Positions 1 to 64,000 of a stretch of DNA of 64,000 nt are shown in pieces. The notes beneath the pieces are model-generated. The model did no database searches. It had not been told where the DNA came from and saw only the letters and a program-made list of their open reading frames with translations. The stretch is from Rhynchobatus australiae (lineage: Eukaryota): contig JAUZTB010000084.1 in the NCBI GenBank assembly GCA_034780895.1, positions 9,404,670-9,468,669 of the forward strand, read 5' to 3'. How positions within the stretch are numbered: position 1 is the first letter of the stretch; every line of letters begins with the position of its first letter. The position numbers were made by a program, and so were the translations under genes.

Positions 1-6
1 CTGCAG

Positions 7-878
7 TCAATTCTGTCGCGATTGTGATCATGTCCAGAGGAAGATGCGGCCTTTCGAAATGCATCACCGTGTACTTTATAGCCATGACAGTGGCAGATCT
101 AGCGGTGATTGTCACCTACGTGAGTTTGCATCGGATTAACAACGTGTACTTTCCCATGAGTTTCCTTTTCCTCACTCCTGTGTGCTCTCTCAGACATGTC
201 CTGTATATTGTCTCCATTGACTGTTCAGTTTGGTTTACTGTCGTTTTCACATTTGATCGCTTTGTAGTAATTTGTTGTCAGAAACTCAGACGAAAGATCT
301 GCTCCCCGAAAACTGCAGCGTTTGTCATACCAGCTGTGTGTGGGGGGAGCATCTTGAAAAGCTTTCCCGCTTATTTTGGTTACAAACCTGTCTTTGTAAT
401 CGACAATCTCCCGTGGTACTGCATTGGAAAAGCGGAATTTTGGACGTCTCCCTACTGGAAGCTTTACCAACGCACCAGTAACTTTGCAACAAACTTAATA
501 CCAATCCTACTAATCTCGATGTTCAATGCTCTCACGATCAGGTACATTATTGCGGCAAATAGAGTTCGAAGGAGACTTCGATGTAACGGTGGCAATAATA
601 CTGATCAAGAGACGGAGAACCGGAGGAAATCAACTGTTTTGCTGTTCGCTGTATCTGCCATCGTCATCCTGTTGTGGATGTCCAAAGTTGTTCATACATT
701 AAACTAGCAAATGAGAAATTATAATTACACAAACAAGTATTTGAATATTCCCGAGTACATCGCTCAACAAGTCGGATTCATGCTGCAACTCCTCAGTTCC
801 TCCACTAACACGTGTATATATGGACTAACACAGAACAAGTTCAGAGAGGAGCTCAGGAACGGCATAAATTCTTCCTGA
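7..878 (+). pseudogene. GPR139/GPR142-like class A GPCR, exon 2, with premature stop (copy 1; exon 1 outside window)
   Basis: Acceptor ctgcag| at 1-6, then NSVAIVIMSRGRCGLSKCIT...FTFDRFVVIC...ENRRKSTVLLF. TAG at 705-707 aligns to Trp in the paralog (LN*QMRNY vs MNWKIQNY). The frame continues through TM7 (QQVGFMLQLLSSSTNTCIYGLTQNKFREEL) to TGA at 876-878. Confidence 0.85.
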
Positions 879-2883
879 CCCTAAATAGAAAATTAATTGT
901 AATATAAATCAAACGACAAGCTCCTGTCAACTGTATCTTTCTTCATTCTTTTCTGATGGAGTGGGCATGGAATTAGCACTTCAATGGGCAAAGATAATGC
1001 AGAGTGGTCATTCAGTGAACACGCAGGTCTTTGCTTTAGCAAAGGAGCATAAGTCAACTGGATATGAAGACTTCCGATTTGAATTGGTCTAAATCCTGTG
1101 ACAAATGAAAACATTTATCCCTGATCTCCCGGTGTAAAAAGTTGTAGTCTTCTGAACATCATTTCATTATCTGCAAATATCACATACATTAGATACACTG
1201 CTCATACGTTCTATCACATACATCACATGGACACTAAATCAGGCAACACGGCAGAATCCGCCTCTGTTCTCGAACGAAAGCAAACAACTGATGTTCAGGG
1301 GGATACTTAGAGGGAGGAGAATTATTTTAATGTTGGCGAGTTTTTTTCCCAGATCACTCTCCCAGAAAAGAGAAAGGAACAACTGGTTTCGGAGAGAATC
1401 CCTTTAACCTGAGAAAATATTCCTGAAGTTCAAGAGCAGTAATTGAGAAGTGAGATCTGGCAGATGTTTGGGACTTTCCAGAGATAAAGTATATGCAGGA
1501 CAGTTTATCACTGAATGCTTCGGTAAGAAGGTACTCCTCGAGATAAGTATGAATAGCTCGTCTCCAGTGTTAAATTAGATGGTTTCCATCAATACTTCCT
1601 CAGTGCTGTCTCGCTATATTAGTTACAGCATCGCATGAATGTACCTTTCGATTCCAACGCATTTTTTTGTTTTTCTGCATTATGCTGTTCAGACTCTCCT
1701 GGCCTCAATTTATTGTGGCTATTTACGTGGATCGACATCATATTTAGACGGCGACTTCTTTCTTGCAATACCAGGAAAATTCCTGATTATCAATCTGGAA
1801 AGCTTATTTGAGCTGGTTTTGCAAGGCCAATGCCCATTCCTCCCTCTACATGAGCGCAAATCCGTTGATCCTCAGTTCCATTTTCTGCGTGTCCCCGCAA
1901 TGCTCCCTCACATTGTTATCCCAGACTTTCAAATTGAGTTGTTTTCATCGCCTCAGTTTGTAAGCAGTTTTCCCGAGAGTTAGCGCTCGCAGAGGAGCAG
2001 ATTGTTGGCCGTTTACATGTTTCAAAAAGTTCACATAAAAACAGAAAACTAGAAATACCCAACAAGCCACACTGCATCTCACCAAAGAAAACTGGCAAAT
2101 GCTCTGACAAAGTGCCAACTTCCTGTAACATCAAATCTGATATTCTTTCCACAGTAACTGCCTGATCTTCTGAGTGTTTCCAACAGTTCTATGCTGTTTC
2201 AAATTTTAATATCTGCAGATGAATATACAAGTGTTGGAACTTCTGCTTTTCCTCCGCCCACAGAAAAGAAAGCCTACCGCAGTAGTAACCTTCGTTAAGT
2301 CTGTTCTTGCTGTTCGTCATAATGATTAATACAGTGTAATCGTTATTCAACTGTGATCTAAATATTATCCTTTATTTTCTAAATCTACTCAAACTTGGGG
2401 TTTGGTCTCATTATTAAGTTAGCATGTTGAGGTTCTCAGTATTGACATGAAGCCAGGGATAAATGCACTTGCCACTGGTTGCTGTGCTCACATGGAAACC
2501 GGTGCGTAACCTACTGGGCGCACTCCGTTCCGTTTGATTCTTCAGTCAGCAAGCGGGCTTCTCCAATTCCCTTTCATATTTCCGCACGTCCAACGTTCTG
2601 GCTTGTCAGGGCAAACGCATCTCGCCAGGTATAATTCTCACCTACATTTAAAGTGTTTTCGCTCATTTATGCGTCAGATTTCAACTCAGTGTCACGATAC
2701 GGAATGCGAGAACATGTCGACTGATTTGTCCACTATCCTGATGTTTACTTGACGCAAACTCACCAATCCCATGATTTGGCGCTGTCAGGCTTCCATTAAA
2801 ATTGTACCAATGGTTGGTGCAGCCCAGACGTTAACTCTCCAGCAAACCGATCTTTAAACAATATTATTCAATAGAATAATTAT

Positions 2884-2992
2884 GTGAGAGGAAGGGGTTA
2901 GATAGTCTTTGATGTGGTTTGAAGGGCAGCACAACATGGTGGGCCGAAGGGCCTGTATTGTGCTGTATTGTTCTCTGGGTCCATGGTTCTAT
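2884..2992 (+). mobile_element. CR1-type LINE/SINE 3' tail fragment
   Basis: gcacaacatggtgggccgaagggcctgtattgtgctgtattgttct matches the 3' tail shared by the other CR1 copies in this window. Confidence 0.7.
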
Positions 2993-3449
2993 AGAGGTTG
3001 GTAAACATGAGCGATAGTCATGACTGAGTAATGAAGGTGAAGTCCCGGATGTGGATGGCTCTGGGCGCATGTTCATATTCTTCACGACAAAAAAGAAGTA
3101 ATCACTTCGTCACGTGTTCTCCCTCGGCTGCGTCATTTAACATTATTGGAACATCCTCCGATTTTAGGTACAACACATATGACTGGAGATCATTAGAAAA
3201 ACAACGTCACAGTCACAATGAAAAATCAAGTGTTTAACACACAGAATTGATCATATATCTCCCAGCCATGAAACCTCTTTACAGATCGTCAGAACGGAAA
3301 CAGAAAATTCCTACCGTTTAGTATCTTTAGTGCATCAGAACTCTTGCTCGAATTAAATGGCATTTACCAACGGTCTTCCCGCCTGCCCAGTTCCTGCAAT
3401 CTTCAGATTCCTTTCTCGCTTCCAACCACATGGCCGATTGGTATCGGTT

Positions 3450-4532
3450 TCCTATCGTTACAAACACCAAGATACAGTCCAAAAGTTCGTTTTTCGTGCC
3501 ATTAATATAGAATACTTCAAATTAGGTATGCTAGTGAAAGGAAAAAGCAAGAACAGATTGACAAATATACTGTTACGATTATAATTACAAAGCAAGTGCA
3601 GTGCAGGTTGACAATAACGTGCAAGGGCCATGGCGAAGGTGATTGACAGGACAAGAGTTCAAATCTATCGTCCAAGAGGTCTATTCAAGAGTCTTATAAT
3701 AGCGGAATGGAAGCTGTCCTTGAGCATAGTCGTGCGTACTTGCATACATTTGTATCTTCTGCCCGATGAAAGAGGGGAGAAGGGAGAGAGTGTTCAGTGT
3801 GAGAAGGGTCAGTGATTATGCTGGGTGCTTTACTGAGGCAGGGAGAACTAGAACGAGTCCATGGACGGGAAGCTTATTTGCCTGATAGACTTATCTGTGT
3901 CGACAACTCTCTGCAATGTCTTGCTCTCTTGGGCAGAGCAGTTGCCATTGCTGCTGTACATATGGATAGGATGCCTTCTTTGGAGGTATCTATTAAAAAA
4001 ATTGTTAGCGTCAACGGAGACTTGCCGAATTTATTTGGCCTCCTGAGTGCTTGTGTGTTTTCTCGGCCACAGCGTCTCCTTGGTGGTACCATGAGCAGCT
4101 ACTGCAAAGGTATAATCCAGGAATTTGCAGGTCTCAACCATCTCCACCACAGCACCATTGATACATACAGGGAACTGTGCGCCTCCCTGCTTCTTGAAGT
4201 GAACGTCCAGCACTTTTGTTTTACTGACATTGAAGGAAAGGTTCTTGACTTGACACAATACCTCAATGCTGTCCATCTCCTTTACGTACTCCATCTCGCC
4301 ATTATTTGAGATCTGAGCCACTACTGTGAAGTCCTTTCCGAACTTGTGGTGGAATTAAAGCATATGCGGGCCACTCAGTCATGAGTAGGAAGGGTGTAGA
4401 GTGGGGGGCTGAAGATGCAGCCTTGCGTGACTTCACTGTTGAGGATAATGGTGGAGGATGTGTCGCTGCCTGTCGTCACTGGTTGTGGTCTTTTGGTCAG
4501 GAAGTCAACGATTCAGCTGCAAAATGAGCTGC
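3450..4532 (-). mobile_element. Rex1/Babar-like LINE, 3' part, decayed
   Basis: Minus frame gives LSFNVSKTKVLDVHFKK..PVCINGAVVEMVETCKFL, a typical Rex RT C-terminal region. The 3' UTR resembles the other Rex copies. Confidence 0.75.
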
Positions 4533-4632
4533 NNNNNNNNNNNNNNNNNNNNNNNNNNNNNNNNNNNNNNNNNNNNNNNNNNNNNNNNNNNNNNNNNNNN
4601 NNNNNNNNNNNNNNNNNNNNNNNNNNNNNNNN

Positions 4633-4688
4633 CTTCCCTTCCCTTCCCTTCCCTTCCCTTCCCTTCCCTTCCCTTCCCTTCCCTTCCC
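4633..4688. repeat. (CTTCC)n microsatellite
   Basis: Seen directly, next to a gap. Confidence 0.95.
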
Positions 4689-5134
4689 ATTTCCCAGGAA
4701 AAAAAAACGAACAAAAAGCAAGCGAACGGATTCTATCCCCGCCTTAACCGCCAAAATGCATTCCATTTCTCAATTTCAGATTCTTAATGCGCAACGCCTA
4801 CTGTTACAAATTACATTTTATTTGAAGGTGACTATTCCTGTTTTAAAACTACCGATTATTGATGAAGATCGAATATATGCAAAACTATAAAGAATTGTTA
4901 GATTTGAACAGCTACAGCTCAAATGTTGTCGAAGAAACGAAATGTGCAGCTTATCCTTTGAAAAAGTGAACGCACAATTAAAAATAATTGATTTTGTCCT
5001 TTCCTCCGGGAGTTAACTTCATTGCACGGTGACACAATGCTTGAAAATAGTTCAGCCGAATTGTGTGTTCAGTGTCTGTGACTGGTGGGACTCAGGAGGT
5101 GCTCACATTAATTGACAGTATACATTTCCTCTTC

Positions 5135-5142
5135 TATATAAG
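5135..5142 (+). promoter_or_regulatory. TATA box of the intact GPCR gene
   Basis: TATATAAG about 80 nt upstream of the ATG at 5217. Confidence 0.55.
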
Positions 5143-5216
5143 AGCTTTCGAACCGAGCAGCAGTACATGTTGGCAATTGGAACATTCTGAGCCACTAATT
5201 GCTGCATCACACGAAA

Positions 5217-7132
5217 ATGGATTACCCAGCAATTTACTACATAGCGAGCATTTTCTATCCTGTACTTGCAGCGGTTGGGATCCCTGGTACGGTAATGGAA
5301 CTGACTGTTATGTGTGCTCTTTCTTCTTCTTGTTGCACCTGCTTCACTGCAGAATAGACGCCCTGACCCCATCACAGATGCTCCATTGTCTGCTGAGCTT
5401 CTTCAGGTTGTTCAAGTTTAACATGCTGTTTTCAGGATTTGTTCATTTTTTTTTCCATCTGGATCTTTTGTCAATGACATCGATTGAGTTAGCGTTGATA
5501 TTGACATTGTTCTAGCATTTTATCTTCCTTGACTTTACAAAGCATTAGCAATCTCTATTGTTCTCAGTCTGATTCTGCATCAACACAGAAACTTGAAGAT
5601 TTACAACAGAGAAAACCTTTTCCGTCGCCACAGTTTTACCAGCAGTTTCACGGTTTACTTCCGACATGTAGGTCGTTTTGCTTCACCGTGAAACAGCATA
5701 TGAGAACTCCTTTTCCATAAATCTGTTCAAATATCTTTTCAATTACAACAGCAACGCGAAAAATGTGATTTTTCCCCTTTTTGACCTTCTTTCTCCACCT
5801 TTAACTTTAAATCCACGGCTCTTCTCCCCAAATACGTTATGTCTGGAAATAATCTTTCTGACTCCATTTTATGCGCCCATCAATGCTCGTTTCAGCATTC
5901 TCAGACCCCACCAGAGCAAAAACTTCAGGACTGTGTTGATCCGCCGCTCACCGTTAAGTATGTCGTTTGCGTCAGGGTCCCCGCTGTAATCTGCTGGAGA
6001 TTTGCCGTCGCAATTGTGTCCGCGGTTGTACTCCAACTGGAGTACAGCCGCGGAGCCCAGGTGGTCTGAATTTCCTCACTCAGATTCTAAGCCAGCCTCA
6101 ACCTACAGAGAAGCAGATGAATGGGAGCATTTCAGCATGGTGCAGCGCAGCGTTCGGTATGGAATCCAAGTCAAAGTGTCTTGGTCTGGTGCACTTGCAA
6201 CTTATTTTTTTTTCTTTTTCTTCTTCCTTGCAGTTAATTTAGTGGCAATTGTGATCCTGTCTCGGGGAAAGTGCGGACTCTCCAAATGCATCACCCGTTA
6301 CCTCGTGGCCATGGCAACAGCTGATCTACTGAATGTTGTCATTGCTGTTTTATTGGAGCAGGTCAATAATATTTATGTTTATGCCACTGCTTTGCTCATT
6401 ACACCGATTTGCAGCGTGACACTTGTTCTGAGGATCGCAACCATGGATATTTCTGTTTGGCTCACGGTGGCTTTTACATTCGATCGCTGTATTTCAATTT
6501 GCAGTCAAAAGCTGCGGGAACGATATTGCACAGAGAGAATAGCGACTGTGGTGATTGTAGTTGTGGGTGTTGGGTGCTCTGCGAGGTCTGTTCCATATTA
6601 CTTTACAGTGGAGCCTTACATTATCATTGACAACGTGCCCTGGCATTGCATTAGCAACGCTGAATATCTTACTTCACCAGTGTGGAAAGCATACCAGGTG
6701 TTTTGCATTATCGCTCTGCCTTTATTACCAATCGGTGCAATTCTAGTGTTCAATGCTTTAACAGTCAGACATATTATAGCGGCAAATAGAGTCCGACGGG
6801 GACTCCGAAACAGCAGCGAGAATCGGAAAGATCCAGAGGTGGAGAACCGGAGAAAATCCATGATATTATTGTTCGCTCTCTCCGCAAATTTCATATTGTT
6901 GTGGGTACCGATTGTCGTGTTTTATATGAACTGGAAAATTCAAAATTATTTTTACCTCGACAAATATTACAGTACCCCGACATATATCCTGCAACAGTGT
7001 GGGTTCATGCTGCAATGTCTCTGCACCTGCACCAACACGTGCATCTATACACTGTCACAGAGGAAATTCAGAGAGGAGCTGGAGAATGGAGTGAAACGTT
7101 TGGTCACATTAAATGGGTGGCTTTGTAGATAA
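5217..7132 (+). CDS. Intact GPR139/GPR142-like orphan GPCR (copy 2); exons 5217-5286 and 6234-7132; 322 aa
   Basis: Exon 1 reads MDYPAIYYIASIFYPVLAAVGIP with phase-1 donor g|gtacgg. Exon 2 follows a polypyrimidine tract and cag|: VNLVAIVILSRGKCGLSKC...FTFDRC...NTCIYTLSQRKFREEL. The 969 nt are in frame and encode seven hydrophobic segments. AATAAA overlaps the stop. Confidence 0.9.
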
Positions 7133-7796
7133 TAAAACAACTGTAGTAACTTTCGTTGAAAGTTCAAGTAAATGCTCTGAAAGATTCGGAGATTTGGTAA
7201 ATGAACCATTAATCCATACAGCAAAGTGCGTGAACGTCAGTAGCGTATTCGTTCCAGAAGAGGCAGCGGAATTAATTTAGTTAATAGGAGAAACGATTAA
7301 CGAATTAAATGCCAGTATTGTGATTGTTTCATGCTTAGAATTATCTATGAAATCATTGGAATAATGCCAGAATTTGTCCAGCAATTTAGGTGCCGGCGAT
7401 ATGATTGTTTCCTTGGAGATTTACAGTATATTCCAAATCACTCGATAATCCATCCCTGGAACATCAGTGCACATCCTTGGTTGGAACTGGAGACATTTAG
7501 CATAAATAAAACAGTGCAACACTGGTCAGGACATTTGACCCATTTTGGCGCCAATCTTGATGGCAGCTTATACAAAATGCCCTTTTCTTGTGTGTCATCC
7601 ATATCCCACATTCCCTCATAATCATGTCTATATAAACGCCTCCTAAACCATAGTACCATAGAACAATACAGCACAATAAGGCGNNNNNNNNNNNNNNNNN
7701 NNNNNNNNNNNNNNNNNNNNNNNNNNNNNNNNNNNNNNNNNNNNNNNNNNNNNNNNNNNNNNNNNNNNNNNNNNNNNNNNNNNCTCTTCCTTGCAG

Positions 7797-8675
7797 TTAA
7801 TTTCATGGCAATTGTGATCCTGTCTAAGGGAAAGTGCGGACTCTCCAAATGTATTACCCGTTACCTAGTTGGCATGGCAACAGCTGATTTTATGAGTGTT
7901 GTCATTGCTGTTTTATTGGAGCAGGTCAATAATATTTATGTTTATTCTCGTTCTTTGCTCATTACTCCGATTTGCGCCGTGACCCTTGTTCTGAGGATCG
8001 CAACCATGGACACTTCTGTTTGGCTCACGGTGGCTTTTACTTTCGATCGTTGTATTTCAATTTGCTGTCAAAAGCTGCGGGAACGATATTTCAGTGATTG
8101 CAGTGGTGGGTGTTGGGAGCTGTGCGAGGTCTGCTCCATATTACTTTTCAGTGGAGCCTTACATGATCATTGACAACGTGCCCTGGCGCTGTATTAGCAA
8201 CTCTGAATATCTTACTTCGCCAGTGTGGAAAGCATACCAGGTGTTTTACAGTACCACTATGCCTTTATTGCCAATCGGTTTAATTCTATTGTTCAATATT
8301 TTAACTGTCAGACATATTATAGCGGCAAATGCAGTCCGACGGGGACTCCGAAACAGCAGCGAGAATCGGAAAGATCCGGAGGTGGAGAACCGGAGAAAAT
8401 CCATGATATTATTGTTCGCTCTATCCGCAAATTTCATATTGCTGTGGATTCCTATTGTCGTGTTTCATGTGAACTGGAAGGTTCAAAATTATTTTTACCT
8501 CGACAAATATTACAGTACCCCGACATATATCCTGCAACAGTTTGGGTTCATGCTGCAATGTCTCTGCACCTGTACCAACACGTGCATCTACACACTGTCA
8601 CAGAAGAAATTCAGAGAGCAGCTGGAGAATGGAGTGAAACGTTTGGTCACATTAAATGGGCGGCTTTGTAGATAA
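7797..8675 (+). pseudogene. GPR139-like GPCR exon 2 with 20-nt frameshifting deletion (copy 3)
   Basis: Acceptor ttgcag| at 7791-7796. Close homolog of 6234-7132 (879 vs 899 nt). The deletion at ~8091 splits it into ORFs 7805-8173 and 8094-8675. The 3' flank 8676-9190 is homologous to 7133-7650. Confidence 0.85.
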
Positions 8676-9039
8676 TAAAACAACTGTAACGTTTGTTGAG
8701 AGTTCAAGTCAATGTTCTGAAAGATTCGTAGGTTTTGTAAATAAGTCATAAATCCACACAGCGAAGTGCGTGAACATCAGAAGCGTGTTGTTTCCAGCAG
8801 AGGCAGCAAAATTAATGTAGTTAATAGGAGAAACGAGTTAAATAATTAAATGCTGGTGTTGTGATTATTTCATTCTTATAATTATCTATCAAATCATTGG
8901 ATTAATGCCAGAATATGTCCAGCAATTTAGGTGCCGGCGATATGATTGTTTCCTTGGGAGATTTACATTATATTCCAAATCACTCGATTATCCATCCCTG
9001 GAATATGAGTGCACATCTTTGGTTGCAACTGGAGATATT

Positions 9040-9725
9040 TAGCATAAAAAGAACAGTGCAGCACTGGTCAGGACATTTGGCCATTTTCTGTGCCAATCTG
9101 GATGCCAGCTGATACTAAATGTCCTTTCCTTGTGTATCATCCATATCCCTCATTCCCTTCATAATGATGTGTATATGAACGCCTCCTAAACTCAACTAAA
9201 CTGCCTGTTTCCACTGCAAACCCTGAAAACCAATTCCAGGACCTACTACTCTCTGTGTAAAACACTTCCATTTCACGTTGCCTTGAACCTCCCCCCATCT
9301 CATCTAAAAAGCGTGTCCTCTGGTCATTGAGATTTCTATCCTGGGGAAATGATTCTGACTGTGTACCATATCTATGCCTCTCAGTTTAAAAAAAAGCATT
9401 ATCAGTTCTCCTCTCAGTCTCCGGAGATCTCGGGAGAGCAATCTATGTCTGTCCATATTTTTTTTCTTATTCCTCATACACGATAATTGATGCAGCATCC
9501 CGATAAACCTATTCCGGACCCTTTCCACAGTCTCCGCATCTTTCCGATAATGGAAAGAACAGAACTTTACACAACACTCCAAGTGCGGCCTGACGAAAGT
9601 TTAATATAGGTGCAGCATGAGTTCCTCACGATTGTACTGAATAGACCTACCAATGAAGGCGAGCGTGCAATCCATCTTCTTTCCGATCTTATCCACTTGC
9701 CTAGCCATTTTCAGTAAACTTTGGA
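9040..9725 (-). mobile_element. CR1 LINE 3' fragment
   Basis: Minus ORF ECCVKFCSFHYRKDAETVERVRNRFIGML...RRLRGELI is a CR1 RT C-terminus. Confidence 0.8.
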
Positions 9726-10189
9726 CTTGTAAGCAAGATTACAATTAAATTTAATGTGGAAGGAAATCTGGTGCCAGATAAAGTGATCCGGAATATTTCG
9801 AATAAACATAGTAGAGAAAAATATATTGGCTCATACTGAGAAAGTAAAGGGTTAACAACTGTAAACATACCTATAAATGATAGAGAAAAAATACCTCGCA
9901 AGCAAAGAGCACGCAGACTGCTGACTCAATGGACAAGGAGTAACTTGTTTTGCCTGGGATCTTGGTCAGTCCCGTTANNNNNNNNNNNNNNNNNNNNNNN
10001 NNNNNNNNNNNNNNNNNNNNNNNNNNNNNNNNNNNNNNNNNNNNNNNNNNNNNNNNNNNNNNNNNNNNNNNNNNNNNATTTAAATATATTTATATATTTT
10101 TCTATATAATGACGCAATATACCGGAATTTACATATGCTTATAAAGAGTAGAACCACTAGGTTCCGCCCCAATATAATCTACAGCTGAT

Positions 10190-11855
10190 TCTCGAGAAAG
10201 GGTCCTAACAGAGGGCAGATGGATTTCGACAGTGAAAAACAGGACCTGAAACGGATTGTTCGGAAAAAAACTGCCAGAGGGTCGAACACGGTCAGATGAG
10301 ATGAGAGCGTTTAAAATCGTGATCGTAAGAGTTCGGAGATAGCATGTCTCTTAGGGTATGAGAGGATGATGGTAATTTTACTAAACTCATAAGAATAAGG
10401 GACATTCAAGGTTTGATCAGGGACAAATAGAGAAATATGTCTGACAGCGGAAATTTTTATCCATCGAGTCACTTGGGGTTTATTCGGGCTCCAGGAGAAA
10501 ACACATTGGGAGTGAAAAGCACGCATGAAATTACGTTGGCTGTTGGTATTGACGGAAACACTGGACCTTTTATGTGTGTTAGAAGTAAGACAGTAAGGAA
10601 TATGACCCCGCAGGGACAGGAGGTTGAATCTATGCGTGGGGTCAAAATATTCACCAGGGATAAGAACCTAGAGGCTGAAGCGTTAAGGCAGCGGGTATGC
10701 TTATATTCTGGAGCATGTCTGAATCATGACGGAAGAAGTACTAGAAATATTAGAACGCATACCGATAGACAAGTTCCCAGTGCCGGATGTTAGAGAAGCA
10801 TTGGTGTAGATCTCAGGCACGCTACCGGTTACTTTTGCTCTTATTTATCCATCGGTAAGGGAACAGGAGACTGAAGGATAGCAAGTAATTCCACTTGCTC
10901 GGCAACGTCTTTGGAGCTAAGCCGAGAAATTGCACGCCGGCGAGCCTTATTATAGTGCACGGATGTTGTTGGAGAAGATTATGAGGGAAGGACTGATATT
11001 CACTCGAAATGGCGAGGACTGATTAGGAGGAGTATGCGTGGTTTTGTGAAAGAGAGTTCACAAAAACCTGTTTGAGTTTTATTCCGAAGGTAACTAAGGA
11101 GCTGATGAAGTCAGGGCTCCAGATGTTGCTTATGTAGACTTTCTTCAGGTAGTTGACAAAATCCCGCTAAGCAAGCTGATCTAGAAGTTTCGAAGAACGA
11201 ACTTGAAGCGTGCTGGCGAATTGAATACACCATTAATTTCTTCACAGGAGGCAATGGAGAGTGGTGGATGTGTTTTTATTTCTGACTGGAAACCAGTAAA
11301 ACGTGATGTGCTGCAGGGATGGGATCTCTTTGACTTGAATAAGAATTAGCGGGTAAGATAAGTCACAGAAATGTGGAGTAAATGGAAAGGACCTGATGAG
11401 CGTTGATGTACAGAGGGAGTTCAAGAACGTAGCTACCTGAAAGCAGCTTGTAATTTGTCATTACTGCCTTCATTAACAGAGGAATTGAGTTGAAGAGTTG
11501 GGACGATATGTTGCTGTTCATTACCGCATTTAACGGAACTTCAGATTTTGTATGCAATCCCAGACGCCACGCCACAGGAAGGATGTGGTAACATTGGAGC
11601 TAACTGCAAAGCGGATTCATAGGGATTCCGCTGGAGTGGCGTGCTGCATTTGGAAGGAGAGATTGTATTTGTTGGCATTAATCCCATTGGAAATGAAGGA
11701 TCTTGATTGGTGAATTAATATCGTTGACAAAATTATGAGCGCATGGATGCTGTATCTAGTTAATATCATCTTTCTCCAAAGCACAGAAATCTAGAATCAG
11801 GTGGTACAGATTTAACGTGGGAGGGATGTATTTTTTTTAAATCTGAGGTGTCCAG
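10190..11855 (+). mobile_element. CR1 LINE ORF2, heavily decayed
   Basis: Remnants of the GLIRxSQHGFV, DFxKxFDK and IELKSWDxML motifs. Confidence 0.7.
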
Positions 11856-12252
11856 NNNNNNNNNNNNNNNNNNNNNNNNNNNNNNNNNNNNNNNNNNNNN
11901 NNNNNNNNNNNNNNNNNNNNNNNNNNNNNNNNNNNNNNNNNNNNNNNNNNNNNNNATCATGATGGGGTATTGTGATTCCAAGTATGATCTAACACAATAT
12001 ATTTTGTAGCATTTTATCTTTTTTTTCTGTTTTATGTGCTCCGTATTTTCCATGTCGAATCGATAAAAATATTGTTAAATATATTCAGCGGATGAGACTG
12101 CCCACCTTGCCGCCAGAAACAGGAGAAAGAATTTCTGCTATTCAGCAACTTCAGCTGTCACACACTGACAGGGCCAGGCCGCTAAGACCCCACACTCCAG
12201 CCACTTCACAGGCAGATCATTAGCCAGTCCTGTGGCTCACCACACAGCTTCC

Positions 12253-12674
12253 TGTCATGGTTCTGAGTTCTGGCCCTCATTTGGCTCCATTAGTGCCTTG
12301 TTGTCTAGTACATGGATTCCATGCTGGACTAGTACATGGATTCCATGCTGGACTGATAACATAACAATACACACCTGAGCCCCATTAGGGGCTTGCATAA
12401 GTACCTGCGTTTCTCTGGCACTAGTTGCCAGAGTATTGGTCTACCTTTGGGTCGGCTTTGGCTCCTAGTTGCTGAGAGTGGTTTACTGTAGAGCAGTTCT
12501 GTGTTCTCTATTCTTTTGTGAAGATCCAGTTCGTGTTGGGATTCCTCTTCTGATCTATGAGGCAAGATTCCTTCCAGTTGCTGACTGTGTCTGTCCTGAG
12601 GAAGTATCCTGACTCCAGTCTTGCATCGGTGTGCCGCATTTGGGTTCTCTGGGAGTTTGCTCAACATTGTGACA
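12253..12674 (+). mobile_element. Solo LTR (Gypsy/chromovirus family) with 5-bp TSD
   Basis: TGTCA...TGACA termini, CTTCC on both flanks (12248-12252 and 12675-12679). Homologous to the LTR at 30445-30840. Confidence 0.85.
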
Positions 12675-13344
12675 CTTCCTGTGTTAAAACAAAAGTAGCA
12701 CACACAGCGTGTTATTCCTGGAACACTGACCAAACATATACCTCAGTTACTTTGTGCTGTTCTTCAGTCAGCACCCTGACTCATGAAGCACCCCTAATCG
12801 TTTGCATCGGAGGAACAGATCGATAATCTGTTCCGTCCTATGTCACAGAAGGGAGGAGCGTCTCTGTCGCTGGACAACTGCAGCTCAACCAACTCAATCT
12901 GGTCAAATAGTGGTTATTCTGTTATAGGGAGGAGAGAGAATACGCGTCCCCATCCTGGCAGATCACGCGTTTAAACAACCAAGATTATCAAGCAAAGGAC
13001 GTATAAAAATCGTTCCACCCCGACCCGGTAATATTGTGGGTGTGTAGCTGCCCCCTCTTCTCCTCAGGGCGCAGGTTGAGCCGTTGGTTTTCTGTCCCTC
13101 GGTTTGTCTGTCCCTGACGCTCACCTTGTCTCATTTCCATTGACAACCCTGAGTTTGGGTCCTTCCTGAGATGGTATTTGTGTAAGTCACTCCTGTAACC
13201 ATATTCAAAGCCTTCTGGTGCAATGTGTACAAATGCAATCATTTCTGACCAAAGGGAGGAACGTTATAATCCGATCCATAGCTGCATTAAATGCACAAAT
13301 AGCGGCACTTCAATGTTAACATTTTTTCATTGAGAAATTGTTTA

Positions 13345-14790
13345 ATTTTAGACCACAAGACACAGGAGCCGAATCATGGCCTTGCCCTTTAACCCCCGTG
13401 CTCACGTATCCACCCTGTAACCCTTAAACCCGTTAAGAATCAAGACCCTGTCATTCTCTGACTGGAATACAGCAACCGACTTGGCTCCACAGTCCTCCGC
13501 GTCAACAAATTCCACAGATACTCCACACTCTGACTTAAAAAAATCCTCCAGTTTTCAGTTCGAAGGAGACGTCAATTATACTGAGGCTGTGCTGTTGGAT
13601 CCTGGACTCTACCACGACCGGATACATCGTCTATAGGTTCATCCCATCAGGGTCTTTCAGTTTCAGAAATATATCTATTGATTCCCCTCATCCTTCTGAA
13701 CTCCGTCAAGAACAGGCACAAGAGACATCAAATGCTTCTCACGTTTAGCATTTCATTCCTGGGACAATACTTGAGAACCACTTCTGGAACTTCTCTAGGG
13801 CTAGCACAACCTTCCTTAATATGGGGCTCCAAATTTCTCACAATATTCCAAATACTTTCTTAGGAATGGGACTTCCAAACCCCATTGTACCTCTGATTTC
13901 TGAAGTTTCTCCTCATTTAGGAAAATAGTCTACACACTTATCCTTCGTACCAACGCTTATACCCCTGCACTTCCCTTCGCTGTATTCCATCTGCTACATC
14001 TGTGTCCACTCCACCAAACTGTACAAGTCCTTCTGCAGACCCCATGTCTCTGCGACACCAGTTGTTCCTCTGCCTATCGTGGTATAGTCTGCAAACATGG
14101 CCACAATGTGTCAGTTCCTTCAGCCAGATCATTAATGTACAAGAGAAGTTGCGGTGACCTCTGCGGAACTCCACTTGTCACCAGCAGCCAAAGTGAAGAA
14201 AACTCCTTTATTCTCACTCTCGGAGTTCTGCCAATCAATAATCCTTCATCCATGCCAGTACTTTGTCTCTGACACCATGGACTTGTATCTTGGGAAGCAG
14301 CCCTGTCAAAGACCTTCTGAAAACCGGTGTAAATAACGTCAACTGACTCTCCTTTGTCAAACCTGCCTGTGACCTTCAAAAAGAATTCCAACAAGTTTGG
14401 CCGGCGAGATCTCCCGGCTGAACCACGATGACCGTCCTATATTTTCATATACTTCCCAGTGCTTCGGAATTTCATCTTTGGTAAATCTTCCCAACCACCG
14501 AAGTCTGGCTAAACGGCCTCCAATTTCGTGTCGTTTGCGCCCTTCCTTCTTAAACAGCGATGTAACATTTTCGAATTCATACTTCAATGGGACACTCCCC
14601 GACTCCAGTGATCCTCCAACGATCACTACTAATATCTACACAATCTCTTCAACTACTCTTTCAAATCTCTGGATGCAGTCCATCTAATCTAGGTGATTTA
14701 TCAAATTTTAGGCCTTTCAGCTTCCCTAGCACATTTTCCTGAATAATATCCGCTACCGTCCCCTCTGCCCTCTTACTCTCTTGAAGTTAT
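13345..14790 (-). mobile_element. CR1 LINE ORF2 and 3' end
   Basis: NVTSLFKKEGR, FDKGESVDVIYTGFQKVFD and VTSGVPQ motifs on the minus strand. Confidence 0.8.
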
Positions 14791-17099
14791 GGCATGAAAT
14801 ATTTTATATTCATGAAATATCATCGCGGAGATAAGGCAGAGGGACGGTTTGCCAAATTCGACATGTCCACTTTGACGGCACCCTTTCTCGTTCCCTCGAT
14901 AAAGCATCCGGCATAATCAAAGAGTCCTCCCAGCCGATTATTTTCTCTTCTTCCCACCCCCACCCCACCCCCCCCACAACCCAACGGGAAGAAGACACAG
15001 AAGCCTGAAAGAATGAACCAGCAACCTCAATGACAACTTCTGCCTCAGTGCCATAAGAAGGTTGTCTTCTATTGTCAGGATGGAATAGATATCTCGGTGC
15101 AACGCAGTAGTGTTTGGGGAGACCATCCCTGGAGGATGTAGGTCTCCAAATTGAAGCTATATTCTTAAGTCCGAGGCTGCCCTCGGATAGTTCGTAGGAT
15201 CGAACACTGAAGAGTGCGCGATTTCCTGCGGGGAAAGATTAGACAAAACTGCTTGGTATTCAGGAAAGACGCTGAACTGTTCGTGCTGGGACTGACGGGG
15301 TTGATGCTATGATGATATTTCCCCTTGTGAAATGAAACCCGGTCTAGTCCTCGGCTCCAGTAACCCAGGGAGTCATTGATGCTCCGTTGTTGTGCATATT
15401 TGAGGCTGAAATGGATGGGTTATTGGACGATAGAGCAGTCCGGAGTTCTGGGGAACGGTCTGGAAGCTGGAGTTGAAGCTATCAATAAGCTGTGATATTT
15501 TTGAGTGGTGCCCGGGACGGAATACTGCACGGGCATCTCTGCTACCACAATTATTCAACGCACTAAGTGTAACAAGAGGAATGATATCTTCCCGCGGAAT
15601 TTCCACCCAAAGCCAACGAAGACAACATCAAAGAGTCAACAGGACCACGTAAGATAAAATAACGCAGGACCTGGAGTGGGGCGACAAAAAATTATTCTTG
15701 AATTTGCGTGCTTCCACAAATTATTACAAAATTATTGTTTTCGTCGCCATTCTAGCTGCAGTTCCTGGGAGTATGCTACGCCTTCAGGATTGCGAGAAAT
15801 GTTCCTCGAATCCTTGTTTCCGTTTACAATGAAGAACAGATTGGGGAATATGTATCGGGTTGCANNNNNNNNNNNNNNNNNNNNNNNNNNNNNNNNNNNN
15901 NNNNNNNNNNNNNNNNNNNNNNNNNNNNNNNNNNNNNNNNNNNNNNNNNNNNNNNNNNNNNNNNAGAGAGAATAAGAATATATACACGTGTGTTTGGAGA
16001 CCACACGCCCTGCTGCCAGCACTGTCGATTCTCGAGACTCTTGAAACAGTACTAAATGTATAAAATAACAACATTTGGCTGCAGGGCGTAGAACTCGGGT
16101 GTCGTGCGGAGCTATTGCACTGAACCAATATGTGCAGCGCGGTCCCTGCACCCGGCCCAAGTCCAATAATACAGAGGAAAATGTGAAGAGATTAGCTCTC
16201 AACTATCCGTGATTTTCACCTGACTGGTAGCATTTTTGAGACCCTGTAACACAAACACAGTGGTATGTGGTGGGATAATTTGTCTGCGCAGCACGTAATG
16301 GACAGTGTTGGGACACGTTGCGAAGGAAGTCATTGAGTGATGGAGAGCCCACAATCCGAATGTTCAACCCACTGAATAGAATTGTTGCATGCGAATATTT
16401 GTCACATGAACAATAAGGCAGAAAGTGCAAGAATTTTACTTCATAATTGTATTTATCGCGATTAGTTCAAGTAACTCAAAGATTCACTGCATAATTTAAA
16501 TAGTTATTTAGCAGGTTAGTTTCACAACTTTTAAATTACTGAACACTTTAGTTGCTTAAACTCTTTAAGCAACAACTTCCAATTTACTACCCGCTCCAGA
16601 TCGACCTGAATTGACGACTCCTTGCCTGATTCCCTTACTCTGGGGCTTGTTCCTCAGTGTCTGGTCCGTGGAGTCCCTGCTGCTGGTTATCTCGTAAGGC
16701 ACGGTTTTATCGTTTTTTTTTATGCAGTCCATACCTGGCTAAATTCTTCACATCCAACAATGCGGCTATGAATCAACGATTTTCCCTACGTTCGCGCTTC
16801 TTTATCCCCTGCACTATCCCACTGAAAACATTCCAAAGTTATCTCAGCCATCGGTTCCTTAATTAACATGTGTCTATTTATNNNNNNNNNNNNNNNNNNN
16901 NNNNNNNNNNNNNNNNNNNNNNNNNNNNNNNNNNNNNNNNNNNNNNNNNNNNNNNNNNNNNNNNNNNNNNNNNNNNNNNNNTTTGAAAGCCTCCTTCTTA
17001 CTGGATATCAAGTTGCCCGCGACCAAGCTACTCCAATCAACTTTTTAAAACTTTCTGTATCATACCCTCAAACTTTGCCTTGCCCAATTTGGAACTTTA

Positions 17100-18404
17100 A
17101 ATCGTGGAGCAGATCACAATAATCAGAATGGCAGAACAGCATTCTGAGGTGTCAACTGTGGTATCGTCAATAATGATGGAGACAACACTGGCAGAGGAGG
17201 TGCCAAGGGCACACCGGCAGAGGAGAAGTGCTGCACTGTCGGAGGATCAACACAGAGGATCCAGTACTGATGCAGCTACAGTGCTGACAATTATATAAAA
17301 TGTCCTGTCAGCCATCATTCCTGATAAAGAAATCAATAGAAGGTTCTTCTAGCTGAAACATTAACTCAATTTCTCCTACTACGTTTCTCTCTGGTCGTAC
17401 TGAAATGTTCCAGTAATTTCTACCTTATTCGCAACTTGCAGTATCCATAATTTTGGTAGTTTCAGTGCAATTAAGGCGGAGTTTTGTGAGTGGAAAAACG
17501 CTGAAGGATAGGGCTGAGGGTGTGTTCACCATGATCGGGTCAAATTGTAGTAGGGGCGGCCTGTGAGATTGCCACTGTCGGAGGGCAATTGGGTAGGGAA
17601 TATTCCATTGTTGCAGGGGCTTTTGAAAGAGCGATCTCAATTTTTGCGTCAGTTCCAAGGAAATGCTGCACTTCCAGTGCGTCAGGGCTTAGATAACGCA
17701 ACATTTCCGGTGCGTGAGTGAAGTGGGATTGCATCAGTGTCCGATGGCCGATAAGGAGAGATCGCCAGGTGTTCAGTGAGGCAAAACTGAGGGAGCGCCG
17801 TGTGATAAGAAACGTCGCGCGGAGGGAAGGTCGTATGTTCGCAAAGACAGAACAGAAGGAATGCCGCACGATCGGAGGGACAGTACTGATATGGAACTCT
17901 ATGGTCGGAGCACCAGTGCTGCGACGATGCCGTCCAGTCAGAGACTGACTCATCCGCCATGAATGCCCTGGTAAAGAGCAGGAAGCAGAGCCAGCGCTGT
18001 CATCGCCTCGGGAAAGTCGTTCAGATTTTGGAGCGTTTCATCTTCGCAGACTATGGTTCTTCTCCCGTCCACTGCTACTATTTTGAGCGGCATCTCAGGG
18101 ATTGACTCCCACCGGAGGGAAATCACGGGACAACTGTGATTGACAGTTGTGTCAGGGAGGGCAGGCGATGGTATTGCATGAGTTAGAACGCAGGGTGATG
18201 GCCCGTTTTCTCCCACACTCGAAACGTAGAGCAAACTGCAACATCTCTTACTGTTCCAACCCATCAACCGGTTGAACATGAGTGCTGTTAATTCATCACC
18301 CTCTGGGCGAGACAGGATCGAGCGATTGGTGCATGGAGAGAATAGCATACTGAGTCCATTACTGCTGGATGTGGCGTTTCAGAGGTTTAACTGAGGTCAC
18401 AAAC
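17100..18404 (-). pseudogene. Possible decayed cadherin-repeat sequence
   Basis: Acceptor-like ttgtttccag| ending at 18405. Frameshifted fragments LYVSSVGENGP..VLT, ISLRWESIPEMPLKIVAVDG..NLNDFPE, LHSRTGNVALSKP/D and SSASVVSIIIDD resemble EC-repeat consensus. Many stops. Confidence 0.35.
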
Positions 18405-18763
18405 CTGGAAACAACATACCTAATGAGCACTGTCGAGTATGAAGTGGAATTTTAGGACGAAATGTAACTCTTATTCGACATTTCTGAAAGGTCTACTGGA
18501 AGTTTTCTATGTCCACATTACAGTGTACCACTTTAATGTTTCATCCGCAATCAATTCTACAGTTAAAAATTGGATTACTTCTGATGTGAGATTTTTCAAA
18601 GTTACGGACGTTCTCTCGTTGCGCTTGGAGTGAAAAACTTTCCCACAAGAACATGCACACTTTTGTTTCTCGTGTTTCGCTCCAATTCAATAGCAAAAAT
18701 AATTAGAATTCCAAAGATAACCATATAATAACGGTCAAGGTGATCAGATCCTATTGGTAAGCA

Positions 18764-18817
18764 ACTGTCATTAATCTCCTAATATGTGAGACTGTCATTA
18801 ATCTCCTAATATGTGAG
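18764..18817. repeat. Perfect 27-bp tandem duplication
   Basis: actgtcattaatctcctaatatgtgag x2. Confidence 0.95.
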
Positions 18818-19806
18818 ACATTGGCAAGTGCCTTTATTTCCAATCAAGTCACAAAATCATATTCGATGNNNNNNNNNNNNNNNNNNNNNNNNNNNNNNNN
18901 NNNNNNNNNNNNNNNNNNNNNNNNNNNNNNNNNNNNNNNNNNNNNNNNNNNNNNNNNNNNNNNNNNNNTGAAGTACTTGATGAAATTAAGAATGAATGTG
19001 AAAGAGAACTCCAGATAATTTTACCTACAGAGACATGGAGGAACATTCTTCAATTAGTTAATACATCTTCAATGTGTGCTGGACACTTTTGATACTGTCA
19101 CAGTGTTGAGCAAAGATCGAGTTCGCAGGGAACACAAATGCAGCACACTGGTACAACTATCCGAAGAGTTTTGGAATCAATTAAGATGGACGGCACTATC
19201 GGACGCCATTAGTCTGACGTTTTCCCGGGAATATCGGAACAGCACCAAGCAAGCTCATCCCACCTTCAAGCACCAGATTCTGAGGGTACGAAGTTGTAGT
19301 GCTTCAACCGAATATCCAAAAAAAGGATGGTAGACAATTTCTACTTCGCCCGTCTTTCAGAGAGTGAGTTCCAGACCCGACCACTCTATACATTACAAAG
19401 AAACACCCAGCTTCTCTCTGCACCTGCTAACAATTATTTTAACACGTTTTCCCAGATTTTCAAAGTGCTACTGCGAAAGAATCGTCCTTTCTTTCCCTCT
19501 GAATTGAATTTGTCTGTTGAATAATACACACAAAGTAATAGGTGCGGACAGTGTCGTCAGTGACTAGTTCATGAATCTGAGTCCTTCCTCAATGAGGCCC
19601 TTGCTACAATCTCGAATGTGACAGAGAGTTTCGTGGGGTGTAAAAGATTAGCCAGAGATTCTATATCTTCACGGTCTGTTCAGTGTCACCAGTGCCTATG
19701 TCTGAACTCACTGNNNNNNNNNNCATGCAGACTGATTCGTCGCTGTTGGGGATTCTTCACTCGCTGAGACGTGCGTTGTTGATTGTAATTCGAGTTACTG
19801 AGTCAG

Positions 19807-21712
19807 ATTCACCACTGTCGATATCAGAAAGAAACCCCGTAATATATGATTGCGTATCCGGTAAGAAAAATACTCCACTAAAGAACGTACTGATTTCCCC
19901 ACTCCCTGAGTCTCTTCACGCGGATAAGGATATCACGAGTTAAGTTGTAACAACTTCGATAATTTTTTGAAAGGGGAAAACCGGAAATCTCACAGTTACG
20001 AATATGAGTATATTGTAGAACGATAATAGAGGCTTAGAGATTTTTAATATACTCAACAATCTTATTTCGCTCCACAGGATGCTTTAAAGCCTTTCACATT
20101 GAAATTAATATATTAATAACTCAATCCATTGTAATATTGTTTAAATGCAGGTAGGAAGAGAGTGATGAACAAACCATACTGGAATGTACCATCGACAACT
20201 GGAGTTTCAGGTAAGGTAACTAAGCAACAGCTTTGGCTGACAGCCCAAAACAGATTTTCAGGTAAAAAAAAAAACAACCCCTGCCACTACCCAAAGACAA
20301 CAGGCCAGCAAAGAAGCATCTGAAACCTACCTAAAGACAAATTAACCAAAAATACCTCTGCTGAATAACTTCAAAGTTAGTTAAATTCCAACCCAGTCAT
20401 AACAATGAAATAGACAAAAAACACGATTACAAATGTAAATAACAAGTGTCCTTAGTTCAACGCAGCTTTTACATGTTCTTTTTTTCTCATTTCAAAATGT
20501 CTTTTTTTTTAAAAAAAGGGGATTTAAATAAAGGACCGGGAGATAAAACGCAGAAAACATAAGCATCTTAATTGGCTTCGAAAAAAAATAGAAAACAGAA
20601 AATGCTCATGGAAAGGAGTCCGAAATCATTCAGCGGGAGTTTGCAGAAATAAAATAGGATTGTTCGGTCGATCGAAACTATTTCTGCGAAGCATTTTTCA
20701 GTATAATTCTGAGTCTTACAGGGTAACAAAGAGACGGTTTGTACCCTTTCTGGTACAGATTCGACATAACCTTTTTATTTAATGTATCCTGTTCCTTCAT
20801 AACATCAGGTGAGTAATCTTCAACGATTGTGATCTGACATTCTTGATAGTTAATTATTCCTCTTCGACGTGCTTCACAAATTAGAAGCTCTTCAGTTTGA
20901 AAGTCATGGAGAGAGATGATGATTGTCTAAGTTTGACTTGCGAATGGAGTTTAGAAGGGGGTAACCTGTGTGATCGCTCAATCTCAGGCAAAGATTCTAG
21001 AATACCAGGCAATAACTTGAGTCCAAAGCTTTGCAAAGAATTCTGTAGGTTGGTTACCTTCAGCCTTCTCTGTTAATCCTAGAATTCGGAGATTAGATCT
21101 TCTGCTCCTGTTTTCTAAATCAGTAATCTCCGTCTTTAATCTTTCATATCTTTCACTTCCTTTTTACAAAGATTCTGTAAGTCATCAATTTTCCCATCCA
21201 ATACCGAAGGATTGGTTTCATTCACTTTAATTCGTCCTTCATGATCTCCCAGGACTCTTTGAATAGAGTCGAATTTGGAATTAAGCTGTTGAAGCTGCTC
21301 GAAAATATCCTCCAGAGTTGCAGGAGGAACATCTTCCTTCGTGATTTTCATAGGCTTAGCACCCCTTGTATTCATAATAACATAAAATACGGTTTAAATT
21401 TACTACTGAGGATGAACAGATTTCAAAACGGGTTGAGTAAGTTAAATATATTGAAAGCAGCAGAAAATATCTGTTACTCCATCAACGGCCAGCAGAGACT
21501 CTCTTGGAAGTATCAATATGTCAGTTCGGGACTCGCTTCGTGTCAGTTCTTCCAACAGTTTGTCATTTTGCTCCGGATTCTTTCATCGCCATTCACCTGT
21601 GTCTCCTTTAATTCCAATTGTTGCAGTGCAGTCAGTCACTACCTCAGAACTAAACGTTTCTTTTCATACTGAATCTCTCAGAGCACACCCATTGCTCCCG
21701 CCCTACCTCTAA
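19807..21712 (+). CDS. Tentative 3' exons of an unknown gene (19807-19860, 20151-20210, 21627-21712)
   Basis: Two symmetric phase-1 exons with g|gtaag donors, then a terminal exon with a good acceptor, TAA, and AATAAA at 21768-21773. The joined frame is open. Confidence 0.3.
20630..21375 (-). mobile_element. LINE-1 ORF1p (Transposase_22-like), disrupted; ORF2 not present
   Basis: Coiled-coil region, then DLENRSRRSNLRILGL..EGNQPTEFF..PEIERSHR, with stops and frameshifts. Confidence 0.85.
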
Positions 21713-22984
21713 AGACGGCGGAACAGTTCAGTTATCAAAGCTTTGATTCTGTGTCAGACGCAGACACAATAAAACCATAGTTCACAGCAGTGATTAATAT
21801 CAAACATATTGTCACCTTTATTCAACCTTGCCAGTCTATTATGTACGAAAGGATTTCGCTGACGTCCGTCCATATGAAGATACACACATATTCAATCATT
21901 GCATGCACACTGTTTGAAAGCAAAGCTTTCACAACAAGTTAGCCCAACTACATATAAATTTTATAACTGGCTGTGTTCGCACTTGCTGGTCGTTTGAATC
22001 ATGTTCCTAAATCAGACACCCACTCCGAGCCATTTGGAGATTGGTTTTCTGATCCAAACCATTGAAATTGTAGTTGCGCAAGGCAAGCACACATGCGCAG
22101 ATACCACTCAAATTCCATGAGTGAAATTCTGGGTCGGGACAGATGACCATGGAAGCAAGCATCGTGAGAGACAATTTCCAGAATTGGAATTAAATACCAA
22201 TTTCCACCAACTGCAACTGAGACAGCGGCTTACGAGGAAATGCCTCGTATCGGAAAGATTGCTAAATATCCTATTTCATTGATAAGCTGTGACTTCTGCT
22301 GTTCTGATATCCAGAGCTCCGGCAGACACATTGATCGGATGTCCCCTAATAGATTCGGATTTATACAGAGGATCATTCTGCGGTTGATATGTTACANNNN
22401 NNNNNNNNNNNNNNNNNNNNNNNNNNNNNNNNNNNNNNNNNNNNNNNNNNNNNNNNNNNNNNNNNNNNNNNNNNNNNNNNNNNNNNNNNNNNNNNNNNNN
22501 NNNNNNNNNNNNNNNNNNNNNNNNNNNNNNNNNNNNNNNNNNNNNNNNNNNNNNNNNNNNNNNNNNNNNNNNNNNNNNNNNNNNNNNNNNNNNNNNNNNN
22601 NNNNNNNNNNNNNNNNNNNNNNNNNNNNNNNNNNNNNNNNNNNNNNNNNNNNNNNNNNNNNNNNNNNNNNNNNNNNNNNNNNNNNNNNNNNNNNNNNNNN
22701 NNNNNNNNNNNNNNNNNNNNNNNNNNNNNNNNNNNNNNNNNNNNNNNNNNNNNNNNNNNNNNNNNNNNNNNNNNNNNNNNNNNNNNNNNNNNNNNNNNNN
22801 NNNNNNNNNNATCTGTAATATTTTTTGCTAACCAGGGAACAAGAATATTAGAAAAAAAAGATTTTTAAAAATCGACTGTATATCCGTCAAAGCCAGGTGT
22901 TTTAACCCGAGTTGTTTCCCTTAACCAGAGGTAGAATTTACCTTAACAACTAGGGTTCATGATCTCCATCAGATTTGTCTTGTA

Positions 22985-24139
22985 GTTTTACAGGAAAATA
23001 TAGTTCTTGAACGCTGGCCATGTGACTTTTGGAAACTTTCCACTTTCCAAGGTCCCTTCCCAAGAAAAGAAACAGTTTACGTCAATATTTGCAATATTTC
23101 TCATACCGTCCAAATTTGCCTTGCCCCGATTCGGAACTCGAACCTACGGATCGGTTCTGTCCCTTTCCAGAATTACTTTAAAACCAACAGAACTGTGGTT
23201 ACTGGCTCAAAAGTGTTCCCTTACCGTAACCTCAATCACTTGCGCTTCCATATTTCCCAGGAGTAGAGCAAGCTTTGCCCCTTCCCCGGTAGGGCCCGTA
23301 CATACTGCCTGCGTAAACTTTCCTGAACACACTGAATAAATGCCACCCATGGAGACATTTAAAACTGTGGCAATGTCACATAACGTTCGGGAAAGTTAAA
23401 CTGTCCTCCGATTACACCACCATTATTCTTACAACAATCCCCAATCTCCCTGCACATCTGTTCCTCTAATTCCCGAGGACTATTTGGAGGCCAATAATAA
23501 CATGCCAATAAGGTGTTCACCCCGTTCTTATTTCTCATTTCCACTTATAAATCCTCATCTGATGATCCATTAGAACTATCATCTCTGTCTACTGTCTTCA
23601 GTAGTATCTACTCGAACGACTGTCGTGATGGTCCCCTTCATCCAAAAGGCAACTCCCCCTCCGCTGTACGTCCATCTCACATAAAGTGCTTGCATCTTGG
23701 AATATGAATCTGCCACTCATGCCCTCTTAGCTATGTTTCCATAATGGCAAAAATATCCCAACCCCTAAGTTCCTCCTCCTTTCCAGTCAGACCTCTTGCA
23801 TTGAAGGAAATGTAATCCTTTAACCCTTTAGCAATTTAACCCAACCGACTTTACTCGCTCTTTGCCCCACTACTTCCTGACCTGCTGTTCAATTTCATCT
23901 CGCTGTCTTCTCTATATGGATATGCTACTTCTCAATTACCTTACTTCTACGAGGGATCGTACCCCCTGCCAATGTAGGTTGAACCCTCCCTTGTAGCTCG
24001 GGAAAATTGCCCCGCGATGGTTTTGGTCCCTTCCAGTTTAGGTGTACCCCGTCCTACTTTTACAAGTCGACTCTGTCCGAGAAGAGATTATAATGGTCCG
24101 ATTTCCAAATCACTGCTCTCTGCACCAATGAATAACGCC
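22985..24139 (-). mobile_element. CR1 LINE 5' part (ORF1 end and endonuclease), copy A
   Basis: EMRNKNGVNTLLACYYWPPNSPRELEEQMCREI..GQFNFP matches a CR1 APE domain. Confidence 0.8.
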
Positions 24140-24239
24140 NNNNNNNNNNNNNNNNNNNNNNNNNNNNNNNNNNNNNNNNNNNNNNNNNNNNNNNNNNNNN
24201 NNNNNNNNNNNNNNNNNNNNNNNNNNNNNNNNNNNNNNN

Positions 24240-26830
24240 AATTTCTTCTCAATCTGCACAGATCGAAGGGACGTCAGAAGGCCTTGTCTCTCCGTCCCTG
24301 CAGTTTCTCGGTTCAGGATGTGCACTTCCATTCTTCAGTGGTTCAACCCTTTCCTCGCCGCTCACTCTTTGCAACGTATCGAAAGCACCGCTGTCCGTGT
24401 GCGTTTTATCTCAAATTTCTGTCTTGAGTATACTGAGGCATCCTCAATAGATCTCCAGTAACACACATGATCCCAGCTGCCCGTTACTGTCCCACACCCC
24501 TTCTTTCTCTTAAGCAGAGTAACAATTTCCCTTACAGCCCCCAGCAGTTTTTCATTTTACTTTAACCGGAAAATGTAGTTCTTGAATTTTTGCCATATCA
24601 CTTTTAGAAAGCTTCCACACTCAGAGGTCCCTTTCCTAGAAAATAAAACAACTCAGTCAATGTTTGGATGCCTCTGCCTGATACCGTCAAAATTTACCTT
24701 GCCCCAATTCGGAACTTGGACCTGCGGATCAGTTCTGCACCTTTCCATAATTACTTTAAAACCAACAGAATTGTGATCACTGGTCTCAAAATGCTCCCTA
24801 CCGTGAACTCAGTCACTTGCTCTTCCATATTTCCCAGGAGTACATCAAGCTTTGCCCCTTCCCTGGTCGGGCCCCCTATAAACTCCCTGAATAAACTTAC
24901 CTAACACACTGAATGAATCCCACCCATCTAGACGTTTAACACTTTGGCAATGCCAGACAATGCTCGGAAGTTAAACACCATTTATTCTCCGATGACAACA
25001 CCATTATTCTTAAAACTCTCCCCAATCACTCTGAACATCTGTTCCTCTAATTCCGAGGACACACTTCGGAGCCAACAGTAACATACCAACAAGGTGGTCA
25101 CCTCCTTCTTATTTCTCAGTTCCACTGATAAATCCTCATCAGATGATCCATAAGGAATATCATCTCTGGCTACTGTCTTCAGTAATATCTTCTCTAACGA
25201 CTGTCGTGATGTTCCCTGTTGTGTGGGAAAGGGTCTTTTGGAATTTTAAAGAGAGAGAACTCTGGTCACAGCCTTTGGATTTTAAAATTCGTTTAATCAC
25301 AAAGGCAAAAGTGGGGACAGAATGAATAGGAGCACATTCACACTCACACACACATACAGGAGAGTGCGAACGTAAAGGAGAATCTCAACGAGGAAGAAAC
25401 AGACACAGCCACTCACACACACAAACACACAATAAACGAGGTACAGCTTCTCAAGGGCTGAACACTTCAATGCTTTAATAGGCTGACAAAAAAAGCATTG
25501 GCCATAACACGCCCTGGAAACTGACGAAGACGGTTACAAACCACGTGGTGGTGCACACTCTTAGCAGTGGCATCTGCAGGGTTGTCTCACTTTTCCTGGG
25601 GCAGTCGAAAGAGAGAGACAAGGGGGTTGCAATACTCTTTATAGTGTTGGGAGGCTGGGTGGACCTGGCCATGTGACGTAGGTAGGTCAATGGTTTGGAG
25701 GTCAAGGACAAAGTGCTTGCCACGGACAATGGTTAAGCAGGGTCAGGAACAAAGGTAATTCTCCAAAACGAATCCCTATGCCTACAGCTAATGGGTGGGT
25801 GGAAACCACACCTTGATTGACAGTGGTGTCACTTCCGATCTGAGGAGAAGTGCTGTGCTTCGACCAGCGGGGTCTGTTTAATTACAGTCACGTGACAGCC
25901 ATGTGCTCTCCGACCACATTTCCCTTCATCAAAAAGGCAACTCCTCCTTCTCTCTTCGCTTCACGTCTATCTCACATAAAGTGCTTCTGTCTTGGAATAT
26001 TAATCTGCTGCTCTTGTCCTGTTTGCCATTTTTCCATAACAGCGAAAATAACCCAGTCCCTAAGTTCATCCGCCTTACCTATCATACCAATTGCATTGCA
26101 GTAAATTTAACCGTTCAACCCTTCAACATTTAACCCAGCCGACTGTACTCGCTCTTCGCCATACTCCCTTGCCTACCTGTTAGATTTGATCTCGCTGTCT
26201 TCTCTATCGCTATGCTGCCTCTCAGTTACCTCACTCCTACATCGGATCGCACCCCTGCCAATGTAAATTCAACCGTCCCTTGTAGCTCGAGCAAATCACT
26301 CCGCGAGGATATTGCTCCCCTTCCAGTTTAGGTGTAAAACGTCCCACTTACACAGATCATAATTCTCCAAAAACTAAATCGCTGCCCTCTGCACCAATTA
26401 TTCAGCCACGCCAGATCCTCCGATTATTTTCTTCACTAGCTCGTGACACTTATATCAGTCAGAGGTTACTACGCTGGAGGTCCTACTTACCTGCTGACCG
26501 AATTCCCTATATTCCTTATTCACGGCTTAGTCCCTATTTCTACCAATGTCCTATGTGCGAAAGTGCACAACTTCTGATTGTTTAAACATCCGAATGAGAA
26601 TGTTCTGCAGTCGCTCTGAAACTCAGGAGGTTCTGCATCCGCAAACGTGAATCCAAGATGATACGTTGCCTCCTTGATGTCAGGGTCAAGAATGTCTCCC
26701 ACTAATATTAATACCCTGACAATCCAGATTCCTATTATTCACTTTTCCCCACTGCGCCACAGAGCCAGTAACGGTGCCACGATCTTAACTGCGACTCCTT
26801 TCTACTGCAAGGACATTGCCCCTGCACTCT
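24240..26830 (-). mobile_element. CR1 LINE 5' part, copy B, interrupted by an LTR
   Basis: Colinear with copy A (24545-25216 and 25919-26400). Esterase-like ORF1 remnants extend further. Confidence 0.75.
25217..25918 (-). mobile_element. Solo LTR (702 bp) inserted in CR1
   Basis: TG...CA termini; flanks gttccc/tttccc form a near-perfect TSD. Absent from the homologous site in copy A. TATAAA on minus at 25638-25643. Confidence 0.8.
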
Positions 26831-27470
26831 CTATCTGCACCCCTTAGTCTTTCTGGTGGGCACAAACTATCTGCAGCTGGAACCTTAGGAGTGACCATAC
26901 TGAACTCAGTGACGGGAATGGAGGCACGAGGTGAGAGATGAGAAGTGTGAGACACTGATCCTGCCAAACACGGCGGGCAGTGACTCTGATTATCCCGTCT
27001 GATGGAGAGTGTAGGGCCGTACCCAGTCGAGAAAGATACCCTTATGGATGTTTCACGGGTTTCCTTCCACTATGATTCCTACATCGGCACGTGGAAGACA
27101 ACTAGAGCAAGAATGGTATACCGAGAACATCTGCTTCTAACAAACATAGCGGGGCAAATACTCCATCAGTCAGTATCAAATTAATATATCCTATAACACA
27201 TCTGGCTCAAGCACGGCTATGTTAAATGTAGCCTGAATAGCAATGCAAAGTATATTCATATAACCTTGTCTTACCCAGGCACGGAATTACTCTAATCAGA
27301 ACCGAATTGGGTGTTCCCCTCATTCTTAATACAGAGGGAAGTTAGTTACAGCAAAATGTCAACTGTCCGACTTTCCACTAAACAATTCCAGCACCGTGCC
27401 GGAATTTTTTTAGCTGCGCACCAGAAACAGCACCCCGCCTCCACCCCAACCACCACCACCACGACCCCAC

Positions 27471-27473
<3 letters not shown>

Positions 27474-27513
<40 letters not shown>
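27474..27513. repeat. (GA)n microsatellite
   Basis: Seen directly. Confidence 0.95.
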
Positions 27514-27517
<4 letters not shown>

Positions 27518-28539
27518 CCCAACTCGGCTTGGTTGGTACAAGACAGGGGGAGATGGAACTGATTGAATCATACCCGAACCATAATTTTCAGGTTAAAGAG
27601 AACTATAGTAAACTCATGCCTGATTACAAGCCGAACAACTATCCTGTAAACTCCAGGACGTAAGCTTGCCATTGTACATAGAAGGTATGAACGGAAATAC
27701 ACACGGCTTATGTACCGCACGAGAACCTGAAGCTTTGTTGTCCATAAAGGAATTAAAAATCTGCAAAACAGTTGCATGGATGTTTCAAGAACCGGAGTAT
27801 GGGAAGGAATGAAGGCTGCCATATTCTGGGACCTTCTTCCGACTACCGTTTTCCGAATTGTTACGTGAACTGGTTCTTGCTCAGGAGCGGCTTGTTAAGA
27901 GCTATTGGAAACAGACACTGAGGCTTCTAGGGAAATCCTGCAAAAGTAGAGATAATTTCCAAATGAGGATTTGTATTTGACATGTTCTGTCGGGTGAGAA
28001 CTGCAGACCTGCGGAATGGCTGTCTGGATCTGTGAATTAAAATAACTTGAGCCCCTAATCTATGACTTGAGCTGCCTGTAACTAGTTTTATGCTTGACTC
28101 AGGGAGAAGAAAGGGAATGACACCAGATGCAAGTCCTTATTTGAGAGATGATCAATTCGGTAATGCTATCTGTATAATTGTGCCAGAGCCAATGAAAGGT
28201 TGACAGAGGCTGGCCAGATAAGGCAGAACCAACAAAATCGAAGCATAACGATGCATAACGGATAAGATCAGAGAATCAGCATGAGGATTTCGGAAGGAGA
28301 GCAACGTGGACACTGCAGACAAACAATTACAGGGAGAAGAATGATCAATCGTTTAGCCAGCGTTTCGTATTCTAAGTGGTTAGCTGGGCGGTAATATAAG
28401 TGGTTGGATAGGGGTCAACACATGGATGAGTACTGGTACAAGAGGATCATTAGCATTAATGACGCAAGGTGTATTACGTGGATATTTACGTGGCTATAAT
28501 AAAGTGTGAATTTTGAATTTGTACGATTCGTGTCCTGAT

Positions 28540-29200
28540 TTACCTGACCTAAGATTTTGGCCAGGAGTCAAAATATCCTTACTGATGAAGACAAGTTGCC
28601 CTCTGCCTTTTTTTGCCACTTTACCTACCTATATTGCCACTTTCAGGAAAGTATGGAATTGCAACCAAAGATTCTTTGGTTGAGGCTTCGAGGCTTCGAA
28701 TGGTTCTGTAATTTACGGTACACTTCCCTGTTGCATTTGGCATCCCAAAGTGCAACAACTCACACTTCTCTGGGTTAAACTCCATCTGCCATATTGTCAA
28801 TTGTCCTATGTCCCGCGAAGAATTTGACAATCTTCCTCATTATCCACAGTTCCGTCAATTTCGATTTCGTCTGCAGCCCTGCGAATCAGCCGACCTATAT
28901 TTTCTGCCAAATCATAGCAAAAACATCAAACAAAAATATCATCACTGATCCTTGTGGAACACTACTGACCACAGAATTCCACTTATACTAACACTATTCC
29001 ACTATCAGCATTTGTTTTCCGTGGCCAAGCCAAATTTGAACCTAATCTCTCAAATTTACATGGATCCCATGCACCTGAACCTTTTGGATCCGTCTAAACA
29101 AGAGGGATCTTGGTGATTTCTTTGCTGGAGTCAATGCAAACAACACTTAATGACCCGCAAAAAGCCGGTCTGACTATCCCTCATGTGTCCAGAAAAGTAA
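28540..29200 (-). mobile_element. CR1 RT fragment
   Basis: WQMEFNPEKCELLHFG motif. Confidence 0.8.
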
Positions 29201-29384
29201 ATCTTATCTCTANNNNNNNNNNNNNNNNNNNNNNNNNNNNNNNNNNNNNNNNNNNNNNNNNNNNNNNNNNNNNNNNNNNNNNNNNNNNNNNNNNNNNNNN
29301 NNNNNNNNNNNNCTATACACTTAGGCATGAATTGCCAATCAGAAATATGTTCCATTGTTCATGAGGTACATCACTTCCTGTCTG

Positions 29385-30180
29385 TAACCTCAAACAAGAA
29401 AGGTGAGATCACCCACTCTCCCCACAATAGACAAGAGGTGATATTTAGGTTGCTCTCTCACTGGGACACTACAGCCAAAGGTGTGATACCCTCTCTCCCT
29501 CACAGTCCTTATACGATTAGATGTACTTTGACCTGATGATCTACCTTGACGTGGCTTTGCACCATATTGCACTGCACTTTCTCTGTAGCTGTGACACTTT
29601 ACTCTGTACTGTGATTGTTACCTGTACTACATCAATGCACTCTGTACTAACCCAATGTAACTGCACCGTGTAATGAATTGACCTTTACGATCGGGTTGCA
29701 AGATGTTTTTCACTGTACCTCGGTACAAGTGACAATAATAAACCAATACCAATACCCTTTCTCCCTCACAGTGATGCGACAAACAGAAGGGAGGTCACCC
29801 TTTCTCCCTCACTGAGATCCAACAAGAAGAGATGAGATCTCCCTCTCCCCTGCACTGGAACCCTACAGAGGTGAGATATCCATCTCCCCCTCACCGAGAC
29901 CTCCGCAAACCGAGTTGAGATCTCACCCCCTCACCTTCACTGGGATCCAAAACAGAGGCAAGATCTATCTCTCCCCCTCACTGAGACTCCACAGAAAGAG
30001 GTGAGTCAATGTCGCCCGTATACAGGTATCCTACAGAGAGGTGAGTTCCCCTTCACCCCCTCACTGGGACCCACGGACAGAGATGAGATCTCCCTCTCTC
30101 TCTTATTGGAGACCACAGAACTGAGATCTCTCTCTGACACTCACTGGGACCCGATGGACAGGAATGAGCCCCATCTCTTG
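29385..30180. repeat. Degenerate ~38-40 bp minisatellite interrupted by a LINE tail
   Basis: Recurring gagatctccctctccccctcactgggaccccacagagaggt-like unit. Confidence 0.8.
29507..29751 (+). mobile_element. 5'-truncated Rex-type LINE 3' UTR with ~21-bp flanking duplication
   Basis: Ends gtgacaataataaaccaatacc. ataccct(c/t)tctccctcacagt occurs at 29486-29506 and 29752-29772. Confidence 0.75.
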
Positions 30181-30345
30181 TACATCAAAATATAAACAAT
30201 TTTATTGCTATCTCTCTCTTTCTCTCCCTCTTTCTCTCTCTCTCTNNNNNNNNNNNNNNNNNNNNNNNNNNNNNNNNNNNNNNNNNNNNNNNNNNNNNNN
30301 NNNNNNNNNNNNNNNNNNNNNNNNNNNNNNNNNNNNNNNNNNNNN

Positions 30346-30840
30346 ACTTCAATTTGGACCAGTCCCTTATTCGTACATTCCGTCAGAACCATACGGCCAA
30401 ACCCCGTGGATCGCCTGGAGGATCCGGTTTAAGGGGGTGGGTATTGTCATGGTTCCTAGTGCTCTCCCTCGATTCAGCCCCATTGATGGTGCCTTGCTGT
30501 GTGGCAAATGGATTCCATATACATGGATCGCATGATGACACACACTTGAGTCCCAGCAGGAGACCAGCATAAGAAACCTGGTTTTACTAGCACTAGCTGC
30601 CAGAGTACCTCTGGGTATCCTTCGTCTCCACGCTGCTTGGAGCTGTCAACTCGAGAGCAGTCCTAGTTTCACTTATCTCCTTGAAAATCCTGTTTACGTT
30701 TCGGGACTCCATCTCAGAGCCCCGAAGAAAGATTCCTTCTCGTCGCAGCGTGCGTTCGGTTCCGTGGAAGCATCCCGACTCCAGTCCCCTGCCGTGGTAC
30801 CGCACTTGGGTACTCCGCGATCTCGTGTGATGCTCTGACA
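30346..30840 (+). mobile_element. 3' end of chromoviral Gypsy: pol tail, PPT and 3' LTR (30445-30840)
   Basis: LDQSLIRTFRQNH..P resembles the post-chromodomain LDPSLIxxFHxxHP motif. Purine tract aagggggtggg lies just before TGTCATGG; the LTR ends TGACA. Confidence 0.75.
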
Positions 30841-31399
30841 GCGCGATTCGAAATCTAATGACAACCACATATAATATGTTGCAATATGTTGAAGCACCCA
30901 AAAGGCGATTTTTCCAGTCCCCTTAACTTTCCGTGTTGGCGTTTCACGATCCCGATACCTTACTGTAATAGCCCAGTCTTCTATTCCTATTGTTCGCTCT
31001 CGCTTCTCCCTCGGTGGAGAGCCGCTGATCTCTGTCAATGCTGAAGTGGGTGGTCTTGCTGAAACTGCGAGAAATGTGTAAAAAGGACGCTTGTTAATAG
31101 AAGAGGAAAATCCTCCTGTGACACAATCGGTCCCCACTGAAATGAAGTTAATTGTGTTCCATAAAATGACACGAGCTTTTTACCCTATATTTGCAAATTG
31201 CTCGATCAACATGAATAGGGATAATGCAAAAGGCTTGGTGTAGGCCGGACTCTACAACGAACGCTCACAGCACTGGAGAGGTCCCTGATGCAAATGACCA
31301 GGTATTTAGACTTGTACTATGGTCTGTGATAAAGGAGAAAGAGAGCACATTGTAGTAACTCTAACAATGTATCACCTGGATGGATTTCGACTGCATGAG

Positions 31400-34000
31400 T
31401 CAAGTTCAGCGTCGGAATCTCACAAACAGCTGTGGAACAAAAAGTCTCAGGCTGAGGTTAGAAACTTAAGGACAGAAGAGGTTGCGAGAGAGAGCGAAGA
31501 AGTGGTAGATGGAATACAGTGATAGGAAGTGTCGAGTTATTCACTTTCGCTGGAAGAATAAAGGTGCATGTCATTTTCTAACTGAGGAGAACATTAAAAT
31601 AATCATAGGTGGAAATGGATCTTGGAGTAGTTGAAGGTTAATTTACAGGTTAAATTGGGTGTAAATACGGCAAATGCAATGTTAGCATTCATTTCGACAG
31701 GACCAGAACATACCAGCAAGGATGTGCTGCTGATGCTTTANNNNNNNNNNNNNNNNNNNNNNNNNNNNNNNNNNNNNNNNNNNNNNNNNNNNNNNNNNNN
31801 NNNNNNNNNNNNNNNNNNNNNNNNNNNNNNNNNNNNNNNNGAGGTTAGAAACTTAAGGACGGAAGAGTTTGCGAGAGAGGGCGAAGAAGTGGTAGATGGA
31901 ATACAGTGATAGGAAGTGTCGGGTCATTCACTGTCGCTGGAAGAATAAAGGTGCATGTTATTTTCTAACTGAGGAGAAAATTAAAATAATCAGAGGTGCA
32001 AATGGATCTTGGAGTAGTTGAAGGTTAATTTACAGGTTAAATTGGTAGTAAATACGGCAAATGCAATGTTAGCATTCATTTCGAGAGGACCAGAACATAA
32101 CAGCAAGGATGTACTGCTGATGCTTTATCAGGCATTAATGAGACTGCATTTGAAATATTGCGAGTAAGTTTGGAAACCGTACCTAAAGAAGGATGTGCTG
32201 GCGCTGGATAGTGTCCAGAGGGGGCTCACGTAAACGATCCCAGGAATGAAAGGCTTAACATCTGTGGGGCGTTTAGACCTCTGTGCCTGTATTCAATGAA
32301 ACTCAGAAGGATGAAGAGATACTTTGAAATCTACCGGATACAGAAAGATCCAAAGAGTGGTCGCAGAAGTATGTTTCCATTAGTAAGAGGGTCTATGATC
32401 TGAGGGCTCAGCCTCAGATTGAAAGGGCGTCCATTTAAAACTGAAAAGAGGAGGAATTTGTTGAGCCAGAGGGTGGTGAATCTGTGGATTTCGTTGCCAG
32501 AAAGGGTGTATTTAAGGAAGAGATTGATAGAGTATTAATTGGTAAGGTGATTAAGGGTTACGGGGAGAAGGCGGGAGAATGGGATAAAAACGAACCATGA
32601 TTGGATGACCGAGAAGACTCGATGAGCCGAATGGCGCAATTCTGATCCTATATCTTACGGTTATGATCCGATACAAATTGCATGGGTATTAGGCAGGAAT
32701 GAGGGAGAGTTAATTGGAGACAGCTGTTCCGGGGCAAGTCCACATCTGATGCGTGGAGGATGTTTAACCACCAACTACATGGAGTACTGGAGAGGTGTTT
32801 TACAGTAAGAAGGAAGGAAAAACAGGACAAGTATGGCAAAGGAAACTGAACTGATGAGAGAGATGGTGAATTTATCAAGAAAAAAAGGAATCATGCGTAA
32901 GTTCTAGGAAGCGAGAATCAAACGAAACGCTGGAGGATTTTCAAGAATGCAGGAAAAAACTCAGTTGGGGAAATAGGAGAGTCAGGTGGGGCCACAGAAG
33001 TCCTTGGCAAGTAGAGTTAAAGAGGATACCAAGGCATTTTACTCATATATCAAGAGCAAAAGGATCGCAATGGAGTGGGCAGAGCCACTCAAGGATGTAC
33101 TTGGGAGGCGAAGGATGTGAGCGAGCTCCTGAATGAGGACATTGTGCGGGTATTTACCAAGGAGAAGAAAGTGGAGAACAGTGAGATCAGTGAGGAGCGT
33201 GCTCATATGCTGGGGCATTTTGAGATGAAGAAAGAGGCAGCGTTGGGTCTCCTTGAGAACTTTAAGTGGGATAAGTTCAGAGGGTGGAAAAAGACCTTTA
33301 CCCGGATGCTGCCTGGATGATAGAACATGGACAACTTGTGTTGTTTTCTCTGGAGCGCTGGAGATTCAGGGGAGACCTGACAGAAGTTTATAATTTTTTA
33401 AAGCCCCAGATAGAGCAGGCAGCCAGTAACTTTTTCTCAGAGCCGAAATGTCTAATACAAGAGGGCTTGCATTCAATGTGAGGAGGAGTTAGTTCAAAGG
33501 AGATGTAGGGGTCCGGTTATTCACGCAAAGAGTGGGAGGTGACTGGAATGCTCTGCCAGGGGGTTGGTGGCAGCAAATACGATAGAGACGTTTGATAAGC
33601 TCTTATAGAGACACATGAATGAGACGAAAATGGAGGGATATGTGCCATGTGTAGGCACAACTGTGAGATATAATCCGTGCTCACAATCACCATGCCAGAG
33701 ACAAAGTCTTGGAAACAAGAAAACCATTTATTTACGANNNNNNNNNNNNNNNNNNNNNNNNNNNNNNNNNNNNNNNNNNNNNNNNNNNNNNNNNNNNNNN
33801 NNNNNNNNNNNNNNNNNNNNNNNNNNNNNNNNNNNNNGACGTTTGATAAGCTCTTATAGAGACACATGAATGAGACGAAAATGGAGGGATATATGCCATG
33901 TGTCGGCACAACTGATCAGTTTTGTTTGGTGTTCAATTGCTAGTTCAGTACAACATCGTGGACTGAAGGACCCGTTCCTCTGCTGTGTTGTACTCTGTTA
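31400..34000 (+). mobile_element. CR1 LINE fragments (at least two 3' ends)
   Basis: ANAMLAFIS, KDVLLML and FSLERWRFRGDLTEVY motifs, with 3' tails near 32650 and 33990. Confidence 0.8.
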
Positions 34001-36099
34001 CATAATCAAAGTTTTATTTGTAAGAAGTGATACATTTTATGAGGGGTAATAACGGTAACGCAAACGCAAGAGTGGGACAGCCTCAGGAAATATTGAGAAC
34101 AGATGTATATTTGTGTAAGGAGCCCCCTTAAGATAAAAACGTTGACATAGTCATTCTGGTTGCATGTATTCGTAAGCCTTAAATGAAATTGAACAGGCTG
34201 TAGGTCATTTAAAGGCATTTTGTTGGCAATAGCTGGGATGATGGGTGCTGTTTGGATAGCACACTCTCGTAAGACCGTGATTCTCTGGAGGGTTGCACAA
34301 ACGATTCAGCTGGACTTTGCATGGGGTGAAACCTTTTAGTTATGAGGAGGGACTGCATAGTCTGGGTTTGTTTTCCTTGTGGCGGACAAGGCTGCAGGGG
34401 TAGCCGAGGAACATAATGTTATGAAGGGCTCGCATAAGGAAGGTAGTCGCACTCTTTTCCTGATAAAAGACCAGAGCGCACATCTGCATGGAAGTAGGAG
34501 GGTTTTAGGGGATCTCACTGTGTGTAATTCACCCGGTGAATATTTACAATCTGGAATACATCACTTGAGAAGGCAATGCAGGGAACGTACACTCTCAACA
34601 CCAGATGTATGTCGACTAACACTTGAATCGGCAAGGCACAGAAGGCTATGGAGAAAGTGCTGCGGAATGGGAGAGCTTCAGATTGGTGATGGATAGTCGG
34701 CGTTGGTATGTAGGCTGAAGGGCCTCTTTCTGTGACGCATGATCATTTGATTCAATGATAACATCAAGGGCAGTCTCCGACACACGTGGGCTGTGTGCCA
34801 TACACGATGGACTACCTGTTCTTAAAGTGGTATGTAATACAGACATGGTGGGCGTTCTGCTTCAACTTTGATCTATGACACAGATACGCCGGTCCCTAAT
34901 GTACACTTCGTGTGCCAGGTTTGCTTTACCTCTGGTTACTAATATAAATGTGGTAAGGCAGTTCGTTCTTCTCCGGCGCCTGTAAATCAGACAAACTGAA
35001 GACATTCGGCTTTCCTTGATGATCTGATGGTGTCCAGCTGACAGTTAACGAGTTCTCCCTTACATGAAAATACTCGGAGATACAGGACTCTTATTTGAAA
35101 CGAAGAGGGCGCGGTTGATATTAACAGGATCTCAGAACATTCGGTAAGGACTGTGGAACACGTTCTGCTTTGCAAATCGCCGATGCATTCAAAATAAACG
35201 TTACCTATATTCAGATACATTTACACATGGTGAATTACCCTTGCGTTCCGTACACTTCACAATAACAACGGCCACTTGGCAACCAAGTACATGAATAAGA
35301 ATAATATCTTGTTCCGAGAAAGAAATGTTCAAGGACTGATCTCAATATCGACGGAGTAAAGGAAGAACATAACAATTAAATACATTGTATATTTGTATCG
35401 TCACCATCGGAATTGTCAATGAAGTCACTATTGGTGTTGCTCTGAAGCTGCGAAATGCTTTGGTGAGCCCACATTTGCAACAGTATAACCGCAGTTTAGC
35501 CACTTGTAGAATATATTGCGAAATTCCGGTGGGCTCACTACAGGACGGAAGTGGAGGCTTTGGAAAGACTGCAGATAGGTTTCACCAGGAGAAAGTCATA
35601 TAATTGAATAGCATGGAATCAGAAATCAGAACCAACTCATCCATGCCAATCAAAATATCGTCCAAGCAAATGTCGTCCAAGCAAATGTCTGCTTGTATTT
35701 GGCCCATAACCCTCCAAACCTTTCCTGTCGACGTACCTGTCCAAGTGTATTTTAAATATTGAAAATTTGCAAGACTTTATAGCATCCTCCGTTGGTTCCA
35801 TGGACCAACCCCCGTTAGTGTGAATAAACGTTAGGCCCTCTCGTTTTAAATTCCTCTGCACTGAGAATAAAGACTTTGAACATACAACTTGTCCAACACT
35901 TCATGATTTAATAAATCAACACTCAGCCTTCTGCGCTCCACAAGAAAACGCCGTAATTTATCGAGTATCTCCTGATAGCTCAAACTGCGCACGATGCTCC
36001 ATGTGTGGTTTCACTAACGACTTGCACATTTGTAAATTGATCTCACAACTACTGCAATCGACGCCCTTACGAATGATGTCAAGCACATCAGGGAAATAT

Positions 36100-36523
36100 C
36101 AGGGTGGCTTGCAAAAGTTTGTACACCCCTGTTCAAAATTTATGTTACTGTGAATATTTAAGTGAATAGAAAATGTACTGATCTGCAAATGTCAAAAAAC
36201 TTAAAGATGGAACATTCTTTTCAATATTTTAAGCAATATTTAGTTTACTATTTTCTCTTTTGTACAATTCTAGAGGGAAGAAAAGGGAAGGAGCGTCATG
36301 TAAAAGTTTGGGCACCCCAAGAGGTGTGAGCTCTCAGATAACTTTTACCAAGGTTTGAGACCTTCATTAGTTTGTTTGGGCTATGTCTTGTTCACAGTAA
36401 TCGTTAGGAAAGGCCAGGTAATGTAAAATTCCAAGCGTTATAAATAGCCTTACTCCTCAAACCTTGTCCCAACAATAAGCAGCCATGGGCTCCTCTAAGC
36501 AGCTGCCCAGCAGTCTGAAAATT
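36100..36523 (+). mobile_element. Tc1-like DNA transposon left end (IR/DR) and transposase start
   Basis: Direct repeats aaaagtttg(ta/gg)cacccc at 36113 and 36302, tataaa, then ATG at 36485 (MGSSKQLPSSLKI); truncated after that. Confidence 0.75.
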
Positions 36524-36689
36524 CACTCGAAGTCACTCCCAAAATAACAAAGAGCTGTTGTTACTGTAAAATCGTCCTCTATTCTTTTGAAGAGAGTGAT
36601 TCTTATCAGGAATTCATTGCGCTGCAGGTACCCGGGTCGCCAGTGCCTCCCTCCTTGGTCTCAGCTGGGAGCTCCGTTGCTGGCTATTA

Positions 36690-37210
36690 AATAAAACATT
36701 GAACAATACAGTACAGAAACAGGCCATTCGGACCACCACGTCTGTGCCGAGCATGATGGTATTTTAAACATCGCCTCTACCTGCACATGATAAATATCCT
36801 CCCATTCCACGCATATTCATATGCCTATCTAAACTCCCCTTGAACGTCATTATCATATCTGCTTCACCACTGTCCCTGCCATCCCAATCTGGGAGCCCAC
36901 CACTCTCTGTGTAAGAAGCTTGACCGTGCATCATCTTTAAACTTCCCCTTTTCTTTTATTAACTGAATGCTCTCTGGTATTTGATATTTCTACCTAGGGA
37001 AAAAAGATTTTGTATGTCTACCTATGTGCGGTTCGCAGAATTTAATAAACTTAAATCTGGTCTCTACTCAGCCTCCGATGCTCCGGCGTAAACAACTCAG
37101 GATGTCCAAACTCTCAGAAGATCTCATTCCCTCTATCCCAGGCAACATCCTGGCAAACGTCTCTTGCGAACTTCCCAGGCATCTAGATCCTTCCTGGAAT
37201 GTGGCAATCA
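36690..37210 (-). mobile_element. CR1 3' fragment
   Basis: Reverse-complement CR1 tail and RT end. Confidence 0.7.
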
Positions 37211-38439
37211 GATTCTTATTATTTTCAGTCTTGCTCCCAGTAATTCTTCACTGCCTCTGTCGTCCTTTATCTCTCTTAATCAATTCAGATGCATGTACTC
37301 AAAAATCGTCTGTTTGTTTTCCTATTCGACTGTTTATCGCATGGATGTCCTATGTTTGGCATTGTTCCGCTTTTATTCTGAATTCTTCGGATTCATCTCT
37401 TCCCTTTACTTCCTATTTGTTTGTGTAACACTACAATCCCTGTTCGTACTTTATATTTGTGAAATTAGTACATGCCTCTGCATTAAAAACAATCACATGT
37501 CACGAGATATAACAGTCTAGGTGAGTGACAAAGCAAAGTTGTTTGATGGCGTATCACTGAGACGTTCTCCCCCCATTATATCTCTCACTCGGTTATTGTG
37601 TTATTGTAATTTTTGTGTTTCTTCTTGCACAACTGCAGATTTCACTAAATTCTTTGCACCATTCCGCTAATTTTTGCTCTCGTAGTTGTATTTATTGTTG
37701 TGTTTATTATTACGATATATGCTGTTTAATCTGCGAGTTTAATACGGATAAGGCCATTTCGTATACAGTTGTGTATGTGACAAAAACCTGATGTGATCCA
37801 ATCTTGTCTAATTCTATCCAATCTCTTCTCATTTTATCAAAAATGTCACAGTTCCGACATGAAGCCAGCTGTTTACAGACGGACCGCATGCTTGTCTTGC
37901 TACATCACTTCAATGGGAGGAATGTGAAACTGCGGGCGCTCTGAGATGGCGCTTTCATCCAAGCTTCCTCTGGTAGTGCTTTCAGCAATTGCGGGACAAT
38001 CGCTGTCATGATGAAAATGAAATCAGAAGATGCTAGAAACTTCAACAGGAGATGGTAAGAAAATGGAGTTAAGGTTTCAGGAAAAAGACACTTTGTCAAA
38101 TGTTACTGACATGATAAGTATTTCCAGCATTTTCTGTTTTCATTCCGGATTTCCGCCGTGTATTTCTTGACTTTCACACCAGACTTGACCATCATTCTTC
38201 ATATTCTGAGAGTCCCATTGCGTCTCCAATGCTCAGTTCTAAACTTAACAACTTTGTTGAGTTGAACGGACTCACCCCCCATTCCCCTCAAAAAGAAAGG
38301 AACAAGAGAAGAAGGAAACGGATCATTCAACCATTTATATTTATTGGTACGGCCGTTAAAAGAGGTCTCCCCCTCCACCCCGAGAGTGAATCGACAGTGT
38401 ACCAAAAATAAATGTAAATTGATTCCCGTAGCGAAGGCG

Positions 38440-38552
38440 TCATTGCGTGGTGAGCGGTCTGCAACATACGAGCCCGTGAGAGCAGCTTCCAAACTGGTAC
38501 TCTTTGTTGATGCAGTACTGAGCACAACATGCACCTATAGAGCGGTAATTAA
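38440..38552 (-). CDS. Beta-defensin-like mature-peptide exon (terminal, phase 1)
   Basis: Acceptor tttatgatttacag|. Translation xNYRSIGACCAQYCINKEYQFGSCSHGLVCCRPLTTQ*. Spacing [Y]-x6-C-x3-C-x9-C-x5-CC with GxC. AATAAA on minus at 38340-38345. Confidence 0.75.
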
Positions 38553-41334
38553 CTGTAAATCATAAATAAAAACAGTTTTACGAATAAGTAGTTGAATCAT
38601 TTTATCCACAGTTGCAGAATGAAGAACTGTTCTCAATTTCTTTGTTTTGGAGGTCCACAGCCATCCTGGGGTTCGAAGGTCTCATCCTCCTCTTTCTTGT
38701 GATTAAATGACTCGATGATGATTAAAGAGGGAAGTGGATAGAGGAATGCCAGTAGTTATGCACAGTTTTAAAGTCACAAAGGTGAGAGTGACTGGGCTGT
38801 TGCATTAAATAAAATCGGTGCAACATTTAACATGCAGTCATAAACAGATGATTAGCCAATCAAAGGAGATGAGGATGAGCGACAAGCGTGTCAGTTTAGT
38901 TTCGAAAAGTGCAATCAGAGATATGGCACAGGGATAAGCGCTGGGCCCCCAATCAATTTACAATGTATGCTCATGAGCGAGCATGCAAGACTCGTGCGAT
39001 CTCTTTAGCTCACGGTGTAAATATAGGTATGGAAAAAGTGGGAAACACGTTGGAAGCAGTTCAGGGAGGGTTGAATTCCTCAAAATCTGCAGAAGGACTG
39101 TGGTTCAGATAAGCCGGTACTGCACAGATCAACTATTTGTAAGTTTATCTCCCCCAATAGGACTGAGATCGCTTCCAAATGAAAATTGCCTGATTCATTT
39201 CCGCTTTGTAAATAGTTCTGATTTTGACCTCTGCCCTTCACGATCCTGGCACTTTATTGCTGTAAGAAGGGCCTCCTTGGACTTTTCCTGCTCCCCCACA
39301 TCACTGAAGTCCTCTTCCCCTTTAGGGCTGCAGTGAAACGTTCCTAAATGGTGGGCATCCTCCTCAAGTGTGATGTGAAAAAAGGACACACTTCATTCAA
39401 TACCCTGCTGTTGATATGTATAAATCATGCCTCATAAGCTTTTCTGTTCGTTCTCACATGTAGCTTTGAGATTAAGCGGGAACAAACAACACAATCTTTC
39501 AGCATGTGAGGGAAATATATGTTCAGATGGCATTTTTCACCTCATATCTCCGCCTGTTCTGACACCCGCATCTTTACGAACTCTTCGGTAACATCTGAAT
39601 TCATCAAATTATCACTCTGGAATCCATTTGCCCAAGTTGAGGAGCAAACTTCCCACAATCACTTGTGGCTGTAGATAGTTACTGTCGGTAAACGGTTCTA
39701 CAGGAAGTCCATTACCCTGACTCATACATCACACCATGGGAAACAGTGTGGTTTTGGAACATGACTTGAATATTTGCTCCATTTTATTCTCCNNNNNNNN
39801 NNNNNNNNNNNNNNNNNNNNNNNNNNNNNNNNNNNNNNNNNNNNNNNNNNNNNNNNNNNNNNNNNNNNNNNNNNNNNNNNNNNNNNNNNNNNAGTGAGCC
39901 TGTGTGACTTTCAAGTGCTGTGTTTGAGATTGAGTGCCGAGGCTTTGGTTTGTGAGACTTCGGCGACGAGGTAGAGCAGTGGCAGAGGTAAAAACAGGAA
40001 AACTTATTTTATCCTGATTACGTTGACTAAGTGAAGGCGGGATGTCAGTGTTGACTTTGGTAGTCTCCTGCTGCAGTATGTGGGAGATCATGGAAACTTC
40101 AAGTTCCACGCTAATTACATCTGTGAGAAGTGCGTCCGGCTGCTACTTCTTGTTGATCGAGTCAACGAACTGGAGATGAAGCTGCACGCAGTCAGGATTA
40201 CACAGCTTGCTTAGAGCATTAAGGAAAGGAGTTCTCGAAGTGGACACACCTACGCTGCAAGTTGTAGGTTGTTGTGAGACCACCAAGAAAGGTAAACTGA
40301 GCAGGCAGTCTATGCAGTGTTCCCTTCCGGCCATCTCCCTCAGTCACAAGTATCTCTCTTTGGATACTGTTGGGGGAATGACTTTCAGAGTGAAGAGGCA
40401 GCAGCCACTTTTGCGGCACCGTCACCGGCTCTGAGGCTCAGAATGGAAGGGTGAAGTTTCAGAGAGCGATAGTGATAGTACACTCCATTGTTATGGAATT
40501 AGACAGCGGATTTTGTGGTCAAAAACAAGAACGCCAGAGCGGTATGTGGCACCCAAGGTGCCAAAGTCAAATATGTCTCCCAGCGGTTGCAGAATATTTT
40601 CAATGGGGAAGGTTAGCAGTCAGATCTCGTTGAGTACATTGATATCATGTGATGAGGTCCTGCTGAGTGAGTATCGGGAAGAGGTTGAAAAGCAGAATCC
40701 CAAGGGTAGTGATCTCTGGATTATTCCCAGTGTCACGTGCTAACGAGAGGAGAAATAGAAGTATATACCAGATAAAGGGTTGATCCAGGTTGGTGCCGGG
40801 TACAGAGCTTCAGCTTCTTGGACCGGAAGCATTTCTTCTGGGTCAGAGATGACTTGGACAAGAGGGACGGATTACACCTGAAATGGAGGGGCACCAACGT
40901 CAGGGAAGAAAGATTTGTTCATGTTACTCGCGAGAGTTGAAACATTGTGTGGGTGGTCCCTCCGTAGATATGTGACGATTGAGAAGTTGCGGCAAACACT
41001 GAAGACAATGAGAACAAATTAAGTAGAGAGTTCAGCCAGTAGCACTGGGAGAGAGGAAAGACCAAGAGTTTAAACTAGACTTGTTTCAAATGCAAACTGT
41101 GTAAAGTAAGGCAGATGGACTCAGGACGTGGAGTGGCTCAGAGGATGGGACATGACAGCCATAACAGAGACATGGATGAGAGAAGAGCCAGTCAGTGTCC
41201 AAGATGCAGATGCTGCCTGCCTGGTAGTGGCACAGGTAAGAGAAGGGAGAGTGACTTTCTGATGAGGCAGGCCATAAGAACAATGCTGAGTGAATTTTCT
41301 TAGAGGTCCAGTGAGGTGATATGAGTAGATCAAA

Positions 41335-42160
41335 AACAATCAGAATCAAGTATATTACCGCTGACATATGTCTTGAAATCTATTGTTTTGTGGCAGCAGC
41401 ATCGTGCAAGTCAAAAGAGAAAATTTACGGGAAGTTACAAAAACTTTAAAAATGGTGCAAAAGAAAAATAACGAGGTATTATTCATGGGTCCATGGACCG
41501 TTCAGAAGTCTGATAGCGGAGGGGTTAAAGCTGTTCCTGAAACGTGGAGTGTGGGTCTTCAGGCTCCTGTATATCCTCCCCGATGGTCGGAAAGTGAAGA
41601 GGGCATGTCTCAGTTAGTTAAAGTTCTTAATAATGAACCCCGCCTTTTTGAGGCACAGCCTGCTGATGCTGTCCTCGATGACAGGGAGTGTTGTACCCGT
41701 GATTTTTCTGGCTGAGGGTACAGTCCTGTGCAATTCTTTCGATCCTGCATATTGGAGGATCCATGCCAGTCGGTGATGGACCAGTCAGAATACTCCCCAC
41801 CGTACATCGGCGGGAGTTTGAATGAGCCTTGGGAGACATACAAATCTTATCAGACTCCAACTGAAGTGAAGCCACTGGTCTGCCTTCTTCGTTATTGCAA
41901 CATTGATTTGGACCCCAGAGAGATCCTCTGACACTCAGGAACTTGAAGCTGCCCACATTTTCCAACGCTGATCCCTCAATCAAGACTGGTGTGCATTCTC
42001 CCAACCTCCCCCTCTGAAGTCACAATCAATTTCTTGGTCTTGCTCGTTGAGACGTTGAGTGTGAGTTTATTGTTGAGACACAACTCCACTAGCCGATCTA
42101 TCTCTCTCCTGCAGGCTTCCTCATCATCACCTGAGCCAGCAACAGTGGTGTCATCAGACA
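41335..42160 (-). mobile_element. Rex1/Babar LINE 3' part nested in CR1
   Basis: DDTTVAG..EEACRREIDRLVELCLNNKLTLNVS..KTKKLIV. Confidence 0.8.
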
Positions 42161-42384
42161 AGAAGGGAATGATCAATTCGGTGACACTGTATTCTAGACA
42201 CCCCCCCCCCAATGGTTAGGGATAATTAGACCAAATGTGTTGTGAGGTCGCAGATATCTTAATAATTATCGGTTTGTGTTAGTAGGAGATTTTAAATTCC
42301 TTGATATTCAGTATGTCACCCATAGAACAAAGGGCTTACACAGGATGAAATGTATTATACGTGCTCAAGAAAGCTTCCTTCATC

Positions 42385-43560
42385 AGAATAAGAATCTGAA
42401 TTAGGTTTTATACCACTGACATCTGTCGTGAATACTGTTTTGCGGCAGCAGTACGAGATATTAAGTCATCAAATTTACACTAAGTTATGGAAGTAAATAT
42501 ATAGTACAGAAGAGAAGATACAAGGTGTTCATGGGTTCATTCAGTGTTCAGAAATCGAATGAAGGAGTGGAAGAAATTGTTTCTCAAACGTTTAGTGTAG
42601 AACCTCTTACAAGGAGTACCTTGTGTTAGGGTTAGGGTTAGGGTTAGGGTTAAGTCTCATCAAGGAGTACCTTCTCCTTGATGGTAGGAACGTGAAGGGG
42701 GCATGTTCATGGTGGTGAGCGTCCTTAATATTGGATCCTGCCATCTGGAGGCACTGCCTCTTGAAGCGGAGTGTTGGGCCCGTGATGGAGCTGGCTGAGT
42801 CTACAACCCCCTGCATCCTCTTTTAATCCTGCATTTAGCTGCTTCCGTACTCGGCGGAAATTCAAACAGTCAGAATGTTCTTCATTGTACATCTCAAAAT
42901 ATTGCAAGAGTATTTAGTGATGTACCAAATCTCCCGAAATTCCAAAGAAGTAAATCCTCTCGCGTGCCTTCTTCGTGATTGCATCAATGTGCTGGTCTCA
43001 GAATAGATCCTCTGATATGTTGACGCGAAGGCACTTGAAGCTGCTCACCTTTTCCGCCGCTGACTTCTTAATGTGGACAGGTGAGTTTTTTCCGACTTCC
43101 CCTTCCTGAAGTCCACAATGAATTCCTTGGTCTATCTGACGTTGTGTGGGAGGTTGTTGTGGTTGCACCACTCAATCAGATAACCCATCTCACTTATGTA
43201 GGCCTAACCATTGCCGTTTGAGGTTCTGCCAACAACAGTGGTGTTATCGGTAAATTTATAGATGACAGTTAAGCTGTATCTAGCCACACAGTTATGAGTG
43301 TAGTGTAAGTTGAGCACTGGACTAAGCACGCATTCTTGATGCGCGCCTCTGTTGATAGTGAGCGAGAAGGATATATTACTACCGTTCGGCCCTGATTGTG
43401 CTCTCCCGATAAGGAAGTCGGGGAAGCCTTTGCATAGGGAGACATGGGCATAGGTTTGAAACTTGCTGGTTAGTGATGAGGGCATGACGCTGTTAAACGC
43501 TGAGTTGTAATCGATAACCAGATTGATATATGTTTCGCTGTTGTCGATGTCTAAATCTAG
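42385..43560 (-). mobile_element. Rex1/Babar LINE RT and 3' part nested in CR1
   Basis: IDYNSAFNSV..GAHQECVLSPVL..YTHNC..KFTDNTTVVG. Confidence 0.8.
42626..42652 (+). repeat. Interstitial telomeric repeat (TTAGGG)4
   Basis: Four perfect units plus TTA. Confidence 0.9.
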
Positions 43561-46500
43561 GTATAGAGGACCCAAGCAGAGAAAGTGCAACACTAGACAT
43601 TCATTTTGGGAATGAGTCAGGCCAAGAGACTGTCAGTAAGTGAGCAATTTACGACCAGAAGGCCATTAGTTTTGAAACACTGATGGAAAAAGACAGGGCT
43701 CATCCACAATCAGGTGTTTAATAGGCCCAGGTTTAATTTTGGTTGCATTTGGCGGGAACTTGCAGAAGTCGATTGGGTGAGACTGTTTGTAGGTAAAGGG
43801 ACTTCTGGAAAATGAAAGGCTTTTAAGAGTGAGATATCTGGAGGGAAGGGCAGCATGTTTCTGTTGGGGTGAAGGGAAAGGCTTCAGGTTCAGAAAAAGA
43901 AATTGGTTGACGAGAGATATTCGGGCTCTGGTCAGGAAAAGAAATTAGATCGACATTATATTTACATATTTTAAATCAAATTACTTGTCGAGTACAAGGA
44001 GTAGGAGCACACGAGGAAAATCAGGAGGGCAAAAGGAGGAACTGAAAAGGATGTGCCAGCCAAGGTCACCGAAATTCCCAAGATATTATNNNNNNNNNNN
44101 NNNNNNNNNNNNNNNNNNNNNNNNNNNNNNNNNNNNNNNNNNNNNNNNNNNNNNNNNNNNNNNNNNNNNNNNNNNNNNNNNNNNNNNNNNNNNNNNNNNN
44201 NNNNNNNNNNNNNNNNNNNNNNNNNNNNNNNNNNNNNNNNNNNNNNNNNNNNNNNNNNNNNNNNNNNNNNNNNNNNNNNNNNNNNNNNNNNNNNNNNNNN
44301 NNNNNNNNNNNNNNNNNNNNNNNNNNNNNNNNNNNNNNNNNNNNNNNNNNNNNNNNNNNNNNNNNNNNNNNNNNNNNNNNNNNNNNNNNNNNNNNNNNNN
44401 NNNNNNNNNNNNNNNNNNNNNNNNNNNNNNNNNNNNNNNNNNNNNNNNNNNNNNNNNNNNNNNNNNNNNNNNNNNNNNNNNNNNNNNNNNNNNNNNNNNN
44501 NNNNNNNNNNNNNNNNNNNNNNNNNNNNNNNNNNNNNNNNNNNNNNNNNNNNNNNNNNNNNNNNNNNNNNNNNNNNNNNNNNNNNNNNNNNNNNNNNNNN
44601 NNNNNNNNNNNNNNNNNNNNNNNNNNNNNNNNNNNNNNNNNNNNNNNNNNNNNNNNNNNNNNNNNNNNNNNNNNNNNNNNNNNNNNNNNNNNNNNNNNNN
44701 NNNNNNNNNNNNNNNNNNNNNNNNNNNNNNNNNNNNNNNNNNNNNNNNNNNNNNNNNNNNNNNNNNNNNNNNNNNNNNNNNNNNNNNNNNNNNNNNNNNN
44801 NNNNNNNNNNNNNNNNNNNNNNNNNNNNNNNNNNNNNNNNNNNNNNNNNNNNNNNNNNNNNNNNNNNNNNNNNNNNNNNNNNNNNNNNNNNNNNNNNNNN
44901 NNNNNNNNNNNNNNNNNNNNNNNNNNNNNNNNNNNNNNNNNNNNNNNNNNNNNNNNNNNNNNNNNNNNNNNNNNNNNNNNNNNNNNNNNNNNNNNNNNNN
45001 NNNNNNNNNNNNNNNNNNNNNNNNNNNNNNNNNNAATGGAAAAAAGACAGGGTTCGTCCACAATCAGGTGTTTAATAGGCCCAGGTTTAATTTTGGATGC
45101 ATTTGGCGGGAACTTGCAGAAGTCAATTGGGTGAGACTGTTTGTAGGTAAAGGGACGTCTGGAAAGTGAAAGGCTTTTAAAAGTGAGATATCTGGAGGGA
45201 AGGGCAGCATGTTTCTGTTGGGGTGAAGGGAAAGGCTTCAAGTTCAGAAAAAGAACTTGGTTGACGAGAGATATTCAGGCTCTGGTCAGGAAAAGAAATT
45301 AGATCGATATTATATTTACATATTCTGAATTACTTGTCGAGTACAAGGAATAGGAGCACACAAGGAAAATCAGGAGGGCAAAAGGAGGAAATGAAAAGGA
45401 TCTTCCAGCCAAGGTCACCGAAATTCCCAAGATATTATGCAGATATATTGAGGGTTATGGAGTTGGCAGGGAGAAATTAAGTCTTCTTAAGGACCGGCAT
45501 GGCTGTCAATTCATGGAACCACAAGAGGTGGGTAAGATTTTTAATGAATAATTCTCATCAGATTTTACTGCAGAAATCATGGAAACTATGGGATTGACTC
45601 CAAATTAGCAGTGATATCTTGGGCCATGTCCGAATTACAGAAGACGCGGTTTTGGCAGTCTTAAACCACATTAATGTGGATAAATCTCCAGGGATGACCA
45701 CTGCATCCTCGGATCTTGTGGAAAGCTGGGGAAGAAATTATGGAGGCCCTTGCAGAGATAATTACATCATTTTTAGCCACAGCTGCAGTCCTGAAAGATT
45801 TGAGGATGGCTAATGGTGTACTGTTATTTAAGAAGGGTAACAAAGATAAGCAAAGAAACTGCAGGCCGTTAACAATGACATTAGTGGTGTTAAGTTACTA
45901 GAGGAGATTCTGAAGGTCAGGTTCTACCAGGATGTGCAGGGAGAAGAACTGATTAGGGACAGTCAGCATGGCTCTGTATCTTGGCAATCGTATCCTAAAA
46001 ACCTGTTAGAACTTTTGAAGTGGATTGTTGAGAGCATTGCTGAGGATATTGTTTGCATGGACTTTAGCATGTCTGGAAAGTCAGATCTCGGAGGAGTTGG
46101 CCAGTTGGATTCATTATTGACTCGATGGCAGGAAGTACAGTGCGATGGTGGAAGATTGTTTTTCAGACTGCAGGTCTGTTACTCGTGGCGTGCCTCACGG
46201 TTCAGTGCTGGGACCACTGTTGCTTGTCATTGAAATAAACGATTTCGACGAGAATGTACAAGGAATGATCAGTAAGTTTTCCGATGATATTGAAAATGGG
46301 TAATATCATAGACAATGCAGAATATCGTAAAAATTAAACGTGGATCTTGAACAGCTTGGTAAGTGGGACAAGTAATGCAACCGGCTCATTCCAGATGAGA
46401 GGGAAGTGTTGTATTTTGGTAAATCAAAATAGGAAAGAAATCTCGGACTGACCTTCCTGGGGAGGTGTTGTAAAACACAGGGATCTTGGAGTGCAAGTAA

Positions 46501-46847
46501 ATATTTCCCTGAAACTGTCATCACAAGCAGACAAGGTTGTGAAGGCGGCGTTTGGCACACTGGCTTTTTATCATTCAGGGCATTGAGTTGAAGAGCTGGG
46601 ATGTTATGTTGCAGTTGTACAAAACGTTGGCGAGTCCGCACCTGGAGTATCGTGTGCAGTTTTTTCGGGCTGATTTGCTGGAACTGGACAGCCTAAGTTA
46701 TAAGAGACGTAGGGCAGGCTCAGCCTTTATTCCATGGAGTGTAGGAGACTGACTGCATTCCTTATGGAGGTGTATAAAATCATCATCAGGGACATAGATG
46801 GGGTGGATAAACATAGGCTGTTTCCCAGGGAAAGAGAATCAAACATT

Positions 46848-47127
46848 AGAATAGATAAGATATCCTTAATAGTTACATGCATATCAAACACACATAGTGA
46901 AATGCATCTTTGTGTTGAGTGTTCTGAGAGCAGCCCGCAAGTGTCGCCATGCTTCTAGCGCCAAATAACACGCCCACAACTTCCTAACATGTCTTAGGAA
47001 CGTGGGAGGAAACCCACGCAGACACGGCATGAACGTACAAACTCCTTACAAATAGCCACCGGAACTGAACCCGTGTTGCTATCACTGTAATAGCGTTACA
47101 CTAACCGCTACACTGCCGTGCCTGCCC
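46848..47127 (-). mobile_element. tRNA-derived SINE nested in CR1
   Basis: Minus strand ggcacggcagtgtagcggttag (A-box-like) and ggttcagttcc (B-box-like). Confidence 0.8.
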
Positions 47128-48199
47128 AAAGTAGGGGAAGTATTTAAAGTGAGTGGAGAAAGATTTCATGGAAACCTGAGAGCAAACCTCTTCATAAAGA
47201 TGGTGGTCAGTGAATGGACCAAACTGCCAGAAGGAGTGCTCGAGGCAGGTACATTAACAGCATTGAAAAGACACTTGGATAGTGAGATGGATTAGCAAGC
47301 ATCTGTGGAAAATGAAACAAACATGGATCAACTCTACAAATTGGACGAGTATCCTTGTCGGCAGAGACGAGTTGGGTTGAAGGGACTGTTCTGTACTGTA
47401 TTCCTCTCTGACCTTGTGACATAAATGGTCGAGTCCCGAAGAGTACTGAGGAACAGAGACACTTTTATGTACAAATACTTAAAGGTGGCGGCACAGGTTG
47501 ATAGGTCATACAGGATGCGTGAATTCTCAGCAGGGTAACAGAATATCGGACCATGTCAGCATGCTACAGTTTCACAAGACGATGGATAGGTCAAGGCTGG
47601 AGCACAAAGAGAACTTGAAACGCCACAGCATACACGTCTGTAGAGCAAGGAGATACAAAGGAAATACAAGAGCAGTTCATTACTTGTTTGTCGTTCTTGG
47701 CCAAAGGACCAGTTACTGTGCTGTATGGGAAATATAATAGAAACTGGTAGGAAAGTTGATGAAAAAACAACAACCTTAAATATGATACCTGGAGAAATTA
47801 CTAATGAATATAGTGGAGGATTGGTTTAGTCGAGGAGACAATGGAATAGGCCTCATTGACCCGTTCATCGAATGAGCCAGTTCAAAGCCTTGCTGCTTGC
47901 GTTGACAATCCACGCTGTTAGTGTTTACATCCCTCTCATGAGATTCTCCAGCTTTGTTCTACCCTGCCCAATAGGCTGGCATTGTTTTCATTCTGTGTTT
48001 GGTTGCTTCGTACTCATACAGGCAAAGAAGTAGTATGCAGGTAAGTATCCCATTTCCCGATCAAATTAGTTTAAAATATTCACAAGCGTACCAGCAAATC
48101 CCACTTATTCGGTTCCAGTTCATGTTCCAGATGAGGTTCATGAATCCTATGTACGTTTTGAACAGAAAGCGATGGGAATGTTTCCATCCAACCCGACAG

Positions 48200-49745
48200 C
48201 CTCTAATGCACCTGTATCCACAGTCACCATGGCAGACTTAAGATCAGTCCTGCGGAGAGTGAACACGCGGAGAGTCGCTGACCCGAATGGTTTCCATGGC
48301 CGTGTCTTCACATTCTGCGCAAATCACTGACGGGTATTTACAGACATTTTTAATCTCTCGCTGCTTCACTCTGAGGTTCCCACTGCTTAATTAAACCACT
48401 ATAATACCGGTAGTTGAGGGGGAAAAAACCTACAACGTGCCTTAACGACTACCGCCAGTTGGCTCTGACGTCCACCATGATTACGTCTTTCCAGAGGCTG
48501 GTTATGGCACGCATGAACTCCAGCCTCCCAGACAACATCGACCCACTGCAATTCGCTATCTTGCAAAACAGGTTTACTGCGGATGCCATCTCCCTGGCCG
48601 ACAACCATGTATGGAGCAATTGGTAGTTAATAAACCTGGGTTCGACTGTTGTATATTAGCTACATCTCCGCCTTCAATGTTACCATTCCAAACAAACTCA
48701 TCTCTAAACTGCTAAACTTGGGACTCAGCACCTCCCTTTGCAACTGGATCCTTAACTTACTGGCCAACAGAGCGTAATCAGTGATGGTCGGCAGCAACGT
48801 GTCCGCCACGATTATTCGCAACACTGACGCTTGACAAAGCTGTGTCCTTAGTCCCCTACTCTACGTCCTGTACGCTCATGACTGGGCACCCTATATGTCC
48901 ATGACTGGGTAATTCCATCCACAAGTTTGCAGATGATACCACCGTTGTAGGCGTATCTCAGGTCGAGTACTGGAAGACAGAAATCCTACTAACATGGTGT
49001 AATTATAATATTTTCCTCACAGTCAGCAAAACAAAATAGCTGGTTATTGATTCAGGAAGATGTCGTTGCAATGGTCCTCTTTGCATCAGTGATGATGAAG
49101 TCGTGAGGCTTTAGAGTTTCAAGCTCCAAGGAGTCAACATCACTGAGAGACGGTGCTAGTCTAACGATGTGGGTGAAACAGCCAAGAAAGCTCAGTAGCA
49201 CCTTTATTTCGTCAAGATGCTAAAGATATGTGGCAGGTCCCCATCGATACTCACAAATTTTTATCGATATACGATAGAACACATCTGGTCCAGGTGCATA
49301 ACGGCTCGGTATGGCAACTGCTCTGCCTATGACCGCAAGGAACTGCAAAGACTTGTGGACAGAGCCCAACACATCACTGAATCGAGCTTTGTCTCCGTGA
49401 AGTCTATTAACACTTCTCGCTGCCTCGGTAAATTCGCCAGCATAATGAAAGACCCCAGTCACCCCAGACATTCTCTCTTCTACACCTCCCCGAAAAATGG
49501 ACATCCTGAAAGCACGTACCACCGGGCTCAATGGCAGCTTCTATCACACTATTATGATACTATTGAATGGTTTGGTAATATTGACTCTTGAACTCATAAT
49601 TTACCTCGTTTAGACCTTGATCCTTACGACCTCCCGACACTGCACTTTATCTCAACCGTAACACTTTATTCTGCATTCTGTTTTTATTTGTGTACAACCT
49701 CAATGAATTTTTGCAATGAATTGAACTGCGTGGACCATATGCATG
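48200..49745 (+). mobile_element. Rex1/Babar LINE RT to 3' UTR
   Basis: CLNDYRQLALTS..IDPLQFA..TADAISLA and ILTNFYRYTIEHI..CITARYGNCS. Confidence 0.85.
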
Positions 49746-51419
49746 TGACAAAAGGCAATACATTTACAAAGTTACGCTCCGGTTTCTGCAGTCTACATCT
49801 TTGCCAGAGACAAACGTCTGAAGAACTACTTCCTGCACCATATTCTCACACATGTATACATCTGAATCATTCTCCATTTACTGTACTCGCCTGCACATGG
49901 CAACAGAGAATGCAGAGGTTCAAAGTTCAAATGTTTAGCCTTTTTATCCTGCTGCCTCTCAATCAGAATTGGCCTTACTGGACATCGTCTCTGTTTCTCA
50001 TGTGTGACTTTATGACTTGCAACTTCTAATGTATTACCCTCCAACGTTAACATGCGATGCAACAGTTCTGTGGCATGCTTGACACTGGCACCAGGGTGTG
50101 TCACACACCATTCCGGTTTTGCGGCTGCAGCCGCAGAAGTCTTCCACCACAAGTGAATTTCGGCTCATTCTCCGCCATCCCAAACCCCGTACCACGCGAT
50201 ATATCCTGGAGCGGAGGCCCGCATCGAGTCCGCATCTTTGCTTTGGCTCAGTCCTCCGAAGAACGCCACCCCAGGGTTTTGCGGTACTATTTTTAGTGTT
50301 TGAATTGGTCTGTGCTGACTCTTTCTCGACTTGTTGCTCGNNNNNNNNNNNNNNNNNNNNNNNNNNNNNNNNNNNNNNNNNNNNNNNNNNNNNNNNNNNN
50401 NNNNNNNNNNNNNNNNNNNNNNNNNNNNNNNNNNNNNNNNATTGACTCTTGAACTCATAATTTACCTCGTTTAGATCTTGAACCTTACGACCTCCCGACA
50501 CTGCACTTTATATCAACTGTAACACTTTATTCTGCATTCTGTTTTTTTTTCGTACAACCTCAATGAATTTTTGCAATGAATTGATCTGCGTGGATCATAT
50601 GCAAGACTAGTGTTTCACTGTACATCAGTACATGTGATAACAGGCAATAAATTTACAAAGTTGCACTCCGGTTACTGCAGTCTCCATCTTTGCCAGAGAC
50701 AAAAGTCTGAAGAACTACTTTTTGCACCAAATTCTCACACATGTATACATCTGAATCATTCTCCATTTACTGTACTCGCCTGCACATGGCAACAGTGAAT
50801 GCAGAGGTTCAAAGTTCAAATGTTTAGCTTTTTTTATCCTGCTGCCTCTCAATCAGAATTGGCCTCATTGGACGTCGTCTCTGTTTCTCATGTGTGACTT
50901 TATGAATTGCAACTTCTAATGTATTACCCTCCAACGTTGCGATGCAACCGTTCTGTGGCATGCTTGACACTGGCACCACGGTGTTGTCACACACCATTCC
51001 GGTTTTGCGGCTGCAGCCGCAGGAGTCTTCCACAACAAGTGAATTTCGGCTCTTTCTCCGCCATCCTAATCCCCCGTACCAGGCGATATATCGTGGAGCG
51101 GAGGCCCACATCGAGTCTTAATCTTTGCTTTGGCTCAGTCCTCCGAAGAACGCCACCCCACGGTTTTGCGGTACTATTTTTAGTGTTTGAATTGGTCTGT
51201 GCTGACTCTTTCTCGACTTGTTGCTCGTGCTCTCAGCTCTGTTTCCTTTTACCACTTCCTTGGCCTGAGATTCCGGTTGATCTGCGGTGTTTTCTTTCTA
51301 CGAGTTGTCGCGGCGTCTGAGTTACCTCATGGAGATTCAAATTGCTCTTTCATTGTGACCAGTAGCATCAATCTGGTTATCTGAAACCTTGTCCGTGTTT
51401 GAGCGTGAATCGACTGCTT

Positions 51420-53170
51420 TATTTGAGGCATACCACAGTGCAACGTATGAACAGGCTCTTTAACCCACCGAGGTTAGTAGAGATTCTTACAGCATACAAA
51501 CAAGCCCTTCGTCCCAACCTGTCAACGGCGTTAAACATGCCTTTTTAAACTAGTCCCATGTCCATGCGTTTGGCTTTTGTGCTTGGATATCTTTCCGATC
51601 CATTTTCCTCTGGAAATATCTTTCGAACATTATATCATGATGGTTCTGCCACTTTTGACAGCTCGCTTCATTTATCTACCACCCTCAGTTTGTAAAACCT
51701 GCCCAGCTCCACTTTCACTCTTTCTCACCTCATCTTATGCCAATGTCCTGCACCTACTTTTAGATTCCTCTACCCTGGATAAATGATTATGCCGATCTAC
51801 CATATCCATGTCCCTCGTGAATTTGTAAACCTCTTCAAGGTCACCCATCAGACTTCATCGCTCATGGAATATAGTCGCGGTCTATCCAATCTCTCCTATT
51901 CTGCACACTCTCCGGCTTAATCTATCCTACCTCAGTATGGAGAAAAGAACTGCACACAATATTCTGAGTGCGATCTAACCAACATTTTGCACAGGTGGAA
52001 CATGACGTCCCAATTCTTTTAAACAACACCACGGGCGTGAACACAAGCACAGCATATCTCTTCTTCACCATCCTTTCCACACGTGTTGCCACATTCATTG
52101 AACTATATCCGCACCCTGAGACATTTCCGTTCAATAACTCTCCCCATAGCCCAGCCATTCATCGTGTGTTCTGTCCTTGTCTGCCTTTCCAATCTGCATT
52201 ACTTTGTATTTGTCTATGTTAATTTCCAGTTGCTATTCTTTTGCTTAATTTCCCAGCTGATGAATATCTCATAGTAACAAATGACAACCTTCTTAAACAT
52301 CCATTCTGTCACCAATTTTCCTGTCATATTCAAACAAATGAAACCTCGTCAATGCAGATAGTGATACCTTGCTGCACTAATCCCATTTGCCCGCATGAGG
52401 TTCAGATCCCCCTGCGGACTTCTTGTCCAGGTACCCGTCCGAAAGCCCTCTGGGCGTTGCAATGACTTTGACAGAGTCAGTGACTCCGAGACATTCTGTA
52501 ATTCTGAAGTCCTTTATCTGCTGAGCTGCTTTACTCCACTGATTGATACATGAGCAAGATGTTCAATGCTTGTTTCAGTGGCTTTTAGAGTGCGAGGTTT
52601 AAAATGATAGGATAGGTCAGAACAGAAACAGGCTCTCTTCTGACCAATTCTTCCGTGCTGACCGTCGTGCCGAACTGAGAGCATCATAGTTGTCTGAATT
52701 CGGCCCATCTTTCTCCACCAATATTCTAACCAAGCATCTGTTCAAATATATATTTAAACGCTGCAATATTATCTCCCTCCACGCCCCACCTCGTTTTTTC
52801 CCAAATATTCACCGTTCTNNNNNNNNNNNNNNNNNNNNNNNNNNNNNNNNNNATATTTGCTGTAAATATCTCCATGCTGACATCAAACCTGCACCCTACA
52901 GGTTTAGATTCCCCTGTTCTGGGTAAAACAGATAATGATTCACTGTACTATCTCTGCCCCATATAATTTTATAAAGTTATTTCAGATACCCCACACGGTC
53001 CAATGGAATAAACACTGCCGATCCGATCTTCGTTTAGAAATGCAGTCCTGCATCACAGGTGAATCACTTCGAAAATCCATTGCGACCTCCTTCCTGCTGT
53101 GTGACAACCACAACGACACACGATATTCAAAGATTAATATAACTAATCTTTTGTACAAAGGAGTTAAATT
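51420..53170 (-). mobile_element. CR1 3' fragments (two or more)
   Basis: Reverse-complement tails and RT-end motifs (ATRVERMVKK). Confidence 0.65.
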
Positions 53171-54995
53171 ATTTGTATGATTGTTGAGAGTTTTCCAGCG
53201 ATAAGCGCTGCAGGTGATAATTTACAGTCTGATTATGGCAAGTAAATAAACTCCGTTGAACCGTTATACAGCACAATACAGAATCCTCAGTGGGAGCGAG
53301 AGAAGGAGCTGAAGAGGTGGAAACGAATGGGCATCAGGAACACACGGCGTATGCGTGGGTCACAATGGAAGTACTGCGACGTTGAAGTCAAGATGAATGA
53401 AATCCGCAGGATGTTCAACCGGGACAGGTTGAGAGATGAACGCCAGGGAATGCAGGGAGAGGATGGCAGCAGGGAGCACTAGCAAAGCACAGAGGAATCT
53501 TACAGCAACTTACCAGTGTGGAAAGGTGAACTATAACAACACGGGTTCCCAATGGGGCAGACTGTGTCCACGGTGCTTCGGGGATGTAGGAGAAGGAGTC
53601 CGGCGAGTTGTGGTGGGGCCAGAAATTACACACTTCCTCTTAGCGTTGAGTGCATTTTACAATTTTGAGGGGTGATTACCCACTTTCTTCAGCTGCTCCA
53701 TGAACGTCTCACTCACGGCCTTAAGAGCGGTGTTGATGCAACACATTCTCACAGAATGTAGTGGACGCACAAACACGTAGAAGTGCAAATGCAGCCGGCT
53801 CCACACAGAATACACCGTAAACTATACCTCCCAACAGGAGGAAATAGATAGCGATAACCAACAGTAAAATGAGGGAATTCTTGCGGCTCTCCATTTCCGG
53901 GTCTCTGGGAAACTCCCCACTGCTGGGAACCCGGATACTCCTGTGAGCTCTACTCACCACTAAAACATATCGGCTGGTCAAGACATTGAACAGAAGAATG
54001 AGGACAAATGGGACCACGTGTGAGGAGATGATAAAGGAGCTCGATTGCCGACTAGACAGATAAAGACAAAAGCAATGAATTCGTGGACGGCAAAACGAAT
54101 TTGTATTAAACTTGGAATAATTTTCTGGCGACTAAAATACCATAAAATATTCTTTAAGCTGCTCAGCACAGTCACTGTCCCCAGAACCACAGCCGCCGTT
54201 CTCACGATGCAATATTTAGTTTTCTGCTTCTGGCAAGAAATGGCCACAAATGGATCAAAAGTGAAAGTGACGGTGAACCAGACTGAACTGTCGGTGGTTG
54301 CATGAAGCAGCACGGCGTGGAAATTCTACACGGTGATAGACCAGAGAAAACGGATAAGTCCCTCTTAAACTATCGGGATCTGCCTCAATATCAGGTCCAG
54401 GATAACGTCCAGTATATCCGCCGCTGCCATGGCAGCGATTGATTGATTGAACGAACTCAAAATATAGCAAAAGTCATAGATTCTCTGGAATTTTGCAAAT
54501 AGGGAATTTTAGGACTGCAGACTGTCGTTGAGAGATAATAAATACGGCGGAAAGCTGTACCTGCAGCATTTCAATGAACGTGTGCACACAGCGAGGATTA
54601 GACGGTTCATGCGCAAACATTTGAAGATGACAAATAGGTCCACAAAGAAATTAACCAAAATCCCGTGATGTTGCGATAGGTTAGAGGACACAAACCAGCA
54701 AGTCTTCATAAACTGATAGATATTACACTCGTTTCCAAGCAACTGTAATATTTCGTCCAATTCTGAATGGCTCGCCGGAAAGGAATGAAAGACTCGGAGC
54801 GACCACGAGCGGATTTACTGCAGTGGACCTAATGATAGGAATACTGAGATCGAATAAAGGCGCTCAGTTTTATTTCTTAAGTGATCTAGAAATAAAATGA
54901 TGCAGAGAGTGTAAATAACGTGAGTTAGTCTCCGTGGATGAAGGCTATGAACTCAGATACAAACTTAAACTGAAACAAGAAGGTATGAGACTCAC

Positions 54996-55131
54996 CNNNN
55001 NNNNNNNNNNNNNNNNNNNNNNNNNNNNNNNNNNNNNNAACTTGCTGGGGCGGTTGAAACAAATGTAATTGCAGACGCAAAATGGACCTGAAGAATCAGG
55101 ATATGGAGAACGACACAAAAATGGAAATCAT
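54996..55131 (-). other. Candidate signal-peptide exon (frameshifted, or started from upstream ATG at 55189)
   Basis: FHFCVVLHILILQVHFASA-ITFVSTAPAS, then a 42-N gap, then donor g|gtgagt. Confidence 0.35.
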
Positions 55132-56439
55132 TGGATGTCGTTTCAATGAAGTTGGGTAAAATTCTCTTGGACGAATAAACTTCGTCCATGTTACGTTATT
55201 CTCTGTGTCACCGATATTCCCTGTCTGCAATGCATCAACTTCTGATCAAGGTGTCAGCACAGATACGATCGAGAATGATGTCCATCTAATTAAACAGACG
55301 CATTTGGAAGACTTACAAAGAGGGGGGGAAGCAGAGTGTATTGTCAGTCAGATGTTTTAAACAGGTGGCAGGTGTGCAGAAAGGTTTCTGAACCGAGGCG
55401 TAGGAACACTGTTATTTTGCTTCCATTCCAAATGCCAGCAGCTGTGCCATGCAGGACATCGATTGGACTTCCAAAACGGTAGAAAGAGCACATGGTTTTA
55501 AGGTCGTATGGCTCTACTCCATCGAAAGAGACGGCGATCTATTTCGTTTTTTTTCCCCCGCAGAATGCTCAAATCTTTTGATAAACTGCGATGAAGAGAT
55601 GAACGGTCTCCAGGAAGTCAGCNNNNNNNNNNNNNNNNNNNNNNNNNNNNNNNNNNNNNNNNNNNNNNNNNNNNNNNNNNNNNNNNNNNNNNNNNNNNNN
55701 NNNNNNNNNNNNNNNNNNNNNNGACCTGAAGAATCAGGAAATGGAGAACGGCACAAAAACGGAAATCATTGGATTTCGTTTCAATGAAGTCGGATAAAAT
55801 TCGCTTGGACGATTAAACTTCATCCATGTTACGTTATTCTCTGTGTCACCGATATTCCCTGTCTGCAATGCATGAACTTCTGATCAAGATGTCAGCACAG
55901 ACACGATCGAGAATGATGTCTATCTAATTAAACAGACGCATTTGGAAGACTTGCAAAGATGGGAGAAAGCGGAGTGTATTGTCAGTCAGATGTTTTAAAC
56001 AGGTGGCAGGTGTGCAGAAAGGCTTCTCAACCGAGGCGTTGGAACACTGTTATTTTACTTCCATTCCAAATGCCAGCAGCTGTGCCATGCAGGACATCGA
56101 TGGAGTTCCAAAACGGTACAAAGAGCACATGGTTTTAAGGTCGTGTGGCTCTACTCCATCGAAGGAGACGGCGATCTATTTCGTTTTTTTTTCCCGTAGA
56201 ATGCTCAAATCTGTTGATAAACGGCGATGAAGAAATGGACGGTGTCCAGGAAGTCAGCGACTCCGGGGTTAAAATAACAGATGAAGACGATGCTGTTTAG
56301 CACAAAACATGAAATGAGATTTTAAGGAATGAGCATCAAATGGTGCAATATTAAATATGGGCGATGGATCTGAGGCACTAAGGGTAGGAGGACATCACAC
56401 AGATATTCCAAGGCGCGGAGAAAAGGTTAGGTTTCTCAT

Positions 56440-56600
56440 AATTCAGCACAAAATGTTCCCTTTGTGAGGGACTGGTCCACTACACCGAAGTGACAAAGCA
56501 AAGGTTAACTGATGGTTTGGAGAGAATTTCTGCTCAGCCCACAAGCATGAACCCTTTCCTCTCTGGCTTGAATTCTCCTCATTTGACAGTAGCTCGGCTA
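56440..56600 (+). mobile_element. Penelope-like GIY-YIG fragment
   Basis: Decayed match to CxxCGLxYIGETKxRLxDRF. Confidence 0.5.
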
Positions 56601-58326
56601 CTCATCCAGAATATTACAGACGTCTGAACTGAGCGACTTCAGAACGCGATTTGCTTTTTCAGTTTCTAACGCCTCTAAATCCATATTTTTCTTCCTTTTC
56701 AAGCTATTTCTATCCCCTTTTAGATTTTCACAACCATCATTATTTCTGACAGGCACCATGTTGCAGATGTTTCCACTTTCCGCCTCCGTTATATTTGTTG
56801 CCTGCCCGTGTTATTCCAAACCTGATGCAAGTTTATACATCTGTAACAATAACCCTGTCGTCTCTCCCAGTGCGATCTATCACGGTTAGCAGTTCAGGAT
56901 GTTTAATTGTCTTTCAGATTTTTCTCTTGTGTTTGTTCTGGGTGGAGGGGTTCAATAATGACTAAGTCATTGCGTTGGTAAGTAAGGAGATCCAGTAACA
57001 GAAACTAGCGATGATGCGTTATATTTTATAAATAATTTGAACCTTAATCTGAATATTTAATCCTGTTTCGAAGTTGCAGAGAAAACGGGGTGGAGCGTGA
57101 CCAGAGTGGGACCAAGGGTCGAGTTCCAAGTTTCTTTGACAGGATGAGAAAGATCTTCAATGAAATTTAATGCAGAGTTCCTAACTACGAAATGTATTGG
57201 CGAATGTTTTAACATTGATATTTAAACCGATATTGATTTAACAAAACAACAGCAGCAAGGGGAGAATCATCGCAATGAGACGATTCCTTCTGTAAGAAGA
57301 CTAATTATTAACCTTCGATATTGAACTTCCTTTGTAATTTTATTCTGCAACAGCTTGGCAGAAAGAATAGAAAATAATATTGAGAAAAAGTAACTGAAAC
57401 CCTGTCCAGCTGCGCGTTGAAAGGGGCAGGGAATAGATCTCATATGGAGACGCCGAACCATTCATGCAGCCGCCCATAAGACTGGAAATACGAAAATTAA
57501 ACGTTGCGGACCAGCACCAACCTAAACCGGAAAGGCAGAAGCGACGGTTTTCGAGACGTGCAGAGACTGGGCGATCAGAAAATCCTGTTTGGGGACGTGG
57601 AATGCATGGGTAAGCGTTTGAGCAGCAAATGGGCGGTGGTTCTGAATAACAGGCCTGTTTTTAGCTGGAAGGAGGAAGGGTAAACTTGCGGGATGGAACA
57701 GACAGCAATGTACAGATAGCAATCGGAATTAACGAGGATCGGAAGCATTCGGATGTGGAACCAAAATTCATGTGAAACAGTCATGTTCAGCAGATATTGT
57801 TGCGTGGTGAATGGAATGTGTGGGTGGGAAACGGTGTTTCTGAAAGCAATCTGCAAGCGTCTCAACACTGAAGGAACCTGTGCAGTATAAAAGTTTACAC
57901 GTTGCAGTTTTTATGGCTGCATTTGGAGAGTTCTCAGAGTCGACAAAAACAGCAATGGTGGTAGTGTGATTTACAGCAATGCAATTAGCAAAGGTTTGCT
58001 AAATTGACACCTGGAGTGAGCGATGTATCAGGAACAGCAGCATCACATTGAATGTGAGGTTTGAATGAGAAGGAATAAACGAGAAGGAAGTTAAATATCA
58101 CTTTCATAATTAGCTGCTGGATAAAGAGACTTACCAGGAACAGCAACAATAGCGAGGACGGGTACTAATTTATTTGGATTGCATGTGTATTTCGGACATC
58201 CAACGTAATCCATTCATAATTTGCAAAAAAATAAATTGAACGACCTGGAAGACATCCTTCCCAATCTAGTTGTTTTCCACGCTGTTGCTCCTAGATTCCA
58301 ACGCATCACTATTTCCGGAGACTGAT

Positions 58327-58422
58327 CTCTCATCTCTGTCTCTGTCTCTGTCTCTGTCTCTGTCTCTGTCTCTGTCTCTCTCTGTCTCTCTCTCTCTCTG
58401 TCTCTCTGTCTCTCTCTCTCTC
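58327..58422. repeat. (TCTCTG)n/(TC)n microsatellite
   Basis: Seen directly, immediately 5' of GPCR copy 4 exon 1. Confidence 0.95.
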
Positions 58423-60324
58423 AACCAAGTCTCTACAATGGCCAGAACGTCACATTTCCATTTACTGACCGAAGGTCCAATAGCCTTGCATTTAACACTC
58501 CCAGGATTAAAATAATTACACTTGAACCCATCCGTCCCATCATGTCTTCCTGTGATCCTGCCTGTTCTTCATCACGTACTTACGATCATGACATCTACCT
58601 TCCTCACAATCCCTCCATTTTCTGACCTGGTGCTCGGGTTCTTATACATCTTGCCAGACTGGTCTAAACCCTCCAGAGTAAAATAGCGAATCTCCAAGAC
58701 AGGCGATTGGTTCCCCTCCAGATAAGATGCAGCCCGTCCCTCCTTTACATGTCAGCCCTGCCCCAGAAGAGGCTGCAAAGATCCAATGACCCGTTATTTT
58801 CTCGACAATACCGGATCTTCTGTCGCTTTTCTCTTTTTCTCTCTCCTCCACCCTTCTAGACCCAATCGCTTTATGTCTTATCACTCCCCAACCTCTCCAT
58901 TTGCCCATCTCCTGCCCACTCCTCCTATTGATTATCCTCCCTACCATATGTTCCATGCTCCAGATTCCTCTATCAGATTCCCTCATCTTCAGCCCTTTGT
59001 CACTTTACCTCGTATCTCCTAACATGACGTCATTCCCACTCTCGCCCTCCCGAAAGTGCTTATCACATCTCACCTAGATCCATATTCCACTGCCAGATCT
59101 CTCTCCACACCCTCCCTTTGCCTTTTTATACTGTATGTGTTCCTCTTTTGTTGTGTCGAGATGAAGAGTTACATCCTGAGCTGTCCATTTTCATCCATAG
59201 ATTTACCTGACCTGCTGAGGTGTCCAGAGCTTTGTGTGTTGTACGAACAACAGACTCATTGCTTTACAATCGATTGGTCTCCCTCCCTAACTATTGTTTC
59301 TGAAATAGAGTGGTTAATTCGGATAGCATCCAACCACAGGCATCTATTCCGATGCCTTGACGCATCAGAGATCAGATATACACATCCTGAATGTGGGGTA
59401 AGCTTGGGGAGCCGCATGCCCCAAGCTTCGCTCCTTTATAGTTGCGTTCTTGTGTTTCAGCGTGTACAGAACTTTGAAAAACAAACAACAACGCATTTGA
59501 TATCTGGGGCCGCTTGATTGAGTTAAAGAGGGCTAAATATTACATGTTCTGTATACTTATTAGCTTTACATCCCGTCAAAGTGATTTGTATCATTCGAAG
59601 CTAATACTGTTGATTTAGTTTCTCCCTTTCGCTGTTCGCTGCCGCCCAGAACATTATGGGCGTTTCTAACGCTCTCATTCGTGAATAATTAAAAGAAAAG
59701 AAAGCATTTAAGTGGCCTGCCAGTTCTATGCCTTGTCGAAAGTGAATGGAACGCATCGAAAGAGAATGATTGTTCATCTTCGAAATTCCTCCGTGGCCTA
59801 CATAATTGATCCTTCAAAAATCTGATTTGCCACCTGTAACACTCCATCTGTTAGAACATATCAAATTTCAATTTCTGGACGAATTGAACAGTAGAACGTG
59901 TTCTATGGAACGTCCCGAATGGTCTCTGATCCTGCTAATATAGATAGCGCTCTTCCACTCGTTATTTATGTCTGCGTACCACTGCGTCTCTTAATCTGTT
60001 AATATTAGCGAGACTGCGTTCACTTCTTAATTCTGCCAGACAGCGTGGTCGTATTCTGCTTTCAACCATCACAGGGATCATTAATGAAGGCCAAATGTTT
60101 CCTGATTGCAGAGGCTCGAGAGAGTAGACCTGAGTATGTGTCACGACGTATTGGTGAAGCAGACCAGGATGAATAAGAGTGCTTTCGGGTCCTTAGAAAA
60201 TGTAGGTCGCCGCCGTGGATCATAAACCACAGCGGAACGCGACTGTCCAGCAGGTGTATCACAGACCACTGGCAAAACAGGCCACCCACAATGTTTTCTT
60301 CATAGGCCAGATGTTGAAGACTTG

Positions 60325-61100
60325 TCATAGTCATGATCTCAAAGAACAGAAATAGGCACTTTGCTCAGTTTCTCCATAGCGTCCAGCGACATTAATCCAA
60401 AGTACTCGCACTTGTTCAGAAGGCTTCTGTGCCTTACCGATCCAAATACACATCCAGATACCTGTGAACTGCTGTGTGGGTGTCTGCCTCCCAACACCTG
60501 CTCAGACAGTTCATTCTAGATCGCAACTGAAAAATTATTGCCTCCCACCCCCTAATTCCTCGTGTAACCGCTGTGTAATTTTTCTTTGGACTACAGGTGA
60601 AAAAGTCCAAAACTCCCTAACCGAGGTTGCCATTCATAATTCTCTTTCCATCATGTTCCCCTCAGCATCCTCTACTCCAAGAAATACAAACCCGGACTTT
60701 CCAGCAATTGCTCTGAATTGAAACATTCCAGGCCAGGCAAAATCATGGTGAATCCCCTTTGCACCCATACAGTGTTTCCGCAGCCTTCCAGGGTTGTAGC
60801 GTTAGTGCTGCACAGAGCTCTCCAGCTGTGGTTGAAAGAAAGTCATATGAATGTGTATGATACACAAAGGTACGCCAAAGATCTCTGTTTCTCAATTTCT
60901 GATGTGGAATAATTCATGTTCTACTGCTGTTTGACCTCCCAAAGTGCATCTCAGTGCATTGAACGCGATCAAATTTCACGGAGCCTTACTCCGACAAGTT
61001 TACCAGCTGATACCTACAATTATGCAGCTTTGTTCCGAACTCCTTACTCTCAATAACACCATTAATTTTCGTGCTATCTACGCACGAACAACTCATACCA
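60325..61100 (-). mobile_element. Old CR1 3' fragment
   Basis: Decayed tail and RT end. Confidence 0.55.
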
Positions 61101-61849
61101 TCTACATTCACATACATATCATTCACGTATGATGGAGAGCTTGGGCACTCTGAGCTGAAGCTCCTGTTTCCGTGTTGCACGTTTCTTTGGCTCTGAATGC
61201 ACAATACTGGGCTGACCAGCATTGCGATTGAGTTGAAGTGCAAAGGCCTGATGATAGATCGAATTTGCAAGTAGAGTGGGATTAGTGACGAATTCTGATG
61301 TTAATTTTAAAGATATAAATTAGGATCACCAGATTCATTGCAAAAAAGACATTCAAAAGAATAACTTAGACATGTCTGGAATGGTGAGACTCAAGCTCTC
61401 CCATTGTGTACTTAGCACAGCCTTGCATTTGCTTGACTATCATTATTTGTGTCACTTATTTTGTTTAGAGTCTTTTAATAATTTCTATTTCCTGGATTAC
61501 TGGAAGTATGCCTGAGAAGAGTAGTGTTCTGGGAATTGTAGGTGAAAAATTTAATGCAAGAGGAAGAGCGAAAGTATGAATTAGGTAGATTTAGAAATGT
61601 TTTCCGTGTCAGTAATTAATTGCAAATCCAAGTATTTTTTTTCAAAAAATGATTCTCACTAATTTTTGTTACATGGGTCCTAATTGAAAACTTCTGACTG
61701 TCTAAAGGTACCAGGAACATGGGATATCCCTCATCTATAATGTTCACTACATTGTCAAAAGTAGCAGTGTATTTGTTAAATTCCTATGCATATTCAGGCA
61801 TATTTGCCCTTACGTAAATCATGTTGCCTTTTTTGACCAGTCACCACTT

Positions 61850-62560
61850 TCCTACTGTTGATGAAGGAAAGGTGTTGGATGTTGTCAGAATGGACATGAG
61901 CAAGGCCTTTGACAAAGAGCCGCATGGGAGGATGTTCCAGTGGCTAATTGGCTTGGAATTTAAGATGAAGTAGTTAATTGGATTCAACATGGGCTGAGCA
62001 GGAGACGCCAGTAGGTGGTTATCTCTCTGACTGGAGGCCTGAGTCCGTTGTTGTGTGTCATCGATATTGATGATTTAGTTGATAATGTGANNNNNNNNNN
62101 NNNNNNNNNNNNNNNNNNNNNNNNNNNNNNNNNNNNNNNNNNNNNNNNNNNNNNNNNNNNNNNNNNNNNNNNNNNNNNNNNNNNNNNNNNGCTAATTGGC
62201 TTGGAATTTAAGATGAAGTAGTTAATTGGATTCAACATGGGCTGAGCAGGAGACGCCAGAGAACGGCAGTATGTGGTTATGTCTGACTGGAGGCCTGAGT
62301 CCGTTGTTGTGTGTCATCGATATTGATGATTTAGTTGATAATGTGAGAAACCGGCTCAGCCAATTTTTGGATGAACGAAATTGGGAGGGTGGTGCGGTAG
62401 GGGTGGCACAGTAGACAGCACGGAACGCGATCAAAGCCTGCAAAGTGAAATTGTCCAGCTGCGAAAATGGTTTCAAAAATGGCAGTTGGAACTTAATGCA
62501 GACAAGTCTGACGCGTTCCGCTTGGAATTAACCGGGTTATGAGACTGTCTACATTGCTTT
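61850..62560 (+). mobile_element. CR1 RT fragment
   Basis: DEGKVLDVVRMDMSKAFDK and WQLELNADK. Confidence 0.7.
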
Positions 62561-62798
62561 GATGTGGTTGTCACGAACTTGAAGGGGTGTTGTTTGTGTT
62601 CTGTGATAATAAAATGTATTCTATATTATTATTGCATTTATACGTAGCCATGTACAACATTCTGTTGTTCAATTATTACTCAGACTGGCGCCTAAATTTG
62701 TTAAGAACACACTTGTGGTGAAACTTTAATACTTCGATGCCAAATGGTACAAATCACCATTTGCGCTATCTTTAACTGCAGCATGTTCACTTCTTGAT

Positions 62799-62804
62799 TA
62801 TAAG
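62799..62804 (+). promoter_or_regulatory. TATA-like box
   Basis: TATAAG about 55 nt upstream of the ATG at 62856. Confidence 0.45.
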
Positions 62805-62855
62805 TAGTTGCTGTAAAACCGTCCATTTCAATGTTTCCAAGGATATCAATTGACG

Positions 62856-62955
62856 ATGAAAATACCCTTCTTGATGCTGAGCGTTCTCGTGTTGCTGCAT
62901 GTGCAGCACAACTTTCCTGGTGAAAATGCAGCGAGAGGAAGAGACTTCTACCAAG
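62856..62955 (+). CDS. First exon of a small secreted peptide (defensin-type signal and propiece)
   Basis: MKIPFLMLSVLVLLHVQHNFPGENAARGRDFYQ with phase-1 donor caag|gtcagt. An alternative phase-1 donor lies after 62919. Kozak-like gacgATG. Confidence 0.6.
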
Positions 62956-63039
62956 GTCAGTGTATGGGCAAAACATGTCAAATATTCGTTTCACAGAAGT
63001 AGAAATGTCTTGTTGCTTCTGACTTGGCTTGCTGGAAGG

Positions 63040-63640
63040 AATCAGAGGCGATGGTGGCAGTTTGGAGGCTTGTGACCCGTGGTGTGTCACAGGGATCAGT
63101 GCCGACTCCCCTGTTTTTTTCAGGGACATGAACGCTTTGGATGAGCATGTAAGTGGCCTGATTAGTTTCTGATGAGAGACTAGATAGGCTGGAGGTGTTT
63201 GAGAATTCGCTGGAGACGAGAGGTTGGACAAAAAAAAACTTGCACTGTTTTATTTGGAGCATCGGAAGCCGAGGGAAGACTTCCCAAAAGTTCATAAAAT
63301 CGTGAGAGGCATCGGTAAGATGGGTGGTCAGAGTTTTGTTTTAGATAGAAATGCCAAACACTGGAGGGCATAGCTTTACAGTGATAAGGGGAAAGTTCAA
63401 AGGAAATACACGTGGAAGTTTGTTAACACAGAAAATGTTAGTTACCTGGAACGCGCAGGTAGAGGAGTGGTGGTGTGGTGATGGTTCGGAGACAGATTGG
63501 CAGGCATATCACGAAGAAGCGAATGGATGCGTACGGACAATGCACAAGAAAAATGGATTACTTTAATTTAGCACATGGTCGGTGCTGTCATTGGGGGCCG
63601 AAGGGCCCTTTCCTTTGCTGTGCTGTTCTTTGTTCTCTTA
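63040..63640 (+). mobile_element. CR1 3' fragment (intronic to the signal exon)
   Basis: GVSQGSV remnant, TGGHSFTVIRGKFKG, and tail gggccgaagggcc. Confidence 0.75.
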
Positions 63641-64000
63641 AAACTCGAAAGCAGGCAAACAAGTGCTCGAAAATGAAACAAAATTCGAATTTTCTGGAAG
63701 TGCTCAGCACCTCAGGCAGCATCAGATGACAGAAAAACAAAGGTAACATTTTGAGTCAAAGGACGACGGGCTGATCTTGCTGGCGTGTTTAATTGTATTG
63801 CTGAATTCGGTCTCCTCATTGAAAGGGAAACACCAACAACTGATAATGTTTAATGGTAACTGACAATGTTTCACCTCGTGGAGAATAGCTCGGTCCTGCA
63901 GTTTTGTCCGTGGCTAAAGACTCTGTACAGATCTGTTTCTGGCACGGTACATAATGTCCTAGAAGAGGCGTTGAACACTTAGCACAGGGAAGACGTTTCT

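Follow-up and report, generated by a model that had tools for sequence, protein, structure and literature searches.

Does the interleaving of receptor and peptide genes in one stretch of ray DNA reflect receptors and their ligands, or a shared neighbourhood? The window (the whole 64,000-nucleotide stretch of Rhynchobatus australiae DNA analysed here, on scaffold C84) carries GPR139-like receptor genes among beta-defensin-like peptide genes, and a sequence-only reading had proposed a co-evolving receptor-ligand locus, with a shared duplication-prone region as the fallback. Cartilaginous fish have been described as GPCR-poor (PMC8455134) and as little studied for antimicrobial peptides, section 14 of the latter source listing no defensin (PMC6795676). 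It is the fallback that fits our data best: the window lies in an array of GPR139-like receptors at a chromosome end, and the defensins in it are likely to be passengers co-dispersed by segmental duplication and not dedicated ligands.

Features of the window, in order of position
Feature	Position	Strand	Details
GPR139-like copy 1, exon 2	about 7..950	+	tblastn 55% to copy 2; one in-frame stop
GPR139-like copy 2, coding exon 1	5217..5286	+	23 codons + 1 base; phase-1 GT donor
GPR139-like copy 2, exon 2	6234..7132	+	intact; Pfam 7tm_1 E 8.4e-16
GPR139-like copy 3, exon 2	7797..8675	+	20-nt deletion (frameshift); 90% identity to copy 2
Duplicated segment	34144..39792 (with 45328-46954)		75-87% identity to contig C55315
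Beta-defensin-like mature exon	38552-38440	-	phase-1 AG acceptor, 36 codons, stop
GPR139-like copy 4, exon 2 remnant	about 54469-53799	-	stops and frameshifts; tblastn E 1.8e-22
GPR139-like copy 4, exon 1	58213-58135	-	decayed; GT donor kept
Signal-peptide exon, second defensin-like gene	62856..62955	+	33 codons + 1 base; phase-1 GT donor

The four GPR139-like loci read earlier in the 64 kb were all recovered, but copy 2 is the sole intact receptor; the others are broken or decayed. Spliced through a GT-AG intron, copy 2 has 322 codons, and its type of exon 1 also precedes many paralogues. Upstream of copy 1 lies a run of N, and its exon 1 is expected in the gap preceding the window. The exon 1 of copy 3 is absent from the assembly; since the preceding 100-N gap has mutually duplicated flanks, the scaffolder may have set a paralogous or haplotype contig in tandem here. 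N gaps number 21 in the window, 12 of these between copy 3 and the defensin-like exon at 38.5 kb.

Copy 2 matches ray proteins named probable GPR139 at 70-75%, and human GPR139 is its only match in a PDB search (E 4.8e-7), with about 24% identity (60 identities over 247 aligned residues, counted by hand in the PDB alignment); human and zebrafish GPR139 are given as 70% identical (PMC7318219; PMC5430874). At the residues reported for the GPR139 agonist site, F109, H187, W241 and N271 (PMC5430874), copy 2 has I, F, W and F, and among 67 family members F109 is found in 3, H187 in none, W241 in all 67 and N271 in 2, as mapped through this 24%-identity alignment. By this comparison the receptors are distant GPR139 relatives with one of the four key pocket residues. 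They resemble GPR139 and GPR142 in being class A seven-transmembrane receptors with two coding exons (the human GPR139 gene is described with two exons) and in an invariant W6.48 (PMC7318219). Unlike GPR139, the array receptors have F109, H187 and N271 replaced (PMC5430874), and they number hundreds, whereas GPR139 is presented as single-copy (PMC7318219; PMC5430874).

The single defensin-like mature exon read in the window is present and scores 22 bits against Pfam Defensin_beta, where the cut-off is 21, but it is without Cys1. Tyr replaces the Cys1 of its paralogues, an extra Cys stands ahead of Cys2, and the peptide departs from the canonical six-cysteine spacing. Its signal exon is unassembled, paralogue homology ending at the gap at 39793-39892. 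The peptide is predicted to adopt a three-stranded beta-defensin fold: an AlphaFold2 model, which rests on the paralogue alignment, has a pLDDT of 81 and three strands, and its best match in a structure comparison is human beta-defensin 6 (Z 5.2, rmsd 1.7, 37 aligned); in Foldseek the top match is HBD4, but at E 0.086. In a comparison for signs of selection, it differs from the sister exon on C55315 at 16 of 113 sites (flanks, 147 of 880). Set against a broken sister at 96%, it has 0 of the 5 exon changes, but the sister is also faster in the flanks (24 versus 10). A venom role was also considered for the peptides; defensin-fold toxins appear low in the structure-match list of the model.

One or two signal-peptide exons had also been announced; one is convincing, at 62856, and scans of the window gave no convincing second. 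The mature exon to which it joins in phase (C84:9475955-9476073) lies outside the window, 7.3 kb past its end; one 100-N gap separates the two exons, and the mature exon has five of the six cysteines, Cys6 being absent. Joining this signal exon to the 38.5-kb mature exon as one gene was ruled out, as they lie on opposite strands.

The genome has at least 19 defensin exons, spread over at least five scaffolds; the count is a lower bound because the Pfam defensin models were insensitive genome-wide, returning mostly noise, and members were recovered by single-peptide queries. All six cysteines and an open frame are found in 15 of the 19, with the spacing C-x6-C-x3/4-C-x9/10-C-x5/6-CC; three paralogues fall under the Pfam cut-offs (20.9, 20.2 and 10.3 bits). 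Searched against PDB, the family profile matched beta-defensins at E 1e-6 to 7.5e-5 (human beta-defensins, E 1e-6). A signal exon spliced to the mature exon is seen on C55315 and C42 as well as in the 62856 gene. Intact peptides are encoded on C55315 and C42 and at C84:9361k and C93:242k. The ray exons share with vertebrate beta-defensins (PF00711/PF13841) the cysteine spacing (15 of 19 exons), the signal and mature exons with a phase-1 intron where both are assembled, and the predicted three-stranded fold (PMC8231796). Their two coding exons are as in mammals, unlike the three described for teleosts; they also differ from the vertebrate genes of that account in that the loci are dispersed and not conserved in place, that both window-tied peptides miss one canonical cysteine, and that the protein database holds no close relative (PMC8231796). 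Alignments of 4 or 17 members found no homologue in protein databases by a word-based search of low sensitivity, and a HMMER library search with the family returned only three unrelated multi-repeat proteins. We found no literature match for such a dispersed family, although supplements of shark genome papers may list both families. The locus exposes a set of beta-defensin exons that had no database match and that lie partly within a receptor expansion of hundreds. Among other candidates, C80505 was rejected on inspection as a tandem repeat, as were matches on C127, C2, C87 and C79, and C71:28.69 Mb, which has neither Cys1 nor a clear acceptor, was excluded as doubtful.

The receptors number about 860 loci genome-wide, as estimated from 361 exact motif matches at a recall of 26/62 (42%), and many of these matches lie near scaffold ends. 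The last 614 kb of C84 alone have 36 loci, with exon 2 open in 9 of 35. Open receptors include those at C84:9480301 and C93:251465. The earlier claim of turnover by duplication and decay is borne out by broken copies in both families and by a segment that the window shares, at 75-87% identity, with C55315, a contig of 26,282 bases that contains no N and carries a sister defensin that is intact and two GPR139-like genes that are broken. While the defensin segment of C55315 matches the window, its receptor block matches other places on C84 (9.79-9.81 Mb and 9.30 Mb), which indicates that blocks have been reshuffled.

Co-localisation, checked genome-wide in this one genome, recurs: a receptor locus lies within 20 kb at six of the eight defensin sites that could be tested. 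The corresponding figures are at most 1.6% for the genome and 2 of 40 for control tiles at chromosome ends; the proximity is therefore real and the linkage above chance. The eight do not include six defensin exons whose contigs measure 0.6-1.4 kb. Among the six non-discovery sites, four are near a receptor, against an upper expectation of 18.5% (binomial p = 0.013); merging two sites on C93 gives 3/5 (p = 0.047), and the corresponding tile test gives 6/32 versus 2/40 (Fisher p = 0.07). Distances range from 4 to 20 kb, with varying orientations on both strands. The linkage is gap-free on C55315 only. Two sampled arrays, covering 200 kb and 16 receptor loci (C83 290-390 kb, 7 loci; C89 340-440 kb, 9 loci), gave no defensin HMM match. 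Conversely, no receptor was found in 260 kb (66% sequenced) around the defensin site at 6.4 Mb of C83, nor in 80 kb (60% sequenced) around that on C78; these sites adjoin exons of chloride-channel, peptidase C78, lipoxygenase and ZP-domain genes. The 89 long ORFs from receptor-bearing regions held nothing beyond retroelement domains and a single SCAN domain, and no third multigene family; the association thus looks fairly exclusive, although short-exon genes would escape such a search.

Proximity is not accompanied by any sign that receptors and peptides track each other. In a tree of 51 receptor loci, the defensin-adjacent receptors are scattered over many separate clades, and the receptor neighbours of two sister defensins (73% amino acid identity) are not sisters, though this is one pair in a defensin tree with only 1 of 13 branches well supported. 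Copy numbers are about 45-fold apart. Intactness is uncoupled: the intact defensin of C55315 lies beside two broken receptors, and a defensin without Cys1 lies about 31 kb from copy 2, which is intact. We thus found neither matched copy number nor coupled retention, and the proposed co-evolving locus gains no positive support; no pairing emerges from sister defensins with unrelated neighbours, defensin-free arrays, receptor-free defensin sites and intact genes beside broken ones. A receptor subclade near three defensin parts proved unremarkable: of the first 100 motif matches listed, it accounts for about 14 (counted by eye).

Under the passenger explanation that we favour, exchange between terminal arrays would copy blocks from several kb up to tens of kb in size. 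A defensin, once inserted into one array, would spread to others and change its position relative to the receptors, each gene afterwards surviving or decaying independently. By family knowledge, the peptides may have a secreted host-defence or chemotactic role, and the receptors are putative sensors of small or peptide chemical cues. Defensin duplications in human 8p23.1 have been linked to a core duplicon that includes the olfactory receptor OR7E (PMC5088589); there too defensins lie within duplication blocks in which class A GPCR genes occur in multiple copies, and that account claims no ligand relation. The ray differs in that its GPCRs are GPR139-like, with many open frames and mostly at chromosome ends, and its defensins are on at least five scaffolds (PMC5088589). 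Even as passengers, the ray defensins would offer a set of peptides for testing and a counterpart to the human defensin/OR7E duplications. Counted against this explanation are the excess of proximity over the chromosome-end background, the array-linked defensins coming from three different (weakly resolved) subgroups, and the lack of a third family among the long ORFs. In addition, ligand use in promiscuous-binding families may be compatible with absent gene-by-gene tree congruence.

Beta-defensins act on the class A GPCRs CCR6, CCR2, MC1R and MRGPRX2, which shows that the defensin fold can do so, and the Brassica S-locus, with SCR/SP11 and SRK, is the classic example of genetic linkage between a receptor and its defensin-like ligand. 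One might speculate that some receptors of the ray family are activated by the linked peptides, in a putative system for immune or chemical communication. We regard this as quite improbable. To our knowledge, the receptors through which defensins are known to act show no linkage to defensin genes, which counts against it, and they have no detectable similarity to the array receptors (copy 2 versus CCR6, MC1R and MRGPRX2, PDB search at E 0.001). In Brassica, each haplotype has a single ligand and a single receptor that co-evolve unshuffled, whereas in the ray numbers (about 860 versus 19), trees and decay are uncoupled, some arrays lack defensins and some defensins lie outside arrays. The recurrent proximity and the gap-free C55315 do speak for activation, as do the high variability of TM3 pocket positions 3.32 and 3.33, which rank at the 89th and 92nd percentile of columns, and the net charge of -4 to 0 in 7 of 16 peptides, neutral or acidic and unusual for membrane-active antimicrobials. 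Human GPR139 is reported to respond to ACTH/MSH peptides (PMC7318219), and beta-defensins to be chemotactic via chemokine receptors, those of fish via unknown receptors (PMC8231796). It is just as doubtful that a subset of the ray receptors reads the interspersed peptides as a putative vertebrate peptide-receptor code over chromosome ends; if true, a very large receptor family would be de-orphaned and a linked code of this kind found in a vertebrate.

A shared regulatory domain or tissue (e.g. barrier, sensory or reproductive epithelium) could also hold the families together with no ligand-receptor relation, as the proximity above terminal background and the lack of a third visible family might suggest. 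We think this unlikely, as orientations and distances vary, two defensin sites lie outside arrays and most receptor neighbours are pseudogenes. That the interleaving is mostly a product of scaffolding short repetitive contigs has little probability in our view, even though the median gap-free block in the C84 region is 2.3 kb, every defensin-receptor link bar that on C55315 crosses 1-12 gaps, and flanks are mutually duplicated at 12 of 97 100-N gaps (0 of 100 control points). The same pattern occurs at five scaffold sites; moreover, C55315 bears both families on one contig, and its defensin segment is paralogous to that of the window, which is itself independently within an array.

The window, C84:9404670-9468669 in an assembly of 2.23 Gb and 81,522 contigs, contains 21 N gaps; its scaffold is 9.9 Mb long and ends 430 kb away. 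It holds four GPR139-like loci (tblastn), a defensin-like exon and a signal-peptide exon (see table), as the sequence-only reading had correctly described. Copy 2 (322 codons over two exons) is the only intact receptor locus of the four: a stop interrupts copy 1, copy 3 has lost 20 nt, and copy 4 is decayed.

Features of the window; the gaps are those with flanks duplicating at 89-97% identity
Feature	Position	Strand	Remark
Copy 2, exon 1	5217-5286		
Copy 2, exon 2	6234-7132		
Relic like receptor exon 1	15722-15769	+	weak (E 0.31); without donor or following exon 2
Local duplication	22966-24059 vs 24541-26349		80% identical; split by a 700-base insertion
Cysteine-rich mature exon (38.5-kb copy)	38552-38440	-	phase-1 acceptor; Pfam Defensin_beta 22 bits vs cut-off 21
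Signal-peptide exon	62856-62955	+	
Gap	7684-7783		
Gap	31741-31840		
Gap	33738-33837		
Gap	44090-45034		
Gap	50341-50440		
Gap	55623-55722		
Gap	62091-62190		

Almost all of the best 120 of 1812 database matches come from sharks or rays and bear the name probable or putative GPR139, with ray proteins at the top (70-75% identity). In the PDB, only constructs of human GPR139 were matched (E 4.8e-7). Identity to human GPR139 is about 24% by hand count; human and zebrafish orthologues share 70% (PMC7318219, partial text). Agonist action on human GPR139 depends on four residues (PMC5430874, partial text); of these only W6.48 is conserved, in copy 2 as in the 67 family members compared. Judged by sequence, the receptors are relatives of GPR139 and not its orthologues, and human GPR139 pharmacology would not transfer to them. 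Additional GPR139-related subtypes are described in bony fishes (PMC6504862, partial text). A genome protein search gave 3712 first-look candidates, of which 133 were scored. A 30-base receptor motif has 361 exact matches genome-wide (reversed control, 0); as it marks 26 of 62 mapped loci, the genome would hold about 860 receptor loci. On C84, the window's scaffold, 36 receptor loci lie in the terminal 614 kb, with exon 2 open in 9/35 and 14 cut by gaps.

Iterative single-peptide searches and local profile scans found 19 mature defensin exons, 15 of them with the canonical six cysteines and an open frame; a profile from 17 matches human beta-defensins (E 1.1e-6), and homologues of the peptides were not found in protein collections. 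These dispersed exons, at least 19 in the genome (G000), lie on contigs C84, C93, C42, C83, C78, C55315 and six small ones (stretches L032, L033, L087, L096, L105, L111, L115, L117, L167, L169, L174-L179). The modelled 38.5-kb peptide has three strands (pLDDT 81) and is closest in fold to beta-defensin 6 (Z 5.2, rmsd 1.7; Foldseek E 0.086). It has Tyr at the Cys1 position and one additional Cys. The Tyr recurs in a sister on contig C37422 (96% identical), which a stop has broken; a signal exon on contig C58380, probably related, is broken as well. The first exon of the 38.5-kb copy falls at an assembly gap. That the window's signal exon belongs to the same gene was ruled out; its in-phase splice partner is a defensin-like exon with five cysteines that lies 7.3 kb beyond the window, with one gap between. 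Complete two-exon defensin genes stand on gap-free sequence in C55315 and C42. Net charge ranges from -4 to +12 across the family, which includes an acidic subgroup. Defensin-type signal exons without a mature exon in the assembled sequence occur at L054:1709 (C84:9677870), 550 bases past a receptor locus with gaps between, and in L053 (C6504) and L119 (C83:6461492).

The co-location of the two families, first noticed in the window, is real. A receptor locus lies within 20 kb of six of the eight defensin sites with long enough sequence (the discovery site on C84, C55315, two on C93, C42, and C83 1.6 Mb with a 326-nt fragment, but not C83 6.4 Mb or C78 8.1 Mb), in searches that started from array-linked peptides; sequence this close to a receptor locus makes up no more than 1.6% of the genome. 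With the discovery site left out, and C55315 as its duplicate, 4/6 sites are positive (p ~1e-6 versus the genome). For a stricter, chromosome-end control, 20 large scaffolds were chosen via unrelated noise matches and a 10-kb tile was taken 350 kb from each end; 2/40 tiles (65% sequenced) hold a receptor. Against this background the 4/6 sites give p = 0.013, or 0.047 if the C93 sites are merged, and a tile test gives 6/32 versus 2/40 (p = 0.07). The association is thus real at genome scale, but modest relative to chromosome ends.

The defensins are probably passengers of the receptor arrays. Both families turn over in terminal arrays, with blocks duplicated and reshuffled; defensins would once have entered the arrays and then spread along with them. 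In the mosaic contig C55315, the defensin block matches the window and the receptor block matches other stretches of C84. As a precedent, human 8p23.1 comes closest, its defensin duplications being associated with a core duplicon that carries OR7E (PMC5088589, partial text). Against the passenger reading we counted the neutral or acidic peptides (7/16), the origin of array-linked defensins from several subgroups, the variability of TM3 pocket positions across the receptors, and the lack of a third multigene family among 89 long ORFs from the receptor-bearing regions. Shared regulation might instead keep both families together, which we hold to be unlikely. A scaffolding artefact is hardly likely to be the main cause of the interleaving. 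Every defensin-receptor link except C55315 spans 1-12 gaps, the median gap-free block being 2.3 kb, and flanks duplicate each other at 12/97 100-N gaps, including that before copy 3, versus 0/100 controls. This suggests paralogous or haplotype contigs set in tandem, and copy counts may be inflated in this assembly.

For a defensin-like ligand linked to its receptor, the model system is Brassica SCR/SRK. The sequence-only reading had headlined a possible co-evolving receptor-ligand locus, and that the peptides are ligands of the array receptors now seems very doubtful. The families differ about 45-fold in copy number, two sampled arrays (16 loci, 200 kb) contain no defensin, and two defensin sites sit among ordinary genes. 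A tree built from 51 receptor loci (500-1300 nt) places the defensins' receptor neighbours in scattered positions. The window and C55315 carry sister defensins whose receptor neighbours are not sisters; the defensin tree is too weakly resolved for a formal congruence test, and the intact or broken states of defensins and receptors are uncoupled. These tests point away from pairing, and that proposal stands unsupported.

No paper on the GPR139-like family, defensins or their linkage in sharks or cartilaginous fishes was found in a literature search that covered main texts, mostly outside subscription journals. A term search for 'defensin' was negative in partial texts of the genome papers on catshark and whale shark. 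Section 14 of PMC6795676 names no shark defensin, and partial texts of PMC8231796 and PMC11541337 make no mention of sharks.

A defensin pair in L114-L144 (C83 6.31-6.56 Mb) lies among chloride-channel, peptidase C78 (UFSP-like), lipoxygenase and rhodopsin-family exons, and this region is a candidate ancestral, array-free defensin locus. On C78, about 3.5 kb separates the defensin pair from a ZP-N domain exon (L189:6687-7229, 8.087 Mb). The arrays also contain Ty3/gypsy-like retroelement domains (gag, protease, RT, RNase H, integrase), at L065:1202-4182, L088:3253-3951 and L110:3526-5948.

What the first reader, a model, noticed from the sequence alone, without database searches (positions are those of the whole stretch)
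38340..38570. Hidden beta-defensin-like exon with a shifted first cysteine
Seen: a 113-nt minus-strand exon with a good acceptor, stop and polyA signal encodes NYRSIGACCAQYCINKEYQFGSCSHGLVCCRPLTTQ. It is too short for the ORF track. Known: beta-defensins follow C-x6-C-x3/4-C-x9-C-x5/6-CC with GxC, after a phase-1 intron. Seen: the Cys1 position is Tyr (TAC, one change from TGC) and an extra Cys sits next to Cys2, so six Cys are kept. Inference: either a rewired-disulfide defensin variant or a decaying copy. Cartilaginous-fish defensins are poorly catalogued.
Basis: partly seen in the sequence, partly recalled or inferred. Interest (0 to 1): 0.8.

Follow-up and report, generated by a model that had tools for sequence, protein, structure and literature searches.

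The report
Beta-defensin duplicate missing its first cysteine
This is the last exon of a duplicated beta-defensin gene in a cartilaginous fish that lacks the usual first cysteine and has an extra one beside the second; it is likely a decaying copy rather than a newly wired peptide, but its first exon is not assembled and expression is untested.

Summary
The exon is real (38552-38440, minus strand) and passes Pfam's beta-defensin cut-off. The genome holds two close paralogs. One is canonical: six cysteines, an intact signal-peptide exon and a phase-1 intron. The other is a 96%-identical sister that shares the Tyr but is dead, with a stop at the extra-Cys codon, two more cysteines lost and a broken exon 1. 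A copy in another organism has Tyr without the extra Cys, so Cys1 was likely lost first and the extra Cys (Arg CGT to TGT) came later. The window's own promoter and exon 1 are expected in a 100-N gap that spans about 3.4 kb in the sister. Purifying selection is not shown (0 changes against 1.3 expected, P 0.28), and no RNA run was listed. Best reading (0.58): a decaying duplicate in a birth-and-death cluster. Rivals: an expressed Defr1-like peptide with free thiols (0.27), or a rewired three-disulfide monomer (0.12). Mouse Defr1 already has Tyr at Cys1 with the same spacing. The by-product, an unannotated beta-defensin cluster in a ray-like genome, is worth more than this copy.

The parts
38440..38552 (-). 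Exon 2 coding part: 2 nt completing a phase-1 codon, 36 codons, TGA stop; pattern Y-x5-C-C-x3-C-x9-C-x5-CC
   Evidence: PF00711 22.3 bits against cut-off 21
38545..38547 (-). TAC (Tyr) at the Cys1 position; TGC in the canonical paralog, TAC in the sister
   Evidence: T at 38546 also in X2 and X3 contigs
38527..38529 (-). Extra Cys (TGT) directly before Cys2; CGT (Arg) in the canonical paralog, TGA in the sister
   Evidence: G at 38529 in both X3 contigs
38461..38526 (-). Canonical Cys2 (38526), Cys3 (38514), G-x-Cys4 (38484) and Cys5-Cys6 (38466, 38463), all intact
38553..38572 (-). Splice acceptor: T-rich tract ending in CAG; same position in both paralogs
   Evidence: splicing itself untested
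38340..38345 (-). AATAAA, candidate polyadenylation signal about 95 nt after the stop; also present in the canonical paralog
38553..39792 (-). Assembled part of intron 1; homologous to the canonical paralog's 1569-nt intron right up to the gap
39793..39892 (.). 100-N assembly gap; expected place of the rest of intron 1, exon 1 and the promoter (about 3.4 kb in the sister copy)
   Evidence: content inferred, not seen
39893..40270 (.). Upstream flank, 95% identical to sister contig C1546, which runs on 3113 nt to the promoter

Best explanation
The exon is the peptide-coding exon of a duplicated beta-defensin gene that has Tyr in place of Cys1 and an extra Cys beside Cys2, and it is likely a decaying duplicate in which the two changes arose separately and were likely not selected as a pair. 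Shown: three copies of this exon in the genome (canonical, window, dead sister), a shared Tyr in window and sister, and a Tyr-plus-Arg copy in another organism. Inferred order: (1) duplication from a canonical gene; (2) Cys1 to Tyr, which would leave Cys5 unpaired, together with a Leu-to-Arg change in the signal-peptide core; (3) Arg CGT to Cys TGT; (4) a second duplication giving the window copy and the sister, which then broke. If the window copy is still transcribed, it would most likely give little or no properly folded secreted peptide.
For: The sister (95.6% over 1017 nt) shares the Tyr and has TGA at the extra-Cys codon, Cys4 to Phe and Cys6 to Tyr; its exon 1 has a stop and a 1-nt deletion. 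In X3 the depth-10.4 contig keeps T at 38546 but has G at 38529, that is Tyr with Arg. An X3 exon 1 of similar depth (11.9) lacks 12 nt in the signal-peptide core and shares the Leu-to-Arg change with the sister. Exon divergence from the canonical copy equals the flank rate: 16 of 113 against 133 of 880; pN 0.129, pS 0.174. Neutral simulation gives a new Cys in 23-43% of runs with 6-15 substitutions, and the dead sister gained another Cys by the same Arg-to-Cys route. The region is full of duplicated and broken genes: 73 GPCR tblastn segments in 684 kb and a further five-Cys defensin-like exon.
Against: The window exon has no stop or frameshift, and its acceptor and AATAAA are intact. All 5 exon differences from the sister are on the sister's side; the window has 0 of its own against 1.28 expected (P 0.28; about 0.14 by hand if the intron block is pooled). 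Losing exactly one Cys, gaining exactly one and staying open happened in only 7-9% of neutral runs. One dead twin after a duplication is expected even if the other twin works. The X3 deletion keeps the frame, and the X3 exon 1 and exon 2 contigs are matched by depth and shared letters, not physically linked. Defr1 shows that Tyr at Cys1 can be functional (PMC2883079, passages). Fast change in mature defensins is also compatible with positive selection (established knowledge). The model still looks like a defensin.
Confidence: 0.58

Rival explanations
1. An expressed, Defr1-like variant. The peptide would be secreted with the native Cys2-Cys4 and Cys3-Cys6 bonds, while the orphaned Cys5 and the new Cys stay free or form bonds between chains, giving covalent dimers or oligomers with antimicrobial or chemotactic activity.
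For: Mouse Defr1 has Tyr at Cys1 in the same Y-x6-C-x3-C-x9-C-x5-CC spacing; its activity depends on a covalent dimer and is higher than that of the six-Cys form (PMC2883079, passages). The window exon is open and unchanged since the split from its sister. The model keeps three strands and resembles HBD4 (probability 1.00, rmsd 0.9 over 27 columns, E 0.088).
Against: No expression data. Both closest relatives seen are damaged. The lineage's exon 1 carries Arg in the hydrophobic core in both copies seen. The peptide is only weakly cationic, 3 K+R against 1 D+E, whereas Defr1 is +6.
Confidence: 0.27
2. A rewired monomer. The new Cys was selected because it restores an even cysteine count and lets three bonds form inside one chain, either by replacing Cys1 or by a register shift, loosely like the step from beta- to alpha-defensin wiring.
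For: Six cysteines are kept. The gain follows the loss, as compensation would. No own changes since the sister split (not significant). Near-adjacent first cysteines occur in a Komodo dragon beta-defensin (VkBD20, spacing 1-3-9-7; PMC6716921, passages). Alpha-defensins appear among the weak fold matches.
Against: The new Cys and Cys2 are neighbours inside one predicted strand (residues 7-10), so they would point to opposite faces. From recalled HBD-2 geometry (no call checked it), the residue before Cys2 lies beside Cys6, on the face opposite Cys5, so it could not simply replace Cys1. The sister destroyed this very codon. The pattern was not seen complete in any other organism: X3 lacks the Cys, and in X2 the third base was not shown.
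Confidence: 0.12
3. The Tyr or the extra Cys is a sequencing or assembly error, or window and sister are two haplotypes of one locus.
For: The assembly is fragmented: 21 gaps in the window. None of the X1 contigs shown covers the window's own version of 38514-38780.
Against: T at 38546 and A at 38529 are shared with a separate contig and with the X2 contig; the third base of the Cys codon equals the canonical paralog's. Window and sister differ by 4.2%. In X1, window-type, sister-like and canonical-type contigs have similar depths of about 9, 9 and 9-12 (depth is a weak measure).
Confidence: 0.03

Closest known systems
Vertebrate beta-defensins (Pfam PF00711; HBD3 1kj6, HBD4 5ki9, crocodile CpoBD13 7t9q)
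   Same: Two-exon plan with a signal-peptide exon and phase-1 intron (seen in the paralog); Cys2-x3-Cys3-x9-Cys4-x5-CC spacing and G-x-C; Pfam cut-off passed; profile match to a human beta-defensin entry at E 3e-7; predicted three-strand fold.
   Different: Cys1 is Tyr, so the Cys1-Cys5 bond cannot form; an extra Cys precedes Cys2; exon 1 and expression of this copy are not seen.
Mouse Defr1 (five-cysteine allele of Defb8; PMC2883079, passages read)
   Same: Tyr at the Cys1 position with identical spacing, Y-x6-C-x3-C-x9-C-x5-CC.
   Different: Defr1 has no extra Cys, is +6 and is a shown active covalent dimer. The window peptide has six Cys, is about +2 and is untested. The two Tyr changes are presumably independent (inference).
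Komodo dragon beta-defensins with atypical spacing, e.g. VkBD20 (1-3-9-7; PMC6716921, passages read)
   Same: The first cysteine lies close to the second within a beta-defensin cluster.
   Different: One residue separates them there, none here; those too are genome predictions.
Mammalian alpha-defensins
   Same: First two cysteines close together; the same three-strand fold; weak fold matches.
   Different: Recalled, not from a call: alpha-defensins have C-x-C, a longer Cys4-Cys5 loop, Cys1-Cys6 wiring and a long acidic propiece. Here the spacing is CC and x5, the paralog's exon 1 has only 28 codons, and the direct paralog is a canonical beta-defensin.

Membership tests
Canonical beta-defensin | Six-cysteine motif C-x6-C-x3/5-C-x8/10-C-x5/6-CC | tested here: not met
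   Cys1 is Tyr; the other five are in register and a sixth sits beside Cys2. Met by the paralog on C55315. Motif as in PMC6716921 and PMC4571063 (passages).
Canonical beta-defensin | Homology by profile (PF00711 above the curated cut-off) | tested here: met
   22.3 bits against 21. The canonical paralog scores 19.3, below the cut-off, so the score is marginal for this lineage.
Canonical beta-defensin | G-x-C before Cys4 and terminal CC | tested here: met
Canonical beta-defensin | Signal-peptide exon joined by a phase-1 intron | tested here: inconclusive
   The acceptor phase fits. Exon 1 is intact in the canonical paralog, broken in the sister and not assembled for this copy.
Canonical beta-defensin | Three-stranded defensin fold | tested here: inconclusive
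Model pLDDT 72, one of five models above 70; best match HBD4, probability 1.00 but E 0.088, 0 of 73 matches at E <= 0.001. The alignment held canonical paralogs.
Canonical beta-defensin | Disulfides Cys1-Cys5, Cys2-Cys4, Cys3-Cys6 | not testable with these tools
   Cys1-Cys5 is impossible from the sequence; the tools return no sulfur distances.
Canonical beta-defensin | Expressed, secreted and active | not testable with these tools
   No RNA holder was listed; this is no evidence either way.
Defr1-type five-cysteine defensin | Tyr at Cys1 with the other five cysteines kept | tested here: met
   the window peptide has one further Cys
Defr1-type five-cysteine defensin | Covalent dimer needed for activity | not testable with these tools
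   needs synthesis and mass spectrometry
Alpha-defensin | C-x-C start and long Cys4-Cys5 loop (recalled motif) | tested here: not met
   Spacing is CC and x5; the direct paralog is beta-type.

The most novel reading that the evidence does not exclude
A living beta-defensin caught rewiring its disulfides: after losing Cys1, the lineage gained a cysteine next to Cys2 and now folds with a new three-bond pattern, a natural parallel to the origin of alpha-defensin wiring, in a vertebrate group whose defensin genes I found no paper on.
Probability: 0.12. Interest if true: 0.65.

Novelty: new variant of a known kind. Interest (0 to 1): 0.3.

Why it matters
If the copy is decaying, it is an ordinary step in defensin birth and death, with a traceable order of mutations. 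If it is expressed, it would be a natural test of how a defensin tolerates loss of the Cys1-Cys5 bond, with the canonical paralog as a built-in control. The wider gain is the cluster. This genome has at least two intact-looking two-exon beta-defensin genes (C55315; C84:9364934-9361290). The protein collections returned no match for two alignments built on the window and C55315 exons, and I found no paper on cartilaginous-fish beta-defensins (searches; most subscription journals are not covered). Earlier AI notes report such families in two shark genomes (unchecked), so the family looks widespread and unannotated rather than special to this locus.

Tried and rejected
Protein homologs: 0 hits at E <= 0.001 among 1.84 billion representatives. 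1 candidate, none at E <= 10, for the three-copy alignment. 8 candidates, none at E <= 10, for three exon-1 frames. Short queries make these weak searches, and only near lengths were searched. RNA: no RNA holder listed. Window-type exon 1 was not among the 2 X1 contigs laid on exon 1 and X2 gave 0; uninformative, because no X1 contig shown carries the window-type 38514-38780 either, and X1 may be this DNA's source, so it is not independent. Exon 1 elsewhere in the window: no credible blastn or tblastn hit. CpG hot spot as the cause of the extra Cys: weak, since CpG transitions were 12 of 86 against 49 of 504 at other C/G. PF00711 genome search: 25 matches at E <= 10; of the 20 loci fetched only the window's own exon fitted my motif filter. 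PF13841 search: 12 matches, one clear defensin exon. ESM Atlas: the three rows shown are beta-defensin clusters at 0.75-0.83, leads only. First structure model unusable. The wide structural search could not be run because the machine was busy. A venom role was considered because the genome looks ray-like; nothing here supports it. Papers with nothing relevant in the passages searched: PMC7203481, PMC3161384, PMC10707392, PMC13337447. Two papers were not held. No supplements were read; they could list shark or ray defensins. Earlier findings for this genome and for this sequence: none.

Full report
Observation. A minus-strand exon of 113 nt (38552-38440) follows a T-rich acceptor, opens with two bases that complete a phase-1 codon, encodes 36 residues and stops at TGA; AATAAA lies at 38345-38340. 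The Cys1 position is TAC and an extra TGT precedes Cys2. It is the only match to the defensin core pattern in the window, and 3 of 100 shuffles gave any match. It scores 22.3 bits on PF00711 against a cut-off of 21. A profile of four exons from this genome matches a human beta-defensin entry at E 3e-7 and HBD4 at 7e-5. The best structure model has three strands, pLDDT 72, and its top Foldseek match is HBD4 (probability 1.00, rmsd 0.9, E 0.088; 0 of 73 matches reach E 0.001). That model was built on an alignment holding canonical paralogs, and an earlier two-sequence model was unusable. The neighbouring receptor gene's best relatives are GPR139-like proteins of rays at 69-75% identity, so a cartilaginous fish is supported.

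Three copies. Protein and DNA searches of the own genome give three real copies of this exon (3 of 4 matches, the fourth being a simple repeat; 3 of 3). The copy on C55315 is about 81% identical and canonical: C-x6-C-x3-C-x9-C-x5-CC, with TGC where the window has TAC and CGT (Arg) where the window has the extra TGT. It has a TATA box, an 85-nt exon 1 encoding a signal-peptide-like stretch, a phase-1 GT donor and a 1569-nt intron. The sister on C37422 is 95.6% identical to the window and shares the Tyr, but has TGA at the extra-Cys codon, Phe for Cys4, Tyr for Cys6 and a new Cys at the residue after the Tyr. Two more small contigs, C58380 and C1546, are 95-96% identical to the window where they overlap it and carry the 3' part of exon 1 and the promoter. 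I assign them to the sister by that identity; they are not joined in the assembly. That exon 1 has a stop, a 1-nt deletion and Arg for Leu in the hydrophobic core.

The missing exon 1. The window's intron matches the canonical one right up to the 100-N gap at 39793-39892. On the far side, 39893-40270 matches the end of C1546, which runs on 3113 nt to the promoter. By the sister's layout the gap stands for about 3.4 kb, including promoter and exon 1. Neither was found in the window or as a third copy in the assembly. Whether this copy has a working exon 1 is unknown, and it is the main open point.

Order of events. Three public runs hold related DNA, all as contigs, none on record as RNA. In X3, a 1259-nt contig (depth 10.4, 49 differences) covers the exon. 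At 38546 the other letter has depth 71.4 of 81.8, so this contig keeps the Tyr codon; at 38529 the other letter has 81.8 of 81.8, so it has the Arg-type base. A Tyr copy without the extra Cys therefore exists, and parsimony puts the loss of Cys1 first. Two other sites (37941, 38567) place this contig outside window plus sister, and one (38169) disagrees. The single X2 contig (depth 3) keeps both window letters, but its third codon base was among the 460 rows not shown. On exon 1, X3 has a canonical-type contig (depth 88, 5 differences, no gap) and one of depth 11.9 that lacks 12 nt in the signal-peptide core and shares the Leu-to-Arg change and seven other letters with the sister. Pairing that exon 1 with the Tyr exon 2 is an inference. 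If it holds, the Arg in the core is old in the Tyr lineage and the window's exon 1 probably has it too. X1 is identical to the canonical exon 1 and may be this DNA's source, so I do not count it as independent.

Selection. Between window and canonical copy the exon differs at the flank rate (16 of 113 against 133 of 880), with pN 0.129 and pS 0.174. Since the split from the sister the window exon has 0 changes of its own against 1.28 expected (P 0.28), while the sister has 5. That is the one hint of constraint, and it is not significant; pooling the intron block (12 of 395) gives about 0.14 by hand. In neutral simulations from the canonical exon, 6-15 substitutions create a new Cys in 23-43% of runs, and give exactly one loss, one gain and an open frame in 7-9%. 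So the extra Cys needs no selection, though the window's tidy state is not the commonest neutral outcome. CpG decay is only slightly raised here (12 of 86 against 49 of 504), so I do not lean on it.

Mechanism if expressed. By analogy with the canonical paralog the product would be a precursor of about 65 residues, secreted and trimmed to a weakly cationic peptide (3 K+R, 1 D+E). Cys1-Cys5 cannot form. The new Cys and Cys2 are neighbours in one predicted strand and would face opposite sides. From recalled HBD-2 geometry, which no call checked, the new Cys would lie beside Cys6 and away from Cys5. The likeliest fold keeps Cys2-Cys4 and Cys3-Cys6 and leaves two thiols free, leading either to retention and degradation or to covalent dimers. 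A clean three-bond monomer would need a register shift.

Known cases. Mouse Defr1 has Tyr at Cys1 in the same spacing, and is an active covalent dimer and chemoattractant (PMC2883079, passages). The Komodo dragon cluster includes atypical spacings such as 1-3-9-7 and extra cysteines (PMC6716921, passages). Avian consensus spacing and pseudogenes are in PMC4571063 (passages); birth-and-death evolution of the family is stated in PMC4255768 (listing and start of abstract only). A 2019 review names only transferrin, squalamine and kenojeinin I as antimicrobial molecules of cartilaginous fishes (PMC6795676, section 14 read). My searches found no paper describing their beta-defensin genes (listings only unless named), in a library that lacks most subscription journals; no supplements were read. 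Two earlier AI notes report dozens to about a hundred such genes in shark genomes; I did not check them.

Context. In 684 kb of scaffold C84 around the window (176 kb of it N), a motif scan gave 11 hits, of which I judge 3 to be defensin exons: this one, a six-Cys exon at 9361402 with its own exon 1 at 9364934, and a five-Cys exon at 9475969 (Pfam scores 20.2 and 10.3 bits, both under cut-off). Related promoter and exon-1 sequences lie at C84:9677.9 kb and on five small contigs. They are interleaved with 73 GPR139-like tblastn segments, many of them fragments, and the defensin-plus-receptor block is itself duplicated.

Verdict. A real beta-defensin-derived exon and a new cysteine variant of a known kind. 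It fails the canonical six-Cys test, so I file it as a derived paralog, not a canonical member. Decaying duplicate 0.58, expressed Defr1-like variant 0.27, rewired monomer 0.12, artefact 0.03. Interest 0.3.

Noticed in passing
G000:C55315, L006:1764-1680 (exon 1) and L003:1610-1498 (exon 2), minus strand: Intact-looking canonical two-exon beta-defensin gene; the protein collections searched returned no match for its exon 2.
   Followed up: yes
G000:C84:9364934 (exon 1, in L087) and L069:1592-1477 (exon 2), minus strand: A second, divergent six-cysteine beta-defensin gene about 82 kb from the finding, with a signal-peptide-like exon 1.
   Followed up: partly
L039:7286-7404 (G000:C84 about 9475955), plus strand: Defensin-like exon with five cysteines (the terminal CC has only one), acceptor and AATAAA present, 7.3 kb beyond the window's end; exon 1 not found.
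   Followed up: partly
L032:1756, L031:1045, L058:1010; weaker or broken on L041, L056, L057: Further copies of the same promoter and signal-peptide exon whose second exons were not found, so the family is larger than the five peptide exons seen.
   Followed up: partly
Run X3 contigs on L006:1660-1790 and window 38118-38572: Canonical-type contigs have depth 71-88 against 10-12 for the Tyr type, which may mean the canonical gene is amplified several-fold in that organism; depth is no copy number.
   Followed up: no
window 3-869, 6215-7132, 7787-8675 (plus) and 53832-54469 (minus): Four GPR139-like receptor copies: one open, one with a stop, one frameshifted, one with stops and in pieces; part of a large array interleaved with the defensin genes.
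   Followed up: partly
window 30347-39792 and 45328-46954 against G000:C55315: Blocks of 73-86% identity show a segmental duplication over at least 16 kb; receptor-like sequence also lies on C55315.
   Followed up: partly
window 42626-42649: Four telomere-type hexamer repeats inside what looks like a retroelement fragment.
   Followed up: no
window 38106-38206: Very high-copy short repeat about 230 nt downstream of the stop codon, depth above 36,000 in two runs.
   Followed up: no
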